Source: an uncultured Chloroflexia bacterium (GTDB taxonomy: Bacteria; Chloroflexota; Limnocylindria; Limnocylindrales; CSP1-4). From it: DNA of 64,000 nucleotides. The position numbers were made by a program, and so were the translations under genes. Location of the stretch: assembly GCA_963713975.1 (NCBI GenBank), contig OY970218.1:2176001-2240000 (forward strand), written 5' to 3'. Under the pieces are notes generated by a model, which was not told the DNA's origin, did not search any database, and worked only from the letters and a program-made list of their open reading frames with translations. Numbering within the stretch: position 1 is the stretch's first letter; each line of letters begins with the position of its first letter. Shown in pieces: positions 1 to 64,000 of this stretch.

Positions 1-2
1 GC

Positions 3-119
3 CTGGTTCACCTCTACCCGCTCGAGGAGATCGACTCGCTCATCACCGATGGGGGTGCTGACCCCGACGTTCTCGAGGCCCTGCGCGAGCAAGGTGTCGA
101 CATCCGGATCGCCAACTGA
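3..119 (+). CDS. C-terminal fragment of probable DeoR/GlpR-family regulator (partial, runs off window start)
   Basis: Frame 3 reads LVHLYPLEEIDSLITDGGADPDVLEALREQGVDIRIAN*, matching the typical DeoR C-terminal 'ID.LITD' ending. Confidence 0.6.
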   Translation: MVHLYPLEEIDSLITDGGADPDVLEALREQGVDIRIAN

Positions 120-134
120 TCCCCGAGGAGCCCC

Positions 135-1091
135 ATGTCCGCGCTCTCCTATCACCTGCCGCGTCCTGCGCTCAGCCTTGGCTGGAGTCGCGACCACGCT
201 CCGTCGATCATCGTCCCGTCGGGCGCCGAGATCACGGTGGATGCGCCAGACTGCTCCAACGGTCAGGTCGTGCCGGGATCGACGGCGGAGGTCATCGAGC
301 GGATCGACTGGGATCAGGTCGACCTCATCTCCGGTCCGGTCTTTGTCGAGGGGGCTCGCCCCGGTGACGTGCTCCAAGTGGACCTGCTCGACGTCGAGGT
401 CGGCACGATGGGGTACTCGGCCAACTACCCGGGTTCCGGACTGCTGCCGGACGATTTCCCCGATCCTTGGATCTATGTCTGGGAGCTGGGCTCGGACCGC
501 GCCCGCTATGTGAACGACATCTCCGTACCCGTGGAGCCAATGGTCGGGATCGTGGGCTGCACACCTGCGGCGCCCGGGGTCCATTCCGCAATCCCGCCCT
601 TGCGGACCGGCGGCAACATGGACGCCAAGCACATCGGACCGGGCACGACCGTGTACCTGCCGGTGGAGGTGGAAGGGGCACTGTTCGGCACCGGCGATCC
701 CCATGCGGCTCAAGGTGATGGCGAGGTTGGTGGATCGGGCATCGAGGCCGCGATGCAAATCCGGCTGCGCCTCACCGTGCGTCGTGACCTGCGCCTGGAT
801 GCTCCCGAGTACGAGGTGCGGCGCCCCTTGGAGCGTGCCTCGGCTGCCGCCGCGGGCTACTACGTGACGACTGGCATCGGGCCGGATCTGTATGCAGCGT
901 CCCAGGCCGCCGTCCGGCGCATGATCGACCGCCTGGTCCGCACGCGCGGGCTCGAGCCGATCGAGGCGTACGAGTTGTGCTCGGTGGCGATGGACCTCAA
1001 GATCAGCGAGATTGTCGATCACCCCAACTACGTCGTCTCGGCCTACTTGCCGAACGACCTGTTCGACGAGGTCCTGCGCTCGCTAGGCTGA
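135..1091 (+). CDS. Acetamidase/formamidase family protein
   Basis: Motifs GPVFVEGARPGDVLQV, GGNMD, GDPHAAQGDGEV; RBS GAGGAG upstream. Confidence 0.9.
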   Translation: MSALSYHLPRPALSLGWSRDHAPSIIVPSGAEITVDAPDCSNGQVVPGSTAEVIERIDWDQVDLISGPVFVEGARPGDVLQVDLLDVEVGTMGYSANYPGSGLLPDDFPDPWIYVWELGSDRARYVNDISVPVEPMVGIVGCTPAAPGVHSAIPPLRTGGNMDAKHIGPGTTVYLPVEVEGALFGTGDPHAAQGDGEVGGSGIEAAMQIRLRLTVRRDLRLDAPEYEVRRPLERASAAAAGYYVTTGIGPDLYAASQAAVRRMIDRLVRTRGLEPIEAYELCSVAMDLKISEIVDHPNYVVSAYLPNDLFDEVLRSLG

Positions 1092-1421
1092 GTGAGCGCG
1101 TTCGAGTGGACAGGACGGGCGCGGTGGTTGTGGCGCGAGCGGCGGCGACGATGCGCCGCCTGGAGGAGATCGGCGCCAACGCACTCTGGGTCGTGTACCG
1201 CAGCACGGAGCACTGAGGACGAGAGCGACGAGATGCTGCGGCCGGACGACCCGAGGTACCCCGCAGCCAACCTCGTGCCCCTGAATGTCCTCGAACGGAT
1301 CCCGCGCGTTTCCTGGGGGGGGGTCGGCCACTTCGTAGGGGTTGCGGACCGTGGCGTCGAGGTCGAGGGTCTGCGATGGACTCGAGCTTGGCCGCCGGCG
1401 CTGGACCGCGGCGGTCGGTTC

Positions 1422-3017
1422 TCAGCCGCCGAGGCGGCGCAGGCCGGCAAGGAGCCGGTCGATGTCGGCCTCGGTCGTCAGGTAGTTCACAATCCCGGCC
1501 CGCAGGTACGAGCGGTTGCCAAGGCGGGTGGTGGACAGCCAGCCGTCGCCCGATGCCTCGAGCGCGACGGCCAGGCGGTCCTCGTGCGCGTCCAGCGCCG
1601 CCGGGTCCATCGCTCCGGCCGCCGCGGCACCACCCGGGAGATGGCGGAAGCAGACCACCGAGAGCTCCGGTTCGGCAGGGACCGCCTCGAGGTCATCGGC
1701 CTCGGCGCAGCAGGCGGCCAGGTACGCGGCGATGTCGTTGTTCATCTCCACCAGCCGTGCCAGGCCGCTGGTGCCAAGGTGCTTCCAGCTCGTCCAAAGC
1801 TTGAGGGCCCGGAAGCGGCGACTGCCCTCGAAGCCGAGGCGATAGAAGTCGATGCCCGCAGCATGCCCCGTACCGGAGCCGGCGGTATGGCCATCGGTCG
1901 CTGTCCCGTCCGCAACGCCCGTCCCGCCCCGGATCCCGTGGCTGCGGTAGTACTCCGGCGATCGGTCGAAGGTCTGGCGGAGGTGATCACCGTCCCGGAC
2001 CACGAGCGCGCCGAGGTCATAGGCCTGGAAGAACCACTTGTGGGGGTCCACGGTGACGCTGTCCGCGAGCTCGAGACCGGGGACCCGGCCGGCATCCCGG
2101 GCGGACAGTCGGGCGGCGCCGCCGTACGCTGCATCGACGTGGAACCAGAGGCCCTCGCGCTCCGCCAGCGTCGCCAGGTCCGGGAGGAGGTCCACCGAGC
2201 CGGTGTTGGTGGAGCCGGCGACCGCGCAGATCGCGACCGGGGTCAGGCCGCGCGCACGGTCCCGGGCGATCGCCCCGGCCACGGGTTCGGCGTGGAGGCG
2301 GTAGCGATCGTCCGCGGGCATGACGACGAGCGTCTCGGGCGGGAACCCGAGCTCGTCGAGCGCACGGGCGATGGAGAAGTGGGTCTGGTCGCCGGTGTAG
2401 ACCCGGACGCCGTCGAGACCGGCTCCCCTGGGGGGCCGCGAGCCGCCCCGCAGCCGCCGGAGGTGGACGTCGCGCACGAGCGCCATCGCGATGAAGTTGG
2501 CCATCACCCCACCGGAGGTGCACAGGCCGAAGCTGCCCTCGCCGTAGCCCACGAGGTCGCACAGCCAGTGCACGACCTCCTCCTCCACGAACGCCCCGAC
2601 CGGTCCGGCGTGCCAGACGTCGATGCCCTGGTTGGTCCACTGGGCGAGCACCTCGCCGGCGATGGACGCGACGAGCGGCGGCGGCGTGAAGTACGAGAGC
2701 GCCCTCGGGTGGTAGCTGTTGAGCGTGTGAGGCGCGATCCGGGACGTGAACTCGTCCAGGACCTGCTGCAGGGGCCGTGGATCCTGGGGTGCCTCACCCG
2801 GCTCGCCGGCCGGTCCGAAGTACAACTCCCGAAGCACCGCGTACCCGGTCGGCGTTCCCATCGCACGGTCCATCGCCTCGTCGTACAGCCAGTCCAGCGA
2901 TGCCCGCCAGGTTGCCTCGCCGACGCGTTCCAGCGCCGCTCGGGAGGCGGCGGCGTCGCGGATGCCGATGAGCTCCGGCTCCGGGTGCCAGCGGAATGGC
3001 GCGAGGGGATCGTCCAT
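1422..3017 (-). CDS. PLP-dependent group II amino acid decarboxylase (DDC/GAD family)
   Basis: HVDAAYGG, DSVTVDPHKW (PLP lysine), SRRFRALKLW motifs. Confidence 0.9.
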   Translation of the reverse strand: MDDPLAPFRWHPEPELIGIRDAAASRAALERVGEATWRASLDWLYDEAMDRAMGTPTGYAVLRELYFGPAGEPGEAPQDPRPLQQVLDEFTSRIAPHTLNSYHPRALSYFTPPPLVASIAGEVLAQWTNQGIDVWHAGPVGAFVEEEVVHWLCDLVGYGEGSFGLCTSGGVMANFIAMALVRDVHLRRLRGGSRPPRGAGLDGVRVYTGDQTHFSIARALDELGFPPETLVVMPADDRYRLHAEPVAGAIARDRARGLTPVAICAVAGSTNTGSVDLLPDLATLAEREGLWFHVDAAYGGAARLSARDAGRVPGLELADSVTVDPHKWFFQAYDLGALVVRDGDHLRQTFDRSPEYYRSHGIRGGTGVADGTATDGHTAGSGTGHAAGIDFYRLGFEGSRRFRALKLWTSWKHLGTSGLARLVEMNNDIAAYLAACCAEADDLEAVPAEPELSVVCFRHLPGGAAAAGAMDPAALDAHEDRLAVALEASGDGWLSTTRLGNRSYLRAGIVNYLTTEADIDRLLAGLRRLGG

Positions 3018-3070
3018 CGTCGTGAATGGTATGGCGTGTGAGGAACGCGATGGGCGGTACAGTTGGAAGC

Positions 3071-3505
3071 GTGACCTCCCCCGAGCAACCCCCCTCCGTT
3101 CGGCCTGTCGACTACAAGGGCGAGCCGCTCGACGCCGAGCGTGGTCCCGGGCTGGGCTGCTTCCGGTTCCAGGTCGTCGTCCTGGCCGTGCTGCTCGTCC
3201 TCACGCCGCTGACCGTCGCCTGGAACTGGCCGTCCGCTGTGAGCATCGCGCTGCTGTTCATCTCGCTGCTGCTGCTGCTGTTCACGGGCCAGACGATCAT
3301 CTTCCTGCTCCGTCTGGTTGCCGCCGACCGCCGCGATGGGCGTCGCGTGCCCCTTGCCGGCGCGACACCGACGGTGGGGGAGCTGGAGGACGCCGAGGCC
3401 CCTGTGGACGGCGCGAGCGGGGAGGCCCCGGGCCCGCCGATGGAGGCGCCTGGGGGCGACGCTCCCGACGGGACGCTGCCGAGCGATCCGGGCGTGCGAG
3501 AATAG
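3071..3505 (+). CDS. Hypothetical two-TM membrane protein
   Basis: GTG start 7 nt after TACAGT -10-like box; two hydrophobic helices; high-GC3 codon use. Confidence 0.65.
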   Translation: MTSPEQPPSVRPVDYKGEPLDAERGPGLGCFRFQVVVLAVLLVLTPLTVAWNWPSAVSIALLFISLLLLLFTGQTIIFLLRLVAADRRDGRRVPLAGATPTVGELEDAEAPVDGASGEAPGPPMEAPGGDAPDGTLPSDPGVRE

Positions 3506-3545
3506 CCGGGATCCGACGCCAGGCTCCAGGGAGACTTCTCGTCAC

Positions 3546-3872
3546 GTGCCCGTTCTAGCAACCTTCTTCTCCGTCCGGCGGGGCCGGGATCCGTTCTTCA
3601 AGTTCTTCATGAAGACCATCTTCCCGCGCCAGCTGAAGGAGTACGAGGACAAGTTCGGCATCAAGTTCGTGGGCTGGTACAACGTCGCCCACGGCTGGGA
3701 CTTCGACAACGTGATCATGCTCGACCTGCCGGACTACGGCACCCTCGACAAGCTCGAGGCGGACGAGGCAACCCGGGCCCTCGGGCACCGGGCGGGCGAG
3801 TGGATCTTCGAACGACATCACTCGATGTTTCTCCGGGAACGGCTCGGGCCGGATCTCGAGTACCACGGCTGA
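3546..3872 (+). CDS. Small hypothetical protein, possibly dimeric alpha/beta-barrel (NIPSNAP/GYD-like)
   Basis: GTG start; GIKFVGWYNVAHGWDFDNVIMLDLPDY pattern; strong codon bias. Confidence 0.7.
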   Translation: MPVLATFFSVRRGRDPFFKFFMKTIFPRQLKEYEDKFGIKFVGWYNVAHGWDFDNVIMLDLPDYGTLDKLEADEATRALGHRAGEWIFERHHSMFLRERLGPDLEYHG

Positions 3873-3885
3873 AGGAGGCGATCGC

Positions 3886-4857
3886 ATGGACGTGAGCCGC
3901 AACTCGATGCTCGGTGAGCTCGCCGGTGACGCCGCGAGCGAGCGCAATGACTTCGTCGTGCAGGCGACGGAGCAGCTGGCGAGGTTCCTGGACCGCAACC
4001 GGGACCGGATCAGCCAGCTCGGTGGCCTGACGCTGATCGACGACGATCCCGACTACCTCTCGGTCGCCCCGGACTGCAGCTTCCGTGTTCGCAGCCGGTT
4101 CGAGGATCCGGATTCCGGCGAGTGGGTCTCGGAGACGGAGATCGTGGAGACAGCCTCGGAGCTGGTCGAGCTCTACAACCCTGCCGAGGTGTTCGCGGCC
4201 TTCGCCGAGGCTGCTCGCGAGGCGGCCGGCCTGGCGGCGGAGCCGACCGCGACGGACGAGCTGCTCGCCACGGCGGGTGTCTCGCCCGAGGAGACGTTCG
4301 GGCTCAACGAGGACGAGGCCTACATCGGGGCAGCCGACGAGTGGGCCGCGGGTCAACCGGTGGTGGCCCAGGCCGACGATGACGAGTCGGCCGCTGCGGC
4401 GATGTACAACCTTGCCCTTGACTTCCAGGAGCGGAGCCAGGCCAGCGAAGCGCGCCTGATCGACCAGTTCGAGGACGCGGTGGCGCGCCTGTCCGGCACC
4501 CTCGGCGACCTGATCATCGTCGACGACGACGACGAGCGGCTCGTGCTGGGTGCGACCGGACGGTTCCGCGCCGAAGTCCTGCCCGACGACGCGGAGAACG
4601 GCGAGTGGCGCTCGCTGACCGAGCCCGAGGACATCGTCGAGTTCTACGACCCGACCGACATCTTCGGGGACCTCGCCGACGCGCTGGCCGAGGCCTTCCC
4701 CGCGGTTGCCCCGGATGTCGAGGGCGAGGACGACGCGGGCGAGGACGACGCCGACGACGCTGACGACGAGGGCGAGGACGACGAGGACGACGCGGACGAG
4801 GTCCAGCCGGACGCCGACCCAGGGATGGACATCCCCGGGGACGGACAGCGCCCCTAG
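3886..4857 (+). CDS. Highly acidic hypothetical protein with internal domain duplication
   Basis: RBS AAGGAGG; two similar halves (LTLIDDDPD..GEW..LVELYNPAEVF / LIIVDDDDE..GEW..IVEFYDPTDIF); poly-D/E tail. Confidence 0.8.
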   Translation: MDVSRNSMLGELAGDAASERNDFVVQATEQLARFLDRNRDRISQLGGLTLIDDDPDYLSVAPDCSFRVRSRFEDPDSGEWVSETEIVETASELVELYNPAEVFAAFAEAAREAAGLAAEPTATDELLATAGVSPEETFGLNEDEAYIGAADEWAAGQPVVAQADDDESAAAAMYNLALDFQERSQASEARLIDQFEDAVARLSGTLGDLIIVDDDDERLVLGATGRFRAEVLPDDAENGEWRSLTEPEDIVEFYDPTDIFGDLADALAEAFPAVAPDVEGEDDAGEDDADDADDEGEDDEDDADEVQPDADPGMDIPGDGQRP

Positions 4858-4890
4858 CCACCCGCCGCCCGGCCAGGGCCGTCTGCCTTC

Positions 4891-5751
4891 ATGCGCCTGA
4901 CCGGAGCCGAGCTCGTCGAGAGCCGGGAGATCCTGGCCGGCACGTGGTTGCAGGCATGGCACGCACCTTCGGTCGTGGCGGGCGCACGCTCCGGGCAGTA
5001 CGTCCACGTCCGCGTGGTCGAGGCCGGCGGCCTGCCGCTGCGTCGGCCGTTCCCGATCGCCACCGCCGACCCGGTGAGCGGCATCCTGTCGATCCAGGCG
5101 GGCTCTGCCTCCACCTCGGGGGCTGGCTGGGCGCGCGGCCTCCGGACCGGTGACCAGGCCGAGATCGCGGGCCCCCTGGGCCGCCCGTTCGAGGTGGACC
5201 CGAGATCCCGGCACCTGCTGCTCGTGGCGGAAGGGCCATCGATCGCCTCGCTACGCCTGTTGATGGACGAGGCGATCCGTGGCGCCCGTTCCGTGGTCCT
5301 GCTCTTCGGGGCGGCCACCGCCTCCGGCGTCTACCCGTCCAGCCTCCTCCCGGACGAGGTCGAGTACGTCGTCGCCACCCGGGACGGCAGCCTCGGCCAC
5401 CGCGGATCCGTGAAGGACCTGCTCCTCGACTACGAGGCCTGGGCGGACGAGGCGTTCGCAGCCGGTCCACCGGCGCTGCTCGCGTCGCTGGTACGCCTGG
5501 CCGGTGGTCGCCGGCAGCGGATGGGTGTCGCCACCCTCGGCCGCAAGCGGGGTGGGGGCCGGCCGCCGGCCCCGGGCTCACCGGAGGCCAGGCGCAAGGC
5601 GTACCTCCAGGTGGCCGTCGACCAGTCCATGGCGTGCGCCGCAGGCACGTGCATGGGATGCGCGGTCATGGGTTCGTCGGGGATGCCGCTGCGGGCCTGT
5701 CGCGAGGGCCCCGTGTTTGCCGCGGACGAGCTGGACTGGGGGGAGGATTGA
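4891..5751 (+). CDS. pyrK: Dihydroorotate dehydrogenase electron transfer subunit
   Basis: LRRPF FAD-binding motif, GPLGRPF, C-terminal MACAAGTCMGC..CREGPVF 2Fe-2S motif; precedes pyrD. Confidence 0.88.
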   Translation: MRLTGAELVESREILAGTWLQAWHAPSVVAGARSGQYVHVRVVEAGGLPLRRPFPIATADPVSGILSIQAGSASTSGAGWARGLRTGDQAEIAGPLGRPFEVDPRSRHLLLVAEGPSIASLRLLMDEAIRGARSVVLLFGAATASGVYPSSLLPDEVEYVVATRDGSLGHRGSVKDLLLDYEAWADEAFAAGPPALLASLVRLAGGRRQRMGVATLGRKRGGGRPPAPGSPEARRKAYLQVAVDQSMACAAGTCMGCAVMGSSGMPLRACREGPVFAADELDWGED

Positions 5752-6896
5752 AGCCCAAGCGCAAGGTCGTCCCCGGGGTCAGCACCCGCCGGACGCCCAC
5801 CGTCCGGCGGGTGAAGCCCGCGATCCGAGCCGTGCCCCCCGGTGGTCCGCGGCCGCCCGCCGGGCGAGCGATGACCAGGGCCGGACAGGACCTCGTCCAC
5901 CCCGACCGTCGCGCGCTCGACGCCGTCGGCGGGCGGCCGATCAGGCTGGAGGTGGACCTCGGGCGGGGGCTCGTCCTCGCGAACCCCGTGCTGGCGGCCG
6001 CGGGGCCGTTCGGGTACGGGGTGGAGGTCGCCGATCTCGTTGACCTGGGCCGCCTGGGCGCGATGATCACCCGCGGCACCAGCCTCAAGGCCCGCCGAGG
6101 GCATCCGGCCCCGCGGACGGCCGAGGTCCCGGCCGGCCTGCTGCTGGGCATGGGGCCGCAGAACCCCGGGCTCGACGCGGTGCTGGAGCGCTACCCGCCG
6201 ATCTGGGTCGGGTGGGCCGTCCCCGTGATCCTGAACCTGTGCGGCGAGTCCGCTTCGGAGCTGTCCGAGGCGGCGCGGCGCCTGGAGGGCGTCCCGGGGA
6301 TCGCGGGCCTGGAGGTCAACCTGTCGTGCGGCAGTTCCGGCCGTGGGGGCACGGCGTTCGGACTCTCCGCGGACGCCGCCGCCAGCGCGATCGCAGCCGT
6401 GCGTCGCGCGTGCGACCTGCCGCTGATCGCCAAGCTCACGGCCGCCGCGTCGGACGTGCGGGCCGTCGCCCGGGCGGTGGAGGACGCGGGAGCAGACGCG
6501 ATCTCGGCGATCAACACCCTGCCGGGGCTCGCCGTGGCGCCCGATCGGCACGGGCCTGCACTGGGCTCCGGGTACGGCGGGATCTGCGGGCCGGCCATCA
6601 AGCCCGTCGCGCTGCGAGTGGTCTACGAGGTGGCCCAGGCGGTGGACGTGCCGGTCATCGGCATCGGCGGCGTCGCCACGCTGGAGGATGTGGTGGACAT
6701 GCTGGCGGTGGGGGCGGTCGCGGTCGGTGTGGGGGTGGCGGCGCTGGCCGATCCGATGCTGCCCGTCAACCTCGCCGACGAGCTGGCCGATGCCTGCCGG
6801 GCACTCGGGATCGACGATGTCGCCGGCCTGGTGGGGACGGCGCTGCCCGCAAAGCCCGGGCCGGCATCCACCCGTGGGGCGGAGTACGCACGCTGA
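5748..6896 (+). CDS. pyrD: Dihydroorotate dehydrogenase 1B catalytic subunit (start may be ATG 5871)
   Basis: NPVLAAAGPFGYG, EVNLSC, KLT, INT, GGICGPAIKPVALR, IGIGG motifs. Confidence 0.9.
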   Translation: MKPKRKVVPGVSTRRTPTVRRVKPAIRAVPPGGPRPPAGRAMTRAGQDLVHPDRRALDAVGGRPIRLEVDLGRGLVLANPVLAAAGPFGYGVEVADLVDLGRLGAMITRGTSLKARRGHPAPRTAEVPAGLLLGMGPQNPGLDAVLERYPPIWVGWAVPVILNLCGESASELSEAARRLEGVPGIAGLEVNLSCGSSGRGGTAFGLSADAAASAIAAVRRACDLPLIAKLTAAASDVRAVARAVEDAGADAISAINTLPGLAVAPDRHGPALGSGYGGICGPAIKPVALRVVYEVAQAVDVPVIGIGGVATLEDVVDMLAVGAVAVGVGVAALADPMLPVNLADELADACRALGIDDVAGLVGTALPAKPGPASTRGAEYAR

Positions 6897-7165
6897 TGCA
6901 GGTCGGGACGCTGGCGCTCTGGCTGCTGGTGATCAACGTGATCACGGCCGCCGCATACGCATGGGACAAGGAGCAGGCGCGGCGTCACGGCCGACGGGTC
7001 CGAGAGCGGACCCTGTGGCTGCTGTGCTTCATGGGGGGCGTCGGCGGAGCGTGGCTCGTGTTCTTCGGCATGCGCCACAAGACCCGGCACCGGTCGTTCT
7101 GGATCGCGCAGGGTGCCGCGTCCGTGCTGTGGATCGGGGTCCTGGTGGCGGTGCTGTTCGACTGA
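6896..7165 (+). CDS. DUF1294 family small membrane protein
   Basis: AYAWDKEQAR..RVRERTL..GG.GG..MRHKTRH signature. Confidence 0.85.
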   Translation: MQVGTLALWLLVINVITAAAYAWDKEQARRHGRRVRERTLWLLCFMGGVGGAWLVFFGMRHKTRHRSFWIAQGAASVLWIGVLVAVLFD

Positions 7166-7250
7166 CGGCGATTGGTGGCGCCCGACGGGCGGCGGGGGCC
7201 CCGTGGGATGTCCGGGCTCTTCGCCCGCGTGCGGCTAGAATTCGTGCGCC

Positions 7251-7931
7251 ATGACAACCCTGCGACGCACCCTGGACGAGGCGGCCCGACGCGAGATCAG
7301 CCGGCGCACGGAAGTCTTGTTCCGCGCCAGTGGCGCCCTCCGCGAGGGCCACTTCACGCTCAAGAGCGGCCGGCATTCGGATGCCTACCTGGAGAAGTTC
7401 CAGGTACTCCAGGATCCGGCTGCCACCAGCGAGCTGTGCGGGTTCTGGGCCGGCGAGCTCCGGCGTCCCGACGGCACGCCTGCCGTTGATCTCGTCGCCG
7501 GTCCCACGACCGGGGGCGTGATCCTGGCGTTCGAGACCGGCCGCCAGCTCGGCACCCGCGCGATGTTCGCCGAGGAGGTCGCGACCGGCGGCGCTCCTCG
7601 CCGCGAGTTCCGGCGGGGATTCACGATCACGCCCGGGGAGCGGGTCCTGCTGGTCGATGACATCCTGACCACCGGCGGCTCGCTGCTGGCGATGATCCCG
7701 GCCGTCGAGGCCGCGGGCGGCGAGATCGTCGAGTGCGCGGTCCTCGTCGACCGCTCGGGTGGCCTCGCCACGCTGACGTCGCCGGCCACGGGTCGCGTGT
7801 ACCCGCTCCGGGCCCTGTGGCGGCTGGAACTCCCGACCTACGAGCCGGGCGAGGCGACCTGCCCACGCTGCGCGGCCGGGGAGCCCGCGGTCAAGCCGGG
7901 GAGCAGCGGCACGGGGATGGCTCCGGCGTGA
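7251..7931 (+). CDS. pyrE: Orotate phosphoribosyltransferase
   Basis: GHFTLKSGRHS, VLLVDDILTTGGS PRPP motif; pyr gene context. Confidence 0.92.
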   Translation: MTTLRRTLDEAARREISRRTEVLFRASGALREGHFTLKSGRHSDAYLEKFQVLQDPAATSELCGFWAGELRRPDGTPAVDLVAGPTTGGVILAFETGRQLGTRAMFAEEVATGGAPRREFRRGFTITPGERVLLVDDILTTGGSLLAMIPAVEAAGGEIVECAVLVDRSGGLATLTSPATGRVYPLRALWRLELPTYEPGEATCPRCAAGEPAVKPGSSGTGMAPA

Positions 7932-8368
7932 CCACGCCCGGCCGGCGGGGGCTGTCCCGCGGCCAGGTGTGGATCCTGGCGGTCGGCCTGTTGCTCGGGG
8001 CATCGTTCCTGGTCGTGTTTGCCTCCGGCGGGTTCGAGCCGGCGTCCACGTCACCCCCGGGTCCGATCGGCAGTGCCTCGCTCGGGCCGGCCATCAGCGG
8101 CGCCCCGGCCGGCGGCGAGTTGCCCGCATCGCCGGTGACCGGTGTCGTGACGGACATCGAGGCCACCGGCCTCACCAGTGTCGCGGCGATCACGCTGCGC
8201 ACCGCCGACGGCGTGCAGACCGTCTTCCGGATCGGGCTCCTGGAGAACGGCGCCGAGTTCCCGCCCGGCCACCTCTCGGAGCACATGGCCACGTCGTCGC
8301 CGGTGCGGGTCTTCTTCCGCGAGGAGGGCGGCGAGATGGTCGTGTACCGCCTCGAGGACGGGAGCTGA
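7928..8368 (+). CDS. Membrane-anchored hypothetical protein, small beta-barrel with HLxEHM motif
   Basis: GTG overlapping the pyrE stop; N-terminal TM helix; FPPGHLSEHM. Confidence 0.7.
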   Translation: MTTPGRRGLSRGQVWILAVGLLLGASFLVVFASGGFEPASTSPPGPIGSASLGPAISGAPAGGELPASPVTGVVTDIEATGLTSVAAITLRTADGVQTVFRIGLLENGAEFPPGHLSEHMATSSPVRVFFREEGGEMVVYRLEDGS

Positions 8369-9334
8369 CTAGGTTCCAGCGATCTCCGCGATGGCGTCGC
8401 GGAGCTCCGCCTCGCTGACCGCTCCCTCGAATGAGCGGCGGACGATCCCCTCGCCGTCGACCGCGAACAGCCATGGCTCGGACAGGATGCCCCACTCGTC
8501 GACGGCCGGGACGGGCTGGAGCTGGCCGTCGGCGTCCAGGATGGGCTGTAGGCGGCCCTCCGTGAAGGACAGCTGGTAGGGCTCGACGTTGATGAACGAC
8601 ACGTCCTGGGGCGAGGACGCCGACACCTGCTTCACGAGATCGAGCGTTGGACCGCACTGGGCGCTCTGGCAGAACGCCGGGGTGGTGAAGGCCAGGACGA
8701 AGGGCTTGCCCTGCGCGACCGCGTCCGCCACAGACAGCTCGTAGAACAGTGGATCAGGGTTGGTGTCGGTGCTGAGCTGCTTGAGGTCACCACCGACGTC
8801 GGCGGCGGTCGGCGTGTCTGACGGCGGTGCCTTCTCGCCGACGGCGATCACCGGGAGGTCATCCTGGACCTGGAAGGCGACGCCGATCGCCTCCTGAGCC
8901 GCCCCCTGAGCCTCGGTGACGAAGATGGCCTTCCAGTCGCCGGCCTGCGGGAACTCCGTGTAGGCCACGTACTCGCCGCGGGAGCCCTCGATGGCCCAGA
9001 TGAAGTCGGCCTTCACGGCGGTGCCGGGATCGCTGGCGCCGGGTGGGACGAACGCGACCGAGACGGTCCGGTCGGGGCTCGCGGCCGGCAGGTTGGTGGT
9101 GGCGTCGAGGAGCGAGAAGACGAACCGGTACGGGCCCTTCACCTGCTGGCCGATGATCACCGGGATGACCGAGGGCGTGGCCCGGGCGGCCGACGCGCCG
9201 GGCGAAGGGGGTGCCACGGTCCAGTCGGGACTGGAACCCGGAGCGCCGGTGCCCGACGAGCAGGCCGCGACCAGGACGACCAGGACGGCGAGGACGGCGA
9301 GGGCGACGAGCGGTGCGGTGCGGGATCGACGCAT
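8369..9334 (-). CDS. Lipoprotein with C-terminal thioredoxin-like domain (CxxxxC)
   Basis: Lipobox LVAAC; FTTPAFCQSAQCGP; EPWLFAVDGEG cis-Pro region. Confidence 0.75.
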   Translation of the reverse strand: MRRSRTAPLVALAVLAVLVVLVAACSSGTGAPGSSPDWTVAPPSPGASAARATPSVIPVIIGQQVKGPYRFVFSLLDATTNLPAASPDRTVSVAFVPPGASDPGTAVKADFIWAIEGSRGEYVAYTEFPQAGDWKAIFVTEAQGAAQEAIGVAFQVQDDLPVIAVGEKAPPSDTPTAADVGGDLKQLSTDTNPDPLFYELSVADAVAQGKPFVLAFTTPAFCQSAQCGPTLDLVKQVSASSPQDVSFINVEPYQLSFTEGRLQPILDADGQLQPVPAVDEWGILSEPWLFAVDGEGIVRRSFEGAVSEAELRDAIAEIAGT

Positions 9335-9498
9335 GCCGTGAGCGTAGCCCGAGCGCCCGTGATGTGCCGGGATCGGCAGGGCTCGTCACGGCGTCACGGG
9401 CTCGTCACGGCGGCCCGCGGGTAGAATGGCGACCTTGCCTTCCGCGCGGCTCCGAGCGCCCCTGCCCCGTGCACCCTCAGAGGACGATCGCACCAGCC

Positions 9499-11517
9499 GT
9501 GACCCGCTTCCAGAAGATCGCCGTCGTGACCGTGGTCGCGACGATCCTGCTCGTCACCGTGGGCGTCATCGTTCGGGCCACGGGATCCGGCATGGGTTGC
9601 CCGGACTGGCCGCTGTGCTACGGCCAGATCGTGCCGCCGCTCGACGACTACAAGGCGTGGTGGGAGTGGATCCACCGGACCATCGCCGCCGTCATCGGCT
9701 TCCTGATCCTGGGCGTCGCGTTCCTCGCGTGGAAGGATCACCGTGACCGCAGGTCGATCCTGTGGCCCAGCATCGCGGCCGTCCTGCTGGTCGTGTTCCA
9801 GGCGTGGCTTGGGCGCGAGACCGTGCGCATGAACAACTCGGGCGAGTCGGTGACTGCCCACCTGGCGGCCGCGATGTCCCTGCTTGGCCTGCTCGTGTAC
9901 GTGACCGTTCGCGCCTTCTATCCCGCGCGCCTTCCGGCTCGCGGCAGCTCTCAGCGCTTCACCTTGCTCGCCGTCCTGACGGCTGCCGCAATGTTCGTCC
10001 TGCTCCTGTTCGGATCCAACGTCACGGCCCAGGACGCCGGGCTCGTGTTCCCTGACTGGCCGCTGATGAATGGCACCCTGTTCCCGATCCAGCAGGGCAT
10101 GGACCAGCAGGTGCGGGGCCTGTACGAGGCGCATGTTCTCCACCGCTACGTGGCGGGCGTGGTGCTGGTGCTGGTCTGGATCACCACGGCCGCTGCATGG
10201 CGGACGCAGCGGTCGAGGCCGGCGGCCGTCCGGCTCGCCGTCGCCATGGGCGTCATCTACACGATCCAGGTGCTCATGGGCGGGCTGCAGGTGTTCACCC
10301 GGCTGGCCGACTGGACGCAGACGCTCCACGTCGCCCTGAGCGCCATAGTGTGGGGGCTCGCGGTCGCCCTGGCGGCCACTGCCTACTACGAGGCGCGCAC
10401 CATGGCGCCGGCGCCAGGTGAGCCGGATGCGGATGCGGCCGAACCGGTTGCGGACCCGCTGCCTGGCAGCGACCCGGGTCCCGGCGCCGTGGCCGTCCCC
10501 GTCGCTGCCTCAGCGGTCGACGAGGCGATGATCCCGTACGTCGCCCTGTTCCCGGGGACGCCACCCAGCGTGGTGTCGCCCGCTTCCGACACCGCGGCCA
10601 CGGGGGGTCGCGGAGCCCGGGTCAAGGCCTACATCGCCCTGACCAAGCCCCGGATCATCGAGCTGTTGCTCATCACCACGATCCCGGCGATGGTCCTGGC
10701 CACCCGGGACGTCCCCGGCATGAACCTGCCCGAGTGGCTGCGGCTGGCCTTCTGGACGCTCGTCGCCGGCACCATGGCCGCGGGCTCGGCCAACGCCATC
10801 AACCAGTACCTGGATCGCGACATCGACCTGCTGATGACGCGGACCCGACGCCGCCCATTGCCGGCCCACGACGTGACGCCCGAGAACGCGCTCGTGTTCG
10901 GGATCGTGCTGGGGATCATCTCGATCGCTCTCATGGCCTTCTTCGTGAACCTCATCTCGGCTTTCCTGACCCTGCTTGCCATCGCCTTCTACGTGGTCGT
11001 CTACACGGTCATGCTCAAGCGCACGACGCCCTCGAACATCGTCATCGGCGGCGCCGCTGGCGCGCTGCCGCCGGTCATCGGCTGGGCCGCGGTCACGGGC
11101 AGGGTCGAGATCCCGGCGCTGTTCCTGTTCGCGATCGTCTTCTACTGGACGCCGCCCCACTTCTGGGCGCTCGCGCTGCGGATCCGCAAGGACTACGAGG
11201 CGGCAAGCGTGCCGATGCTGCCGGTCGTCAAGGGGGTGCCGGAGACGGCCCGGCAGATCGGGCTGTATACGATCCTGCTGGTGGCCATCACCCTCATCTT
11301 CTGGCCGGTGGCCGCGATGGGGCCGCTATATCTGATCTCGGCGGTCGTCCTCGGCGGCATCTTCCTGTGGCGGGCCTACGTCCTCTGGCGGCAGGCGACC
11401 TCGCCGGAGGGCTCGCTCGCACAGGCGATCCGCCTGTACAGGTTCTCGATCAGCTACCTCACGCTGCTGTTCGTGGCCGTTGCGGTCGACGCGCTGCTGG
11501 TGGGCCCGATGGCCTGA
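9499..11517 (+). CDS. ctaB: Fused heme A synthase (CtaA/COX15) and heme O synthase (CtaB/CyoE)
   Basis: N-half GMGCPDWPLC, EWIHR, HR motifs; C-half LTKPRII, DRDIDLLMTRTRRRPLP, WTPPHFW. Confidence 0.9.
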   Translation: MTRFQKIAVVTVVATILLVTVGVIVRATGSGMGCPDWPLCYGQIVPPLDDYKAWWEWIHRTIAAVIGFLILGVAFLAWKDHRDRRSILWPSIAAVLLVVFQAWLGRETVRMNNSGESVTAHLAAAMSLLGLLVYVTVRAFYPARLPARGSSQRFTLLAVLTAAAMFVLLLFGSNVTAQDAGLVFPDWPLMNGTLFPIQQGMDQQVRGLYEAHVLHRYVAGVVLVLVWITTAAAWRTQRSRPAAVRLAVAMGVIYTIQVLMGGLQVFTRLADWTQTLHVALSAIVWGLAVALAATAYYEARTMAPAPGEPDADAAEPVADPLPGSDPGPGAVAVPVAASAVDEAMIPYVALFPGTPPSVVSPASDTAATGGRGARVKAYIALTKPRIIELLLITTIPAMVLATRDVPGMNLPEWLRLAFWTLVAGTMAAGSANAINQYLDRDIDLLMTRTRRRPLPAHDVTPENALVFGIVLGIISIALMAFFVNLISAFLTLLAIAFYVVVYTVMLKRTTPSNIVIGGAAGALPPVIGWAAVTGRVEIPALFLFAIVFYWTPPHFWALALRIRKDYEAASVPMLPVVKGVPETARQIGLYTILLVAITLIFWPVAAMGPLYLISAVVLGGIFLWRAYVLWRQATSPEGSLAQAIRLYRFSISYLTLLFVAVAVDALLVGPMA

Positions 11518-11552
11518 CGAAATCGCCAGGGGCGCGGGCGGCCCTCGGTCCC

Positions 11553-12227
11553 TCAGTCCCCGATGTCACCGCGCGCTTCGAGCACCGCACGCCGGCGACG
11601 TGAGACGCGCCCCTCGCGGTCGAACAGCCTCAGCGCCCCCTGCACCAGCGGGCCGATCCCCAGCGCGAACACCACGGTGCCCAGGCCGATCGTCCCGCCG
11701 GCGAGAAACCCCAGGGCCAGGACGCTCAGCTCGATGCCGGTCCGTGCGTTGCGGATCGACCAGCCGAAGCGCAGGTGCAGGCCGGTCATCAGCCCGTCGC
11801 GCGGGCCCGGCCCGAGATCGGACGCGAGATACAGGCCGCTTCCGATCGCGATCGTGACGACGCCGGCCAGCATCATCGCCAGCTGCTGCGGAAGCTCCGC
11901 GGCCGCTGGGATGATGCCCAGGGCCACGTTGGTGGAGGTGCCGATCAGGGCGATGTTGAGGATCGTGCCGATGCCGGGCCGCTCGCCAAGCGGCCACCAC
12001 GCCGCCAGGATGGGGATCCCCAGGAGAATGCTCACCGTGCCCAGTGGCAGCCCGGTCAGCCGGCTGATGCCCTGGTGGAAGACCTCCCAGGGCCCGAGGC
12101 CCATGCCGGCCTGGGCCATCGCGGCGATGCCCACCCCAAACATCACGAGTCCCACGAGGAGGCCCGGAAGCCGCGGTAGCACGACGGAGAGGGACCAGCG
12201 GGAGTCGGGTTCGGACACCCTGCGCAT
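11553..12227 (-). CDS. YczE/YitT family membrane protein
   Basis: GLGPWEVFHQG, GPGPRDGLMTG, GGTIGLGTV motifs. Confidence 0.85.
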   Translation of the reverse strand: MRRVSEPDSRWSLSVVLPRLPGLLVGLVMFGVGIAAMAQAGMGLGPWEVFHQGISRLTGLPLGTVSILLGIPILAAWWPLGERPGIGTILNIALIGTSTNVALGIIPAAAELPQQLAMMLAGVVTIAIGSGLYLASDLGPGPRDGLMTGLHLRFGWSIRNARTGIELSVLALGFLAGGTIGLGTVVFALGIGPLVQGALRLFDREGRVSRRRRAVLEARGDIGD

Positions 12228-12268
12228 GGTACCGGTGCACGGGGTGCGCCACGGGCGGCCCCCGGCGA

Positions 12269-13921
12269 TCAGTCCGGTGGTGCGGCGCGTGCGATCTCGG
12301 CGAGCAGGGCGTCGGCTGTCGGTGGGTGGCCAAGCATGTGCTCGACCGCATCTCCGGCGGATCGCTCCCGCCCGAACCGCAGGATCCGGCCCCGCAGCCA
12401 CGCGTACCAGCCCGGATCGCCGCCGGCCCAGTCACCGCGCGCAGCATGGATGGCGGCCCGCATCGCCGCCGCCAGCACGGCCCCAATCGCGTAGTTGGCC
12501 ATGTAGCCGGGCTCCTGCACCAGCTGGCCACGGATCGCCCACCACGACCACTCGGGATGCGGGGCCATCCCCAGGCACGTGGACGTGAGATCGGTCCAGA
12601 CCTCGTTCGGCCGGCGGTCCGGGTCCTCGAGCATCCGGATCTCGAACATCGTCCAGGCCGCGTCCATGGCGACGCCGGCGTAGTGGCTGCGGGCGGCCGC
12701 AGCCGCTGGAACCTCGGAATGCCCCGGCAGCCAGCGTCGAAGCCACGCGGGATCTGCCACGTTGAAGGCGACGATGTCGGCCAATGCCTCCGTGAGCGCG
12801 TCGGCGTCCGGCCAGTCCGCGAAGGCGGGGCGGGTCCGGATGGCGGCGATGTGGATCGCGTGCCCGGTCTCGTGGATGAGCTCGGCAAGCTCACCCAGCC
12901 CACCGTCGACATAGGTGGCCATGACGGTGGGCCGACCCGGTGACCAGCTGCCGTCCGAGCGACGGTGCGGCCGGCCGCCGAACGTCGTGAAGGCCACCGG
13001 GACTGGGGGCCGTCCGGGCCGGGGCGTGATGTCGAAGCGAACTCCCAGCTCGTCGAGGTCGGCGCCCAGGGAGGCGTACACGGCGCGGTTGACCGCCAGG
13101 ATGTCCGCCAGCGGTAGCGGTCCGACGGCCCTCTGGACCTCGCCGGCGAGCCACCACCAGTCCCAGGGCTCGAGCGCCGGTTCGCCGGCGGCACGAGCCG
13201 GCTCGACGACCGCGATCCGCCACGCCTCCAGCACGCCCTGCGCCCACGCCGCGATGTCGCCAGTGGTCACGCCGAGGGCGTTGGCGTTGGCGTCCAGCCG
13301 CGAGCGCCCTCCACGAGCCTCCTCCGCTGCCCCGCGGACCAGTGCCCGATAGGGGGAGCGGCCCGCGTCGTCCCCGTTGACGACGACCCACAGCGGCTCC
13401 AGGGCCAGGAACAGGTCCCTCCGCAGCCTCGGATCCGGCTCCGAGCCCAGCCGGGCGAGCACCTGCGGTCGCGACAGCCGTTCTTCGCCCGCCTCGAGCG
13501 TTTCTGCGGTCGCCCCGTAGCAGGCTTCCAGGTGCCGGTGGAGCGGCTCGCCGCCATCGGCGATCAGCCGCTGCCACTCGCGATCGTCCTGACACGCGCC
13601 CGCCGCTGCCTCCGGGGGGATCGGGAGGCTGTAGCCGTCGGCCTCGGCCATGCCATCGCGCATGCGGCTCAAGGCGCGCTGATCCTCGGCGGCCAGGCGG
13701 GCGTCCGCGGCCATGGCGCCGGCGTCGTCGCCGGCATCGGGATCGACGTCGAACGTGGCAAGACCGGCGTGCACGGCACCCGATGTCGCCTTCGCCCGAG
13801 CCTCCAGCTCGGCGGTAGCGGCCGGTTCGCCGGTCGCGCGGGCGACGTCGAGCCGGTCGCGCGCGTCTCGGGCCGCGAGGTAGGCGGCCTCGAGGTCGGC
13901 GAGGCGGTCGGCGGGAGTCAC
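12269..13921 (-). CDS. Zincin metallopeptidase, M3/M2-like
   Basis: LIHETGHAIH HEXXH motif, downstream EALA glutamate, GYMANYAIG. Confidence 0.75.
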   Translation of the reverse strand: MTPADRLADLEAAYLAARDARDRLDVARATGEPAATAELEARAKATSGAVHAGLATFDVDPDAGDDAGAMAADARLAAEDQRALSRMRDGMAEADGYSLPIPPEAAAGACQDDREWQRLIADGGEPLHRHLEACYGATAETLEAGEERLSRPQVLARLGSEPDPRLRRDLFLALEPLWVVVNGDDAGRSPYRALVRGAAEEARGGRSRLDANANALGVTTGDIAAWAQGVLEAWRIAVVEPARAAGEPALEPWDWWWLAGEVQRAVGPLPLADILAVNRAVYASLGADLDELGVRFDITPRPGRPPVPVAFTTFGGRPHRRSDGSWSPGRPTVMATYVDGGLGELAELIHETGHAIHIAAIRTRPAFADWPDADALTEALADIVAFNVADPAWLRRWLPGHSEVPAAAAARSHYAGVAMDAAWTMFEIRMLEDPDRRPNEVWTDLTSTCLGMAPHPEWSWWAIRGQLVQEPGYMANYAIGAVLAAAMRAAIHAARGDWAGGDPGWYAWLRGRILRFGRERSAGDAVEHMLGHPPTADALLAEIARAAPPD

Positions 13922-13977
13922 CGGCTCATCGTCGCACGCACCCGACTCCGGATCGGCCCGTGTGTCACGATCCGCGC

Positions 13978-15534
13978 ATGGAACTCTCATTTCTCGGCGG
14001 GGCGCGAACGGTCACCGGATCCCGACACCTGGTGGACACGGGCCACGCCCGGGTCCTGGTGGACTGCGGCATGTTCCAGGGCGGCCCCGACGAGACCGTC
14101 CGCAACCGGGTGCCCCTGGGCCTGGACCCGCGCACGCTCGATGCCGTGGTCCTCACCCACGCCCACCTCGATCACTGCGGGCTGCTGCCGGTGCTCGTCC
14201 GCGAGGGCTTCCGGGGCTCGATCGTGTGCACGGCCGCCACGGCAGAGCTGGCCCGGCTGGTGCTGTTGGATTCCGCTCGACTCCAGGAGGAGTTCGCGAA
14301 GCGCGCCGCCAGGCGCGAGCGTCGTGACCCGGGTCGTGCCGCTGAGCTCGAGGCCCGCGACGAGCACGCATTCGAGGAGGTCGTGGAGCTGGCGGCGGAG
14401 GGTGCGGCCAGCCCAGGCGGGCCCGACCCGGAGGACCTGCTGCGGGCGGCCGGCCCCGAGGTGGAGCTCGACTTTGGCGACCCGCTGTACACGGAGGACG
14501 ACGCAGGGGCGACGCTGCCCCTGATCCGCCCGATCCCGTACGGCGCCGAGCACGAGGTGGCCCAGGGGATCCACGTCACCCTGGTGGACGCCGGCCACAT
14601 CCTGGGCTCGTCCATCGTCCGTATGCGCCTGTCGCGGCCGGGCGGGGGACGGGACACGGTCGTCGTCTTCTCGGGCGACCTGGGGCGACCCGGGACGCCC
14701 ATCCTGCGCGATCCGACGACCATGACCGAGGCCGATGTCGTGGTCTGCGAGTCCACCTACGGGGGGCGCGAGCACGAGGCAGCCGAAGTCGCCATCGACA
14801 AGCTCGCCGATGTGGTCAACGAGACGGCCCGCAAGCGGGGTGTCCTGCTCATCCCGTCGTTCGCCATCGGACGGACGCAGGAGATCGTGTGGGAGCTCGG
14901 CCGGCTCCTGGCGGCGGAGCGGATCCCGCATCTGCCGCTCTATCTCGACTCGCCGATGGCGAAGGCCGCCTCCGACATCTACCGGGCTCATCCCGAGGCG
15001 TACGACGAGGAGACCGCGACCCTGCTGCGGGAGCACGACGCGCCACTCGACTACCCGGGACAGCACGTGATCCAGAACTACCACGAGTCGGAGCGGATCG
15101 AGCGCGCCCAGCCGCCCTACATGATCGTCGCGTCCAACGGGATGCTCACCGGCGGCCGATCCGTGGGCCACGCGGAGAACATGCTCGACGACCCGAAGGC
15201 GACGGTCCTGTTCGTGGGCTACCAGGGCGAGGGCACGCTCGGAGGGCACCTGATGCGGGGCGCCGAACGGGCCCGGATCAACGGCCGGGACATGCCGGTT
15301 CGGGCCACGATCCGGTCGCTCGACGGGTTCTCGGCCCACGCTGATGAGCCGGAGCTGCTGGCCTGGCTCGGCGGGTTCATCCGCGGCCGCAAGGCGGGGG
15401 ACCCGGGCGTGCCGGCACGCGTATACCTGGTCCATGGCGATCCGCCCGCACAGGCCGCGATTGCGCCCAAGGTGGCGGAGCTGGGGCTGCCCGTGGAGGT
15501 GCCGGCCTGGCACCAGACGGTGTCGCTGGACTGA
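13978..15534 (+). CDS. MBL-fold beta-CASP ribonuclease
   Basis: THAHLDHCG, AGHILGS, SGDLG, ESTYG, FSAHAD, VHG motifs. Confidence 0.9.
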   Translation: MELSFLGGARTVTGSRHLVDTGHARVLVDCGMFQGGPDETVRNRVPLGLDPRTLDAVVLTHAHLDHCGLLPVLVREGFRGSIVCTAATAELARLVLLDSARLQEEFAKRAARRERRDPGRAAELEARDEHAFEEVVELAAEGAASPGGPDPEDLLRAAGPEVELDFGDPLYTEDDAGATLPLIRPIPYGAEHEVAQGIHVTLVDAGHILGSSIVRMRLSRPGGGRDTVVVFSGDLGRPGTPILRDPTTMTEADVVVCESTYGGREHEAAEVAIDKLADVVNETARKRGVLLIPSFAIGRTQEIVWELGRLLAAERIPHLPLYLDSPMAKAASDIYRAHPEAYDEETATLLREHDAPLDYPGQHVIQNYHESERIERAQPPYMIVASNGMLTGGRSVGHAENMLDDPKATVLFVGYQGEGTLGGHLMRGAERARINGRDMPVRATIRSLDGFSAHADEPELLAWLGGFIRGRKAGDPGVPARVYLVHGDPPAQAAIAPKVAELGLPVEVPAWHQTVSLD

Positions 15535-15627
15535 CATTCGGGCCCGCGGCACTGCGCTGGCGGCACTCTCCGTGCGTGACCCGGCCGTCCTCCGCTACGA
15601 TCCCCGGAGCCCGCAGGAGATCCGCAG

Positions 15628-16911
15628 TTGGCCCTCGACGTCCCCGCCGTTCCAGGCGTCCCCGCGACGCCCCGCACGCCGGCCCCCATCGCGCCCGAGG
15701 AGATCGCGCGGATTCGCGCGCCGTTCCGCCAGGCGACGCTGCTGCCCGCCCGTGCGTACCACGACCAGGCGGTCTACGACTGGGAGATCGACGAGATCTT
15801 CCTCCGAGACTGGATCGCGGTGGCCCGCGCCGAGGAGGTTGCCGAACCGACCTCGTTCATCCTGCGCGACGTGTTCGGTGAGAACGTGATCATCGTGCGC
15901 GGCCGGGACGGGGTGGTCCGTGCCTTCTACAACGTGTGCCGCCACCGGGGGACCGCGGTGGAGGAACGGGAGTGCGGCACGGCCGTCCGCTTCCAGTGTC
16001 CCTACCACGCCTGGATCTACGACCTCGAGGGCAGGCTCGTCCGGGCCAAGCACACCGAGGACCTCGAGGACTTCAGCCTCGAGACCTTCGGCCTCACCCC
16101 GATCCGCGTCGAGACCTGGCAGGGCTTCGTCTTCCTGTGCTTCGCCGACGAGGCCGTGACCCCGCCACTGCACGACTACCTGGGAGACTGGTTCGAGCAC
16201 CACGAGGGCTTCGGGCGCGACATGAGCACGCTGCGGCGGGCCGCGCGGATGACGTACGACGTCGCCGCCAACTGGAAGATCGTGGCCGAGAACTACAGCG
16301 AGTGCTACCACTGCCCGCCGGTCCACAAGATGCTCAACCGGCTCACGCCCTACGACCTGGGTGAGGACTTCCTTGCCGAAGGGCCGTGGAAGGGCGGCTG
16401 GATGCCCTTCGCCGAGGGCTGCGAGACGATGTCGATCAGCGGGACCCGCGATGGCCGACCGCTCCTCTACGCCCGCGACGAGGCAGAGGCGCGACGGATC
16501 TACTACTACATCCTGTGGCCGAACCTGATCGTCTCGGTCCACCCGGACTACGTGCTCACGCACCAGGCGTGGCCGGACGGTCCCAACCGCACCACCGTCC
16601 ACTGCGACCTCTACGTCGAGGCCGACAAGGTCGACACCATCGAGATCTCGGGCGTCGTCGAGTTCTGGGACACCACCAACCGCGAGGACTACCACGTGGT
16701 GGCGATGCAGCAGCAGGGCACCCGGAGCCGCTCCTGGACCGCCGGCCGCTACTCCAACCAGGAGGCCTCGGTCCACGCGTTCGACATCATGGTCGCGGAC
16801 CGCTACGCGAACGACGGCACCCGCACCGTCCGTGGCTGGCGCACCGAGACGGCCAGCGACCGGCGACTGGTGACGAGGATCCTCGGGCCGGGACAGCAGC
16901 AGGAGGACTGA
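15628..16911 (+). CDS. Rieske non-heme iron oxygenase alpha subunit (GbcA/choline monooxygenase-like)
   Basis: CRHRG..CPYHAW Rieske motif; ENYSECYHCPPVH mononuclear Fe site. Confidence 0.9.
   Translation: MALDVPAVPGVPATPRTPAPIAPEEIARIRAPFRQATLLPARAYHDQAVYDWEIDEIFLRDWIAVARAEEVAEPTSFILRDVFGENVIIVRGRDGVVRAFYNVCRHRGTAVEERECGTAVRFQCPYHAWIYDLEGRLVRAKHTEDLEDFSLETFGLTPIRVETWQGFVFLCFADEAVTPPLHDYLGDWFEHHEGFGRDMSTLRRAARMTYDVAANWKIVAENYSECYHCPPVHKMLNRLTPYDLGEDFLAEGPWKGGWMPFAEGCETMSISGTRDGRPLLYARDEAEARRIYYYILWPNLIVSVHPDYVLTHQAWPDGPNRTTVHCDLYVEADKVDTIEISGVVEFWDTTNREDYHVVAMQQQGTRSRSWTAGRYSNQEASVHAFDIMVADRYANDGTRTVRGWRTETASDRRLVTRILGPGQQQED
15876..16169 (+). repeat. 294-bp direct repeat, copy 1 (copy 2 at 19378-19671)
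   Basis: Identical by eye from cggtgagaacgtgatc to gaccccgccact, offset 3502 bp. Confidence 0.9.
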
Positions 16912-16997
16912 CCCGGCGCGGCGGCGTCGGCTGCCCGGCCGTGGGAAGATGGGCAGGCCAGGCGTGGACGACGCCGGGTTCTGGGAGGCAAACGGGA

Positions 16998-17315
16998 ATG
17001 AAGCTGCTGGTGGCGTTCGTACAGGAGAGCGACGCGGACGGCGTTTCGGACGCCCTGCGCAACGAGGGCTACCGGTTTACGCGGATCGCCTCCATGGGCG
17101 GGTTCCTGGACACGGCCAACGTGACGCTGATCATGGCCCTCAGCGACGAATCGGTCCCGGCCGTGGTGGACGTGTACAGGGCCAACTGCTCGGGCCGCGA
17201 GGTGGACGTGCCGCTCGTCCTGGAGGGCCGGCTTCGTGACTGGCGGGAGCAGGTCGTGAGCTACAGCGGGGCGACCATCCTGGTCTCGGAGCTCCAGGAC
17301 CTGATCCGCCTGTAG
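16998..17315 (+). CDS. Cyclic-di-AMP receptor, PII-like (DarA/PstA/YaaQ family)
   Basis: MKLLVAFVQESD..TRIASMGGFL..NVTL..GATI signature. Confidence 0.8.
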   Translation: MKLLVAFVQESDADGVSDALRNEGYRFTRIASMGGFLDTANVTLIMALSDESVPAVVDVYRANCSGREVDVPLVLEGRLRDWREQVVSYSGATILVSELQDLIRL

Positions 17316-17338
17316 CGGGCCGGGTTCGAGCGGCGGGA

Positions 17339-17386
17339 CCGCGGCCGAAGCGCGCGCCGCCGCCGCGGCCGAGGCGCGCGCCGCCG
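17339..17386. repeat. Tandem 24-bp GC-rich repeat x2 between convergent genes
   Basis: ccgcggccga(a/g)gcgcgcgccgccg occurs twice. Confidence 0.6.
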
Positions 17387-17393
17387 GGGCCGC

Positions 17394-19100
17394 TCACTCC
17401 GTCGGCGGCTCGCGATCCGCGCTCAGGACGGCCTCGACCGAGTCGTGCGCTCGGGCTGCCGCGATCGGGTGGCCGGTCACCGCGGCAAGGAAGGCTTCGC
17501 GGCCTAGCACCAGGAGCGTCGTGGGCTCGTCCGTCGTCACGCTTGCAGTCCGGGGCACATCCCGGAGCAGGGCGATCTCGCCGAAGCTGGCGCCGGGTGC
17601 CGCCAGGGTCCGGATCACGGTACCGCCCCGACTGACCGTGACCGAGCCGGACTCGAGGACGTAGAAGCAGTCGCCGGCGTCGCCCTCCCGGATGATCTGG
17701 GTGCCCGCCGGCATCGAAACCCATGTCGCGGCACGCCCGAGCGTCTCCATCGCCGGCGGGTCGAGTGCCTCGAACAGGCTGAGGTGGCGTAGCAGTGCGA
17801 TCTCCCGGCCCGGCACCATGGCCCGCCGGTCCAGGGCCCGCAGACCGGGCCATGCGAGCACGGCGATCACGGGTAGCAGCAACGCGAAGACGATGACCGA
17901 GCCGCCCACGCCCGTGATCCCGACGACGATGGGCACCAGGATCGCACCGCCGGCCAGTGCCGCCATCATCAGCCCCTCGAGAATCCCGAACACGCGGGCC
18001 AGGACCTCGTCGCGTACGCCGCGCTGGAGGATCGTGCGCCCGGCGACGTCCATGATGGTCAGGCCGACGCCACCGGCGATCAGCAGCAGCGGCGCCGCGA
18101 CCCCGGATCCCAGGATGCCCATGATCCCGAAGGCAAGGCCCCATGCGACGGCGCACGCGAGCAGGATCGGCGCAATCCGCCGGCGTCCCACGAGCATGAA
18201 GGCGGCTGCGCCACCGATGAGCCCGCCGGCACCAAGGGCTGCTGAGAGCAGGGCCGCACCCGACTCGCCGGTTCCGAACACATCGATCGCCAATGACACG
18301 AACAGGACGTCGGCGACGCCGATCAACAGCATCCGCGAGGCGAGGATCCATACCACCAGCCGGGCATCGGCATCGGCTTCCAGCGCACGGAAGCCGGCCA
18401 TCACCGCACGTCCGAGCGGATCGACGGTCCGTGTCACCCCGGCGGCGCCGACCGCAAGGCCATCGGCACCGGGTATTGCCACCCGTCCCCGGTCCGGGCG
18501 GAGGCCGATGATCAGCACGCCGCCGACGAGGGCGGCGACGGCCATGAGGGCAAGGACGGCGCCGGGCGTCGCGGTCGTCAGGATGGCGGCCGCCGCAAGC
18601 GGCCCCAGGAGCAGCCCTCCGGCCTCCGCGATGCTCGTGACCGCGTTGCCCGCCGTGAGCTCCTCCGGGGTCCGCGCGAGCGAGGGAAGCAGGGCGTTGT
18701 GGGAGGGTCGCACGAGCGTCAGGGACATCGAAGCCAGGACGGCCGCGAGGTACACGCCAACCGGTGTCCAGTCCAGCAGCATGCCGGTGGCGGTCAGGCC
18801 CGTGAGCACCGCAATGAGGAGGTAGGCGCCGCGCAGCACGCGTTCCCGCGGGTAGCGGTCGCCGAGGGTGGCCGCGAAGGGGGCGACGATCGCGGCCGGG
18901 ACAAGCTGGATGACCGCGACCACCCCGACCGAGGCCGGCCCGGTGGCCGCGTAGGCATAGATGAGGATGGCCACCCACGATCCGTACTCGACCGCATTGA
19001 AGGCCAGGAAGGCAAGCTCGACACGCCGGAGCCTCGGGTTGCGGGCGGCCTCGACCGCGACGCGTCCCGTCGTCCGTATCCGTGCACCGATGCCTGCCAT
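17394..19100 (-). CDS. MFS transporter fused to C-terminal cyclic-nucleotide-binding domain
   Basis: About 12 hydrophobic helices, then IIREGDAGDCFYVLESG..FGEIALL..PRTASV CNB motif. Confidence 0.88.
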   Translation of the reverse strand: MAGIGARIRTTGRVAVEAARNPRLRRVELAFLAFNAVEYGSWVAILIYAYAATGPASVGVVAVIQLVPAAIVAPFAATLGDRYPRERVLRGAYLLIAVLTGLTATGMLLDWTPVGVYLAAVLASMSLTLVRPSHNALLPSLARTPEELTAGNAVTSIAEAGGLLLGPLAAAAILTTATPGAVLALMAVAALVGGVLIIGLRPDRGRVAIPGADGLAVGAAGVTRTVDPLGRAVMAGFRALEADADARLVVWILASRMLLIGVADVLFVSLAIDVFGTGESGAALLSAALGAGGLIGGAAAFMLVGRRRIAPILLACAVAWGLAFGIMGILGSGVAAPLLLIAGGVGLTIMDVAGRTILQRGVRDEVLARVFGILEGLMMAALAGGAILVPIVVGITGVGGSVIVFALLLPVIAVLAWPGLRALDRRAMVPGREIALLRHLSLFEALDPPAMETLGRAATWVSMPAGTQIIREGDAGDCFYVLESGSVTVSRGGTVIRTLAAPGASFGEIALLRDVPRTASVTTDEPTTLLVLGREAFLAAVTGHPIAAARAHDSVEAVLSADREPPTE

Positions 19101-19180
19101 GGCGGCGTAGTGTGCCAGCCGCGACTCGCCGGGTGCACCAGCGTCTTGGCGAGTGGCCGCCGGATCGGCAGAATGCCCCG

Positions 19181-20416
19181 ATGAGCGTCCTGACTCCTGC
19201 GGAATTGGCACGTGTCCGCCGCGAATACCGTGCCGCCTCCCTCCTTCCCGCCCGCACCTACCAGGATCCCGCCGTCCTCGAGTGGGAGCGCGAGCACATC
19301 GTCCGCCGGGACTGGGTGCTGGTCGCCCGCGAGGAGGACGTGCTCGAGCCCACCAGCTTCAGGCTCGTGGACATCGACGGTGAGAACGTGATCATCGTGC
19401 GCGGCCGGGACGGGGTGGTCCGTGCCTTCTACAACGTGTGCCGCCACCGGGGGACCGCGGTGGAGGAACGGGAGTGCGGCACGGCCGTCCGCTTCCAGTG
19501 TCCCTACCACGCCTGGATCTACGACCTCGAGGGCAGGCTCGTCCGGGCCAAGCACACCGAGGACCTCGAGGACTTCAGCCTCGAGACCTTCGGCCTCACC
19601 CCGATCCGCGTCGAGACCTGGCAGGGCTTCGTCTTCCTGTGCTTCGCCGACGAGGCCGTGACCCCGCCACTCGCGGTGCAGCTCGGGGACCTCCAGGACC
19701 AGTTCGAGCGCTTCGATTTCACAACCCTGCGCGTCGCGAAGCGCATCGACTACGACGTCGCCGCCAACTGGAAGTTCATCGCCGAGAACTACAGCGAGTG
19801 CTACCACTGCCCCGGCGTCCATCCCCAGCTCAACAAGCTGACGCCGTACGACCTTGGCGCGGACTTCGATCCCGACGGCGCGTGGCAGGGCGGCTACATG
19901 GAGCTGGTGGATGGCGCCGAGACGATGGCGCTGGACGGCGGCCACGGGTCGCGCCACGGCCGGCCGCCCATGTGCGGGATCACGACGGAGGACGAGGAGC
20001 GCATCTACTACTACGTCCTGTGGCCGCTCACCTTCCTCTCGATCCACCCGGACTACCTGCTCGTCCACCGCCTCGAGCCGCTGGACGCGGACCGCACCAG
20101 GGTCGTCTGTGAATGGCTGTTCGAGGCGGACACCATCGCCCGTCCGGACTTCGACCCGTCCGAGCCGATCGAGTTCTGGGACCTCACCAACCGCCAGGAC
20201 TGGCACGTGTGCGAGCTCCAGCAGCGAGGCACTCGATCGCGGTCGTGGACCGCCGGCCGGTACTCGAACAACGAGCCATCGGTGCAGGCGTTCGACCTCA
20301 TGGTCGCCGCCCGCTACGCCGGCGATCCGATCACTGGCCGGCCAACGGTCCGTGACCGGTATGACGTGCCGCCGTCCAAACCGTCCGGCGGACGGAGGTC
20401 CCGCGCCGCCCGCTAG
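19181..20416 (+). CDS. Second Rieske oxygenase alpha subunit (paralog of 15628-16911)
   Basis: CRHRG..CPYH; ENYSECYHCPGVHP. Confidence 0.9.
   Translation: MSVLTPAELARVRREYRAASLLPARTYQDPAVLEWEREHIVRRDWVLVAREEDVLEPTSFRLVDIDGENVIIVRGRDGVVRAFYNVCRHRGTAVEERECGTAVRFQCPYHAWIYDLEGRLVRAKHTEDLEDFSLETFGLTPIRVETWQGFVFLCFADEAVTPPLAVQLGDLQDQFERFDFTTLRVAKRIDYDVAANWKFIAENYSECYHCPGVHPQLNKLTPYDLGADFDPDGAWQGGYMELVDGAETMALDGGHGSRHGRPPMCGITTEDEERIYYYVLWPLTFLSIHPDYLLVHRLEPLDADRTRVVCEWLFEADTIARPDFDPSEPIEFWDLTNRQDWHVCELQQRGTRSRSWTAGRYSNNEPSVQAFDLMVAARYAGDPITGRPTVRDRYDVPPSKPSGGRRSRAAR
19378..19671 (+). repeat. 294-bp direct repeat, copy 2
   Basis: Identical to 15876-16169. Confidence 0.9.
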
Positions 20417-20425
20417 CATGGCAGC

Positions 20426-21202
20426 GTGCCGCTTCTGCTCCTCAAGCTCGTCCTCACCCCCCTGATCGTCGGGGGCGCCAGCGTCGCCGCCCGTCACTGG
20501 GGTGCGTCGGTGGGGGGCTGGATCGTGGCGCTGCCATTGACCTCGGCACCGGTGATCTTCTTCCTGGCGCTCGGCGAGGGTGCGGCCTTCGCGGCGACCG
20601 CGGCCACCGGGACGCTCACAGGGCTGGGGATCCTGGGAGCCTGGAGCCTTGCATTCGTGGCGGCGTGCCGATGGGGTCCGGCGGCCGCCGTGCTGGCGGG
20701 GACGGCGGTCTACGTCGCGCTGGGCGTGGCCGTGCAGCCACTCCTGGGGCTGCCGTTTGCGCTCCTCGCGGTCATGTCCGTGGTGGCGGTCGCCCTGGGG
20801 CTGCGCCTGTTGCCGTCCGACCGGGGCCTGCGCTCGGAGGCGCCACACCCGTCATGGGACCTGCCGGCTCGCGTCATCGTGGGGACGGCGATCGTGGTCA
20901 CGCTCACGGCCGTCGCGCCCCTGCTGGGGGCATCGGTCAGCGGGCTGCTGGCGACATACCCGGTCTATGTCACCGTGCTTGCCGTGTTCACCCAGCTGCA
21001 CGAGGGGCCGGCGGGTGCGGCGGACGTGGTGCGCGGCCTGCTCAAGGGGCTGTTCGGGACGATCGCCTTCTGGGTCGTGGTGCAGCCCGCCCTTACCGCC
21101 ATCGGTGTCGTTCCTGCGTTTGTGGCGGGCGGCGCGATCGCGCTCGCGATCCAGGCATTCGCGCTGCGGTCGATCCGCGCCGGGATTATGGAATCGACCT
21201 GA
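20426..21202 (+). CDS. Multi-pass membrane protein (internally duplicated)
   Basis: About 8 TM helices; [13 protein letters not shown] and [10 protein letters not shown] repeats. Confidence 0.75.
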
Positions 21203-21353
21203 GCGGGTCCGACCCGCCCGCTCCGAATGGGCCGAATCGACTCTTGCCCCCGGGAGTACCCCGGGCGCACCCTCGGGCTACTTCGACCCGGACGCCGGCA
21301 CGGCGCGTCCGGGCCCCGACCCGTTGCTGCGCCACCAGACCCGGAGTCCGGCC

Positions 21354-22379
21354 ATGGCTCTCGACGTTGGTGCCGACCTGTTCGGGCGCTCCTTCCTGTC
21401 CCTCCGCGACTACACCGCGGACGAGATCGAGCACCTCCTCCAGCTGGCGGCCCGTCTCAAGCAGGAGAAGCGCGACCATCGGGAGGTCAGGCGCCTCGTC
21501 GGCCGCTCGATTGCGCTGATCTTCGAGAAGGACAGCACCCGGACCCGGATCGGGTTCGAGGTGGCCGCCTATGACCAGGGTGCGCATGTCACCTACCTGG
21601 GGCCGACGGGCAGCCATGTCGGCAAGAAGGAATCGGTCAAGGACACGGCACGCGTCCTGGGACGCGTCTACGACGCCATCGAGTTCCGTGGCTTCCACCA
21701 GGTAGACGTGGAGGCGCTGGCCACGTATTCCGGGGTGCCGGTCTACAACGGCCTCACGGACGAGGATCACCCGACCCAGGTCCTGGCCGACCTGCTCACC
21801 ATCCGGGAGCACCTGGCGAGGCCACTGTCGGAGGTGGCCCTGGCCTACGTCGGTGACGCCCACGGCAACATGGGTGACGAGCTGCTGCTCGGCTGCGCCA
21901 CGATGGGCATGGACCTGCGGATCGTCGCGCCACGGGCCGTGTGGCCGCGCGACGACTTCCTGGCCCTCGCCCGGGAGCGCGCCCGAGAGAGCGGAGCCCG
22001 AATCACGGTCACGGATGCGATCGAGACCGGGGTCGCCGGGGCCGATGTCGTCTACACGGACGTCTGGGTGTCGATGGGCGAGCCCGAGGCCACGTGGGAC
22101 GAGCGGATCGCTCTCCTGCGCCCGTACCAGGTGGACGCCGCACTGATGGCGATGACGGGCCGCCCCGACGCGCGGTTCATGCACTGCCTGCCGGCGTTCC
22201 ATGATCTCGAGACGGAGGTTGGCCGCAAGATGTTCGAGCGCCATGGCCTGACGGCCATGGAGGTCACGGACGAGGTCTTCGAGTCGGAGCACTCGATCGT
22301 GTTCGACCAGGCCGAGAACCGGATGCACACGATCAAGGCCGTGCTGGTCGCCACGCTCAGCCGGGAAGGGGTGCGCTGA
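21354..22379 (+). CDS. argF: Ornithine carbamoyltransferase
   Basis: DSTRTR, HPTQ, DVWVSMG, HCLP, QAENR motifs. Confidence 0.93.
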
Positions 22380-23335
22380 TGCGCGTCGTCGCGGCACTGG
22401 GCGGCAACGCCCTCCTCCGTCGCGGCCAGCCGATGACGGCCGAGAACCAGCGGGCCAACGTGGCAGTGGCCGCACGGGCCCTCCTGCCCATCGCACTCGA
22501 ACACGACCTGATCCTCACCCACGGCAACGGGCCGCAGGTGGGGCTGCTCTCGCTCCAGAACGCCGCCTACAAGCCCGACGAGGAGTATCCGCTGGACATC
22601 CTCGATGCGGAGACCGAGGGCATGATCGGCTACCTCCTGGAGCAGGAGCTGGGCAACCTGCTGGCGCCCGGCCGGCCGATGGCGACGATTCTCACGCGGA
22701 TCGCCGTGGATCCAGCGGACCCTGCATTCGACCGCCCGACCAAGCCGATCGGGCCCGTGTACGACCGGGAGGAAGCCGAGCGCCACGCCGCCGAGAAGTC
22801 GTGGAAGATCGCCCCGGACGGCAACAAGTGGCGGCGCGTGGTCCCGTCGCCGCAGCCGCAGGAGATCGTGGAGCTGTCGGTCATCGAGCTGCTGGTCCGG
22901 GAGCGGGTGATCGTCGTCTGCGCCGGCGGCGGCGGTATCCCGGTCTCCGCCATCCCCGGCGGTGGGTACGAGGGTGTCGAGGCGGTGATCGACAAGGACT
23001 TTGCCGGCGCGCTGCTCGCAACCTCGCTCCACGCGGACGCGTTCCTGATGCTGACCGACGTGGACGCCGTCTACGCGGACTGGGGCACGCCGTCGGCCTG
23101 GCCGATCCACCGCGCGGCCCCGGACGAGATGGCCGCACGCACGTTTGCCGCGGGGTCGATGGGGCCCAAGGTGGAGGCCGCGTGCCGCTTCGTCCGGGCA
23201 AACAGCGGCTTCGCGGCGATCGGGGCGCTCGCGGACGCGGGCGCGATGCTCCGTGGCGAAGCCGGGACCGTGGTCAGCGGCGACGCGGCGCAGCTGGAGT
23301 GGGGGACCGCGCCGCTCGCGATGTCGACGGGATAG
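22379..23335 (+). CDS. arcC: Carbamate kinase
   Basis: ALGGNALL, THGNGPQVG, PTKPIG, GGGGIP, VIDKD, GSMGPKVEAA. Confidence 0.94.
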   Translation: MRVVAALGGNALLRRGQPMTAENQRANVAVAARALLPIALEHDLILTHGNGPQVGLLSLQNAAYKPDEEYPLDILDAETEGMIGYLLEQELGNLLAPGRPMATILTRIAVDPADPAFDRPTKPIGPVYDREEAERHAAEKSWKIAPDGNKWRRVVPSPQPQEIVELSVIELLVRERVIVVCAGGGGIPVSAIPGGGYEGVEAVIDKDFAGALLATSLHADAFLMLTDVDAVYADWGTPSAWPIHRAAPDEMAARTFAAGSMGPKVEAACRFVRANSGFAAIGALADAGAMLRGEAGTVVSGDAAQLEWGTAPLAMSTG

Positions 23336-23382
23336 GACCCGCGGTCAGCGGGGTCCCACCGTGACCCGCCACGTCGGGAACC

Positions 23383-24282
23383 TCAGGGGCGCGGCTTGGT
23401 CCGTGCGGCGATGCGCTCCAGGGCCCCGGTCCAGCCCGGGTCGAACTCGCGCCCTGCCTCGTCCAGATCGATCACGACCGGGGCGTGATCCGACGGGGTC
23501 GGCGGGCCCTTGCGCGCCTCGCGGTCGATCTCCGTCCAGACCACCCTCGCGGCAACGGGCGCCGTCGCGTACAGCAGGTCGATCCGCATGCCCTGGTTAC
23601 GGTGGAACATCCCTGCCCGGTAGTCCCACCACGAGAACCGGCCCGCCTCCGGCCGCTGCGTCCGGTAGGTGTCCACCAGGCCCCAGGCGCGCAGCCGGGC
23701 CAGCGCGTCCCGCTCTGGTGCGGACACGTGTGTGCCTCCGTGCGCCTTTGTCGGACTCCAGACATCGATGTCGGCCGGGGTGACGTTGAAGTCGCCGGCC
23801 AGGACCAGGGGCTCGTCCGGCGAGCGCGTCTCGGCCAGCCAGCGGGAGAGCCGCTCGAACCAGCGCAACTTGCCCTCGTAGAACGGGGAGCCGACCTCAC
23901 GCCCGTTGGGGACATAGAGGCTGGCCACGCGGACCCCACCGCAGACCGCGGACACCATCCGCGCCTCGCCGAACGGGTCGAAGTCGTCCTCGGACAGCGC
24001 GATGGCCGCACCGGCCGAGGAGTCCCTGACGGGACCGTCGCCGAAGTTGGTCACGATGTCATCGATGCCCACGCGGGACAGGATCGCCACCCCGTTCCAG
24101 CGGCCCTCGCCGTGGTGGGCCATCTCGTAGCCGAGCATGCGCATCGGCATGACCGGCGCGTCGGCGTCGGACAGTTTCGTCTCCTGGATCAGCAGGACGT
24201 CCGGCTCCGCCTTGGCCAGCCAGCGCTCCACGGCCTCCTGCCGGGCCTTGAGCGAGTTGACGTTCCAGGTGGCGATGCGCAT
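23383..24282 (-). CDS. xth: Exodeoxyribonuclease III
   Basis: MRIATWNVNS, QETK, YVPNG, GDFN, WWDYR, GMRID, SDHAP. Confidence 0.93.
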   Translation of the reverse strand: MRIATWNVNSLKARQEAVERWLAKAEPDVLLIQETKLSDADAPVMPMRMLGYEMAHHGEGRWNGVAILSRVGIDDIVTNFGDGPVRDSSAGAAIALSEDDFDPFGEARMVSAVCGGVRVASLYVPNGREVGSPFYEGKLRWFERLSRWLAETRSPDEPLVLAGDFNVTPADIDVWSPTKAHGGTHVSAPERDALARLRAWGLVDTYRTQRPEAGRFSWWDYRAGMFHRNQGMRIDLLYATAPVAARVVWTEIDREARKGPPTPSDHAPVVIDLDEAGREFDPGWTGALERIAARTKPRP

Positions 24283-24290
24283 GCAACCCC

Positions 24291-25034
24291 CTATCTCGGC
24301 GCCTTGATCGTGATCTCCTCGCCGACCTTGCTGAAGGCCATCGTCGCCTCGAAGGTCGTCGGGACTCCGGCCCCGGTTGGGCCGTCGCCCTCCATCCGCA
24401 TCTCGATGGGCGTGCCGTCCGCCGCAAGGACGAGGGACATCGTCCGCATGGTGGCCGTCTGCCCCAGCTGGCGCATGCTCAGCGTCTGGTACGGGTACCC
24501 GCGGTCGCATTCGAAGGCGTAGGCGTCGGCATGATCCGCCGGGTGTCCGGTGTAGACAAGGTCGTTGAGCCAGCACAGGTAGAGCCACGGGTTTGTCAGG
24601 TCCGAGGCGGTCGTCTGGTTCGCGTTGCCGCGGAGCCACTTCTTGCCCGGGACCTTCACCCAGGCCTTGCCGTTGACCATCCGGAGCTGGAGCGTCTTGC
24701 CGGCGACCTTCATGATCGCCGCGAACTCGCCCCCCGCGACGTCCATCGCCAGGTTCGCCGCCACGCCCTGCGCGGCGCCGCCACCGGTGGCGGTCTCATC
24801 GAGATGGAAGGTCAGGTCATCGGACGCGGTGAGCTTCGAGAAGGCCGTCAGTGCACTCGAAGCATCCGACGCATCCGGGAGCAGGGTCTCGGCCGCTCCG
24901 GCCGGCGCCGAGGTCGCGACATCCGGGGTGCTCGTGGTTGGCCCGGTGCCACATCCCGACGCCGCGAGGAGGACGACGAGGAGGACGACGAGGGAGCCAC
25001 CGGTGCCCCGAGTCCTGCGCCTGGAGATCTCCAT
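24291..25034 (-). CDS. Lipoprotein, LppX/LolA-like beta fold
   Basis: Lipobox AASGC; C-terminal FSKVGEEITIKAP motif typical of LppX-like proteins. Confidence 0.7.
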   Translation of the reverse strand: MEISRRRTRGTGGSLVVLLVVLLAASGCGTGPTTSTPDVATSAPAGAAETLLPDASDASSALTAFSKLTASDDLTFHLDETATGGGAAQGVAANLAMDVAGGEFAAIMKVAGKTLQLRMVNGKAWVKVPGKKWLRGNANQTTASDLTNPWLYLCWLNDLVYTGHPADHADAYAFECDRGYPYQTLSMRQLGQTATMRTMSLVLAADGTPIEMRMEGDGPTGAGVPTTFEATMAFSKVGEEITIKAPR

Positions 25035-25048
25035 GAGCCCAGCCTGCC

Positions 25049-25750
25049 TCAGTACCTGCGACCCTTCTGCTTGGCCAGGTCGAACGTCGCGGTATCCGCG
25101 ACGGCCATCACGGCCATCGTGCCGGCCTGGACCGGGTCGCTGACCACCAGGTCGACGTGCTCGGTGATGGAGCCCACCATGTTGAGGGCGATGATGGGGA
25201 TCCCAACCGCGCGTAGCTCGTCGGCGGCCGTGCTGATCTGGCCGCCCATGATGGAGCCCGCGAGGACCAGCATCCGGGCGCGCGGCAGGTCTGCCACGGC
25301 TCGCACGGCGGACGCGATCGGCTCCTCGCCCACCAGGGGGATCGTGTCCACGGAGATCCGCTCGCCGCGCAGGTTGTGGCGGTCGGCCTCCGTGACGGCG
25401 CCCAGGGCCACCTGCGCGACCTGTGCGCCTCCGCCCACGACGATCACGCGCTTGCCGAACACCTTGCCCAACGGCCGGGTCATGTGGATGGTCACGACCC
25501 CGGCGAGTGGCTCGAGCGCGGCGACGATGGCCTGCTCGTCGGCGTCCTCGACCTCCAGCTCCACGTCGACGGTCGCGGCGGATTCGGGTTCGGGTCCGGC
25601 TCGTCCGGCGCGGCGCACGGTCGATAGGGTCCGGACCCGCCCTCCCGCGCCGGCGACGGCCGCGGCGATGACGCCGATCGTGCCGGGATGGTCGACGACC
25701 TCCAGGCGGACGGCGACCGCGGGTGGCAGGGGCTGCGGTCGACGGGGCAT
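25049..25750 (-). CDS. ACT domain + DUF5612 protein
   Basis: DHPGTIG ACT motif; [46 protein letters not shown]. Confidence 0.82.
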
Positions 25751-25754
25751 CGGG

Positions 25755-26027
25755 CTAGGACGCGTAGCCGGCAACGATGTCGGCGATGGACAGCCCGGTC
25801 GGCTCCTGGCCGCTCGTCGGGTCGTGCTCGTCGAAGGTGATGCCGAGTGCGGTGAACGCCTCCCGGGTCGCGCCGGCGTCGCTTGTGGTGAGCATCAGCG
25901 CGCCGTCGGTGTCCTCGGCGACGCCCACGATCCCGGTGATGTTGACGCCGCGATCGGCCAGCGCCTGGGCGACTTGCGCCAGCGCCCCGGGGCGGTCGTC
26001 GAGCTGCACGGTGAACCAGATCGTCAC
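25755..26027 (-). CDS. Stand-alone ACT domain protein
   Basis: [22 protein letters not shown]. Confidence 0.85.
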
Positions 26028-26081
26028 GAGGAACCTCCTGACCGCCCATGGTACGCGGGAGGCGCGTTACCCTGCGCTCCC

Positions 26082-26549
26082 ATGACGACCCGTCACTCCG
26101 CGCGCTTCTACCTGCTGATCGGCAGGATCGGCACCAGCCGGATCGTCTCCCGGGTCCATGCGCCCCTCTACCGGTTGACCGGAGGGCGCTGGCTGTTCGG
26201 CCGCAACCTCGGCGTGCTCAACGTGATCGTCATGACCACCGGCCGCAGGACAGGCAGGGGCCGCGAGATCCCGCTCTATGCGTTCGAGGACGGCACACGC
26301 CTGGTGGTGATCGGCTCCAATGCTGGTGACGACCGCGAGCCCGCCTGGGTCGGCAACCTGCGCGCCAACCCTGACGCGACGGTCCGAGTGGGACGCGACG
26401 TGCGCCCGGTTCGGGCGCGCGAGACGGACGGTGCCGAGCGTGATCGCCTGTGGTCGCTGGCCGCGCACGGCTATCCGGGCTACGAACTGTACGCACAGTG
26501 GACGCAGCGGCGCATCCCGGTGATCGCCCTCGAGCCCGTGGGGGCCTGA
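26082..26549 (+). CDS. Deazaflavin (F420)-dependent nitroreductase family (Ddn/FDOR-A)
   Basis: TTGRRTG..R..PL, GSNAG..PAWVGNLRANP, RRIPV. Confidence 0.9.
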   Translation: MTTRHSARFYLLIGRIGTSRIVSRVHAPLYRLTGGRWLFGRNLGVLNVIVMTTGRRTGRGREIPLYAFEDGTRLVVIGSNAGDDREPAWVGNLRANPDATVRVGRDVRPVRARETDGAERDRLWSLAAHGYPGYELYAQWTQRRIPVIALEPVGA

Positions 26550-26552
26550 GCG

Positions 26553-26945
26553 ATGCCCGCACCGCTGGGCAAGGTGCCCACGAAGAAGATGCCCAACATC
26601 CAGGTGTTCGGGCTCGAGGACAATAACGCCACGCGCAACACCCTCCGGTTCTTCCGCGAGCGGCGGATCGTGGTCCATTTCGTGGACCTGCGCAAGAAGT
26701 CGATCGCGCCGGGGGAGCTGCGACGTTTCACCGACCGGCTGGGCGCGGCGGCGCTGCTGGACACCGAGAGCCGGCCTTACAAGGAGCAGGGCCTGGCGTA
26801 TCTCTCGACCGACGCGGCGGGGATCACGAGCCGCCTCCTCGCGGATCCGCGGCTGATCCGCCTGCCCCTGGTCCGCTACGGCGACGAGGTCACCGCCGGC
26901 AAGGACGAGACGGCCTGGAAGGCGTGGCTGGCCAAGCCGCGCTAG
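26553..26945 (+). CDS. ArsC/Spx/MgsR family protein lacking the canonical Cys
   Basis: IQVFG..ATRNTLRFFRERRI..P.LIRLPLVR. Confidence 0.75.
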   Translation: MPAPLGKVPTKKMPNIQVFGLEDNNATRNTLRFFRERRIVVHFVDLRKKSIAPGELRRFTDRLGAAALLDTESRPYKEQGLAYLSTDAAGITSRLLADPRLIRLPLVRYGDEVTAGKDETAWKAWLAKPR

Positions 26946-28783
26946 CGCTGCGTCGGGTCCACGACCCGGCCCATGAACAGGATGGCGCCGGTCTGGACAT
27001 CCCGGAGCAGGAACAGGAACGGCTTGTGGAGGCGCAGCGTCTTCGTCGTCCGGGCTGACGGGCCGCCGCAACCGCCGGTGGTGTCCATGCCGATCGCCGT
27101 TGCCGCGGCTGCCTCGGTGCCGCTCTCGTCGACGTCGATGTTCGCCTGGTGGATCACCATGCCGATGTGGAGCGGGTCGGTGGCCGTGATGCCCGAGAAG
27201 TCAGCAGCCACGCCATCGAACGGCACCTCCATCCCCAGCGCCCGCAGCGACGGGATCAGGTTGGCGCGGGTGTCGATCCCGAACTTCGGGAGGTAGAGGT
27301 TGACGCTGTACGGGTACGTCCCGCAGCGCATGTCCGCCCAGTCTGCCGCCGTGTACTCGAGCTTGGTGAGCCGCCTGCGCTCGGCGTTGAGCCGCTGCTG
27401 AACCTGGGCCAGTGTTGCCGCGTCGAGCAATTCTTCGAACGTCCGGATGTCGTCGGGCAGGATCATCGTCATCGCGAGCTCCGACGAGCCGTTGGGCGCC
27501 AGGTACCGGAGCTCGGTGGCGCGCCATCCATCGCCGGTCGCGAGCGGAAGGTCCTGGCCGCCGGCCTGGTACATCGTCGGTACCTGCGCCCGACTCCCGG
27601 CCAGGGTCGTGAAGGTGCGGCTCTGCGTCTGGTCTACGTCAAACGGCATCGCCCACTCGGCCTTGAGGTAGATCGCGTTGACGAGGATCAGACGCGTCTG
27701 CTCCGACACGTTCGGAGGCGCCAGCAACGACGGGATCCGGCCCAGCGTCTGACGGCTCGCCCAGGCATTGATGGCGTTGCGCGCGCCGTCCGCATCATTG
27801 ATGTAGTCGACGAGACCGAGCCCGGACCCGAACGTCCTGCCGATCCGGTCGAGGTAGGCAGCCTCGATCGAGTAGTCGCGCTGGCCGAACGCCATGTTCG
27901 CGATCCGTAGCGCCAGCTGGTGTGGCTGGTCGGCGTCTGCGTAGTCCTTCCACGTCGCGTCGCGCGAGCCCAGGAGCTGGTTCAACGAGCTCAGGCCGTC
28001 GCCGAGTCGGTTCCAGCCGTCCACGCGCAGGACCTTGTCCATCTCGGCAGCCGTGGCGCCCTTCGCGCCTGCGCGGGCCATGGCGAGCGCCGTCACGACG
28101 CTTGCGGGCGAGACGACGACCCCCGTGCCGGCCAGGCCGAGGTCCGGATCCTTGAGCATGCGCTTGTAGAGCGCGATGCCGAACTTGTTGTTGGCCGCAG
28201 CCTGGGCCTTCGCGGCGGCGACGGACGGCGTTCCGCGCGTCAGGTCGGCCGCGGCCAGCTCGAAGCCCGGGGTCGCGTCCCCGGCGAGCGCGACCCAGGG
28301 TGTGCCATCGTGGTCTGCGACGGCTACCCAGCCCTGGTCCACGCCGCCGGCCAGCGTCACCTCGAGCGGCGCCACCCGGAACCACGTGTAGTCGGAGGCC
28401 TGGACCGGGCCGGCCGTGACCACCAGCTGCGTTCCGATGGGCAGCACGGGCTGGAGCTTCAGTGAGTCGGCGGCCACGCGGGGTTCAGAACGGACTCGAA
28501 GCCGGTCGGACACGGTCACGGCAATGGCCCCGGGGACCAGCGCTCCATCCGAGGTCGCGACCGGCGATGAGGTCGGCGCGGGCGTCGTTGTCGATGCCGT
28601 GCCCGGGACCGTGGGCGGAGCGGGCACTGTCGACGCTGGTGGCGTCTGGAACGCCGCCGCGGCGGTCGGTGGCGACGAGGGAGCGGGGCCCGTGTCGCAC
28701 CCGACGACCAAGAGGGTGGCGAAGAGGACCGTCAGGAGCGTCCATCCGCGGTGGCGGCGTACCGGCTGGCTGACCGAGCGCAT
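26942..28783 (-). CDS. Lipoprotein serpin with N-terminal SH3-like domain
   Basis: Lipobox LVVGC; SPASV, LVNAIYLKAEW, LPKF, VDESGTEAAAAT hinge, HKPFLF, ILFMGRVVDP. Confidence 0.9.
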   Translation of the reverse strand: MRSVSQPVRRHRGWTLLTVLFATLLVVGCDTGPAPSSPPTAAAAFQTPPASTVPAPPTVPGTASTTTPAPTSSPVATSDGALVPGAIAVTVSDRLRVRSEPRVAADSLKLQPVLPIGTQLVVTAGPVQASDYTWFRVAPLEVTLAGGVDQGWVAVADHDGTPWVALAGDATPGFELAAADLTRGTPSVAAAKAQAAANNKFGIALYKRMLKDPDLGLAGTGVVVSPASVVTALAMARAGAKGATAAEMDKVLRVDGWNRLGDGLSSLNQLLGSRDATWKDYADADQPHQLALRIANMAFGQRDYSIEAAYLDRIGRTFGSGLGLVDYINDADGARNAINAWASRQTLGRIPSLLAPPNVSEQTRLILVNAIYLKAEWAMPFDVDQTQSRTFTTLAGSRAQVPTMYQAGGQDLPLATGDGWRATELRYLAPNGSSELAMTMILPDDIRTFEELLDAATLAQVQQRLNAERRRLTKLEYTAADWADMRCGTYPYSVNLYLPKFGIDTRANLIPSLRALGMEVPFDGVAADFSGITATDPLHIGMVIHQANIDVDESGTEAAAATAIGMDTTGGCGGPSARTTKTLRLHKPFLFLLRDVQTGAILFMGRVVDPTQR

Positions 28784-28915
28784 GGCGGTGCACCTGCATT
28801 GGGGGTCGGCGCCAATACGGCTCGGCGCGGCCCGGCGCCCGGGGCCGCGTGTCGTTGCCGGCGGTTGAGACGTCCGACGGTCGCGTGACGTTGCGCGGGG
28901 TGGCATCCTCACCTC

Positions 28916-29728
28916 ATGACGGATCACGACCCCAGCCATCGTCCGTCGACGCGCACCATGCGCCTCGGCCGCGTGTCCATGCGCCCCGAGACCCACGCCC
29001 GCCTGCGCCAGGACCAGCGCACCGAGGACGAGAAGCTGCTCGCCGCGGACCGTGGCCGTGCGGCCTTCCTGGAGACGGACACCTGGCGGGCGCTGCGGAT
29101 CCTGTCCGAGTTCGTCGAAGGATTCGAGGCACTCGCTGGTGTCGGCCGCGCCGTCGCCGTGTTCGGGTCGGCCAGGACCCCCGACGGGAGCCCGGGCTAC
29201 GAGCAGGCCCGGCAGGTCGGCGCCGAGCTCGCCCAGCGGGGTTTCGCGGTCATCACGGGCGGCGGGCCGGGCTCCATGGAGGCCGCCAACCGGGGTGCCC
29301 AGGAGGCCGGCGGCCTGTCGATCGGCTGCAACATCGAGCTGCCCCGGGAGCAGCACTCCAACCCGTATCTCGACCTGTCGATCGAGTTCCACTACTTCTT
29401 CGCCCGCAAGACGATGTTCGTCAAGTACTCGGACGCGTTCGTGATCATGCCCGGCGGCTTCGGCACGCTGGACGAGTTGTTCGAGTCGCTGACCCTGATC
29501 CAGACGGGCAGGATCCGCAACTTCCCGGTCGTGCTGATGGGCCACGACTACTGGGACGGACTCCTCACCTGGATGCGGGACGTGCAGCTGTCGGCCGGCA
29601 TGATCGCGCCGGAGGACCTCGACCTGCTCCGGGTGACCGACGACCCGGCCGAGGCCGCCGAGATCATTGCGGCCTATGCGGAGGCCAACGGCCTGCGCGA
29701 TGAGGACGCCGGCGTCCCCGCACCCTGA
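28916..29728 (+). CDS. LOG family nucleotide monophosphate hydrolase (TIGR00730)
   Basis: VFGSAR, TGGGPGSMEA, PGGFGTLDE. Confidence 0.92.
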   Translation: MTDHDPSHRPSTRTMRLGRVSMRPETHARLRQDQRTEDEKLLAADRGRAAFLETDTWRALRILSEFVEGFEALAGVGRAVAVFGSARTPDGSPGYEQARQVGAELAQRGFAVITGGGPGSMEAANRGAQEAGGLSIGCNIELPREQHSNPYLDLSIEFHYFFARKTMFVKYSDAFVIMPGGFGTLDELFESLTLIQTGRIRNFPVVLMGHDYWDGLLTWMRDVQLSAGMIAPEDLDLLRVTDDPAEAAEIIAAYAEANGLRDEDAGVPAP

Positions 29729-30205
29729 TCAGGCCGGGACGGCGACCTCGATGACGCCATCCACGATGCGAACCGGGTAGTAGCGGAAGCGGCGGACCCG
29801 GGTCAGGCGGCGGGCGTCGGTCTTGCGGCCGGGCGGATCCTCCTTGGGCTCACGACCCGGCGGGGACCAGACCGGCTCGTAGGTCCCGTCCGGCCTGAGC
29901 CCGCCGGTCGTCGGCATCTGGACGGGATCGCCCGATGCCAGGTCGAACCTGCCGCTGTGGAGCGGACAGGCCACGACACATCCGTCGAGGTCACCGATCG
30001 ACAGCGGCGCGGCCATGTGCGGGCACCGGTCGTCCACCGCGCAGACCCCGAGCGAGGTGTGGGCGAGCAGGACGTCGGTCTCGCCGAGGGTCACGCGTCG
30101 CATGGCGCCCGGTGGAAGGTCCGCGAGAGACAGCACGGCCCGGAACGGCGCGGCTCCGGCCCCCGGAGCAAGCAGCTGTGCATCGAACGGCAGCAGGTCG
30201 GTCAC
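29729..30205 (-). CDS. Rieske 2Fe-2S ferredoxin-like protein
   Basis: CPHM..CPLHSGRF. Confidence 0.85.
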   Translation of the reverse strand: MTDLLPFDAQLLAPGAGAAPFRAVLSLADLPPGAMRRVTLGETDVLLAHTSLGVCAVDDRCPHMAAPLSIGDLDGCVVACPLHSGRFDLASGDPVQMPTTGGLRPDGTYEPVWSPPGREPKEDPPGRKTDARRLTRVRRFRYYPVRIVDGVIEVAVPA

Positions 30206-30322
30206 GTGGCGATGGTAGCGCGGGACATGGAGCGGGACCGGCGCCCGTAGGGACGCCGGGCCGGGAGGAGGAGCGCGGAGGAGCGTGGACGAGAGGCTGT
30301 GAGCGGCGATGAGCGGCGGAGT

Positions 30323-32053
30323 TCAGTCCAGCGCAGGCTCCGGCATCACGCCGGGATCGGAGGGGACGCCCGCTCCGGCCGCCTGCAATTCCTCGATCGC
30401 CTGGGCCACCAGGTTCTCGCGCCCGCCGGCGGTCTGGCGTAGCGGGATCTGCTTCATGAACAGGGTCACGACGAGCAGGGCGACGATGGTGCTGCCCACG
30501 CCGATCAGGAACACCTGGCCGATCGCGAGGCTGAAGGCCTGGTGGATGCCGAACACGATGTTGGGGATGATCGGCCTGACGGCCTCCTGGAACTGCGCAG
30601 GCACCGCCGCGAGGATCGACGCCCCCAGGTCCACGCCCACCTGCACGAAGTTGGTGGCAGCGCCGCCATCCTGGCTGACGAACTGGTTCACCATCTGCGC
30701 CGGGACGCCGGCCGTCACCATCTGGACCGGGATCTCGTCGGTCAGGCGGGTGGCGAACACCGTGCCCAGCGCCGCGAGGCCAACGGATCCACCGATCTGT
30801 CGGAAGAACGTGAGGTTGGAGGTCGCGACGCCAAGGGCTCGCACAGGGACCGCGTTCTGCACGACGATCGTGAACACGCCGAGCGTGGGCCCGATGCCCA
30901 GGCCGGTGATGAACATCCAGGCCCAGAGGACCGGCAGCGGCGTGTCCGCCTTGATGCCGGACATCAGGTACAGGCCCACGGCCATGACCGCCAGGCCGGC
31001 CACGATCACCGCTTTGTACATGCCGGTCTTCGAGACCAGGATCCCGGACCCCACGGAGCTGATGATGATGCCGGCCAGCAGCGCCAGCGTGTACAGGCCG
31101 GAGTTGGTCGGCGTCGCGCCCTGCACAAACTGGAACCATTGCGGCAGGAAGACCGCCGCCCCGAAGAACCCCACGCTCACGAGGAACGTGGCGACGATGG
31201 AGGACGCGTAGGTCCGATCCTTCCACAGCCCGAGCGGGACGATGGGCTCCTTGGCCCGCGACTCGATGAACACGAACACGGCGCCGAGCAGCAGGCCGAA
31301 CACGACGAGCCCGCCGACATCGGGCGTGCCCCAGTCGTTGGTCTGCTTGTTGGTGAGCCCGATCAGGAAGGCCGTGACCGCCACCGTGAACACGGCGCCA
31401 CCGAGGTAGTCGAAGTTGTGGCTGGCGTCGGGGCGCTTGACCGTGGGCAGCAGGCGGGCGATGACCGCGAGCGCCACGATCCCGATCGGGATGTTGATGA
31501 AGAAGATGAGGTGCCACGACCAGTTCTCGGTGAGGAAGCCGCCGAGGAGCGGGCCGAGGATGGCCGCTACGCCGAACACGGCCCCGAACAGGCCCTGGTA
31601 CTTGCCGCGCTCCTGGGGGGTGAACAGGTCGCCGATCACCGCGAGGCTGATTGGGAAGAGCGCTCCGGCGCCGAGCCCCTGGATGCCCCGGAAGAGGATC
31701 AGCTGGGTCATGTTCTGGCTGAGACCCGACAGCGCCGAGCCGATCAGGAAGATCGTGATGCCGATCATCAGCAACGGTTTGCGGCCGTACAGGTCGGACA
31801 GCTTGCCGTAGAACGGCACCGTGATCGTGGAGGTCAGCAGGTAGATCGTGATGGTCCAGGTCAGGAGCGACTGGCCGCCGAGGTCGGTGACGATGGTGGG
31901 CAGGGCGACCGCGACGATCGTCTGGTCCAGCGCGCCCAGGAAGAGCGCCAGCAGGATCGCGAACAGGATCTCCATCTTCGCCCGATGCGAGAGATCGAGG
32001 GCACCGAGACCGTGGCTGGGGGCGTCGTCGTGACCCGTGGGCATGGCTTCCAA
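30323..32053 (-). CDS. DHA2/EmrB-type MFS multidrug efflux transporter
   Basis: LDQTIV, GKLSDLYGRK, RGIQGLG, 14-TM pattern. Confidence 0.92.
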   Translation of the reverse strand: MEAMPTGHDDAPSHGLGALDLSHRAKMEILFAILLALFLGALDQTIVAVALPTIVTDLGGQSLLTWTITIYLLTSTITVPFYGKLSDLYGRKPLLMIGITIFLIGSALSGLSQNMTQLILFRGIQGLGAGALFPISLAVIGDLFTPQERGKYQGLFGAVFGVAAILGPLLGGFLTENWSWHLIFFINIPIGIVALAVIARLLPTVKRPDASHNFDYLGGAVFTVAVTAFLIGLTNKQTNDWGTPDVGGLVVFGLLLGAVFVFIESRAKEPIVPLGLWKDRTYASSIVATFLVSVGFFGAAVFLPQWFQFVQGATPTNSGLYTLALLAGIIISSVGSGILVSKTGMYKAVIVAGLAVMAVGLYLMSGIKADTPLPVLWAWMFITGLGIGPTLGVFTIVVQNAVPVRALGVATSNLTFFRQIGGSVGLAALGTVFATRLTDEIPVQMVTAGVPAQMVNQFVSQDGGAATNFVQVGVDLGASILAAVPAQFQEAVRPIIPNIVFGIHQAFSLAIGQVFLIGVGSTIVALLVVTLFMKQIPLRQTAGGRENLVAQAIEELQAAGAGVPSDPGVMPEPALD

Positions 32054-32067
32054 GAAGGTTCCTTTCG

Positions 32068-32640
32068 TCAGGCGCCGACGGGGATGTCGCCGGGGGACGT
32101 GGCCTTGGCCGCGGGGCTGTTCGCGCGATCGTGGTCACAGGTGGTCGGGGCGGCATAGCGGTCCGGGTCGCTGGCGATCTCTGCCTCGACGGCGGTCCGC
32201 AGCTCCGCCGTTGCGGCTGCAAGTTGTTCCAGCGCCACGGTGGACATCCGCTCCAGGGCGGCCCGGATGATGTCGCTTCGCGTGAATTCGGCCTCGTCCA
32301 CGAGGGCAAGGCCGGTGGCCGTCGGTCGCACCAGCACGATCCGCCGGTCGTCCGGGACGCGGACCCGCTCGACGAGCCCGCGTTCCTCCATCCGGTCGAC
32401 GATCCCGGTCGCGCTGGACATCGAGGCGTCCAGGATCTCGGCCAGGCGGCCCATCGGCATCGCGTCGTGGTGACGGAGCAGCGTTAGGACATGGAAATGG
32501 GTCATGCTGATCCCGAGCCGCAGAAGGCGCTGGGACCCCACGCAGCGGAGCGACCCGACCGCATGGCCGAGGCCGGCGATCGCGTCCTCCGCGGCCCGGA
32601 GGCGGGCGTCCTCCACGCTGGAGGTGATAGTGGTTCGCAT
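32068..32640 (-). CDS. MarR family transcriptional regulator
   Basis: ATGIVDRMEERGLVER..DDRR wHTH; upstream of the MFS gene. Confidence 0.9.
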   Translation of the reverse strand: MRTTITSSVEDARLRAAEDAIAGLGHAVGSLRCVGSQRLLRLGISMTHFHVLTLLRHHDAMPMGRLAEILDASMSSATGIVDRMEERGLVERVRVPDDRRIVLVRPTATGLALVDEAEFTRSDIIRAALERMSTVALEQLAAATAELRTAVEAEIASDPDRYAAPTTCDHDRANSPAAKATSPGDIPVGA

Positions 32641-32649
32641 GGAGTAAAG

Positions 32650-32668
32650 TATTTACGCCAAGTGAATA
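32650..32668. promoter_or_regulatory. Putative MarR operator palindrome within the marR promoter
   Basis: TATTTAC-N5-GTGAATA (1 mismatch) in an AT-rich patch; TTGACA on the minus strand at 32673-32678. Confidence 0.55.
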
Positions 32669-32711
32669 GTCCTGTCAAGCAGGACTGTTTGCCCGATACG
32701 GAGGATCGCTG

Positions 32712-33677
32712 GTGCGCATCGCCCTGATGATCGAGCCCCAGATGGGCCTTACCTACGACGAACAGCTGGCGATCGCCCGACGCGCCGAGGCTGCGGGCTT
32801 CGAGACCCTGTTCCGGTCCGACCACTACGAGAGCTTCCCGGGTGAGTCCGGCGGGCACACCACCGATGCCTGGGCGGTGCTGGCCGGCCTGGCCAGGGAC
32901 ACCGCGACGATCGGCCTGGGCGTCCTGGTGTCGCCGGTCACGTTCCGGACACCCGGCAACCTCGCCAAGGTCGTGGCGACAGTCGACGAGATGAGCGGCG
33001 GGCGCATCGAGGTGGGCCTCGGGGCCGGCTGGCACGCGGACGAGCACCGGCGTCACGGGTTCCCGTTCCCGGAGATCGGGGAGCGGGCAGAGCAGCTGGA
33101 GGAGACGCTCGAGATCCTGCACGGCCTGTGGGACGAGCCCGACGGCTGGTCCTTCACGGGCAGCCACTACGCGGTCGAGGACGCCCTCTTCTACCCCAAG
33201 CCGGGTGCATTGCCGGGACGGGATGGGCGACGCCCCAACATCCTCGTGGGCGGACAGGGCACGCCGCGCTCGTTCCGGATCGCCGCCCGGTACGCGGACG
33301 AGTTCAACCTCTCCTCCACCAGCCCAGATGGCGCGGCCGCCAAGTTCGCCCAGCTCGACGACGCGGTGCGGACCATCGGGCGTGAGCCCGGATCGCTCGT
33401 CCACTCGGTGATGGCGGGCGTCCTCATCGGCCGTGACGCGGACGAGGTCGCGCGCAGGCAGCGCGACCTGATGGCGGTGTTCGGGAGCGACGACGCGGAA
33501 TCGGAGGCATGGATCGAGACCCGTCGCCCGCGCTGGGTGCTGGGCACGCCCGAGGAGGCGCGCGAGGTGGTCCGCCGGTTCGCCGAGATTGGCGCCGAGC
33601 GGATCATGCTGCAGGACTTCCTGCCCCGTGACCTCGACATGATCGACCTCGCGGCCGAGGCGCTGCTCGGTGCCTGA
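32712..33677 (+). CDS. LLM-class (probably F420-dependent) oxidoreductase
   Basis: FRSDH, LVSPVTFR, SGGRIEVGLGAGW, AARYADEFN. Confidence 0.88.
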   Translation: MRIALMIEPQMGLTYDEQLAIARRAEAAGFETLFRSDHYESFPGESGGHTTDAWAVLAGLARDTATIGLGVLVSPVTFRTPGNLAKVVATVDEMSGGRIEVGLGAGWHADEHRRHGFPFPEIGERAEQLEETLEILHGLWDEPDGWSFTGSHYAVEDALFYPKPGALPGRDGRRPNILVGGQGTPRSFRIAARYADEFNLSSTSPDGAAAKFAQLDDAVRTIGREPGSLVHSVMAGVLIGRDADEVARRQRDLMAVFGSDDAESEAWIETRRPRWVLGTPEEAREVVRRFAEIGAERIMLQDFLPRDLDMIDLAAEALLGA

Positions 33678-33716
33678 TGGCCCGGGATCAGCCCTCGGAC
33701 GGGCAGGGTGCGGGGA

Positions 33717-34955
33717 TCAGCCCTCGGCTGCGTCCGCCAACTCGGCCGCTCGCAGGTAGACCGGGTCGTCGCGGCGGATCGGGTCGGGGTTCGTGCCGCA
33801 GGCTTGTGCGATCGCGAGCGTGACCAGCTGGATCGGGCCCGCGGCCCCCAGGAGCGAGGCTGGAGCGTTGGGCATGGTCGGGTGCTCCGGAACCACGATC
33901 CGGCCGGCCGGCGTGAGGTCGGCCGGGATACGGGACGCCGCGTCAGCACCCAGGATCGCCGCGCAGCGGACGCCCGTCGCCGCGGCGGCCGCGAGGGCCT
34001 GGCGGGCGCGGCGGGTCCGTGCATCGGGTTCGCCACGCTCCAGCAGGACCAGCACCAGTGCGGTGCCGCTACCGGTCGCCGGCAGGTGCCCGTGCAGGAA
34101 CGTCTCCAGGTCCCGCATCGCCGATGGCACCCAGGCCGCCTCCTCCACCTTGAGCGTCAACTCCCGGGCGGTGACGCGGTCGGCACCGGACCCCACGACC
34201 AGAAGGTTCGCGGCGGAGGACACGACGGCACCGATCTGCTCGCCGGGACGCATGCCGTCCGCTGCGGCCGCATGTGCCGCCTCGATCCCATGCGCCAGCC
34301 GGTCTCGGAGCCGATCGGGATTGGGCGTGCCGCCGGCCAGGATGCCGGCCGTGACGGTGGCCGCCGCGAGCGGTGAGGTGTAGCCCACCGTGTGGCACCA
34401 GCTGCGGTCCATCTCGACCGTGGCCAGCACGATATCGGCGGCCGCCGCGGCAGGTGCCCCGGCACTGGCCGTGACGAGGGCCGTGCGGGCTCCACGTGCC
34501 CGGGCCGCCTCGAGTGCAGCGATCGTCGCGGCCGTGCCGCCCTCGTGGCTGATCCCGATCACGAGGCCGCGGTCCGGCGCGTCCAGCGCCAGCTCGAACG
34601 CCTGGACGGACACGGGCCCCCACCCGGGCAGCCCCGCCGCCCGCCATCCGTCACGCAGGATCGCGGCCGTGCCCATCGCGCCGTGCTCGGAGGTGCCGCA
34701 GCCCGTGACGATGACCGGGTCGCCGGCCGCAGCAGCCTCGCGTATGGCCGCGGCGAGGGCGGCCGCGGAACCATCGGCGGCCAGCGCCGCGCCGATCCGC
34801 GCCGCCAGCGCCGGTTGCGCGGCGATCATCTCGGCCATGGCCCACGGTGGCCCGGCGCGGAGGGCGGGCATCGGGAGGTAGTCCCAGGGTTCGGGTGCCC
34901 CGGTCAGGGGCGCGTCGGGGTCGAAGGAGCCGAGGGTCGCGCGCAGATCGTCCAT
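33717..34955 (-). CDS. SIS domain sugar-phosphate isomerase/deglycase-like protein
   Basis: TGCGTS, ISHEGGT, LKVEE, ETFLHG tandem SIS motifs. Confidence 0.8.
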   Translation of the reverse strand: MDDLRATLGSFDPDAPLTGAPEPWDYLPMPALRAGPPWAMAEMIAAQPALAARIGAALAADGSAAALAAAIREAAAAGDPVIVTGCGTSEHGAMGTAAILRDGWRAAGLPGWGPVSVQAFELALDAPDRGLVIGISHEGGTAATIAALEAARARGARTALVTASAGAPAAAAADIVLATVEMDRSWCHTVGYTSPLAAATVTAGILAGGTPNPDRLRDRLAHGIEAAHAAAADGMRPGEQIGAVVSSAANLLVVGSGADRVTARELTLKVEEAAWVPSAMRDLETFLHGHLPATGSGTALVLVLLERGEPDARTRRARQALAAAAATGVRCAAILGADAASRIPADLTPAGRIVVPEHPTMPNAPASLLGAAGPIQLVTLAIAQACGTNPDPIRRDDPVYLRAAELADAAEG

Positions 34956-35036
34956 CGGGCGATGGTAGGGGAGGGAGGACGGGTGATCGTCGGCTGTCCC
35001 GCCGGGCGGCCGTACCGGTTCTGCCGGGCGCGGCCG

Positions 35037-35588
35037 TCAGTCCGCGTCGCGACCGCGCGCCAGCAGGTCGGCGGGCGGGGGCCCGATCCGCCCGATGCGC
35101 CGGGCCGGCCCGTACCGGAACCAGGCACGGCCCAGCAGGGCATCGATCGGCACGGGACCGTAACGGCGGGAGTCGTTGGCTGCGCCGTGGCCCGCCGCCG
35201 CGAGACCCTCGTCGGTGGCGTCGCCCAGGAGCCACGCCTCATCCTCGGCGAGCTGGAGCCAGCCGTCCGCGAACGGCACCCAGTCATCCGGCCGGGCGGC
35301 GACACGCTTGATCGCCAGCACGTCCGTGAACGGCTCGCGGAAGACCACCACGCTCCCGCGGCGCGGCCAGCGTGCGACGGTCGGGTCAACCAGGAGCCAG
35401 TCGCCGGGCTCGATCGAGGGCCCCATGGAGCCTTCGACGACGGTGACCCGCCACAGGCCCCTGAGCCCACGTGGGCCGCCGCCAGCCCGCGCGCGGCCGC
35501 GGGTCACACGCCCGCGATCGCCACCCGCCGGCGTCTGGCCAGGATGCGACGAGGCCCCGTCGTGGGACGGGGCCTCGGGGTCAGGCAT
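35037..35588 (-). CDS. sodX: S26 peptidase, NiSOD maturation protease
   Basis: VEGSMGPS, IKRV, LLGD..SRRYGPV; directly downstream of sodN. Confidence 0.8.
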   Translation of the reverse strand: MPDPEAPSHDGASSHPGQTPAGGDRGRVTRGRARAGGGPRGLRGLWRVTVVEGSMGPSIEPGDWLLVDPTVARWPRRGSVVVFREPFTDVLAIKRVAARPDDWVPFADGWLQLAEDEAWLLGDATDEGLAAAGHGAANDSRRYGPVPIDALLGRAWFRYGPARRIGRIGPPPADLLARGRDAD

Positions 35589-35598
35589 GCCGGCAGGA

Positions 35599-36030
35599 TC
35601 AGCCGGGGCGTCCGGCCACGCGGGTCTTGCCCTCGCCGCCGGTCACCTTCCAGGCCGCGTCGACCTCGTCGATGAGGTTGAGCAGCAACTTCGCGTCGGC
35701 GAGATCGGTCGACGCCTTGACCTTGCTGACCTGCTTGTTCGCGTTCCAGAAGAGCTCGTGCAGGTTCGGCACGGCCTCAAGGTGCTCCGGCTTGAAGTAG
35801 TCGTGCCACAGGACGTCGAGGTGGTGCTTCACGAGGTCCGCGCGCTGCTCCTTGATCGCGATCGCGCGAACGCGGAACGCCGGATCCTCGTTGGCCGCGT
35901 ACTTCTCGACGATTCGGTAGCAGGACTCCGCCTCGATGCGAGCCTGCTCCGGGTCGTAGACGCCGCACGGGAGGTCGCAGTGCGCGTGCACCACGGTCCG
36001 CGGGGCGACGATGCGGGTGAGGATGGACAT
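35599..36030 (-). CDS. sodN: Nickel superoxide dismutase
   Basis: Ni-hook AHCDLPCGVYDP; LWHDYFK; RBS GGAGG. Confidence 0.96.
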   Translation of the reverse strand: MSILTRIVAPRTVVHAHCDLPCGVYDPEQARIEAESCYRIVEKYAANEDPAFRVRAIAIKEQRADLVKHHLDVLWHDYFKPEHLEAVPNLHELFWNANKQVSKVKASTDLADAKLLLNLIDEVDAAWKVTGGEGKTRVAGRPG

Positions 36031-36099
36031 GTGTGGACCTCCGGGCAGTGGTCGACGCGGCGTTCCGTGGTGGTGCGGAGCCCTGGCGCCTCTGCTCGA

Positions 36100-36129
36100 A
36101 GTGTCCGGGTGCGGTACGAGGACTGTCAA
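36100..36129 (-). promoter_or_regulatory. Putative sigma70-type promoter of sodN
   Basis: Perfect TTGACA (36129-36124) and GACACT (36105-36100) with 18-nt spacer. Confidence 0.5.
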
Positions 36130-36143
36130 ACGTCCCCGCTGGC

Positions 36144-36173
36144 CTTGTGCGTCAAGGACGGTTGGTAAGTCCT
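36144..36173 (+). repeat. Left TIR of element A
   Basis: CTTGTGCGTCAAGGACGGTTGGTAAGTCCT is the reverse complement of 38879-38908. Confidence 0.93.
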
Positions 36174-36225
36174 GCCCCGTCCGTGCCATAGAACCTGTCG
36201 CAGCGGTCGGGCACGCTCCGTGTCG

Positions 36226-38163
36226 ATGGACGTGGCGAGCACAGGACTGGGCAGGACGGGACGACCGAGGCTCGTCGTCGCCAACCGCCCGACGGCGTGC
36301 TCGAAGGGACACAAGGGCAGCATCACGCTGTGGGGTAGGCGCGACTGGACGAGCGCGCCCTACCGCCGCCAGCGGTTCCGGTGCGTGCCCGCCGACGGCT
36401 CGGGTCCGCACACGTTCTCGCTCGGACGCCGCCGCCCGAGTGACGCGCACGGAGCGGGCGAGGAGTGCCTGACCTGCGACGTGAAGCCGGGCGTCGCCCA
36501 GGGGCCGATCTCGCCGCCGGACCACCTCCACACGGCGGTCGAGATCGCGCGCCTGCTCCAGCTTGTCGCGGAGGGGACCTCGCTGCGGAAGGCCAGCCGC
36601 ACGATCCGGCTCGAAGCACACCGCTACGTCGAGGATGCCCACGGGTTCCGGCACACGAGCCGCCAGCACACGCTCGCCGCCCGCTACCTGGACCTGTTCG
36701 GCACCGCGATCGATAAGCATCTCGCGCCGACCCGGTGCCCCCGGATCCTGATCCTCGATTCCAAGCCGCTCAACCTGCGGGCCTACGGCGCGGACGACCT
36801 CGACCCGGCGTGGAACCGCGAGGAGCGCGGCGGCGCGGTCCTGATCGCGGTCGGCGGCGACGACCCCAAGCAGGCGATGCTGCCGTGGCGGATCGGACTC
36901 GCCCCCGACGAGACAGGGCGCTCGTGGTTCGACTTCCTCGACGAGATCGACCCGGACGGCCCCGGACCCGAGTGGGTGATCGCGGACGGCGCGGGCGCGA
37001 TCGCCAACGCCGTGCAGCGAAGGTGGCCCAATGCCAACTTCTACTCGTGCGAGTTCCACCTGCGCAGGCTGATCAAGGAGCACGCGCGCAGCGACGGCAT
37101 CGACCCCGAGCACGCTGGCCACGCTGACCTCTTCCGCAAGGCCCAGTGGTCGAACCACAACTGGGACGCACTCCGGGCGTTCGCCGTCGCACGGCAGGCG
37201 GTCGCGCTCGACGGCTGGTGCCGCACCAACGACGCGCTGATCCGCCAGCAGGTCGGGCTCCACCGCCAGTTCTTCGGGTTCCCCCGCAGCAACGCCGCCG
37301 CCGAGCGGATCCTCGACTGGATCGACCGCCGGTTCGGGAAGCGCCGGCGCTACTCGCTCCGCAACGCAGGCCGACTCCAGCTCGTGCTCGCGCTCGTCCG
37401 CGCCTACCACGCGGGCCAGGCCGACCTCGCCACCTTCGCCGGCATCGTCAAGGCGACGATGCGCGACCTGCGGCCCGACCAGCACTTCGCCTGGACCTCA
37501 CGGCACGACCCCCGCGGCTCGCTGTGCTCGATCGGCCAGCTCATCGTCGATGCCCACGACCGGGCCGCGAAGGGCAAGGCGACCTACGACGCGGCGGCGA
37601 AGGCGCGCTCGGTAATCGCCAATGTCGCCGCTCTCAACGCGTCGCTCGCGGAGATCGGCCTGCCGCCGATGGAGGCGACCGTCGCGCCCGGTCGCGCGAC
37701 GGCCTCGGTCAAGGTGAAGGGCAAGATGCTGACCGACTTCCCGCTCGTCCTGCGCGACTGGGACAGCGTGGCGAACAACCGACTCGCGTCGTCGGTGAAG
37801 GCGGGTTCGGGCTACAAGGCGCACTGGAAGTGCCACAGGTGCGGGCACACCTGGGAGGCCGAGGTCGCCCAGCGCACGGCGCGCCAGACGCGCTGCCAGC
37901 GGTGCTCGACCGAGCGGGCCGACGGCCTCAACGCGCTCGCGTCCATCCGGCCAGACCTCGTGCGCGAGTGGGACACGGCGGCGAACGCGCCGCTGCGCCC
38001 GGACAGGATCAAGGCGACCTACGATAAGGCGGTGCGCTGGATCTGCCCCGACGACCCCGAGCACCCCGGCTACAAGATGTCGCCCTTCACGCGGGCGAAG
38101 CTGCCGGTCGGCTGCCCCCTGTGCCGGCGACTGGCGAGGAATCGGCTCAAACGCGCTGCCTGA
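36226..38163 (+). CDS. Mutator/IS256-like DDE transposase fused to two C-terminal DUF4379-like zinc ribbons
   Basis: N-terminal Cys/His finger and HTH (EGTSLRKASR); LILD, VIADG, CEFH, SNAAAE; C-terminal WKCHRCGHTW..RCQRC and WICPDDPEH..GCPLC. Confidence 0.85.
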   Translation: MDVASTGLGRTGRPRLVVANRPTACSKGHKGSITLWGRRDWTSAPYRRQRFRCVPADGSGPHTFSLGRRRPSDAHGAGEECLTCDVKPGVAQGPISPPDHLHTAVEIARLLQLVAEGTSLRKASRTIRLEAHRYVEDAHGFRHTSRQHTLAARYLDLFGTAIDKHLAPTRCPRILILDSKPLNLRAYGADDLDPAWNREERGGAVLIAVGGDDPKQAMLPWRIGLAPDETGRSWFDFLDEIDPDGPGPEWVIADGAGAIANAVQRRWPNANFYSCEFHLRRLIKEHARSDGIDPEHAGHADLFRKAQWSNHNWDALRAFAVARQAVALDGWCRTNDALIRQQVGLHRQFFGFPRSNAAAERILDWIDRRFGKRRRYSLRNAGRLQLVLALVRAYHAGQADLATFAGIVKATMRDLRPDQHFAWTSRHDPRGSLCSIGQLIVDAHDRAAKGKATYDAAAKARSVIANVAALNASLAEIGLPPMEATVAPGRATASVKVKGKMLTDFPLVLRDWDSVANNRLASSVKAGSGYKAHWKCHRCGHTWEAEVAQRTARQTRCQRCSTERADGLNALASIRPDLVREWDTAANAPLRPDRIKATYDKAVRWICPDDPEHPGYKMSPFTRAKLPVGCPLCRRLARNRLKRAA

Positions 38164-38818
38164 TCCGGGCGCGCGCACCGAGCCGTGCGAACACCGCTCC
38201 GAACGTGACAACGAATGACAGGACGAGGGCGATGGCGGGCTGCGGCCCTCCACTGTCCGGCTGTTGGGGAGTGGTCGCAGTGTCAGGAACCGGACTTCGC
38301 TCCACCAGTGCGACGATCTCGGACAGGGCCGTTGCCCTCCGGGCCGCCGCCGGCCAGAACGCCCGGTCGCGGCCCGACTGAAGGGCCTCCGCAGCGAAGG
38401 ACCAGGCAACCCCTTCCCGACGCCAGATGAGGATCTGCCCGAACAGGCTCGGGTTCTCGACGAGATCAAGCCGGTCGAGCGCGATAAAGACCCGATCGCC
38501 CTCTCGCAGGCCCGCAGGCCGGAGGAAGCTACAGCCGACATCCCACCCGTTGAGTCGCAACTCGTCCCGGACGCGGCCACGGTATGTCTTCTCGACGGTG
38601 AGTTCGACGTGCCAGTCGAACGGTGCCGAGTCGGCCATCGGCGGATCCACTGTCCGGGAGACCTCGGCGACTGTCGCTATGAAGGCGACCTTGACCGGAA
38701 TGCGATCGTCGCGGCTCGGCGGAGGGGGCCAGCACTCGGCGCGAACCGGCGTGATGGCGAAGAGCAGGAGCGCGACGGCGCAGCCCCCAGAACCGATGAT
38801 GCTCCGGCGCGACGGCAC
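38147..38818 (-). CDS. Passenger A: secreted TIMP/NTR-like protein with C-terminal PDTAT sorting signal
   Basis: RBS GGGAGG and GTG; signal peptide ending PVRA|EC; second Cys (VGCSF); VPDTAT + TM + basic tail. Confidence 0.75.
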   Translation of the reverse strand: MPSRRSIIGSGGCAVALLLFAITPVRAECWPPPPSRDDRIPVKVAFIATVAEVSRTVDPPMADSAPFDWHVELTVEKTYRGRVRDELRLNGWDVGCSFLRPAGLREGDRVFIALDRLDLVENPSLFGQILIWRREGVAWSFAAEALQSGRDRAFWPAAARRATALSEIVALVERSPVPDTATTPQQPDSGGPQPAIALVLSFVVTFGAVFARLGARARIRQRV

Positions 38819-38878
38819 CAAGATCCTCCCTGCGATCGATCGCTCGTGAGACGCTACGGGTCTGCGCCGGGTGACGCA

Positions 38879-38908
38879 AGGACTTACCAACCGTCCTTGA
38901 CGCACAAG
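38879..38908 (-). repeat. Right TIR of element A
   Basis: AGGACTTACCAACCGTCCTTGACGCACAAG. Confidence 0.93.
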
Positions 38909-38950
38909 CCGCTGGCGCGATCGTCCGTCCGCTCTCGGTGGACGAGCCGG

Positions 38951-39511
38951 CTAGCGAGCCACGCGGTAGCGCAGGTAGACGACTCTCGAGCTGAACGTGT
39001 GCGTCTCGAGGAGGTCGAGATCGACCCGGCGCTCGTCCCGTGGAAAGTACGGGATGCCACCGCCAAGCAGCACGGGGTGGACCCGCGGCCGGTACTCGTC
39101 GATCAGGCCCAACGCCGCCGCCTAGACGGCGAGCGTAGCGCCGCCGATCGCGATGTCGCCATCGCCCGGCTCGGCTCTCAGCCGCTCGATCTCCTCCGCC
39201 AGGCCGCCGGTCGCCAGCCGGGCATTGCCCTCGACCGCCGACAACGTCCTGGAGAACACGACCTTTGGGAGGGGGTTCCACAGCGCGGCCCACTCGCGCT
39301 CCGCGTCGTCCAGGGATGGGTTGTGGTCGTCTTCCCAGTACAGCATCGTCTCGTACAGCCGACGTCCCATCAGGTGGACGGAGACCTCTCGGAGTTCGTC
39401 GATGAAGGAGCGGAAGACTTCACCGTCGGGCACCGTCCAGTCGAAGCCGCCGTCCGGCCCGACGATGTAGCCGTCCAGCGAGACGCCTATCGAATAGGTC
39501 ACGCTGCGCAT
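38951..39511 (-). pseudogene. RibD C-terminal/DHFR-family protein with in-frame TAG at 39122-39124
   Basis: SLDGYI, MGRRLYE, PKVVFSRTL, IGGATLA; the frame continues after TAG as AAALGLIDEY..HPVLLGGG.PYF..YLRY*. Confidence 0.82.
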
Positions 39512-39657
39512 CAGGAGTCCTCCTCAGCATCGGGTTCGAGAGTATGACCGCCCGACGCCGCAGGACGCATCGCGGGCTCCCGGTCATGGGCGATGGGCGC
39601 CGACTGCGACGGTGATCATCGCCGACCGCACGGCGCCGGGCGGGTATCATCGCCGCG

Positions 39658-40932
39658 ATGAGCGATCGAGGGCTCCCCCCCGAGGGCGCACCGGCCTGTC
39701 CGTTCGTCGCGTTCGAGGACGACCGCGACGGCCGGGCCACGGCTCCCGACCATCGGCACCGCTGCTTCGCGGAGGCGAAGCCCGCCCCCCGCGCGCTGGC
39801 CCACCAGGAGGCCTACTGCCTCTCGTCGGCGTTTCCGGTGTGCCCCACGTTCCAGGACTGGGCCCGACGCGAGGCAGCCGCCGCGCGGCCCACAGCCGCG
39901 GCGCCGGTCGCAGCCGTCGTGGCCGCTCCGCGTGACGAGCCGCGCGACGACTACCCGCCGGTCGACCCGGTGCCGCCGGCGCAGGTCGAGCCGCCCCGTG
40001 CCGCTCCCGTGGCGTCATCGGCGATCGTCCCGCCCCGTCGCAACCCGCCACGGGACTGGGCCGCACCGCCGCCATGGGCAGGAGACGAGGCGCCAGCTGC
40101 GGACGTGCCGAACGTGGCAGCCTATCCGCCCTCCTACGAGCCCGGCGCCGTGCCGGTGCAGGCCGCCGACCCCGACGACTGGGGCAGTGCCTCGCGCGGC
40201 CTCGCGGGCAGTGCCGCCGATCGCCTCGCGGGTCCGGACCCCGATCTGCCGGTCGCCTATCCGGCCGACGACCCGGACGGCGATCCCGACGCCTGGGCCG
40301 CCGGGGCCGCGGCGGCCGGCGGGTACGCGGCCTCGAGCTCGGCCACCCGCGACACTCCTCCGCCCCGCCGTGCCCAGCCTTCGCGCCGGGACCAGCGCAG
40401 GTCTGCCGGGTCTGCGTCCCGCAGCGAGGACGCGAAGACCCCGTCGCAGGATCCGTCGGAGCTGTTTGGCCCCGCTTGGGAGCGTCCCCAGCGCTACGAC
40501 GCCTACCCCTCGCTGCGCACCCGCATCGGCCTGCCGCCGATGCGCGGGATCCCGAGGTTGGGGATCTACGCCCTGATCCTGGCCACGGCGGCGCTGTTCC
40601 TGTTCTTCGTCGGGCCGTCGCTCCTGGGGATCAGCCAGGGCGACCAGGGTGCTGCAGGCGCATCCCCGACGCCCGCCGCCTCCGCCGACGCGACGGACTC
40701 GCCGCTCCCGACGGAGCCCCCGGCGCCCACGGCCCAGGTCTATATCGTCGTCAAGGGCGACACGATGTCGAAGATCGCCAAGAAGAACGGCGTGACGGTC
40801 GAGGAGCTCCTGGCCGCCAACAAGCAGATCAAGAACCCGAACAAGATCAAGATCGGGGATGAGATCACGATCCCGGTGCCCGTCCAGGACGACACCGGTG
40901 ACGGGACGGTGGAGGACTCGCCGGTTCCCTGA
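39658..40932 (+). CDS. Membrane protein with N-terminal Cys/His motif and C-terminal LysM domain
   Basis: CPFV..HRC..HQEAYCL..CP; TM helix; YIVVKGDTMSKIA..LLAAN..IKIGDEITIP. Confidence 0.85.
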   Translation: MSDRGLPPEGAPACPFVAFEDDRDGRATAPDHRHRCFAEAKPAPRALAHQEAYCLSSAFPVCPTFQDWARREAAAARPTAAAPVAAVVAAPRDEPRDDYPPVDPVPPAQVEPPRAAPVASSAIVPPRRNPPRDWAAPPPWAGDEAPAADVPNVAAYPPSYEPGAVPVQAADPDDWGSASRGLAGSAADRLAGPDPDLPVAYPADDPDGDPDAWAAGAAAAGGYAASSSATRDTPPPRRAQPSRRDQRRSAGSASRSEDAKTPSQDPSELFGPAWERPQRYDAYPSLRTRIGLPPMRGIPRLGIYALILATAALFLFFVGPSLLGISQGDQGAAGASPTPAASADATDSPLPTEPPAPTAQVYIVVKGDTMSKIAKKNGVTVEELLAANKQIKNPNKIKIGDEITIPVPVQDDTGDGTVEDSPVP

Positions 40933-40982
40933 CGAGCGCGGCCGCGAGCGGGTGTCCCGGTGCCCTCAGCCCGGGGGGATCG

Positions 40983-41318
40983 TCAGCGCGAGAACGGGGT
41001 CAGGTTGATCGAGGTGATCTTGCCCGCCTCGACCCGGAACTGGGCGTCGAGGTGCTGGCTGGGGGCGCCCGGACGGATCACGACCAGGTCCGCCTGGTAG
41101 GTGTTCCCCATGTCGCGGACGTCGCCCGGGATCATCTTGAGCCCCTTGTCCGCGCGCAGGAACCAGCCGCCGACCTGCTCGACACCGCGCAGGGTTCGAG
41201 CGTTGTCACCGACGTGGATGCGCATCTCCGTGCGCTCGTCCATCAGGGTCACGGCGCCCGCGACGTCACCCGCGTTGAGGCGCTCGAAGAAGATCTCCAT
41301 GGTGTCGGTGGCTCCCAT
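40983..41318 (-). CDS. NTF2/SnoaL-like protein
   Basis: FFERLNAGDV..LRGVEQV..FRVEAGKI pattern. Confidence 0.7.
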   Translation of the reverse strand: MGATDTMEIFFERLNAGDVAGAVTLMDERTEMRIHVGDNARTLRGVEQVGGWFLRADKGLKMIPGDVRDMGNTYQADLVVIRPGAPSQHLDAQFRVEAGKITSINLTPFSR

Positions 41319-41342
41319 GGCCTCGAGTGTACCCCGCGGGCC

Positions 41343-43034
41343 TCAGAAGCCGCCGCCCGAGCCCCCGCCGCCCCCGCCGGACCCGCCACCCGAGAACCCT
41401 CCGCCCGACCCGGACGACGAGGGCGAGTTACCGATGGTCCCCAGCGCCGCCATCATCCCGCCGAAGTTGGGGATGGGCGACGAGCTCATCATCCCCGGCG
41501 CCCAGCCGCCGCCGGAATCCGACCCACCCCAGGTGCCACTCGAGCTGCTCCAGTACCACATCGGCAGGTAGGCGCCGCCCGAGCGCCCCGACGTGAGGTC
41601 CTCGACCGACCGCTGCAGGACGCCCTCGACCTCCTCCTGGAGCCCCAGGGCAACGCCCCAGACGACCGCGTCGTCGGGGTCCTCGATCAACGGGATCGCG
41701 GACGCGGTCACGACCTCGCCCATCGAGCGAGACATCGCCATCGTCTTCTCGAGCGTGCGCCGGTAGGCCTCGAGCATCGCGCGGATGACGGCTCCGTCCT
41801 TCGTGCGCGCCGGCATCGCGCTCGAGATCACGAACAGCGCCACGGCCGAGACGATCAGCGCCAGGCCCACGAGGACGAAGCCGCTCGACGGCAGGTTGGC
41901 ACCCGCCACGAGGCTCGCGATTCCTGCCGCCAGCACCAGCACGGCACGGATGACCCAGCGGCCGGTCACCTTTCCGGGAGGCTCCCGGAACCAGCCCTGG
42001 GCCACGAGGTGTGCCTCCAGGGCGGAGTTGAACCGGCCCACGTCCGATCCCAGCTCCAGGATCTCCTTGGGGGCGATGTAGCCCGGACCGCCGCCGATGT
42101 CCCGGAGACGTTCGAGCAGGAACGTGGTGGCCGGATCCATCAGTCGGCGGCGGACCCGCTCGAGGCGCGCCTGCTCGACCGGATCCGGCGGAGCGGCGTC
42201 GATCGTGTGGATCCCGATGTCCGGATCCCCGCCGAACAGCGATTCGTTCGGCTCCGCGCGGAAGCCGATCCGGCCACGGGCCGCGAGGTCCAGGCTCGCT
42301 GCGGTCAAGGCGCGCCGGGTGACGCTTCCGTCACGGACCGCAGCGCCGGCGGCCGGGGTGAGGCCGGGCGGTGGGGCAGGCATGTGGATGGATGGGTCGT
42401 CGAGGTAGACGGGATCCCGTCCGGATCGGTACCAGCTGTGCAGCGCCAGGCCGACGACGACGAGCAGGATGATCGGCGCCAGGACCAGGCCCAGCACGGC
42501 ATTGAGGACCCGGGAGCCAGAGACCCCCGAGATCTTGTCCATCGCGGCCAGCAGGGCCCCGTTCATGTCGCAGTCGCGCAGCTTGGGCAGCATGTCGTTC
42601 TCGAAGATCCGCTGGCGGTCGTCGTTCGACAGCCAGGTCTCCCGGAAGCCGGGTCCGGCGTAGAGCTGCACCTGGCCATGGCACGGGTCAGCCTGTCCGA
42701 GGTCGAACAGGATCACGAGGCCATCGTCGACGCCTGCCCGGCCCACGCCCCACTGGTCCAGGAGAGCCTGGGCGCGCGACTCAGCAGCCGAGGTGCCCTC
42801 GCCGTCCGGGACGAGCTGCGTGTACACGACGATCTCGGCGCCGGTGTCCGCCTCGAACGTGTCGATGGCGGCCTCGACGCGGGCGATGGTCTCGGCATCG
42901 AGCACCCCGGCCGTGTCGTAGACGGCCTGGTCGTTGACAGGGTCCGGGAATGGCGGGCCGGCCGCGGCGGCGATGGCAGGCAGGAGCCCGATTGCCGCGA
43001 CGGCGGCGGCGAGCGCGAGACGGAGGGACCGCAT
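41343..43034 (-). CDS. TPM domain + DUF2207-like membrane protein with Gly/Ser tail
   Basis: VYDTAGVL..WGVGRAGVDDG; LDLAARG; GGGFSGGGSGGGGGG tail. Confidence 0.82.
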   Translation of the reverse strand: MRSLRLALAAAVAAIGLLPAIAAAAGPPFPDPVNDQAVYDTAGVLDAETIARVEAAIDTFEADTGAEIVVYTQLVPDGEGTSAAESRAQALLDQWGVGRAGVDDGLVILFDLGQADPCHGQVQLYAGPGFRETWLSNDDRQRIFENDMLPKLRDCDMNGALLAAMDKISGVSGSRVLNAVLGLVLAPIILLVVVGLALHSWYRSGRDPVYLDDPSIHMPAPPPGLTPAAGAAVRDGSVTRRALTAASLDLAARGRIGFRAEPNESLFGGDPDIGIHTIDAAPPDPVEQARLERVRRRLMDPATTFLLERLRDIGGGPGYIAPKEILELGSDVGRFNSALEAHLVAQGWFREPPGKVTGRWVIRAVLVLAAGIASLVAGANLPSSGFVLVGLALIVSAVALFVISSAMPARTKDGAVIRAMLEAYRRTLEKTMAMSRSMGEVVTASAIPLIEDPDDAVVWGVALGLQEEVEGVLQRSVEDLTSGRSGGAYLPMWYWSSSSGTWGGSDSGGGWAPGMMSSSPIPNFGGMMAALGTIGNSPSSSGSGGGFSGGGSGGGGGGSGGGF

Positions 43035-43060
43035 CAGCGCATCCTACCCGCCCCGGCGGC

Positions 43061-45019
43061 TCAGGTTGGGGCCGGGTGGCGGTCGCGGATCCGCCGGACC
43101 ACGCCGGCCGCCTGCTCGTAGCGCCCGAAGCTGGGCATGAGGTAGGTGCCCGCAACCTCGTCCTCGATGGCCGCCAGGAGGGCGTCGGCCATCTCGATCC
43201 CGGCCTCGGTCCCGGCCGCGCCGGCATCCCGCATCCGGTTCCGTGCAGCTTCCGGGATCGTGATCCCCGGGACCTCGTTGTGGAGGAACTCGGCATGGCG
43301 GGACGACACCAGGGGCAGGATCCCGAGCAGGACCGGGACGGGGAAGCCCCGCGGACCGAAGCGCCGCCGGGACTCCCCGAGCATGGCCTCCACCTGGGCC
43401 ACGTCGTACAGCGGCTGGGTCATCACGAGGTGTGCTCCGGCCTCGAGCTTGCGCTCCAGGCGATCCCATTCCGTGGCTGCATCGTGGGCCGTGGGGTCCA
43501 GGGCGGCCGCGATCGTGAACGAGGCCGCCTGGCCGACGGGGGAGCCGGCCTGGTCCTCGCCGCGGTTGAGGCGGTTGAGGATCTCGATCAGGCCGATGGA
43601 GTCCACGTCCCAGACGCCGGTGCCCGTGGGGTAGTCGCCGACACGCGGCGGATCCCCCGTGAGCGCGAGGATGTTGGTCACGCCCAGGGCGTGGGCGCCC
43701 AGCAGCTCGGACTCCAGGGCCATGAGATTCCGGTCCCGGGTCGTGACGTGGACGACACATTCGAGGTCCAACTGCTGCTGGATACCGAACGCGACCGCCA
43801 TCGCGCCCATGCGCACCCGCGCCATCGCGGAGTCCGAGATGTTGACGGCGTCGGTGCCGGCCTCCTGGAGCAGCCGCGCGGCATCGATCGTGCGCTCGAT
43901 GCGGATGCTGCGCGGAGGGTCGATCTCCACGGAGATGACGAAGCGACCGTCGGCAAGTGCCCGCGCCAGCCGCGACGCCGGCATCGCGGCGGCGGGCTCC
44001 GGCACGGTGCCCAGGGCCGACTCCACGGCGGCCGAGCGCGGCGCGGGGATCACGGTGGCCGGTCCGCTGCCGGTGCCGGCGGTGCTGTCTGCCCTCGCGG
44101 CCGTGCGACGGTCGTCGGCCGTGGTCACGGCGTCGAGGGCGGCGCGCATCGCGGCCACGTGCTCCGGCGTGGTTCCGCAGCAGCCTCCGATGATCCGGGC
44201 ACCCGCGTCGAGCAGGCGCGGGACGATCTGGCCAAAGTAGGCGGGCTCGGCGGCGTAGACGAACCTGCCCTCGAGACGTTGCGGCAGGCCGGCATTGGGC
44301 ATGATCGAGCGGGCGGGGTCACCGGCGGCCGCGGCACCGAAGTCGTCCAGGGCGTCGATGCAGGCGAGCGGGCCAGAGCCGCAGTTGACGCCGATCGCGT
44401 CAACCTGCGCCATCGCGAGCGCGGCGGCGGCCACGGCCGGCGCGGTCCCGTCCGAGAGCGCGAGGTCCTCGCCGAAGGTCATGGACGCGATGATCGGGAC
44501 GTCGGCCGCCGTGCGCGCCTCGTCGATCGCCAGCAGCAGGTGGTTCAGGTCGAAGAACGTCTCGAGGACCAGCATGTCGGCGCCACCCTCGAGCAAGCCT
44601 TCGATCTGCTCCCGGTAGACGGCGCGGACCGTGGCCTCGTCGAGGTGCCGCAGCTCCCGGGTGGGCGGGCCCAGCGGTCCGACGCTGCCACCGACCCAGG
44701 CGTCACGCCCGCTCACGTCACGGGCCTCGCGAGCCAGCTGGGCCGCGCGCCGGTTGAGGCGGCCGGCCTCCGCGGCCAGCCCGAAGCCGTCCAGGCGGGT
44801 GCGAGTGGCGCCGAAGGTCAGCGTCTCGACGAGGTCCGCACCCGCATCGAGGTACTCGCGGTGGATCGTGCCCACGAGGTCGGGACGCGTGGCTGCCAGC
44901 TCGTCCAGGCAGGCGCGCTGCGGGATGCCACGCGAGAACAGGAGCGTGCCCATCCCGCCGTCGGCGAGGAGCGGGCGATCGGCGAGGCGGGCGGCGAAGC
45001 GGGCGCGGGGCTGGCTCAT
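43061..45019 (-). CDS. yitJ: Bifunctional homocysteine S-methyltransferase / methylenetetrahydrofolate reductase
   Basis: DGGMGT, GVNC, PNAG, GGCCGTTPEH; VEIDPP, RDRN, TGDPP, MTQP. Confidence 0.9.
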   Translation of the reverse strand: MSQPRARFAARLADRPLLADGGMGTLLFSRGIPQRACLDELAATRPDLVGTIHREYLDAGADLVETLTFGATRTRLDGFGLAAEAGRLNRRAAQLAREARDVSGRDAWVGGSVGPLGPPTRELRHLDEATVRAVYREQIEGLLEGGADMLVLETFFDLNHLLLAIDEARTAADVPIIASMTFGEDLALSDGTAPAVAAAALAMAQVDAIGVNCGSGPLACIDALDDFGAAAAGDPARSIMPNAGLPQRLEGRFVYAAEPAYFGQIVPRLLDAGARIIGGCCGTTPEHVAAMRAALDAVTTADDRRTAARADSTAGTGSGPATVIPAPRSAAVESALGTVPEPAAAMPASRLARALADGRFVISVEIDPPRSIRIERTIDAARLLQEAGTDAVNISDSAMARVRMGAMAVAFGIQQQLDLECVVHVTTRDRNLMALESELLGAHALGVTNILALTGDPPRVGDYPTGTGVWDVDSIGLIEILNRLNRGEDQAGSPVGQAASFTIAAALDPTAHDAATEWDRLERKLEAGAHLVMTQPLYDVAQVEAMLGESRRRFGPRGFPVPVLLGILPLVSSRHAEFLHNEVPGITIPEAARNRMRDAGAAGTEAGIEMADALLAAIEDEVAGTYLMPSFGRYEQAAGVVRRIRDRHPAPT

Positions 45020-45031
45020 GACGCGGACAGC

Positions 45032-46312
45032 CTAGCGGAGGGAGGGGCGCCCACGCCGTCGTCCGAGGATGAGCCGCCCATCCGGCTCGAGCAGCACCTG
45101 CGGCGCAGCGGGGCGACCGTTGTAGGTCGAGGCCATCGACGCGGCATAGGCCCCGGTCCCGGCGATCGCGAGGAGATCGCCCCGGCGCAGCGCCGGGAGG
45201 TCGTGGCGGCCGAGCGTGTCGGTGCTCTCGCAGATCGGGCCGTCGACACGGGTCGGTACGAGGGAGAACGTGGGTGCCCCGCCGTTGAAGACGGCCGGCA
45301 GCCCGAGCGTGGTCAACGCGACGATCCGGTGCTCCGCCCCGTAGAGGGCCGGCCGGATCAGCTCCGTCATGCCCGCGTCGATCACGACCACCCGCTCGGC
45401 GTCGCCGCGCTCCCGCACGTGGAGCACCGAGGCGACGATCCACCCGGCCGATGCAACGAGGAACCGGCCCGGTTCCACGGCCAGGCGCGCGGGCCGGCGC
45501 TCGTGCGGGATCGCCTCCAGGAGGCCCGCCGCCTCACGGGCGAACCTGGCGGGCGTGGGGACGGTGCCCGGGTCACCGACCGGGAAGCCGCCGCCGACGT
45601 CCAGCGTGTCGAAGGCGGGCTGGCCGGCTCCCAGCAGGGCGCACAGGGCCAACCCGCGCCGGGCGGCGTCACGCCATGCGTCCACGGCGCCGAGCTGGGA
45701 CCCGACGTGGAGGTGGATGCCGCGCGCCACCACCGCCCCGCCTGGCACCAGCGACGCGGCGGCCGCGGTGAGCTCCGTCTCCGTCATGCCGAACTTGGAC
45801 GAGCTCCGGCCCACGGCCAGACCCGCCTGGGTCTCCGGGTTCACGTCCGGGTTCAGGCGCAGCAGCACCTCGAGCGCCGGTCGGTCGGGTCGTCCGAGGC
45901 CCGCACGGGCCGCCATTGCTCCGAGCGCGTCAAGCTCCTCGGGGCTCTCGACCGCTATCCACCGCAGCGGATCCCCGGAGGCCGCGGCACGCACGGCAGC
46001 CCGAAGGTCGGCTGTGGACTTGCCGATCCCCTCCAGCGTGATCCGCTCGTTGGGGATGCCTGCCGCCTTCGCGGCCGCCCACTCGCCGGTGGACACTGCA
46101 TTGGCGTCCAGCCCCAACGAGCCGAGCCGCCCCACGATCGCCGGCACATCGTTGGCCTTGAGCGAGAACGCGCGCAGCCAGGGGTCCGGGAACGCGGCCT
46201 GCAACTCCCGGGCAGCGGCCTCGAGCGCGGCGACTGACGTGACGTGGACCGGCGTCCCGAACCGGCGGGCCGCCCGCAGCAGCGCCTCCCCGTGGACCTC
46301 CGTGCCGTCCAC
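45032..46312 (-). CDS. lysA: Diaminopimelate decarboxylase
   Basis: SLKAN, SKFG, HLHVGSQ, DVGGG, EPGR, GPICESTD, GAY..YN. Confidence 0.88.
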   Translation of the reverse strand: MDGTEVHGEALLRAARRFGTPVHVTSVAALEAAARELQAAFPDPWLRAFSLKANDVPAIVGRLGSLGLDANAVSTGEWAAAKAAGIPNERITLEGIGKSTADLRAAVRAAASGDPLRWIAVESPEELDALGAMAARAGLGRPDRPALEVLLRLNPDVNPETQAGLAVGRSSSKFGMTETELTAAAASLVPGGAVVARGIHLHVGSQLGAVDAWRDAARRGLALCALLGAGQPAFDTLDVGGGFPVGDPGTVPTPARFAREAAGLLEAIPHERRPARLAVEPGRFLVASAGWIVASVLHVRERGDAERVVVIDAGMTELIRPALYGAEHRIVALTTLGLPAVFNGGAPTFSLVPTRVDGPICESTDTLGRHDLPALRRGDLLAIAGTGAYAASMASTYNGRPAAPQVLLEPDGRLILGRRRGRPSLR

Positions 46313-46317
46313 GCGAA

Positions 46318-46713
46318 TCAGTCGCGGACTGCCAGCCCGACCACCGCCGTGATCAGCGAGAGCACCGCCGAGGCCACCACGGCCCCGACGAGCGTGTCCG
46401 CCGTGAACCCCTCGGCCGGCCAGCCGCCCACCGTGAAGTCCAGCCCCGCGAAGCTCTGGGCCACCCACGCGATCCCCAGGAGCAGGGCGGCATTGATCAC
46501 GAAGCCGGACAGGCCCATCGTCATCAGCGAGATGGGGAACGAGAGGATCTTGACCAGCGGCTTGATGACGGCGTTCACGACGCCCACCCCGACCGCCAGC
46601 AGGACCAGCTGCGGCGTGTCGCCCACGAACTGGATCATCGACTCCGGCAGGATCTGCAGCAGGAGCACGAACGCGATCGCGCCCGCGGCCACCGCGGTGA
46701 TGAAGCCCTTCAC
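46318..46713 (-). CDS. Phage holin family 4 (DUF360) membrane protein
   Basis: VNAVIKPLVKILSFPISLMTMGL..INA. Confidence 0.85.
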   Translation of the reverse strand: MKGFITAVAAGAIAFVLLLQILPESMIQFVGDTPQLVLLAVGVGVVNAVIKPLVKILSFPISLMTMGLSGFVINAALLLGIAWVAQSFAGLDFTVGGWPAEGFTADTLVGAVVASAVLSLITAVVGLAVRD

Positions 46714-46714
46714 G

Positions 46715-48361
46715 TCAGTCCTCCGAGCGATGGACGATGCGGCCGCCGATGACGGTCAGGCGCACGCCCGTTCCGATGATGGTAGAGGGACCCGTTGCGA
46801 GGAGGTCCCGGTCAAGGACCACCAGGTCTGCGTCCAGCCCCGGGACCACCCGTCCACGCCGGTGCTCGGCGTAGGCCGCGAAGGCGCCCCCGGCCGTGTA
46901 CGCCTCCAGCGCGTCCGCGAGCGGCAGGCGCTCGGCCGGCAGCCAGCCACCCTCGGGCAGTCCGTCCACGGTCTGGCGGTTGACGGCATTGTTGAGGGCG
47001 ATGAACGGGTCGTAGGGGACCACGGGCCAGTCCGACCCGAAGGCGAGGTGCCCGCCGGCGCGACGGATCGAGGTCCATGCCCAGGCCCGGCTCGCCCGCT
47101 CGGGTCCGATGTTCCCGGCCCAGACCGAGATCTGGTTGGGGCTCGGGTCGCCATGGTAGGGCTGCATGGAGGCCATGACGCCCAGCGAGGCGAAGCGGCC
47201 GATATCGGCGGGATCGATGGTCTCGATGTGCTCCACCCGGTGGCGTCGGGCGTGGGTCCCGGGTGCCGCGCCGTCGCCGTGCGGGTCGCCCGTCCAGGGT
47301 CCGTTGACCGTCGCGGCATGCTCGAAGGCGTCGAGCGCCAGGCGCACGCCCCTGTCGCCGATCGCATGGAGCTCGACCTGCCAGCCGCGGCGGTCGGCCT
47401 CCGTGACGAACGCGTCCAGGACCTCCGGCTCCCACACCGGCAGGCCGCGACTCGTGTCGTCCTCGTAGGGCGCCAGCATCGAGGCGGTCCTGGCCTCGAT
47501 CACGCCGTCCACGAAGCCCTTGAGGATCCCCGCATCGAGGCGGTCGCCGCCCCGGAGCGGGAACGCGGCGGCCTCGTAGGCGTCCAGCCTGTCGCGCCAT
47601 TCGGCCAGGGTCTGTCCGGGCTCCATGATCAGGGCGCCGCGAAAGCGCAGGTCGAGCTCTCCGTCGTCGCGAACACGCCCCCAGAACGCGAGCTCGTCGG
47701 GCGTCAGCCAGGCGTCCTGGGCCGCCGTCAGGCCCAGCACATGCATCCCGGCCTGGGCGCGACGGACCGAGGCGCGGTCATCGTCCTCGGTGGGGACTGG
47801 AATGTGGCGCTCGACGAGGAGCTGGGCGTCCTCCTTGAGGGCGCCGGTCGGCTCGCCGTCCAGGTCCCGGACGATGACGCCGTTGGGCGGGTCGGGGGTG
47901 GTCCGGTCGATGCCGGCGATCCGCAGGGCCGCCGAGTTTGCCCACCCGCTGTGGCCGTCATAGCAGCCCATGTAGGCCGGGCGATCCGGGACCGCAGCGT
48001 CCAGCTGGGCCGCCGTCGGCAGGCCACCGGGGAACGGGGCGTAGAGCCAGCCACGCCCGAGGACCCACGGCAGGTCCGGGTTGGCGGCCGCGTGCTCCCG
48101 GATGCGCTGCCCGATGGCCTCCAGGCTCTGCAGCGGGTAGAGCTGGGCATCGGCCAACTGGCGCGCGCCGCTCCGGACATGGATGTGGGCGTCGTCGAAC
48201 CCCGGCATGACGAGGCTACCGCGGGCATCGACGATCTCTCCGGCGGTGCCGGTCTCCTCCTGCCGGCCCACGGCCAGGATCCGCCCACCGCGGGCCCTGA
48301 CGGTGTCCGCCCCTTCGGCGCCGAGGACGCGCCCGTTGATGATCGTCAATTCGGTCGTCAT
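46715..48361 (-). CDS. Amidohydrolase 3 (YtcJ-like)
   Basis: PGFDDAHIH, HAIGD, RVEH, GSDWP. Confidence 0.9.
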   Translation of the reverse strand: MTTELTIINGRVLGAEGADTVRARGGRILAVGRQEETGTAGEIVDARGSLVMPGFDDAHIHVRSGARQLADAQLYPLQSLEAIGQRIREHAAANPDLPWVLGRGWLYAPFPGGLPTAAQLDAAVPDRPAYMGCYDGHSGWANSAALRIAGIDRTTPDPPNGVIVRDLDGEPTGALKEDAQLLVERHIPVPTEDDDRASVRRAQAGMHVLGLTAAQDAWLTPDELAFWGRVRDDGELDLRFRGALIMEPGQTLAEWRDRLDAYEAAAFPLRGGDRLDAGILKGFVDGVIEARTASMLAPYEDDTSRGLPVWEPEVLDAFVTEADRRGWQVELHAIGDRGVRLALDAFEHAATVNGPWTGDPHGDGAAPGTHARRHRVEHIETIDPADIGRFASLGVMASMQPYHGDPSPNQISVWAGNIGPERASRAWAWTSIRRAGGHLAFGSDWPVVPYDPFIALNNAVNRQTVDGLPEGGWLPAERLPLADALEAYTAGGAFAAYAEHRRGRVVPGLDADLVVLDRDLLATGPSTIIGTGVRLTVIGGRIVHRSED

Positions 48362-48367
48362 GGCGTG

Positions 48368-48373
48368 ATCGTA
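48368..48373 (-). promoter_or_regulatory. Putative -10 box of leaderless amidohydrolase transcript
   Basis: TACGAT 6 nt upstream of ATG; no SD sequence. Confidence 0.5.
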
Positions 48374-48412
48374 CGCGACCGGATCGGCGGTGCAGGGGCG
48401 CGTCACCGGCGC

Positions 48413-48460
48413 TGAAGTCTCGCGTCAGTAGGGGTTTACCGAACGCACCACTCGGGACCT
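48413..48460 (+). repeat. TIR of element B (passenger side)
   Basis: TGAAGTCTCGCGTCAGTAGGGGTTTACCGAACGCACCACTCGGGACCT is the reverse complement of 50725-50772. Confidence 0.94.
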
Positions 48461-48568
48461 TCGTGCCTCCAGGTGTCCCCTGTGGGGACAGCTTCGAGCG
48501 GCCGCGTAGCATGACGAGCCGCTGACGCGTCCACCACGACACTGGCGAGCCACACGAAGGGGGCGCAC

Positions 48569-49182
48569 TTGGACACGAACCGCTCCGATCCTTGGCGCCG
48601 CTTCATCACCGGCGTCCTCGCAAGTGCCGTCGCCTTTGGCGCGATCGCGGTCAGCCCGCTTCCTGTTGCGGCCGAGTGTGATGGCCCCGTCCCATCGTTC
48701 CGAGACGCCCTCGCCACCGCCAAGCGCGTGGTCATCGGAGATGTGATCGCCGTGCGCGACGGCGGCCTCGCCCGGGCTGCGACTAACAATGGATGGTCGA
48801 GCCGCTTCACGCTCCGAGTCCGTTACACCCCCGTCGGCGACGCCGGGCGAACGATGGAGATCAACGATCTGCCGACGCAGCCCTGCGCAGGCGTCATCCA
48901 GGCTCGCGAAGGCGATCGGATCGCGCTCGCGTTTGACGCCACCGACTTCAGCCCGGCGATCCAGGTCAACACGGTCGCCTGGATCCGAGGCACGCCGTGG
49001 GATCCGTCGGCGTTGAGAGGATCACCGTCGCCGAGGTCTTCCGGCTGCTCCGGCTGACGCCGCCCGACACGGCGACGCTCCCGGAGCCACCAGCGCAGGA
49101 GCTTCCCGTCGGCCTGATCGTCGCCCTGGCAGGATTGCTCGCCGGAAGCCTTGCCTGGCGTCGGCGCCTACTCGCGAAGTAG
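48569..49182 (+). pseudogene. Passenger B: secreted TIMP/NTR-like protein with PDTAT sorting signal, apparently frameshifted near 48999-49001
   Basis: Signal peptide PVAA|EC; REGDR shared with passenger A; PPDTAT-TM-RRRLLAK lies in another frame and is joined by adding one G to the GGG run. Confidence 0.72.
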
Positions 49183-49237
49183 TGCGAGGCTCGCCCGGAG
49201 CTTCACCGTCCCTCTCGTGTGCGCGGTCAGCAAGGCG

Positions 49238-50683
49238 CTACGGGCGCGTTGACCCGATGGGCGGTCGTCGCGGGGGTCGCTGAAGTGCCTTCTGCCCAGT
49301 GGCGCGCTCCCGAGCTCGGCGCTTGTGCTGTCTGACAAGGGCCGCCGCTCGTATCGGCCCCCGCCTGACGTTGACGGCTCGGATGGCGTCGTAGAGCGAC
49401 GAGGAACCGTGATCGTCGAGCGAGCGCCGCGGAAGTCGAGGCCGGCCCTTGTTGCGTAGAAGGTCGCGGCGGATGATGTCGCGGACGCTCCGCTCGGTCG
49501 CAAGCCCGGCCATCTCGAGGCCCATGAGGTCGAACACGAGCTCGAGCCGGGCTCGGTTGCGGAACACGAGCCTGCGGTCCCCAAGCCGATGGACGACCTC
49601 GCGGAGAACGGTCTCGAGCCCGCCGATCGAGAGCGGCCGGTTCGGATCCCGGACCCGCCACTGGCGTTCCATGAGCCGGCGGTTCGAGCTCATCCAGGCG
49701 AGCGTCTGCCTCGCACCGGCGGCGTGCATGTCGGCCTCGAGCTGCTCCCACCGCGCCCGGTCGCCGATCGCTCCCGGCATCGCCCGCCAGAGCGCGCTCC
49801 TGCGGTCGAAGCCGTCGGCCGCGAGCCGATTCTCGGCGAGCATCCGCAGGTGGGCCTCGCAGACGTAGACCGTCGCCTTCGGCCACGCCGTCTTGATGGC
49901 TGACACGACCGCCTTGCCCTGGTCGCACACCACCCACGATGGCGCGTTCGGCCGTGACTTGAGCACCGCGAGCCACTCCACCGCGTCCCCGCCGCCGCGC
50001 GGAGAGAGCGCCGCAGCGCGGCCCGAGCCGCGCCCGTTCGGATACCCATACACGCCGAGGACGCTGACCGCGCCACGAAACGAGGTCTTCTCGCCGTCGT
50101 CGGCCACGTCCGTTACCACCACATCGAAGGTGGTCTCGTCGAGCGCGACACTGTCGGGCCAGGTCGGCGGGATCAGGGCGTCGCGGACGATCGTCCCGAA
50201 CATCGCGAGCTGGTCCGAGGCAAGCTGCCCGTGCGGACTCGCGCGAAGCATCCCCCACGAGGTCGGCGTGAGGCGGTCGGCGCTCTCGCGCGCATCACGG
50301 CTGGCGCGGCGCATGCTGATCCCCTGCGCGACCTGGACGACGGCGTGCGCGGCTTCCCGAACGGTGAAGGACTGGCGCCGTGTCGTCTGCGGCCCCTCGT
50401 GCCGGTCGAGCGTGTGCTCGCACTCCTCGCAGAAGTGCGGCGTGCCCGCGCCCGACGTGCGATGCCGGCGGGCGAGCCGCTCGATGAATGGGTGCGGCTT
50501 CTCGCCGTTCGCGTGGAGCGGCGGCCGCTTGCCCGTTCTCGGATCTATCCGGGGCACACAACGAAATCGCGGCCGCTCGTGGTGCTGGGTGCGCCCGTAG
50601 AAGCCGTCGAGCCACACGTCGCCCTGGTGCTTCGGGCACTCCGGTCGTCGGGCTGTCTGAAATCCTCGGCTTCGGCATCTCAC
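49238..50683 (-). CDS. Mutator/IS256-like DDE transposase (start uncertain; possible 5' frameshift at 50660-50662)
   Basis: CPKH..RFRCVP..CEEC; VALDE, VVCDQG, CEAH, SIGGLE; colinear with transposase A. Confidence 0.83.
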   Translation of the reverse strand: MRCRSRGFQTARRPECPKHQGDVWLDGFYGRTQHHERPRFRCVPRIDPRTGKRPPLHANGEKPHPFIERLARRHRTSGAGTPHFCEECEHTLDRHEGPQTTRRQSFTVREAAHAVVQVAQGISMRRASRDARESADRLTPTSWGMLRASPHGQLASDQLAMFGTIVRDALIPPTWPDSVALDETTFDVVVTDVADDGEKTSFRGAVSVLGVYGYPNGRGSGRAAALSPRGGGDAVEWLAVLKSRPNAPSWVVCDQGKAVVSAIKTAWPKATVYVCEAHLRMLAENRLAADGFDRRSALWRAMPGAIGDRARWEQLEADMHAAGARQTLAWMSSNRRLMERQWRVRDPNRPLSIGGLETVLREVVHRLGDRRLVFRNRARLELVFDLMGLEMAGLATERSVRDIIRRDLLRNKGRPRLPRRSLDDHGSSSLYDAIRAVNVRRGPIRAAALVRQHKRRARERATGQKALQRPPRRPPIGSTRP

Positions 50684-50724
50684 TGGGGTTGTCGGCCATC
50701 CGAGTGTCAGGTCGGATGGCACAG

Positions 50725-50772
50725 AGGTCCCGAGTGGTGCGTTCGGTAAACCCCTACTGACGCGAGACTTCA
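50725..50772 (-). repeat. TIR of element B (transposase 5' side)
   Basis: AGGTCCCGAGTGGTGCGTTCGGTAAACCCCTACTGACGCGAGACTTCA. Confidence 0.94.
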
Positions 50773-51010
50773 ACCGGCGCGTCACCGGCGCGCCACCGTG
50801 GGTCACCGTGTGGCGTGCGCACGATATCTGGTTGCATGCGCCGGGGACGTGCGGGGGAAGCACGTACATTGCCATTTCGGGGCGGTGCCAGCGTGCTGTG
50901 CTGTCGTGACCATGTCCGGGACGCACGGCCGGGACAGATGACCACGGAAACCGTGCGTCGGACGCACGCCTGTCGCGCCGTGGCAGCGGACCCGCGGCCT
51001 GAACGACGCC

Positions 51011-54000
51011 CTACTTCGGCTTCCTGGACTTCGACTTCGCCTTGGCGCCGGACTTCTTCTCGTCGGACTTCGCCTTGGCGGCCTTCTTGCCCTTCGCCTT
51101 GTCGGCCTTCTTGCCGCGGTCGGCGTGGGGCACCCCAGGGGTTTCGGGCGCCGCCGGGAGCACGGGCACGGATGCCGTGGCCGGGTCGGGCTCCGGAGCA
51201 AGGGGCGGGTCCGTCGCGGGCTGCGGGCTGGCGGGGGCTCCGAGGGCCTCGCGCAACCTGTCCACCCGATAACCGGACGAATCCGCGGCCTCGGTGAGGG
51301 TTCGCTCCAGCACCGAGTGTCGGACCGGCCGACGGGACCGGTCCGCGCCGGCCGCCAGGATCCACTCCAGGCGGTCCGTCCAGGCGAGCAGCTCGTCCCA
51401 CGACTCGCGGTGGAACCACTCCACGCCATCCCAGGCGTTGATCCTGATGAACGGCCGCACTGCCGGGTGCGCCAGCCACGCATCCACGAGCCGCAGCGGC
51501 AACGTGGCTGCCGGCCCGCCGAGCGATGACGGCAGGGGCAGGTCGAGCAGGGTGCGCACACGCTCGGCCGCCCACCATGCGGCACCTTCGTCCAGGCCGC
51601 GTCCGCGCAGGGCATCGGCCACGACCGGCGCCAGCCGCAGCTCCTCGTACCAGGCCCGGCTCGTCGGCCCGGCGGCCGCACCCTCGGGCAGCGCTCCGAG
51701 CGGTGCGAGCAGTGCCCAGACCTGGAGCGCCGCCGCCTGGGAGCGGTCGTCGATCGCCTCGGCAAGGCCGAGCGCCGCCGAGTACCGCGTGACGATCAGG
51801 TCCACGACGGCGACCCGGTTGCCCGTGGTGCCCGTCGCCTCCGCGACGGCGTCCACCACCCGGACGGCCGCGTCCCGGTTGGCAATTCCATCGACGGCCG
51901 GCTCGTTGATCGCGGCCCGGACGGCGTCATGCGCGGGGCTGAGCTGCTGGTCGCGCAGGGCGTCCTCGAGCGACGGCACGCCCCGCTCGCCGAGCCGTCC
52001 GGCCAGGCGCCGCCAGACGCCGGCGGCGTCGTGCAGCTCGCGCAGCTGCCAGAACACCGCGGTCTCGTACGCGTGCAGGTTCACGTGCAGGCCCTGGTCG
52101 CGGATCTCCGCGACCGATCGCAGGTACTCCAGCGAAGTCCGCTGGTCGCGGAGCACGAGCCAGCGGTCGTCGGCCGGGCCATCGGCGATCCCCAGGCCGT
52201 CCGCGAGCGTGCGGCGCTCGAGCCGCTTGGTGCCGTCCTCGTCCTTGATCGCGAAGGCGGCGGAGTCCCGGATCCGGCCGGACGTCTCGCCGTAGCGGTT
52301 GTGGTACACGACCAGTGAGCGCGACGGGCCGTTCCCGTTGGAGTAGGCGAACACGTTCTCGTCGACGCCGCCCGCGTCGTGGGCCAGGTCGTAGAGCAGG
52401 AAGTCCCGGGCCTCGGCGAAGTCGCCGCGCCGGTGGAGCAGCGGCACGATCTCGCGTTCGTGGCGGGCGACCAGCCACTCGTCCGGTCCCTCGTCGAGGA
52501 ACGCCCGCCGGAACTCCATTCCGTACTTCTCGGTGAAGCCCTCGAACTGGCCGTGCCCGAACATGGGCAGGCCCGGCAGCGTCGCCAGCAAGGTCGCGAT
52601 GCCGACGTATTTGTCGCCCTTGCCGAACTGCTCGACCGCCGTCTTCTCATCCGGGTTGTTCATGAAGTTGACGTAGCGCTTGAGGATCTCCGGGTCGAAC
52701 TCCAGGGTCTCCTTGAGCACCTTCCGGTACCCGGCGTTGTCCTCGTCGCGGAGCATGTGCATGAAGGCGCTGTTGTAGACGCGGTGCATGCCCAGGGTCC
52801 GGACGAAGTAGCCCTCGAGCATCCAGAACGCCTCGGCCAGCAGCAGGGTGTCAGGCACCTCAATGGCAACCCGGTCCACGACCTCGCGCCAGAACTCCGC
52901 CGGCATCAGGCGGTCGAAGGCGGCCTGTGTCAGTGCATGCTCCGCCCGCGACGGGATGCCGTCGCCGGCACCCGGGAGCGGCCACCACAGGCGCTGGACA
53001 TGCCTGCGGGCCAGGACCATGGCGGCGTCGAACCGGATGACCGGGAACCGGCGGGCGACATCGAGGATCGTCCGGATGACCTGCTCGCGGACCTCGGACG
53101 AGATGAAGTCGAGCTGGGCCGTGTCGTTCCAGGGGAAGCTCGTGCCGTCGTTACCGTGGTAGATGTAGCGGGTCGTCCCGGTCTGGTGATCGTAGTGTTT
53201 GAACACCACCGCGGCGTCGGTCGCGTCCCAGTAGTGGTCCTCGAGGACGATCGAGGTGCGTCCGTCGGGTGACAGGTCGGGCCCGTTGAAGCCGTACGCG
53301 GGGTAGGGTGACTCGGGGACGGAGAGGAACCACTCCGGGTGATCGATGACCCAGTGGGAGTCGATCCCCATGTGGTTGGGGACCATGTCGCTGGCGAGGC
53401 GGATGCCGCGCTCTCCGGCGCGATCGCGCAGGTTTGTGTACGCCCACTCGCCGCCAAGGTCGTCGGCGATCCGGTAGTCGTCGAGCGAGTAGGCGGAGGC
53501 GACGGCGTCCGGGTTCCCGCGCCGGCGCTTGATCGTCTGCGACGCCGGCGAGCGCTGCCACAGGCCGATGAGCCAGAGCCCCGTGATGCCGCGACGCCGG
53601 AGGAGGTCCAGCTCCTCGTCGGGGATGGCGTCGAGGGTGCGGATGTCGCGCGCGTAGCGCTTGGACAGCTGGTCCAGCCAGACATAGGTGCTCTTGGCCA
53701 CGAGGACCAGGCGCGGCATCCAGTCCGCGTCGCTGCTGAAGCGCTCGACCTCACCCTCCATGCCGGTGAACTCCGGGGCCTCGACCGGCCCTGCCCCGCC
53801 GCCGCCGAACCGCCGGTGCATCCCACGCTCCTCCTCGGCCAGGACGCCGATGGCCAGGTCGAGGCGGTCCAGGAGGCCGCCGAGGTCGTCTCCGAGGATC
53901 GCCGACCAGTGCTCGCGCACGTACCGGAGCTGGCCGGTGAGCGACGTGGGGGCATGCCTCGCGGGTGCCCGCAGCAGGTCGAGGATCCCGGCCCGATTCG

Positions 54001-54558
54001 CCGCCGCGGCATCCACCGCGGGGATCGGCTCGCTCCCGGCGAAGAAGGATTCGAGCTCGACCAGGGCTGCCGCGTACTCGTCCGTCTGGGCGAGCGGCCG
54101 CTCGTCGAACAGCTCGCGGATCGGAGTCGCGGCGGGGTTCTCGTTGGCAAGGTGCGTCAGGAGCATCTCGCTGACGAGGCTGGCCCGGTCCTCGGGACCT
54201 GGCAGGCGCGTCGGGAACGCGTCGGCAAACCGCTCGAACGCCCGGTCGGCGTCCGGCCCGAGGCTCGTCCGGATGCTCGCTGCCGCACGCAGGCGGGCAT
54301 CGCTCGCGACCGTCGCCTCGTAGCGCTCGACGAGCAGGTGGGAGATCTCGTGGAGCAGGGTGAGGGCCGCAACGTCCCCGGCCTGGACCCATGCCGCACC
54401 GGTCGGACGGGCCGCATTCATCCTGGCCGCCACGACGCGTGACGTCGGGCCGTCGGCGAGGCCTGTGTCGCCACGCCGGCCGGTGGGCGCGGCATCCATG
54501 CCGTAGCGGGTGACTGCCTGGCCCGCGACGCGCAGCGCCGCGGCCTCCGCACGCTCGC

Positions 54559-54562
<4 letters not shown>
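51011..54562 (-). CDS. Large GH13 alpha-amylase-family protein with helical extensions and Lys-rich tail
   Basis: DMVPNH, IRFDAA, LAEAFW, NNPDE regions; TLPGLPM. Confidence 0.85.
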
Positions 54563-57956
<3,394 letters not shown>

Positions 57957-57957
<1 letters not shown>

Positions 57958-59999
57958 CAGGATTGTCCGCGGATATGCAGGACGCGGGCCGGGAGCACCG
58001 CCGGGTCGATCTCGAGCGGGATCCGGTCGCCGGTCCAGCGCTCGACCGTGCCGGTGATGAGATCCTCCACCTCGAAGGGCCGCTGCGGGTCCAGCCATAG
58101 CTCGCCCAGGTCCAGCCTCAGCGTTCCGCTTCGGACCGCGTGGGGGTCCAGGCTGACGATCGTGAGGATCCGGTCGGAGCGGTCCTCGGTGAACCGGGAC
58201 CAGGCAAGGAGCTGCTCGCCCTCGACCGCGTGGACAGCGAGGCCGGTGTTCGCCTGGAGCGCCGGGTGCGCCCGCCGGATCGCGTTGATCCGGCCGATCA
58301 GCGGGGCGATGCTGACGGGATCGTCGAGATCCCAGGTCCGCTGCTGGTACTTCTCGGAGTCCAGGTACTCCTCGCTGCCGGGCTCGCGCGGGGTGTTCTC
58401 GCACAGCTCGTAGCCCGGTCCGTAGATCCCGATGCTCGGCGAGGACATCGCGGCCAGCACGTAGCGGGCCTGGAACATCGGCCGGCCTCCCTCCTGGAGG
58501 GTGGCGTGGAGGATGTCGGGCGTGTTCGGCCAGAAGTTCGGCTTGAAGAAGTCCGACACCGGCGGGCGTGAGAGCTCGCGGAAGTACTCGCCCAGCTCGC
58601 GGGCCTGCGTCCGCCAGGTGAAGTAGGTGTAGGACTGGGTGAAGCCCACCTTGGCGAGCCGGTACATCACCTTGGGGCGCGTGAACGCCTCGGCCAGGAA
58701 CAGCACGTCCGGATGGTCCGCCTTGATCCGCGCGATGGCCCACTCCCAGAACGGGAAGGCCTTCGTGTGGGGGTTGTCGACCCGGAAGACCCGCACGCCC
58801 TGCGCGATCCAGTGCCGGAACACTCCCTCGAGCCAGGTCCACAGGCCGCGCCAGTCCTCGGACTCGAAGTCGAACGGGTAAATGTCCTGGTATTTCTTGG
58901 GCGGGTTCTCCGCGTACTGCACGGTGCCGTCGGGGCGCTGCCGGAACCAGGTCGGGTGCTCCTCCACGACCGGGTGGTCGGGCGAGGCCTGGAAGGCGAT
59001 GTCGAGCGCGATCGCGATGCCACGCACGTCCGCAGCCCGGACCAGCGCGCGGAAGTCCTCCAGCGTGCCGAGCTCCGGATGGACCGCGTCGTGGCCGCCC
59101 TCAGCGGAGCCGATCGCCCACGGGACGCCGGGATCGTGCGGCGTGCACTCGGTGCTGTTGTTGGGGCCCTTGCGGAACGTCCGGCCGATCGGATGGATCG
59201 GGGGCAGGTAGAGCACGTCGAAGCCCAGGTCGGCGACGTACGGCAGGCGCGCGATCACATCCCTGAACGTGCCGTGGCGGCCCGGGTCCGGCGACGCCGA
59301 TCGCGGGAACAGCTCGTACCAGGTGGAGAACCTGGCGAGGCGCGGCTCGACCAGCAGCTCCAGGACGGGCTCGTGGACGGTCTCGTGGGCGCGGTCCGGG
59401 TGGCGCTCGACCAGCCCGTCCAGGTCCTCGTCCAGTGCGCGACCCGCATCGCCGCCCGCCAGCCGGCCCGACCGCAGCTCGTTGGCCCACTCGACCAGTG
59501 ACCGTGCGTCCGCCGCCTCGCCGCTCGCCTCGGCCCGTGTGGCGGCGGCGTCCACGAGGGCGCCCCCGATCCGCAGGTCGACTGCCACGTCCTGGCCCGC
59601 GTCGAGCCGCTTGCGCAGGTCCCGCCGCCAGGTCGCCCAAGCGTCGACCCACGCGGCGACCGTGAACGCCTGGCGCCCGGGCCCGTCCGCCGGGAACGTC
59701 GCCCGCCAGCGATCATTGCCCAGCTCATCCATCGGCGTCTCGATCCACGGAGCCCCGGGTTCGGGTCGCCGCCGGAGCCGCACCCGCACGACGTCGTGAC
59801 CATCGGCGAACGCATCAGCCTCGACCACCACGGTGTCGCCGACGACGCGCTTCGCGGGGAACCTGCCGCCGTCCACCATCGGGCTGATCGCCTCGATCAC
59901 GGTGCGGCGGCGGCCGTCGACGGGCTTGTCCGGGCCCGGATGAGGAGCGCGTGCCTGATTGAGGATGGGGGTCTCCCTTGGATCGTCCGTGGAACGCAC
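57957..59999 (-). CDS. glgE: Alpha-1,4-glucan:maltose-1-phosphate maltosyltransferase
   Basis: [42 protein letters not shown]. Confidence 0.95.
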
Positions 60000-60098
60000 G
60001 GGGATGCGGGCCCTCGTCCGGCCCGCCGCGCCCCCTGACCCTAGGCCACGTTCGCGGAGGGTGTCAAACGTGGTCGCGGCAGGGGACGGGAGCAGGCG

Positions 60099-61859
60099 CT
60101 ACCCGACGATGACGGCCGCGCTCATGGGCGGCAGGTGGACGCCTCCGGGGCTGACGGCGACCTCGGCAGCGGAGGCTGCGGCCAGGCGCATGTCGCCCCG
60201 CCGGGCCGCGTCCGGCCAGGGCACCGTGACGGGATCCGGCCCGAGGTTGGCGATCACCGAAGCGCCGTCCCGGTCGAGGGCGATCCAGCCCTGGCCCGGC
60301 TCCCACCGGACTGCCGGTCGACGACCGTCGCGAAGTGCCGGGACCTCGTGGCGGAGCGCGATCAGCCTCCGATACCACTCGAGCATCGCGGCATGCGGTT
60401 CGTGCGTGGCCTCGGTCCAGACCAGGCGGGACCTCGCCAGCGTCGCCGGGTCCTGCGGGTCCGGGACCTGGTCGGGGGTCCAGCCGAACGCGGCGAACTC
60501 GCGCCGCCGCCCCTCGCTCACGGCCGCGGCAAGCGCCGGGTCCTCGTGGTCGGTGAAGTAGAGGAACGGCGTGGACGCCGCCCACTCCTCGCCCTGGAAC
60601 AGGAGTGGGACGAATGGTCCGCAGAGCACGATGGCCGCCGCGACCCGCGCGGCATCCTCGCCGGTGATGTGGGCCAGTCGCTCGCCGGCGGCCCGGTTGC
60701 CAACCTGGTCGTGGTTCTGGCTGAACGCCACGAACCGCGCCGGGTCCAGCCCGTCTGCCGCGCGCCCGTGGCGGCGGTCGCGGTGTGCGGAGTGGCGGCC
60801 CGCGTAGACGTAGACGTCGGTCATGGCGCGCACGATGTCCGGGAGACCGACGAAGTCCTCGTAGTAGCCGCTGCGTTCGCCGGTCAGGGTCACGTGGATC
60901 GCGTGGTGGAGGTCGTCGCTCCAGGTCGCGTCCAGCCCGTAGCCGCCGATCGCCGGCGAGCGGACCAGGCGGGGATCGTTGAGGTCGCTCTCGGCGATCA
61001 GGACGAGGTCTCGTCCGGTGGCCAGCGAGAGCGAGCGGACCTCGTCCGCCGTCTGCTCCAGGAGGTGCGTGGCGGCGGTGTCGACGAAGGCGTGGACGGC
61101 GTCGATCCGCAACCCGTCGACGTGGTAGTCGCGCAGCCAGCCGAGGGCGTTGTCGATGAAGAACCGGCGGACCTCGTCGCTGCCCGGGCCGTCCAGGTTG
61201 ACCGCGGCCCCCCAGGGCGTGCGGTAGCGGTCTGTCTGGTACGGGCCGAAGGCGCCCGTGTAGTTCCCGTCGGGGCCGAAGTGGTTGTAGACGACGTCGA
61301 GCAGCACAGCGAGGCCCCGCCCGTGGCATGCGTCCACGAGCCGCTTCAGCCCATCCGGCCCGCCGTAGGGCTCATGCGGTGCGAACAGCGCGACGCCGTC
61401 GTAGCCCCATCCGTGGACACCCGGGAACGCGTTGACCGGCATCAGCTCCACGTGGGTGACGCCGAGGCCGACGAGGTGGCCGAGGCGGGCGACGACGCCG
61501 TCGAACGTACCCTCCGGGCTGAACGTGCCCGGGTGCAGCTCGTAGATCACGGCGTCCGCGAGGGGTCCGGGTCGCCATGCGTCATCGGTCCACGGGAACG
61601 TTCCGTGGTCCACGATCCGGGACGGGCCGTGGATGCCCTCCGGCTGCCAGGCGGAGCGGGGATCGGGGATTGGTGCCCCGCTGTCGAGGGCGAAGCGGTA
61701 GTCCGTCCCGGTGGTGACATCGGGCCACCGGCCGGACCACCAGCCGCCCCCGCTCGCCGTCATCGGGCGCCGGTCGCCCCCACCGGTGTCGGTCCCGACG
61801 ACGATATTGACGGCGCTCGCCCCGGGCGCCCAGACCCGTACCTCGTGGGCGTTCGTCAC
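60099..61859 (-). CDS. treZ: Malto-oligosyltrehalose trehalohydrolase
   Basis: WGYDG, DVVYNHFGP, GLRIDAVH, QNHDQVGNR, FQGEEW. Confidence 0.95.
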   Translation of the reverse strand: MTNAHEVRVWAPGASAVNIVVGTDTGGGDRRPMTASGGGWWSGRWPDVTTGTDYRFALDSGAPIPDPRSAWQPEGIHGPSRIVDHGTFPWTDDAWRPGPLADAVIYELHPGTFSPEGTFDGVVARLGHLVGLGVTHVELMPVNAFPGVHGWGYDGVALFAPHEPYGGPDGLKRLVDACHGRGLAVLLDVVYNHFGPDGNYTGAFGPYQTDRYRTPWGAAVNLDGPGSDEVRRFFIDNALGWLRDYHVDGLRIDAVHAFVDTAATHLLEQTADEVRSLSLATGRDLVLIAESDLNDPRLVRSPAIGGYGLDATWSDDLHHAIHVTLTGERSGYYEDFVGLPDIVRAMTDVYVYAGRHSAHRDRRHGRAADGLDPARFVAFSQNHDQVGNRAAGERLAHITGEDAARVAAAIVLCGPFVPLLFQGEEWAASTPFLYFTDHEDPALAAAVSEGRRREFAAFGWTPDQVPDPQDPATLARSRLVWTEATHEPHAAMLEWYRRLIALRHEVPALRDGRRPAVRWEPGQGWIALDRDGASVIANLGPDPVTVPWPDAARRGDMRLAAASAAEVAVSPGGVHLPPMSAAVIVG

Positions 61860-64000
61860 GCCGGGTTGTCCGTCGGGCGGACGAGGAGCGCCACGGGGAA
61901 CCGGTCCAGGAGCATCGCGATCGGGACGTCGCCGCCGCCGGTCAGTGCGCCATCGTCCGCCCGGCCACCCCCCAGAAGGTTCGTCCAGGTCCCGGCCGGG
62001 AGGGCCAGGTGCGTCGACCCCCATGTGTCCGCGTGGCCCCAGGCGGGGCCGCCCAGTCCGTGCACGAGGCGCGGCGCAACGACGACGAGGTCGTCGGCCC
62101 GCATGAGCGCGACCACGTGCCCGGCTCGGGGACCGGTCGCCTCGAGCGCCCGGTAGGCGGCTCGCCGGTCGAACAGCTCCGGTCGATCCCGACGCAGTCC
62201 CAGCGTGCGTGCGATCGTCCACAGCTTCGGCAGCCCCTCCTCCATCTCCTCCAGGACCGACTCCGGGGTGGCACTGCCGGCGCCGTCGAGGAGGCGTGCG
62301 CGCCGCTCGAAGTCGACCGGGCGGCGGTTGTCCGGATCCACGAGGCTGAGGTCCCACAGGTCCGTGCCCTGGTAGATGTCGGGAACCCCCGGCACGGTGA
62401 GCTTGAGCAGCGTCTGGGCGATCGAGCCCACCCGGCCCGCCGCCACCACGGGCACGAGGAAGGCCTCGAGGTCGGCGATGAACGCCGGGTCGGCGATTGC
62501 CGAGGCCGCGAACGAGGTCAGGGCCGTCTCATAGGCCTCGTCCGGCGCCCCCCACGACGTGTGGAGCTTCGCTTCGCGCACGGCCTTTGTGAGGTAGGCC
62601 TCGAGGCGCTCGCGATCGATGGGCCATGCCCCGACCAGCGTCTGGTACAGGAGGTACTCAGCATTCCGGTCCGGGAGCTCGCCGGTCCGGTACGTTGCGA
62701 GCATCCCGGACCAGCGCCAGACCGCCGCGGCCCACTCGGTCGGCATCTCGGACAGGACGTGGATCCGGGCACGGACGTCCTCCGCGCGCTTGGTGTCGTG
62801 GGTGCTGGTGGTGAGCATCGCGTCGGGCCAGGCGGCGTGCCGGCTCGCGTTCGCCGCGTGGAATGCGGCCGGGGACACGCCGAACCGTGCGGGATCTCCA
62901 CCCACCTCGTTGAGCGAGACCAGCCGGTGGTAGCGGTAGAACGCCGTGTCCTCGACGCCCTTGGCCATGACCGCCCCCGTCAGCTGCTGGAAGCGCATGA
63001 CCAGCTCGGACTCCTTCGGCCCGCGGACGCGAAGCGCCAGGATGTCCCCAACGAAGCGGAAGAGATCGGGATCGAGGGGCGGGTTCACATCGATCGCGGC
63101 GTCCACGACGTCCGCGAGAATCTCCTCATCCCCTGCGTCGATCATCCCCGCGTCCGCTCGCACGTACGTCCGGTAGCGGGGGAACGCCACGGCCAGCTCG
63201 CGCAGGACCTCGTGGCAGGCGTGGCGGGTGTGGTCCCGGTGGCGGCGATGCCCCTCGCAGATCTCGAGCAGCAGCCCGGTCAGCCGGTTGAGCTCGCTGC
63301 CAAGGTTCTCGCGCAGGACCACCTGCTTCGAGTCGCGGACCACGGCCGCGAGATCGTCGTCCAGCCCCGTGAACTCGCGGTACAGGGCGGTCATCGCGGC
63401 CTCGGCCGAGGCGTCCACGAACAGGCCGCCGATGAGGTTGAGGAACCCGTAGCCGGTGGTGCCGTCCACGGGCCAGTCGGCACGAAGCGTCTCGTGGCCC
63501 TCGAGGATCTTCTCGGCGACGATCCAGCCTCGCGGGCTCGCTTCCCGCAGCCGGCGGAAGTACGCGGCAGGGTCCCGCAGGCCATCCGGGTGGTCGACCC
63601 GGAGGCCGTCGATGACCCCGTCGCGGATCCAGCGCATCGGCACCAGGTGCGTGTCCGCGAAGACCTCCGGGTCCTCGACCCGGATCCCGATCAGCGTGGT
63701 CACGTCGAAGAAGCGCCGGTAGCCGAGGTCACGGCCGGCCGCCCGCCAGTGGGCGAGCCGGTAGTTCTGCGCCTCGAGGATCGCGTCGAGCGTGTCCGGG
63801 TCGGCGTTGGCGGCGTCCACCTCCGCGTCGAGTGCCCGGGCAAGCTCGGGCTGCTCGTGGGTCAGCCTTGCCAGCTGCGTCCTGAGCACCTCCTTGTCGC
63901 GATGACGCCGCTCGACGCTCTCGAGATCGACGGCCGTCGGCGACGGCAGCCTGCCCAGGGCGCCGCCGACGAACATCAGCTCGTCCAATTCGACCCGGCG
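61856..64000 (-). CDS. treY: Malto-oligosyltrehalose synthase (5' partial, runs off window end)
   Basis: YRRFFDV, GLRVDHPDGL, EKIL, AKGVEDTAFY, STHDTKR, LVDPDNRRPVD. Confidence 0.95.
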   Translation of the reverse strand, partial: RRVELDELMFVGGALGRLPSPTAVDLESVERRHRDKEVLRTQLARLTHEQPELARALDAEVDAANADPDTLDAILEAQNYRLAHWRAAGRDLGYRRFFDVTTLIGIRVEDPEVFADTHLVPMRWIRDGVIDGLRVDHPDGLRDPAAYFRRLREASPRGWIVAEKILEGHETLRADWPVDGTTGYGFLNLIGGLFVDASAEAAMTALYREFTGLDDDLAAVVRDSKQVVLRENLGSELNRLTGLLLEICEGHRRHRDHTRHACHEVLRELAVAFPRYRTYVRADAGMIDAGDEEILADVVDAAIDVNPPLDPDLFRFVGDILALRVRGPKESELVMRFQQLTGAVMAKGVEDTAFYRYHRLVSLNEVGGDPARFGVSPAAFHAANASRHAAWPDAMLTTSTHDTKRAEDVRARIHVLSEMPTEWAAAVWRWSGMLATYRTGELPDRNAEYLLYQTLVGAWPIDRERLEAYLTKAVREAKLHTSWGAPDEAYETALTSFAASAIADPAFIADLEAFLVPVVAAGRVGSIAQTLLKLTVPGVPDIYQGTDLWDLSLVDPDNRRPVDFERRARLLDGAGSATPESVLEEMEEGLPKLWTIARTLGLRRDRPELFDRRAAYRALEATGPRAGHVVALMRADDLVVVAPRLVHGLGGPAWGHADTWGSTHLALPAGTWTNLLGGGRADDGALTGGGDVPIAMLLDRFPVALLVRPTDNPA

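What the first reader, a model, noticed from the sequence alone, without database searches (positions are those of the whole stretch)
36136..50780. A family of Mutator/IS256-like transposons that each carry a convergent TIMP-like, PDTAT-anchored surface protein gene
Seen: two complete elements 10 kb apart (36144-38908, 48413-50772). They have different TIRs (30 vs 48 bp, sharing only a GCGTCA core) and different 8-bp TSDs, but the same layout: TIR-transposase><passenger-TIR. The transposases are divergent homologs (RFRCVP, CxxC, D..D..CxxH..E, RNxxRLxL). The passengers are divergent homologs too (signal peptide|EC, second Cys, REGDR, PDTAT+TM+basic tail). Known: DDE with CxxH and 8-9 bp TSDs defines IS256/Mutator-type elements, and some carry passenger genes. 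Inference: the same cargo family in two deeply diverged elements suggests a stable transposase-surface protein partnership rather than chance capture, for example a mobile way of spreading and diversifying cell-surface proteins. I do not recognise this combination as described.
Basis: partly seen in the sequence, partly recalled or inferred. Interest (0 to 1): 0.85.

Follow-up and report, generated by a model that had tools for sequence, protein, structure and literature searches.

The report
Insertion sequences with a swappable cargo gene
Two real jumping-gene elements in this soil bacterium each carry a related cell-surface protein gene, but their relatives elsewhere carry other genes, so this is a swappable cargo slot and not a fixed partnership.

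Summary
El1 (36144-38908) and El2 (48413-50772) are bounded by terminal inverted repeats (TIRs) and 8-bp target-site duplications (TSDs). Each holds a Mutator/IS256-superfamily transposase convergent with a homologous secreted protein gene. El2 has a second, intact copy elsewhere in the genome with its own TSD, so transposase and cargo move as one unit. In the window copy both genes carry 1-bp indels.

The proposed stable partnership is not supported. In other Limnocylindria genomes, 0 of 29 transposase loci hold this passenger and 0 of 28 passenger loci hold this transposase. Fifteen TIR-bounded relatives carry lipoproteins, membrane proteins, DUF4279 (Pfam domain of unknown function), an aminoglycoside-phosphotransferase-type (APH) kinase, or nothing. 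Even at 77-88% transposase DNA identity, homology stops near the transposase 3' end and resumes only at the right TIR.

The passenger folds like an NTR/TIMP-type OB barrel (Z 5.5-6.5). It ends in a sortase-like signal (P-D-T-A-T, membrane helix, basic tail), and the genome has three sortase genes.

A third element outside the window, of IS1595 type, has the same layout with a distant relative of the same fold. This genome has therefore captured this surface-protein type repeatedly.

Verdict: a new variant of passenger-carrying insertion sequences, of moderate interest.

The parts
36136..36143 (.). El1 target-site duplication, left copy (CCGCTGGC)
   Evidence: Read; exact 8-bp match.
36144..36173 (+). 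El1 left terminal inverted repeat (30 nt)
   Evidence: pair I6, 100% complementary. The same TIR type is found in L047 and L110 in other genomes.
36220..38163 (+). El1 transposase, 647 aa: Mutator/IS256-superfamily DDE core plus two C-terminal DUF4379 zinc ribbons
   Evidence: ORF. MULE E 2.1e-5 (25.3 bits, cut-off 27.6) and DUF4379 E 2.2e-24. IS1249 27 bits (cut-off 300) and IS256 23.4 bits (cut-off 150). Conserved D..D..CExH..E columns.
38147..38818 (-). El1 passenger, 223 aa: signal peptide, Cys-containing beta-barrel domain, VPDTAT motif, TM helix, basic tail
   Evidence: ORF. The 223-aa form is P0157. It belongs to profile A2. TM predictions at both ends.
38879..38908 (-). El1 right terminal inverted repeat
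   Evidence: pair I6.
38909..38916 (.). El1 target-site duplication, right copy
39122..39511 (-). RibD_C-domain gene just outside El1. Its homologs lie inside El1-type ends in other genomes.
   Evidence: Pfam RibD_C E 1.1e-7. Cassette forms are L111 and L112. An X3 contig joins the transposase end to window 38944.
48405..48412 (.). El2 target-site duplication (ACCGGCGC), passenger side
48413..48467 (+). El2 terminal inverted repeat on the passenger side (55 nt, 96%)
   Evidence: pair I1.
48569..49182 (+). El2 passenger. It is frameshifted in this copy by a 1-bp deletion near 49002. The intact 204-aa form is in the second copy.
   Evidence: Two ORFs; alignment to L002; intact ORF L002 2993-3607; structure model.
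49238..50699 (-). El2 transposase. This copy has a 1-bp insertion near 50660, after codon 13. The intact 486-aa form is in the second copy.
   Evidence: MULE E 0.0088. IS1249 E 1.2e-4.
50718..50772 (-). El2 terminal inverted repeat on the transposase side
   Evidence: pair I1.
50773..50780 (.). El2 target-site duplication, second copy

Best explanation
El1 and El2 are autonomous insertion sequences of an uncurated clade of the prokaryotic Mutator/IS256 superfamily. This clade has one cargo position, between the 3' end of the transposase gene and the right terminal inverted repeat. The position is usually filled by a single small gene that reads back toward the transposase. The transposase recognises the two TIRs and moves everything between them, making 8-bp target duplications, so the cargo is copied with the element. 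Co-mobility is shown by the two El2 copies. The copy-out-paste-in route through a circle is inferred from what is known of IS256 and its relatives. The cargo is not part of the transposition machinery and is replaced often. In this genome both elements happen to carry members of one family of secreted NTR/TIMP-like beta-barrel proteins. These proteins end in a sortase-type sorting signal, which probably fixes them to the cell wall. The two cargo genes were acquired separately from a pool of chromosomal paralogs. A third, IS1595-type element in the same genome has done the same with a distant relative. This suggests that this lineage favours mobile, copy-number-variable versions of this surface protein. 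How new cargo gets in front of an intact right TIR is not shown.
For: Real, co-mobile units. TIRs and 8-bp TSDs are present. A second El2 copy at another locus is identical from TIR to TIR except for two 1-bp indels, and it has a different TSD.

Superfamily. Of 19 aligned transposases, 12 match Pfam MULE, 7 match Transposase_mut, 17 match NCBIfam IS1249 and 8 match IS256, all below curated cut-offs. The D, D, C-E-x-H and E columns are conserved. The 8-bp duplications fit the 8-9 bp reported for prokaryotic Mutator-like elements (PMC3942029, section 11).

Variable cargo. I examined 15 TIR-bounded relatives in other genomes: L005, L006, L008-L012, L046-L049, L055-L057 and L110. Ten have an exact 8-bp TSD, 3 have a 7-bp TSD and 2 have none. 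Thirteen hold cargo and 2 (L009, L056) hold none. In 12 of the 13, the cargo converges on the transposase. Six have lipobox proteins, 3 have TM proteins, and 4 have neither; the last group includes DUF4279 (E 1.9e-18) and an APH kinase (E 2.4e-13). None carries the PDTAT family. The passenger HMM hit 0 of 9 elements and 0 of 29 loci.

Cassette boundaries. El1 matches L047 over positions 1-1993 (77%) and again only at the right TIR. El2 matches L005 and L006 over positions 1-1392 and again only at the right TIR. The G406 element has 88% identical transposase DNA but about 2 kb of different cargo.

Passenger mostly chromosomal. The passenger profile hits 27 of 401 class genomes and the transposase profile hits 32 of 401. 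By my reading of the two lists, only G000, G337 and G072 appear in both. The transposase HMM hit 0 of 28 genome loci and 0 of 21 metagenome loci that hold the passenger. Of those loci, 25 and 9 respectively have at least 1 kb downstream of the passenger. On the tree, pass1 and pass2 fall in the two deepest clades, with non-IS paralogs of the same genome between them.

Surface anchoring. The tail has a motif, a TM helix and basic residues. Three sortase genes score above the Pfam cut-off. Other proteins in the genome carry similar tails, and one lies beside a sortase gene.

Fold. The AF2 (AlphaFold2) model has pLDDT 85. The top 11 VIA matches are all NTR/TIMP modules, with Z from 4.7 to 6.5.

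Third element. El3 is shown. Its cargo model again matches C3 NTR (E 2.2e-4), PCOLCE NTR and TIMP-2.
Against: The contexts of the closest passenger homologs (P0001-P0012 and P0158-P0161, 71-88% identical, mostly on 1-6 kb contigs) could not be fetched. Some of them may be El1- or El2-like elements carrying this cargo.

Three metagenome loci with one shared sequence (L074-L076) keep an El2-like right end next to the passenger, with 80% identity over El2 positions 1586-2359. The El2-passenger link is therefore older than this genome.

Most comparison genomes are fragmented MAGs (metagenome-assembled genomes), in which repeats assemble poorly, so IS-borne copies may be under-counted. In addition, 12 of the 21 metagenome loci have less than 1 kb downstream of the passenger.

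All independent cargo-bearing element types in this genome (3 of 3) carry this protein type, against 0 of 13 elsewhere. 'Random cargo' does not explain that.

The enrichment for envelope proteins (9 of 13) rests on a small, related sample and on motif reading by script and eye.

The fold match is middling (Z below 8), and Pfam TIMP does not hit.

Sortase processing and expression are untested.
Confidence: 0.7

Rival explanations
1. One reading: an ancient, stable partnership. An ancestral element acquired the surface-protein gene once, and transposase and passenger have co-diverged since. This would make a dedicated vehicle for spreading and diversifying this surface protein.
For: Transposase identity (30%) and passenger identity (32%) are similar, as co-divergence would predict. 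The layout is the same in both elements. L074-L076 show that the El2 right end and the passenger have stayed linked down to 80% DNA identity.
Against: Relatives that lie between El1 and El2, or close to either, carry unrelated cargo or none: 15 of 15 TIR-bounded elements, some with 77-88% transposase DNA identity. The passenger was found at 0 of 29 transposase loci and 0 of 9. The transposase was found at 0 of 28 plus 0 of 21 passenger loci. The tree needs at least two separate origins of the IS-borne state. An unrelated IS1595-type element carries the same kind of cargo.
Confidence: 0.06
2. The identity of the cargo is secondary. What the element gains is a convergent transcription unit at its right end, which damps or terminates transposase expression by transcriptional interference or antisense RNA. 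Any small expressed gene would serve, and envelope genes are simply well tolerated.
For: In 12 of 13 cargo-bearing relatives, and in all three element types in this genome, the cargo converges on the transposase. The 3' ends overlap by 17 bp in El1 and lie 55 bp apart in El2. Cargo families are unrelated to each other.
Against: Two elements have no cargo (L009, L056). One has co-directional cargo (L057). No promoter or terminator consensus was found, although those scans are weak for this phylum. No RNA data are available. This idea does not explain why this genome captured the same protein type three times.
Confidence: 0.12
3. The slot carries protective envelope proteins. The NTR/TIMP-like passengers would be cell-wall-anchored inhibitors of secreted metalloproteases from competitors or predators. 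The small lipoproteins and membrane proteins in related elements would be analogous immunity-type factors. On this reading the elements are mobile defence cassettes.
For: NTR/TIMP modules are the top structural matches for two independent models. In the N-TIMP-3 and TIMP-1 alignments, the model's conserved Cys37 aligns with TIMP residue 1. One paralog has Cys directly after a V-S-A signal-peptide end. Nine of 13 cargo sets are small envelope proteins. The passenger's distribution is patchy and accessory: 27 of 401 genomes.
Against: In the El2 family the predicted mature N-terminus is Glu-Cys, not Cys. This is my reading of the A-A-E-C site. From recall, an extra N-terminal residue abolishes TIMP inhibition. 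Only two conserved Cys are present. Pfam TIMP gives no hit, and Z is below 8. No partner protease was identified. No defence-library search was run.
Confidence: 0.1
4. Artefact: the passengers are ordinary chromosomal genes that merely lie beside insertion sequences, and the outer 'TIR' is a chance repeat or a mis-set boundary.
For: In L092 a passenger homolog lies 58 bp outside an IS21 element. In L005 a weak family member lies just outside the right TIR. Adjacency without inclusion therefore does occur.
Against: The two El2 copies share everything from TIR to TIR, passenger included, and nothing beyond, and each has its own 8-bp TSD. El1's 30-nt TIR is perfect and also bounds the passenger. 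The same TIR type bounds other cargo in L047 and L110.
Confidence: 0.02

Closest known systems
Prokaryotic Mutator-like transposon families (p-MULT: IS256, ISH6, ISLre2/TnGBS, ISAzba1/ISMich2/ISKra4), Guerillot et al. 2014, PMC3942029 (section 11 read)
   Same: DDE transposase related to MULE/IS256, terminal inverted repeats, and 8-9 bp target duplications. The paper notes that some members (12 ISAzba1, 4 ISKra4) carry one to three extra ORFs and that p-MULT 4 occurs in Chloroflexi.
   Different: No member tested here reaches any curated IS model. This holds for the 19 aligned proteins and for 10 sampled representatives. El2's 55-nt TIR exceeds the 18-39 bp range given. El2 begins with T, not the conserved terminal C. 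Here the extra ORF is the rule (13 of 15 relatives), sits in one position, is convergent, and changes between close relatives. The paper's supplementary table S1 could not be opened, so I cannot exclude that related elements are listed there.
Transporter IS (tIS): insertion sequences carrying passenger genes unrelated to transposition (passages in PMC3129680, and PMC7986276)
   Same: A single transposase plus passenger gene(s) inside one pair of inverted repeats, moving as a unit.
   Different: In the passages I read, tIS are described as scattered members of several IS families. Here the passenger position is a family-wide feature with rapid turnover, and the cargo is biased toward small envelope proteins.
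Pack-MULEs of plants and bacterial mobile insertion cassettes (MICs). Pack-MULEs are recalled, not read; MICs are mentioned in PMC3129680.
   Same: Mutator-type ends enclosing captured host genes. The transposase-less cassettes L111 and L112, with El1-type ends around a RibD_C gene, resemble MICs and Pack-MULEs.
   Different: The elements in the window are autonomous. They carry whole, apparently functional genes, not fragments. The capture mechanism is unknown.
TIMP / netrin-like (NTR) module
   Same: An OB-type five-stranded barrel with flanking helices and a conserved Cys at the start of the domain paired with a second Cys. NTR/TIMP chains are the best structural matches for two models.
   Different: There is no sequence-level match to Pfam TIMP. 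It has two Cys instead of the three disulfides of N-TIMP (recalled). The predicted mature end is Glu-Cys in the El2 family. It is a bacterial, wall-anchored protein.
Sortase substrates with LPXTG-type sorting signals
   Same: A tripartite C-terminus (short motif, hydrophobic helix, basic tail) in a genome that has sortase genes.
   Different: The motif is P-D/E-T-A/S-T, or P-x-T-D-T in paralogs, and not LPXTG. No NCBIfam or Pfam anchor model reaches its cut-off; the best is GVDTG_CTERM at 14 bits against a cut-off of 29.

Membership tests
IS256 family / prokaryotic Mutator superfamily | Transposase reaches the curated family model (NCBIfam IS256 or IS1249; Pfam Transposase_mut or MULE) | tested here: not met
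   tnp1 scores: IS1249 27 bits (cut-off 300), IS256 23.4 bits (cut-off 150), MULE 25.3 bits (cut-off 27.6), Transposase_mut 18.7 bits (cut-off 21). Across 19 members, 17 hit IS1249 and 12 hit MULE, all sub-threshold. This shows relationship at superfamily level only.
IS256 family / prokaryotic Mutator superfamily | D..D..E triad with a C/D-x-x-H motif after the second D (the pattern is recalled from the Mutator literature) | tested here: met
   Alignment A3, in El2 transposase numbering: D187 and D259 nearly invariant, C280 invariant, E281 and H283 nearly invariant, E362 nearly invariant. The D259-E362 spacing is 103 residues. No catalytic role was tested.
IS256 family / prokaryotic Mutator superfamily | Terminal inverted repeats of 18-39 bp with a terminal C, and 8-9 bp target duplications (PMC3942029) | tested here: inconclusive
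   8-bp TSDs are found at El1, at both El2 copies and at 10 of 15 relatives. El1's TIR is 30 nt and starts with C. El2's TIR is 55 nt and starts with T.
IS256 family / prokaryotic Mutator superfamily | Transposition through a circular intermediate with abutted ends | not testable with these tools
   The only runs holding the region were DNA contigs with small shares. No circle junction could be sought.
Transporter IS (tIS) | Passenger gene unrelated to transposition lies inside the IS ends and moves with it | tested here: met
   The two El2 copies are identical from TIR to TIR, passenger included, and have different TSDs. The passenger has a signal peptide and a wall or membrane anchor.
TIMP / NTR module | Sequence membership (Pfam PF00965 TIMP or NTR models) | tested here: not met
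   No Pfam family matched either passenger at E up to 1. The Atlas lead is only 0.87, to a cluster in which 13% of members carry PF00965.
TIMP / NTR module | Fold: OB barrel with N-terminal Cys-anchored segment | tested here: inconclusive
   VIA matches: NtA Z 6.5 (93 aligned, rmsd 4.1), PCOLCE NTR Z 6.5, N-TIMP-3 Z 5.5 with model residue 37 aligned to chain residue 1. The top 11 matches are all NTR/TIMP. Foldseek gives E 0.08. The El3 cargo model matches C3 NTR at E 2.2e-4. Z below 8 may reflect only a common arrangement.
TIMP / NTR module | Free alpha-amino Cys1 as the first mature residue (needed for metalloprotease inhibition; recalled) | tested here: inconclusive
   No signal-peptidase predictor was run. 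By eye, the A-A-E-C site in the El2 family and R-A-E-C in El1 would leave Glu-Cys. One paralog has V-S-A-C.
Sortase-anchored surface proteins | C-terminal motif + hydrophobic helix + basic tail, with a sortase encoded in the genome | tested here: met
   The tail is conserved in alignment A2: P166 is invariant, followed by DT(A/S)T, a TM helix and RR. Three PF04203 matches score above the cut-off. A protein with an LPRTST tail lies next to one of the sortase genes.
Sortase-anchored surface proteins | Canonical LPXTG motif or curated anchor model; cleavage and wall linkage | tested here: not met
   No LPXTG model hit. The only weak hits were PGF-CTERM at 14.4 bits (cut-off 18.8) and GVDTG_CTERM at 14 bits (cut-off 29). 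Cleavage is not testable here.
IS1595 family (for El3, outside the window) | DDE_Tnp_IS1595 domain, TIRs, 8-bp TSD (the TSD length is recalled as typical) | tested here: met
   PF12762 E 2.5e-18, 67 bits (cut-off 27), on a truncated 172-aa ORF. The 32-nt TIR is 97% complementary. The TSD is CGACCGCT.

The most novel reading that the evidence does not exclude
An undescribed, sizeable clade of bacterial Mutator-like insertion sequences works as a one-slot gene shuttle, a bacterial counterpart of Pack-MULEs. It repeatedly picks up and exchanges small envelope-protein genes at its right end and spawns transposase-less cassettes. In this Limnocylindria genome, three different elements from two unrelated transposase superfamilies have each captured a sortase-anchored TIMP/NTR-like protein. 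That pattern points to selection for making this particular surface protein mobile and copy-number variable, perhaps as a wall-bound protease inhibitor.
Probability: 0.3. Interest if true: 0.6.

Novelty: new variant of a known kind. Interest (0 to 1): 0.45.

Why it matters
Insertion sequences are usually treated as carrying nothing but their transposase. Here a whole clade keeps a single, fast-changing cargo position. In the representative library the clade has 1700 clusters at E 1e-3 or better and 413 at 1e-30 or better, and none of the 10 sampled members matches a curated IS model. If the pattern holds across the clade, these elements are an overlooked route by which uncultured soil Chloroflexota shuffle surface and envelope proteins. 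Annotation pipelines would call both genes 'hypothetical'. The passenger itself is a candidate bacterial, wall-anchored TIMP/NTR-like protein with an unusual sortase-type signal. Both of those features can be tested directly at the bench.

Tried and rejected
Homology and context searches that gave nothing:
- A profile scan of genome contigs with the broad transposase alignment A3 failed because it had no conserved stretch. I re-sent it with the narrower alignment A4.
- tblastn of the El2 transposase against plasmids gave no match.
- hhalign of the passenger profile against the El3 cargo gave only 10% probability, E 0.003. Sequence homology of the El3 cargo to the family is therefore not established. 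Only the architecture and the predicted fold agree.
- The ESM Atlas gave scores of 0.88 or lower, which are leads only.
- The phylum-level search added just one genome outside the class.

Regulatory and expression evidence:
- Sigma-70 promoter and intrinsic-terminator scans of El1 and El2 found nothing.
- No RNA holder was listed for the El1 region, and seven DNA runs held only 5-7% of its words. Nothing can be said about expression.
- In the four runs laid, the passenger-1 region had almost no cover in X2-X4 and one 235-nt contig in X1. I treat the missing cover as uninformative. I use only the contigs that join across: 38139 to 38881 in X4, and 38100 plus 26 nt to 38944 in X3.

Empty sites:
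- Precise empty sites were sought in 15 same-genus genomes.
- Both elements sit in variable intergenic stretches, so no clean flank-TSD-flank junction was found.
- The nearest case is G408, where the left flank stops exactly at the El1 insertion point and the sequence resumes at window 39637 after 24 bp. G408 therefore lacks El1 and also the 728-bp RibD_C segment.

Other checks:
- The IS21 element beside the passenger homolog in L092 ends 58 bp before that gene, so it is not a further carrier.
- No TIRs flank the paralogs at G000:C1:103213-103806 and 2257313-2257903.

The contigs of the closest passenger and transposase homologs could therefore not be examined.
- Supplementary files of PMC3942029 were not opened.

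Literature: five searches listed no paper describing a Mutator/IS256-type IS clade with a variable envelope-protein cargo slot, or these elements in Chloroflexota. I saw only the listings, plus passages or one section of three papers, so this is not proof of absence.

Full report
WHAT IS THERE

The window is 71% G+C. It lies in a closed 3.62-Mb genome at G000:C1:2176001-2240000. Relatives of the genome are labelled Limnocylindria/Chloroflexota in public titles.

El1 spans 36144-38908. It has a perfect 30-nt terminal inverted repeat (TIR) and the 8-bp target-site duplication (TSD) CCGCTGGC on both sides. El2 spans 48413-50772. Its TIR is 55 nt and 96% complementary, and its 8-bp duplication is ACCGGCGC.

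Each element holds a long transposase ORF and a short ORF that converges on it. The transposases are 30% identical (E 1e-27). The short proteins are 32% identical (E 4e-6). The only corrections are the El2 TIR length and the fact that the window's El2 copy is damaged.

A genome-wide search found a second El2 at about 3.37 Mb. Aligned with the window copy, it is identical from TIR tip to TIR tip except for two single-base indels. It is flanked by a different 8-bp duplication, ACGAACGT. In that copy the transposase (486 aa) and passenger (204 aa) are intact. In the window copy one indel splits the passenger, and the other shifts the transposase frame after codon 13. This pair of copies is the strongest evidence that transposase and passenger transpose together. 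I cannot tell whether the two indels are decay or assembly errors.

THE TRANSPOSASE

Pfam and NCBIfam give only sub-threshold matches to MULE, Transposase_mut, IS1249 and IS256. The same holds for 19 aligned family members. El1's protein also has two C-terminal DUF4379 zinc ribbons.

The alignment shows conserved D, D, C-E-x-H and E columns, plus an N-terminal Cys/His-rich region that includes the R-F-R-C-V-P motif. A profile search of 1.84 billion representatives found 1700 clusters at E 1e-3 or better and 413 at 1e-30 or better. None of 10 sampled members reached a curated IS model.

The clade therefore belongs to the prokaryotic Mutator superfamily but is not filed under a named family. The 8-bp duplications agree with the 8-9 bp reported for that superfamily (PMC3942029, section 11). 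Within Chloroflexota the clade is concentrated in this class: 32 of 401 class genomes hit, against 9 of 401 phylum-sampled genomes, 8 of which are from the class.

THE PASSENGER

The intact El2 passenger has 105 homologs in the protein collection, all unnamed and without Pfam domains. El1's passenger has 9.

The family has these conserved features:
- a signal peptide ending A-A-E-C-D-G-P-x-P-S-F-R;
- a second conserved Cys (Q-P-C);
- G-D-R-I-A-L-A and A-W-I-R-G blocks;
- a short helix;
- a P-D-T-(A/S)-T motif, followed by a hydrophobic helix and Arg-rich tail.

An AlphaFold2 (AF2) model with mean pLDDT 85 shows a beta-barrel. Foldseek ranks TIMP-1, agrin NtA and the PCOLCE NTR domain first, but weakly, with E about 0.08. 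An all-against-representatives alignment puts NTR/TIMP modules in the first 11 places: NtA and PCOLCE NTR at Z 6.5, N-TIMP-3 at Z 5.5, and complement C345C domains at 4.7-5.4. Generic OB folds score 4.5 or below. In the TIMP alignments the conserved Cys37 falls on TIMP residue 1. These Z values are middling, so I call the fold 'NTR/TIMP-like' without claiming family membership or inhibitor function.

The tail has the three parts of a sortase signal. The genome encodes three sortases above the Pfam cut-off. Several unrelated proteins end in similar P-x-(T)-D/E-T tails, and one of them lies beside a sortase gene. Wall anchoring by a sortase is therefore a reasonable inference, but it is untested.

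IS THE PAIRING A PROPERTY OF THE ELEMENT FAMILY? NO.

Evidence from transposase-centred loci:
- Nine loci in genome contigs contain no passenger-profile hit inside the element. One weak hit lies just outside the L005 element.
- Twenty-nine further loci from 31 other class genomes have none.

Where both ends could be found, I delimited 15 elements by TIRs. Ten have exact 8-bp duplications, three have 7-bp duplications and two have none. Thirteen carry cargo and two carry none. In twelve of the thirteen, the cargo converges on the transposase. The cargo types are:
- lipobox proteins in 6 elements;
- membrane proteins in 3;
- proteins with neither feature in 4, including DUF4279 and an aminoglycoside-phosphotransferase-type (APH) kinase.

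DNA comparison shows the module boundaries. El1 and L047 are 77% identical over positions 1-1993 and again only at the right TIR. El2 and L005/L006 match over 1-1392 and again only at the right TIR. A same-genus element (G406) has 88% identical transposase DNA but about 2 kb of different cargo, comprising three ORFs, two of them lipoproteins. In metagenome contigs, El1-like transposase ends are joined to other sequence or straight to the right TIR.

Evidence from passenger-centred loci:
- Twenty-eight loci in 26 class genomes show no transposase hit, and 25 of them have at least 1 kb downstream.
- Twenty-one metagenome loci show no transposase hit, and 9 of them have at least 1 kb downstream.
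- Only G337 and G072, besides this genome, hit with both profiles.

On a tree of 154 family members, the two cargo genes sit in the two deepest clades, with this genome's own non-IS (insertion sequence) paralogs between them. That is a FastTree result with several long branches.

One exception matters. L074-L076 (one sequence seen in three samples) match El2 from the passenger stop codon to the tip of the right TIR at 80% identity, yet they have no transposase. The El2 right end and this passenger have therefore been linked for some time, and a fossil of that link survives elsewhere.

A motif scan of the genome found further proteins with this type of tail. One of them, at G000:C1:2504345-2505037, lies inside a third element, which I call El3. 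El3 spans 2504197-2505571 and is 1375 bp long, with 32-nt TIRs (97% complementary) and the 8-bp duplication CGACCGCT. Its gene is convergent with a truncated IS1595-type transposase (PF12762, E 2.5e-18).

Sequence similarity of the El3 cargo to the family is not significant. However, it has the same architecture. Its AF2 model (pLDDT 64) again matches the complement C3 NTR domain (E 2.2e-4), PCOLCE NTR and TIMP-2. Its two homologs in other genomes stand alone.

All three cargo-bearing element types in this genome therefore carry this kind of protein. None of the 13 cargo-bearing relatives elsewhere does. I read this as repeated capture in one lineage. I cannot say whether selection, a local mechanism or sampling explains it.

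HOW CARGO MIGHT ENTER

A RibD_C gene lies just outside El1's right TIR in this genome. In G053 and G403 its homolog lies inside El1-type ends without a transposase, forming a cassette of about 0.8-0.9 kb. In one metagenome contig it follows directly after an El1-like transposase end. These states look like stages of capture, cargo stacking and transposase loss. Their order is not established, and El1's own duplication is hard to fit into any single scenario. I leave this unexplained.

COMPARISON WITH WHAT IS KNOWN

Passenger-carrying insertion sequences (transporter IS, tIS) are a described category (passages in PMC3129680 and PMC7986276). Extra ORFs were reported in some prokaryotic Mutator-like elements (PMC3942029). 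What appears to be new is threefold:
- an uncurated clade in which a single convergent cargo position is the norm and turns over between close relatives;
- a lean toward small envelope proteins;
- the nature of the cargo in this genome.

My five literature searches listed nothing that describes this. I saw only the listings and a few passages, and the supplementary tables were closed.

VERDICT

The feature is real and the elements are well defined. The partnership hypothesis is refuted by its own stated test. The better description is a Mutator-type insertion sequence with an exchangeable cargo gene. I rate it a new variant of a known kind, interest 0.45. The tallies 27/401, 32/401, 0/28 and 0/29 include three genomes flagged unpublished (G296, G249, G159).

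Noticed in passing
G000:C1:2504197-2505571 (L119 698-2072), outside the window: A third TIR/TSD-bounded element, El3. It has 32-nt TIRs and the 8-bp duplication CGACCGCT. It holds a secreted protein with a G-M-P-D-T-A-T tail, convergent with a truncated IS1595-type transposase. It is single-copy in this genome, and the cargo model gives NTR/TIMP-like matches.
   Followed up: yes
L112 about 1451-2255 (G403:C34) and L111 about 1543-2421 (G053:C26); window 38922-39636: Transposase-less cassettes with El1-type ends enclose a 205-aa RibD_C gene. In this genome the homologous gene sits just outside El1's right TIR and lacks the cassette's right end. Relative to G408, the chromosome has gained El1 plus this 728-bp segment. 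How El1's duplication fits this history is unexplained.
   Followed up: partly
L074 2079-3369 (also L075, L076): A passenger homolog plus a solo El2-like right end (80% identical to El2), with no transposase. It is flanked by direct repeats of about 200 bp (77-84% identical) that encode LuxR-type helix-turn-helix fragments.
   Followed up: partly
L005 6383-7249 (+): A weak member of the passenger family (E 4.6e-8) lies about 65 bp outside the right TIR of an El2-like element whose own cargo is a lipoprotein.
   Followed up: no
window about 49002 and about 50660: The window copy of El2 differs from the other copy by exactly two single-base indels, one in each gene. One of them is in a T/A run. 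This may be decay of this copy or an assembly error.
   Followed up: partly
G000:C1:2547039-2547608 beside 2546269-2546631; also 1430814-1431548, 1431886-1437048, 1714527-1715681, 2485134-2486207, 2778587-2782204: Unrelated large and small proteins end in P-x-(T)-D/E-T-type motifs followed by a TM helix and basic tail. One, with an LPRTST tail, lies next to a sortase gene. This suggests a lineage-specific sortase signal.
   Followed up: partly
L057 2696-3592 (+), inside element 1336-3731: A related element in another class genome carries an APH-family phosphotransferase. It is the only co-directional cargo seen.
   Followed up: partly
L110 1008-4990 (G406:C4): An El1-like element of about 4 kb. 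Its transposase DNA is 88% identical to El1's. It has three stacked convergent cargo ORFs, two of them with lipoboxes.
   Followed up: partly
L092 372-2883 and 2941-3609: A complete IS21-type element (IstA and IstB, TIRs of about 56 nt) ends 58 bp before a passenger-family gene. This is adjacency, not carriage.
   Followed up: yes
G000:C1:2594118-2594612, 2595423-2595917, 2597017-2597511: Three ORFs of 165 aa with identical C-terminal sequence lie 1.3-1.6 kb apart on the minus strand. They may mark a tandem repeat or be spurious frames over a repeat.
   Followed up: no
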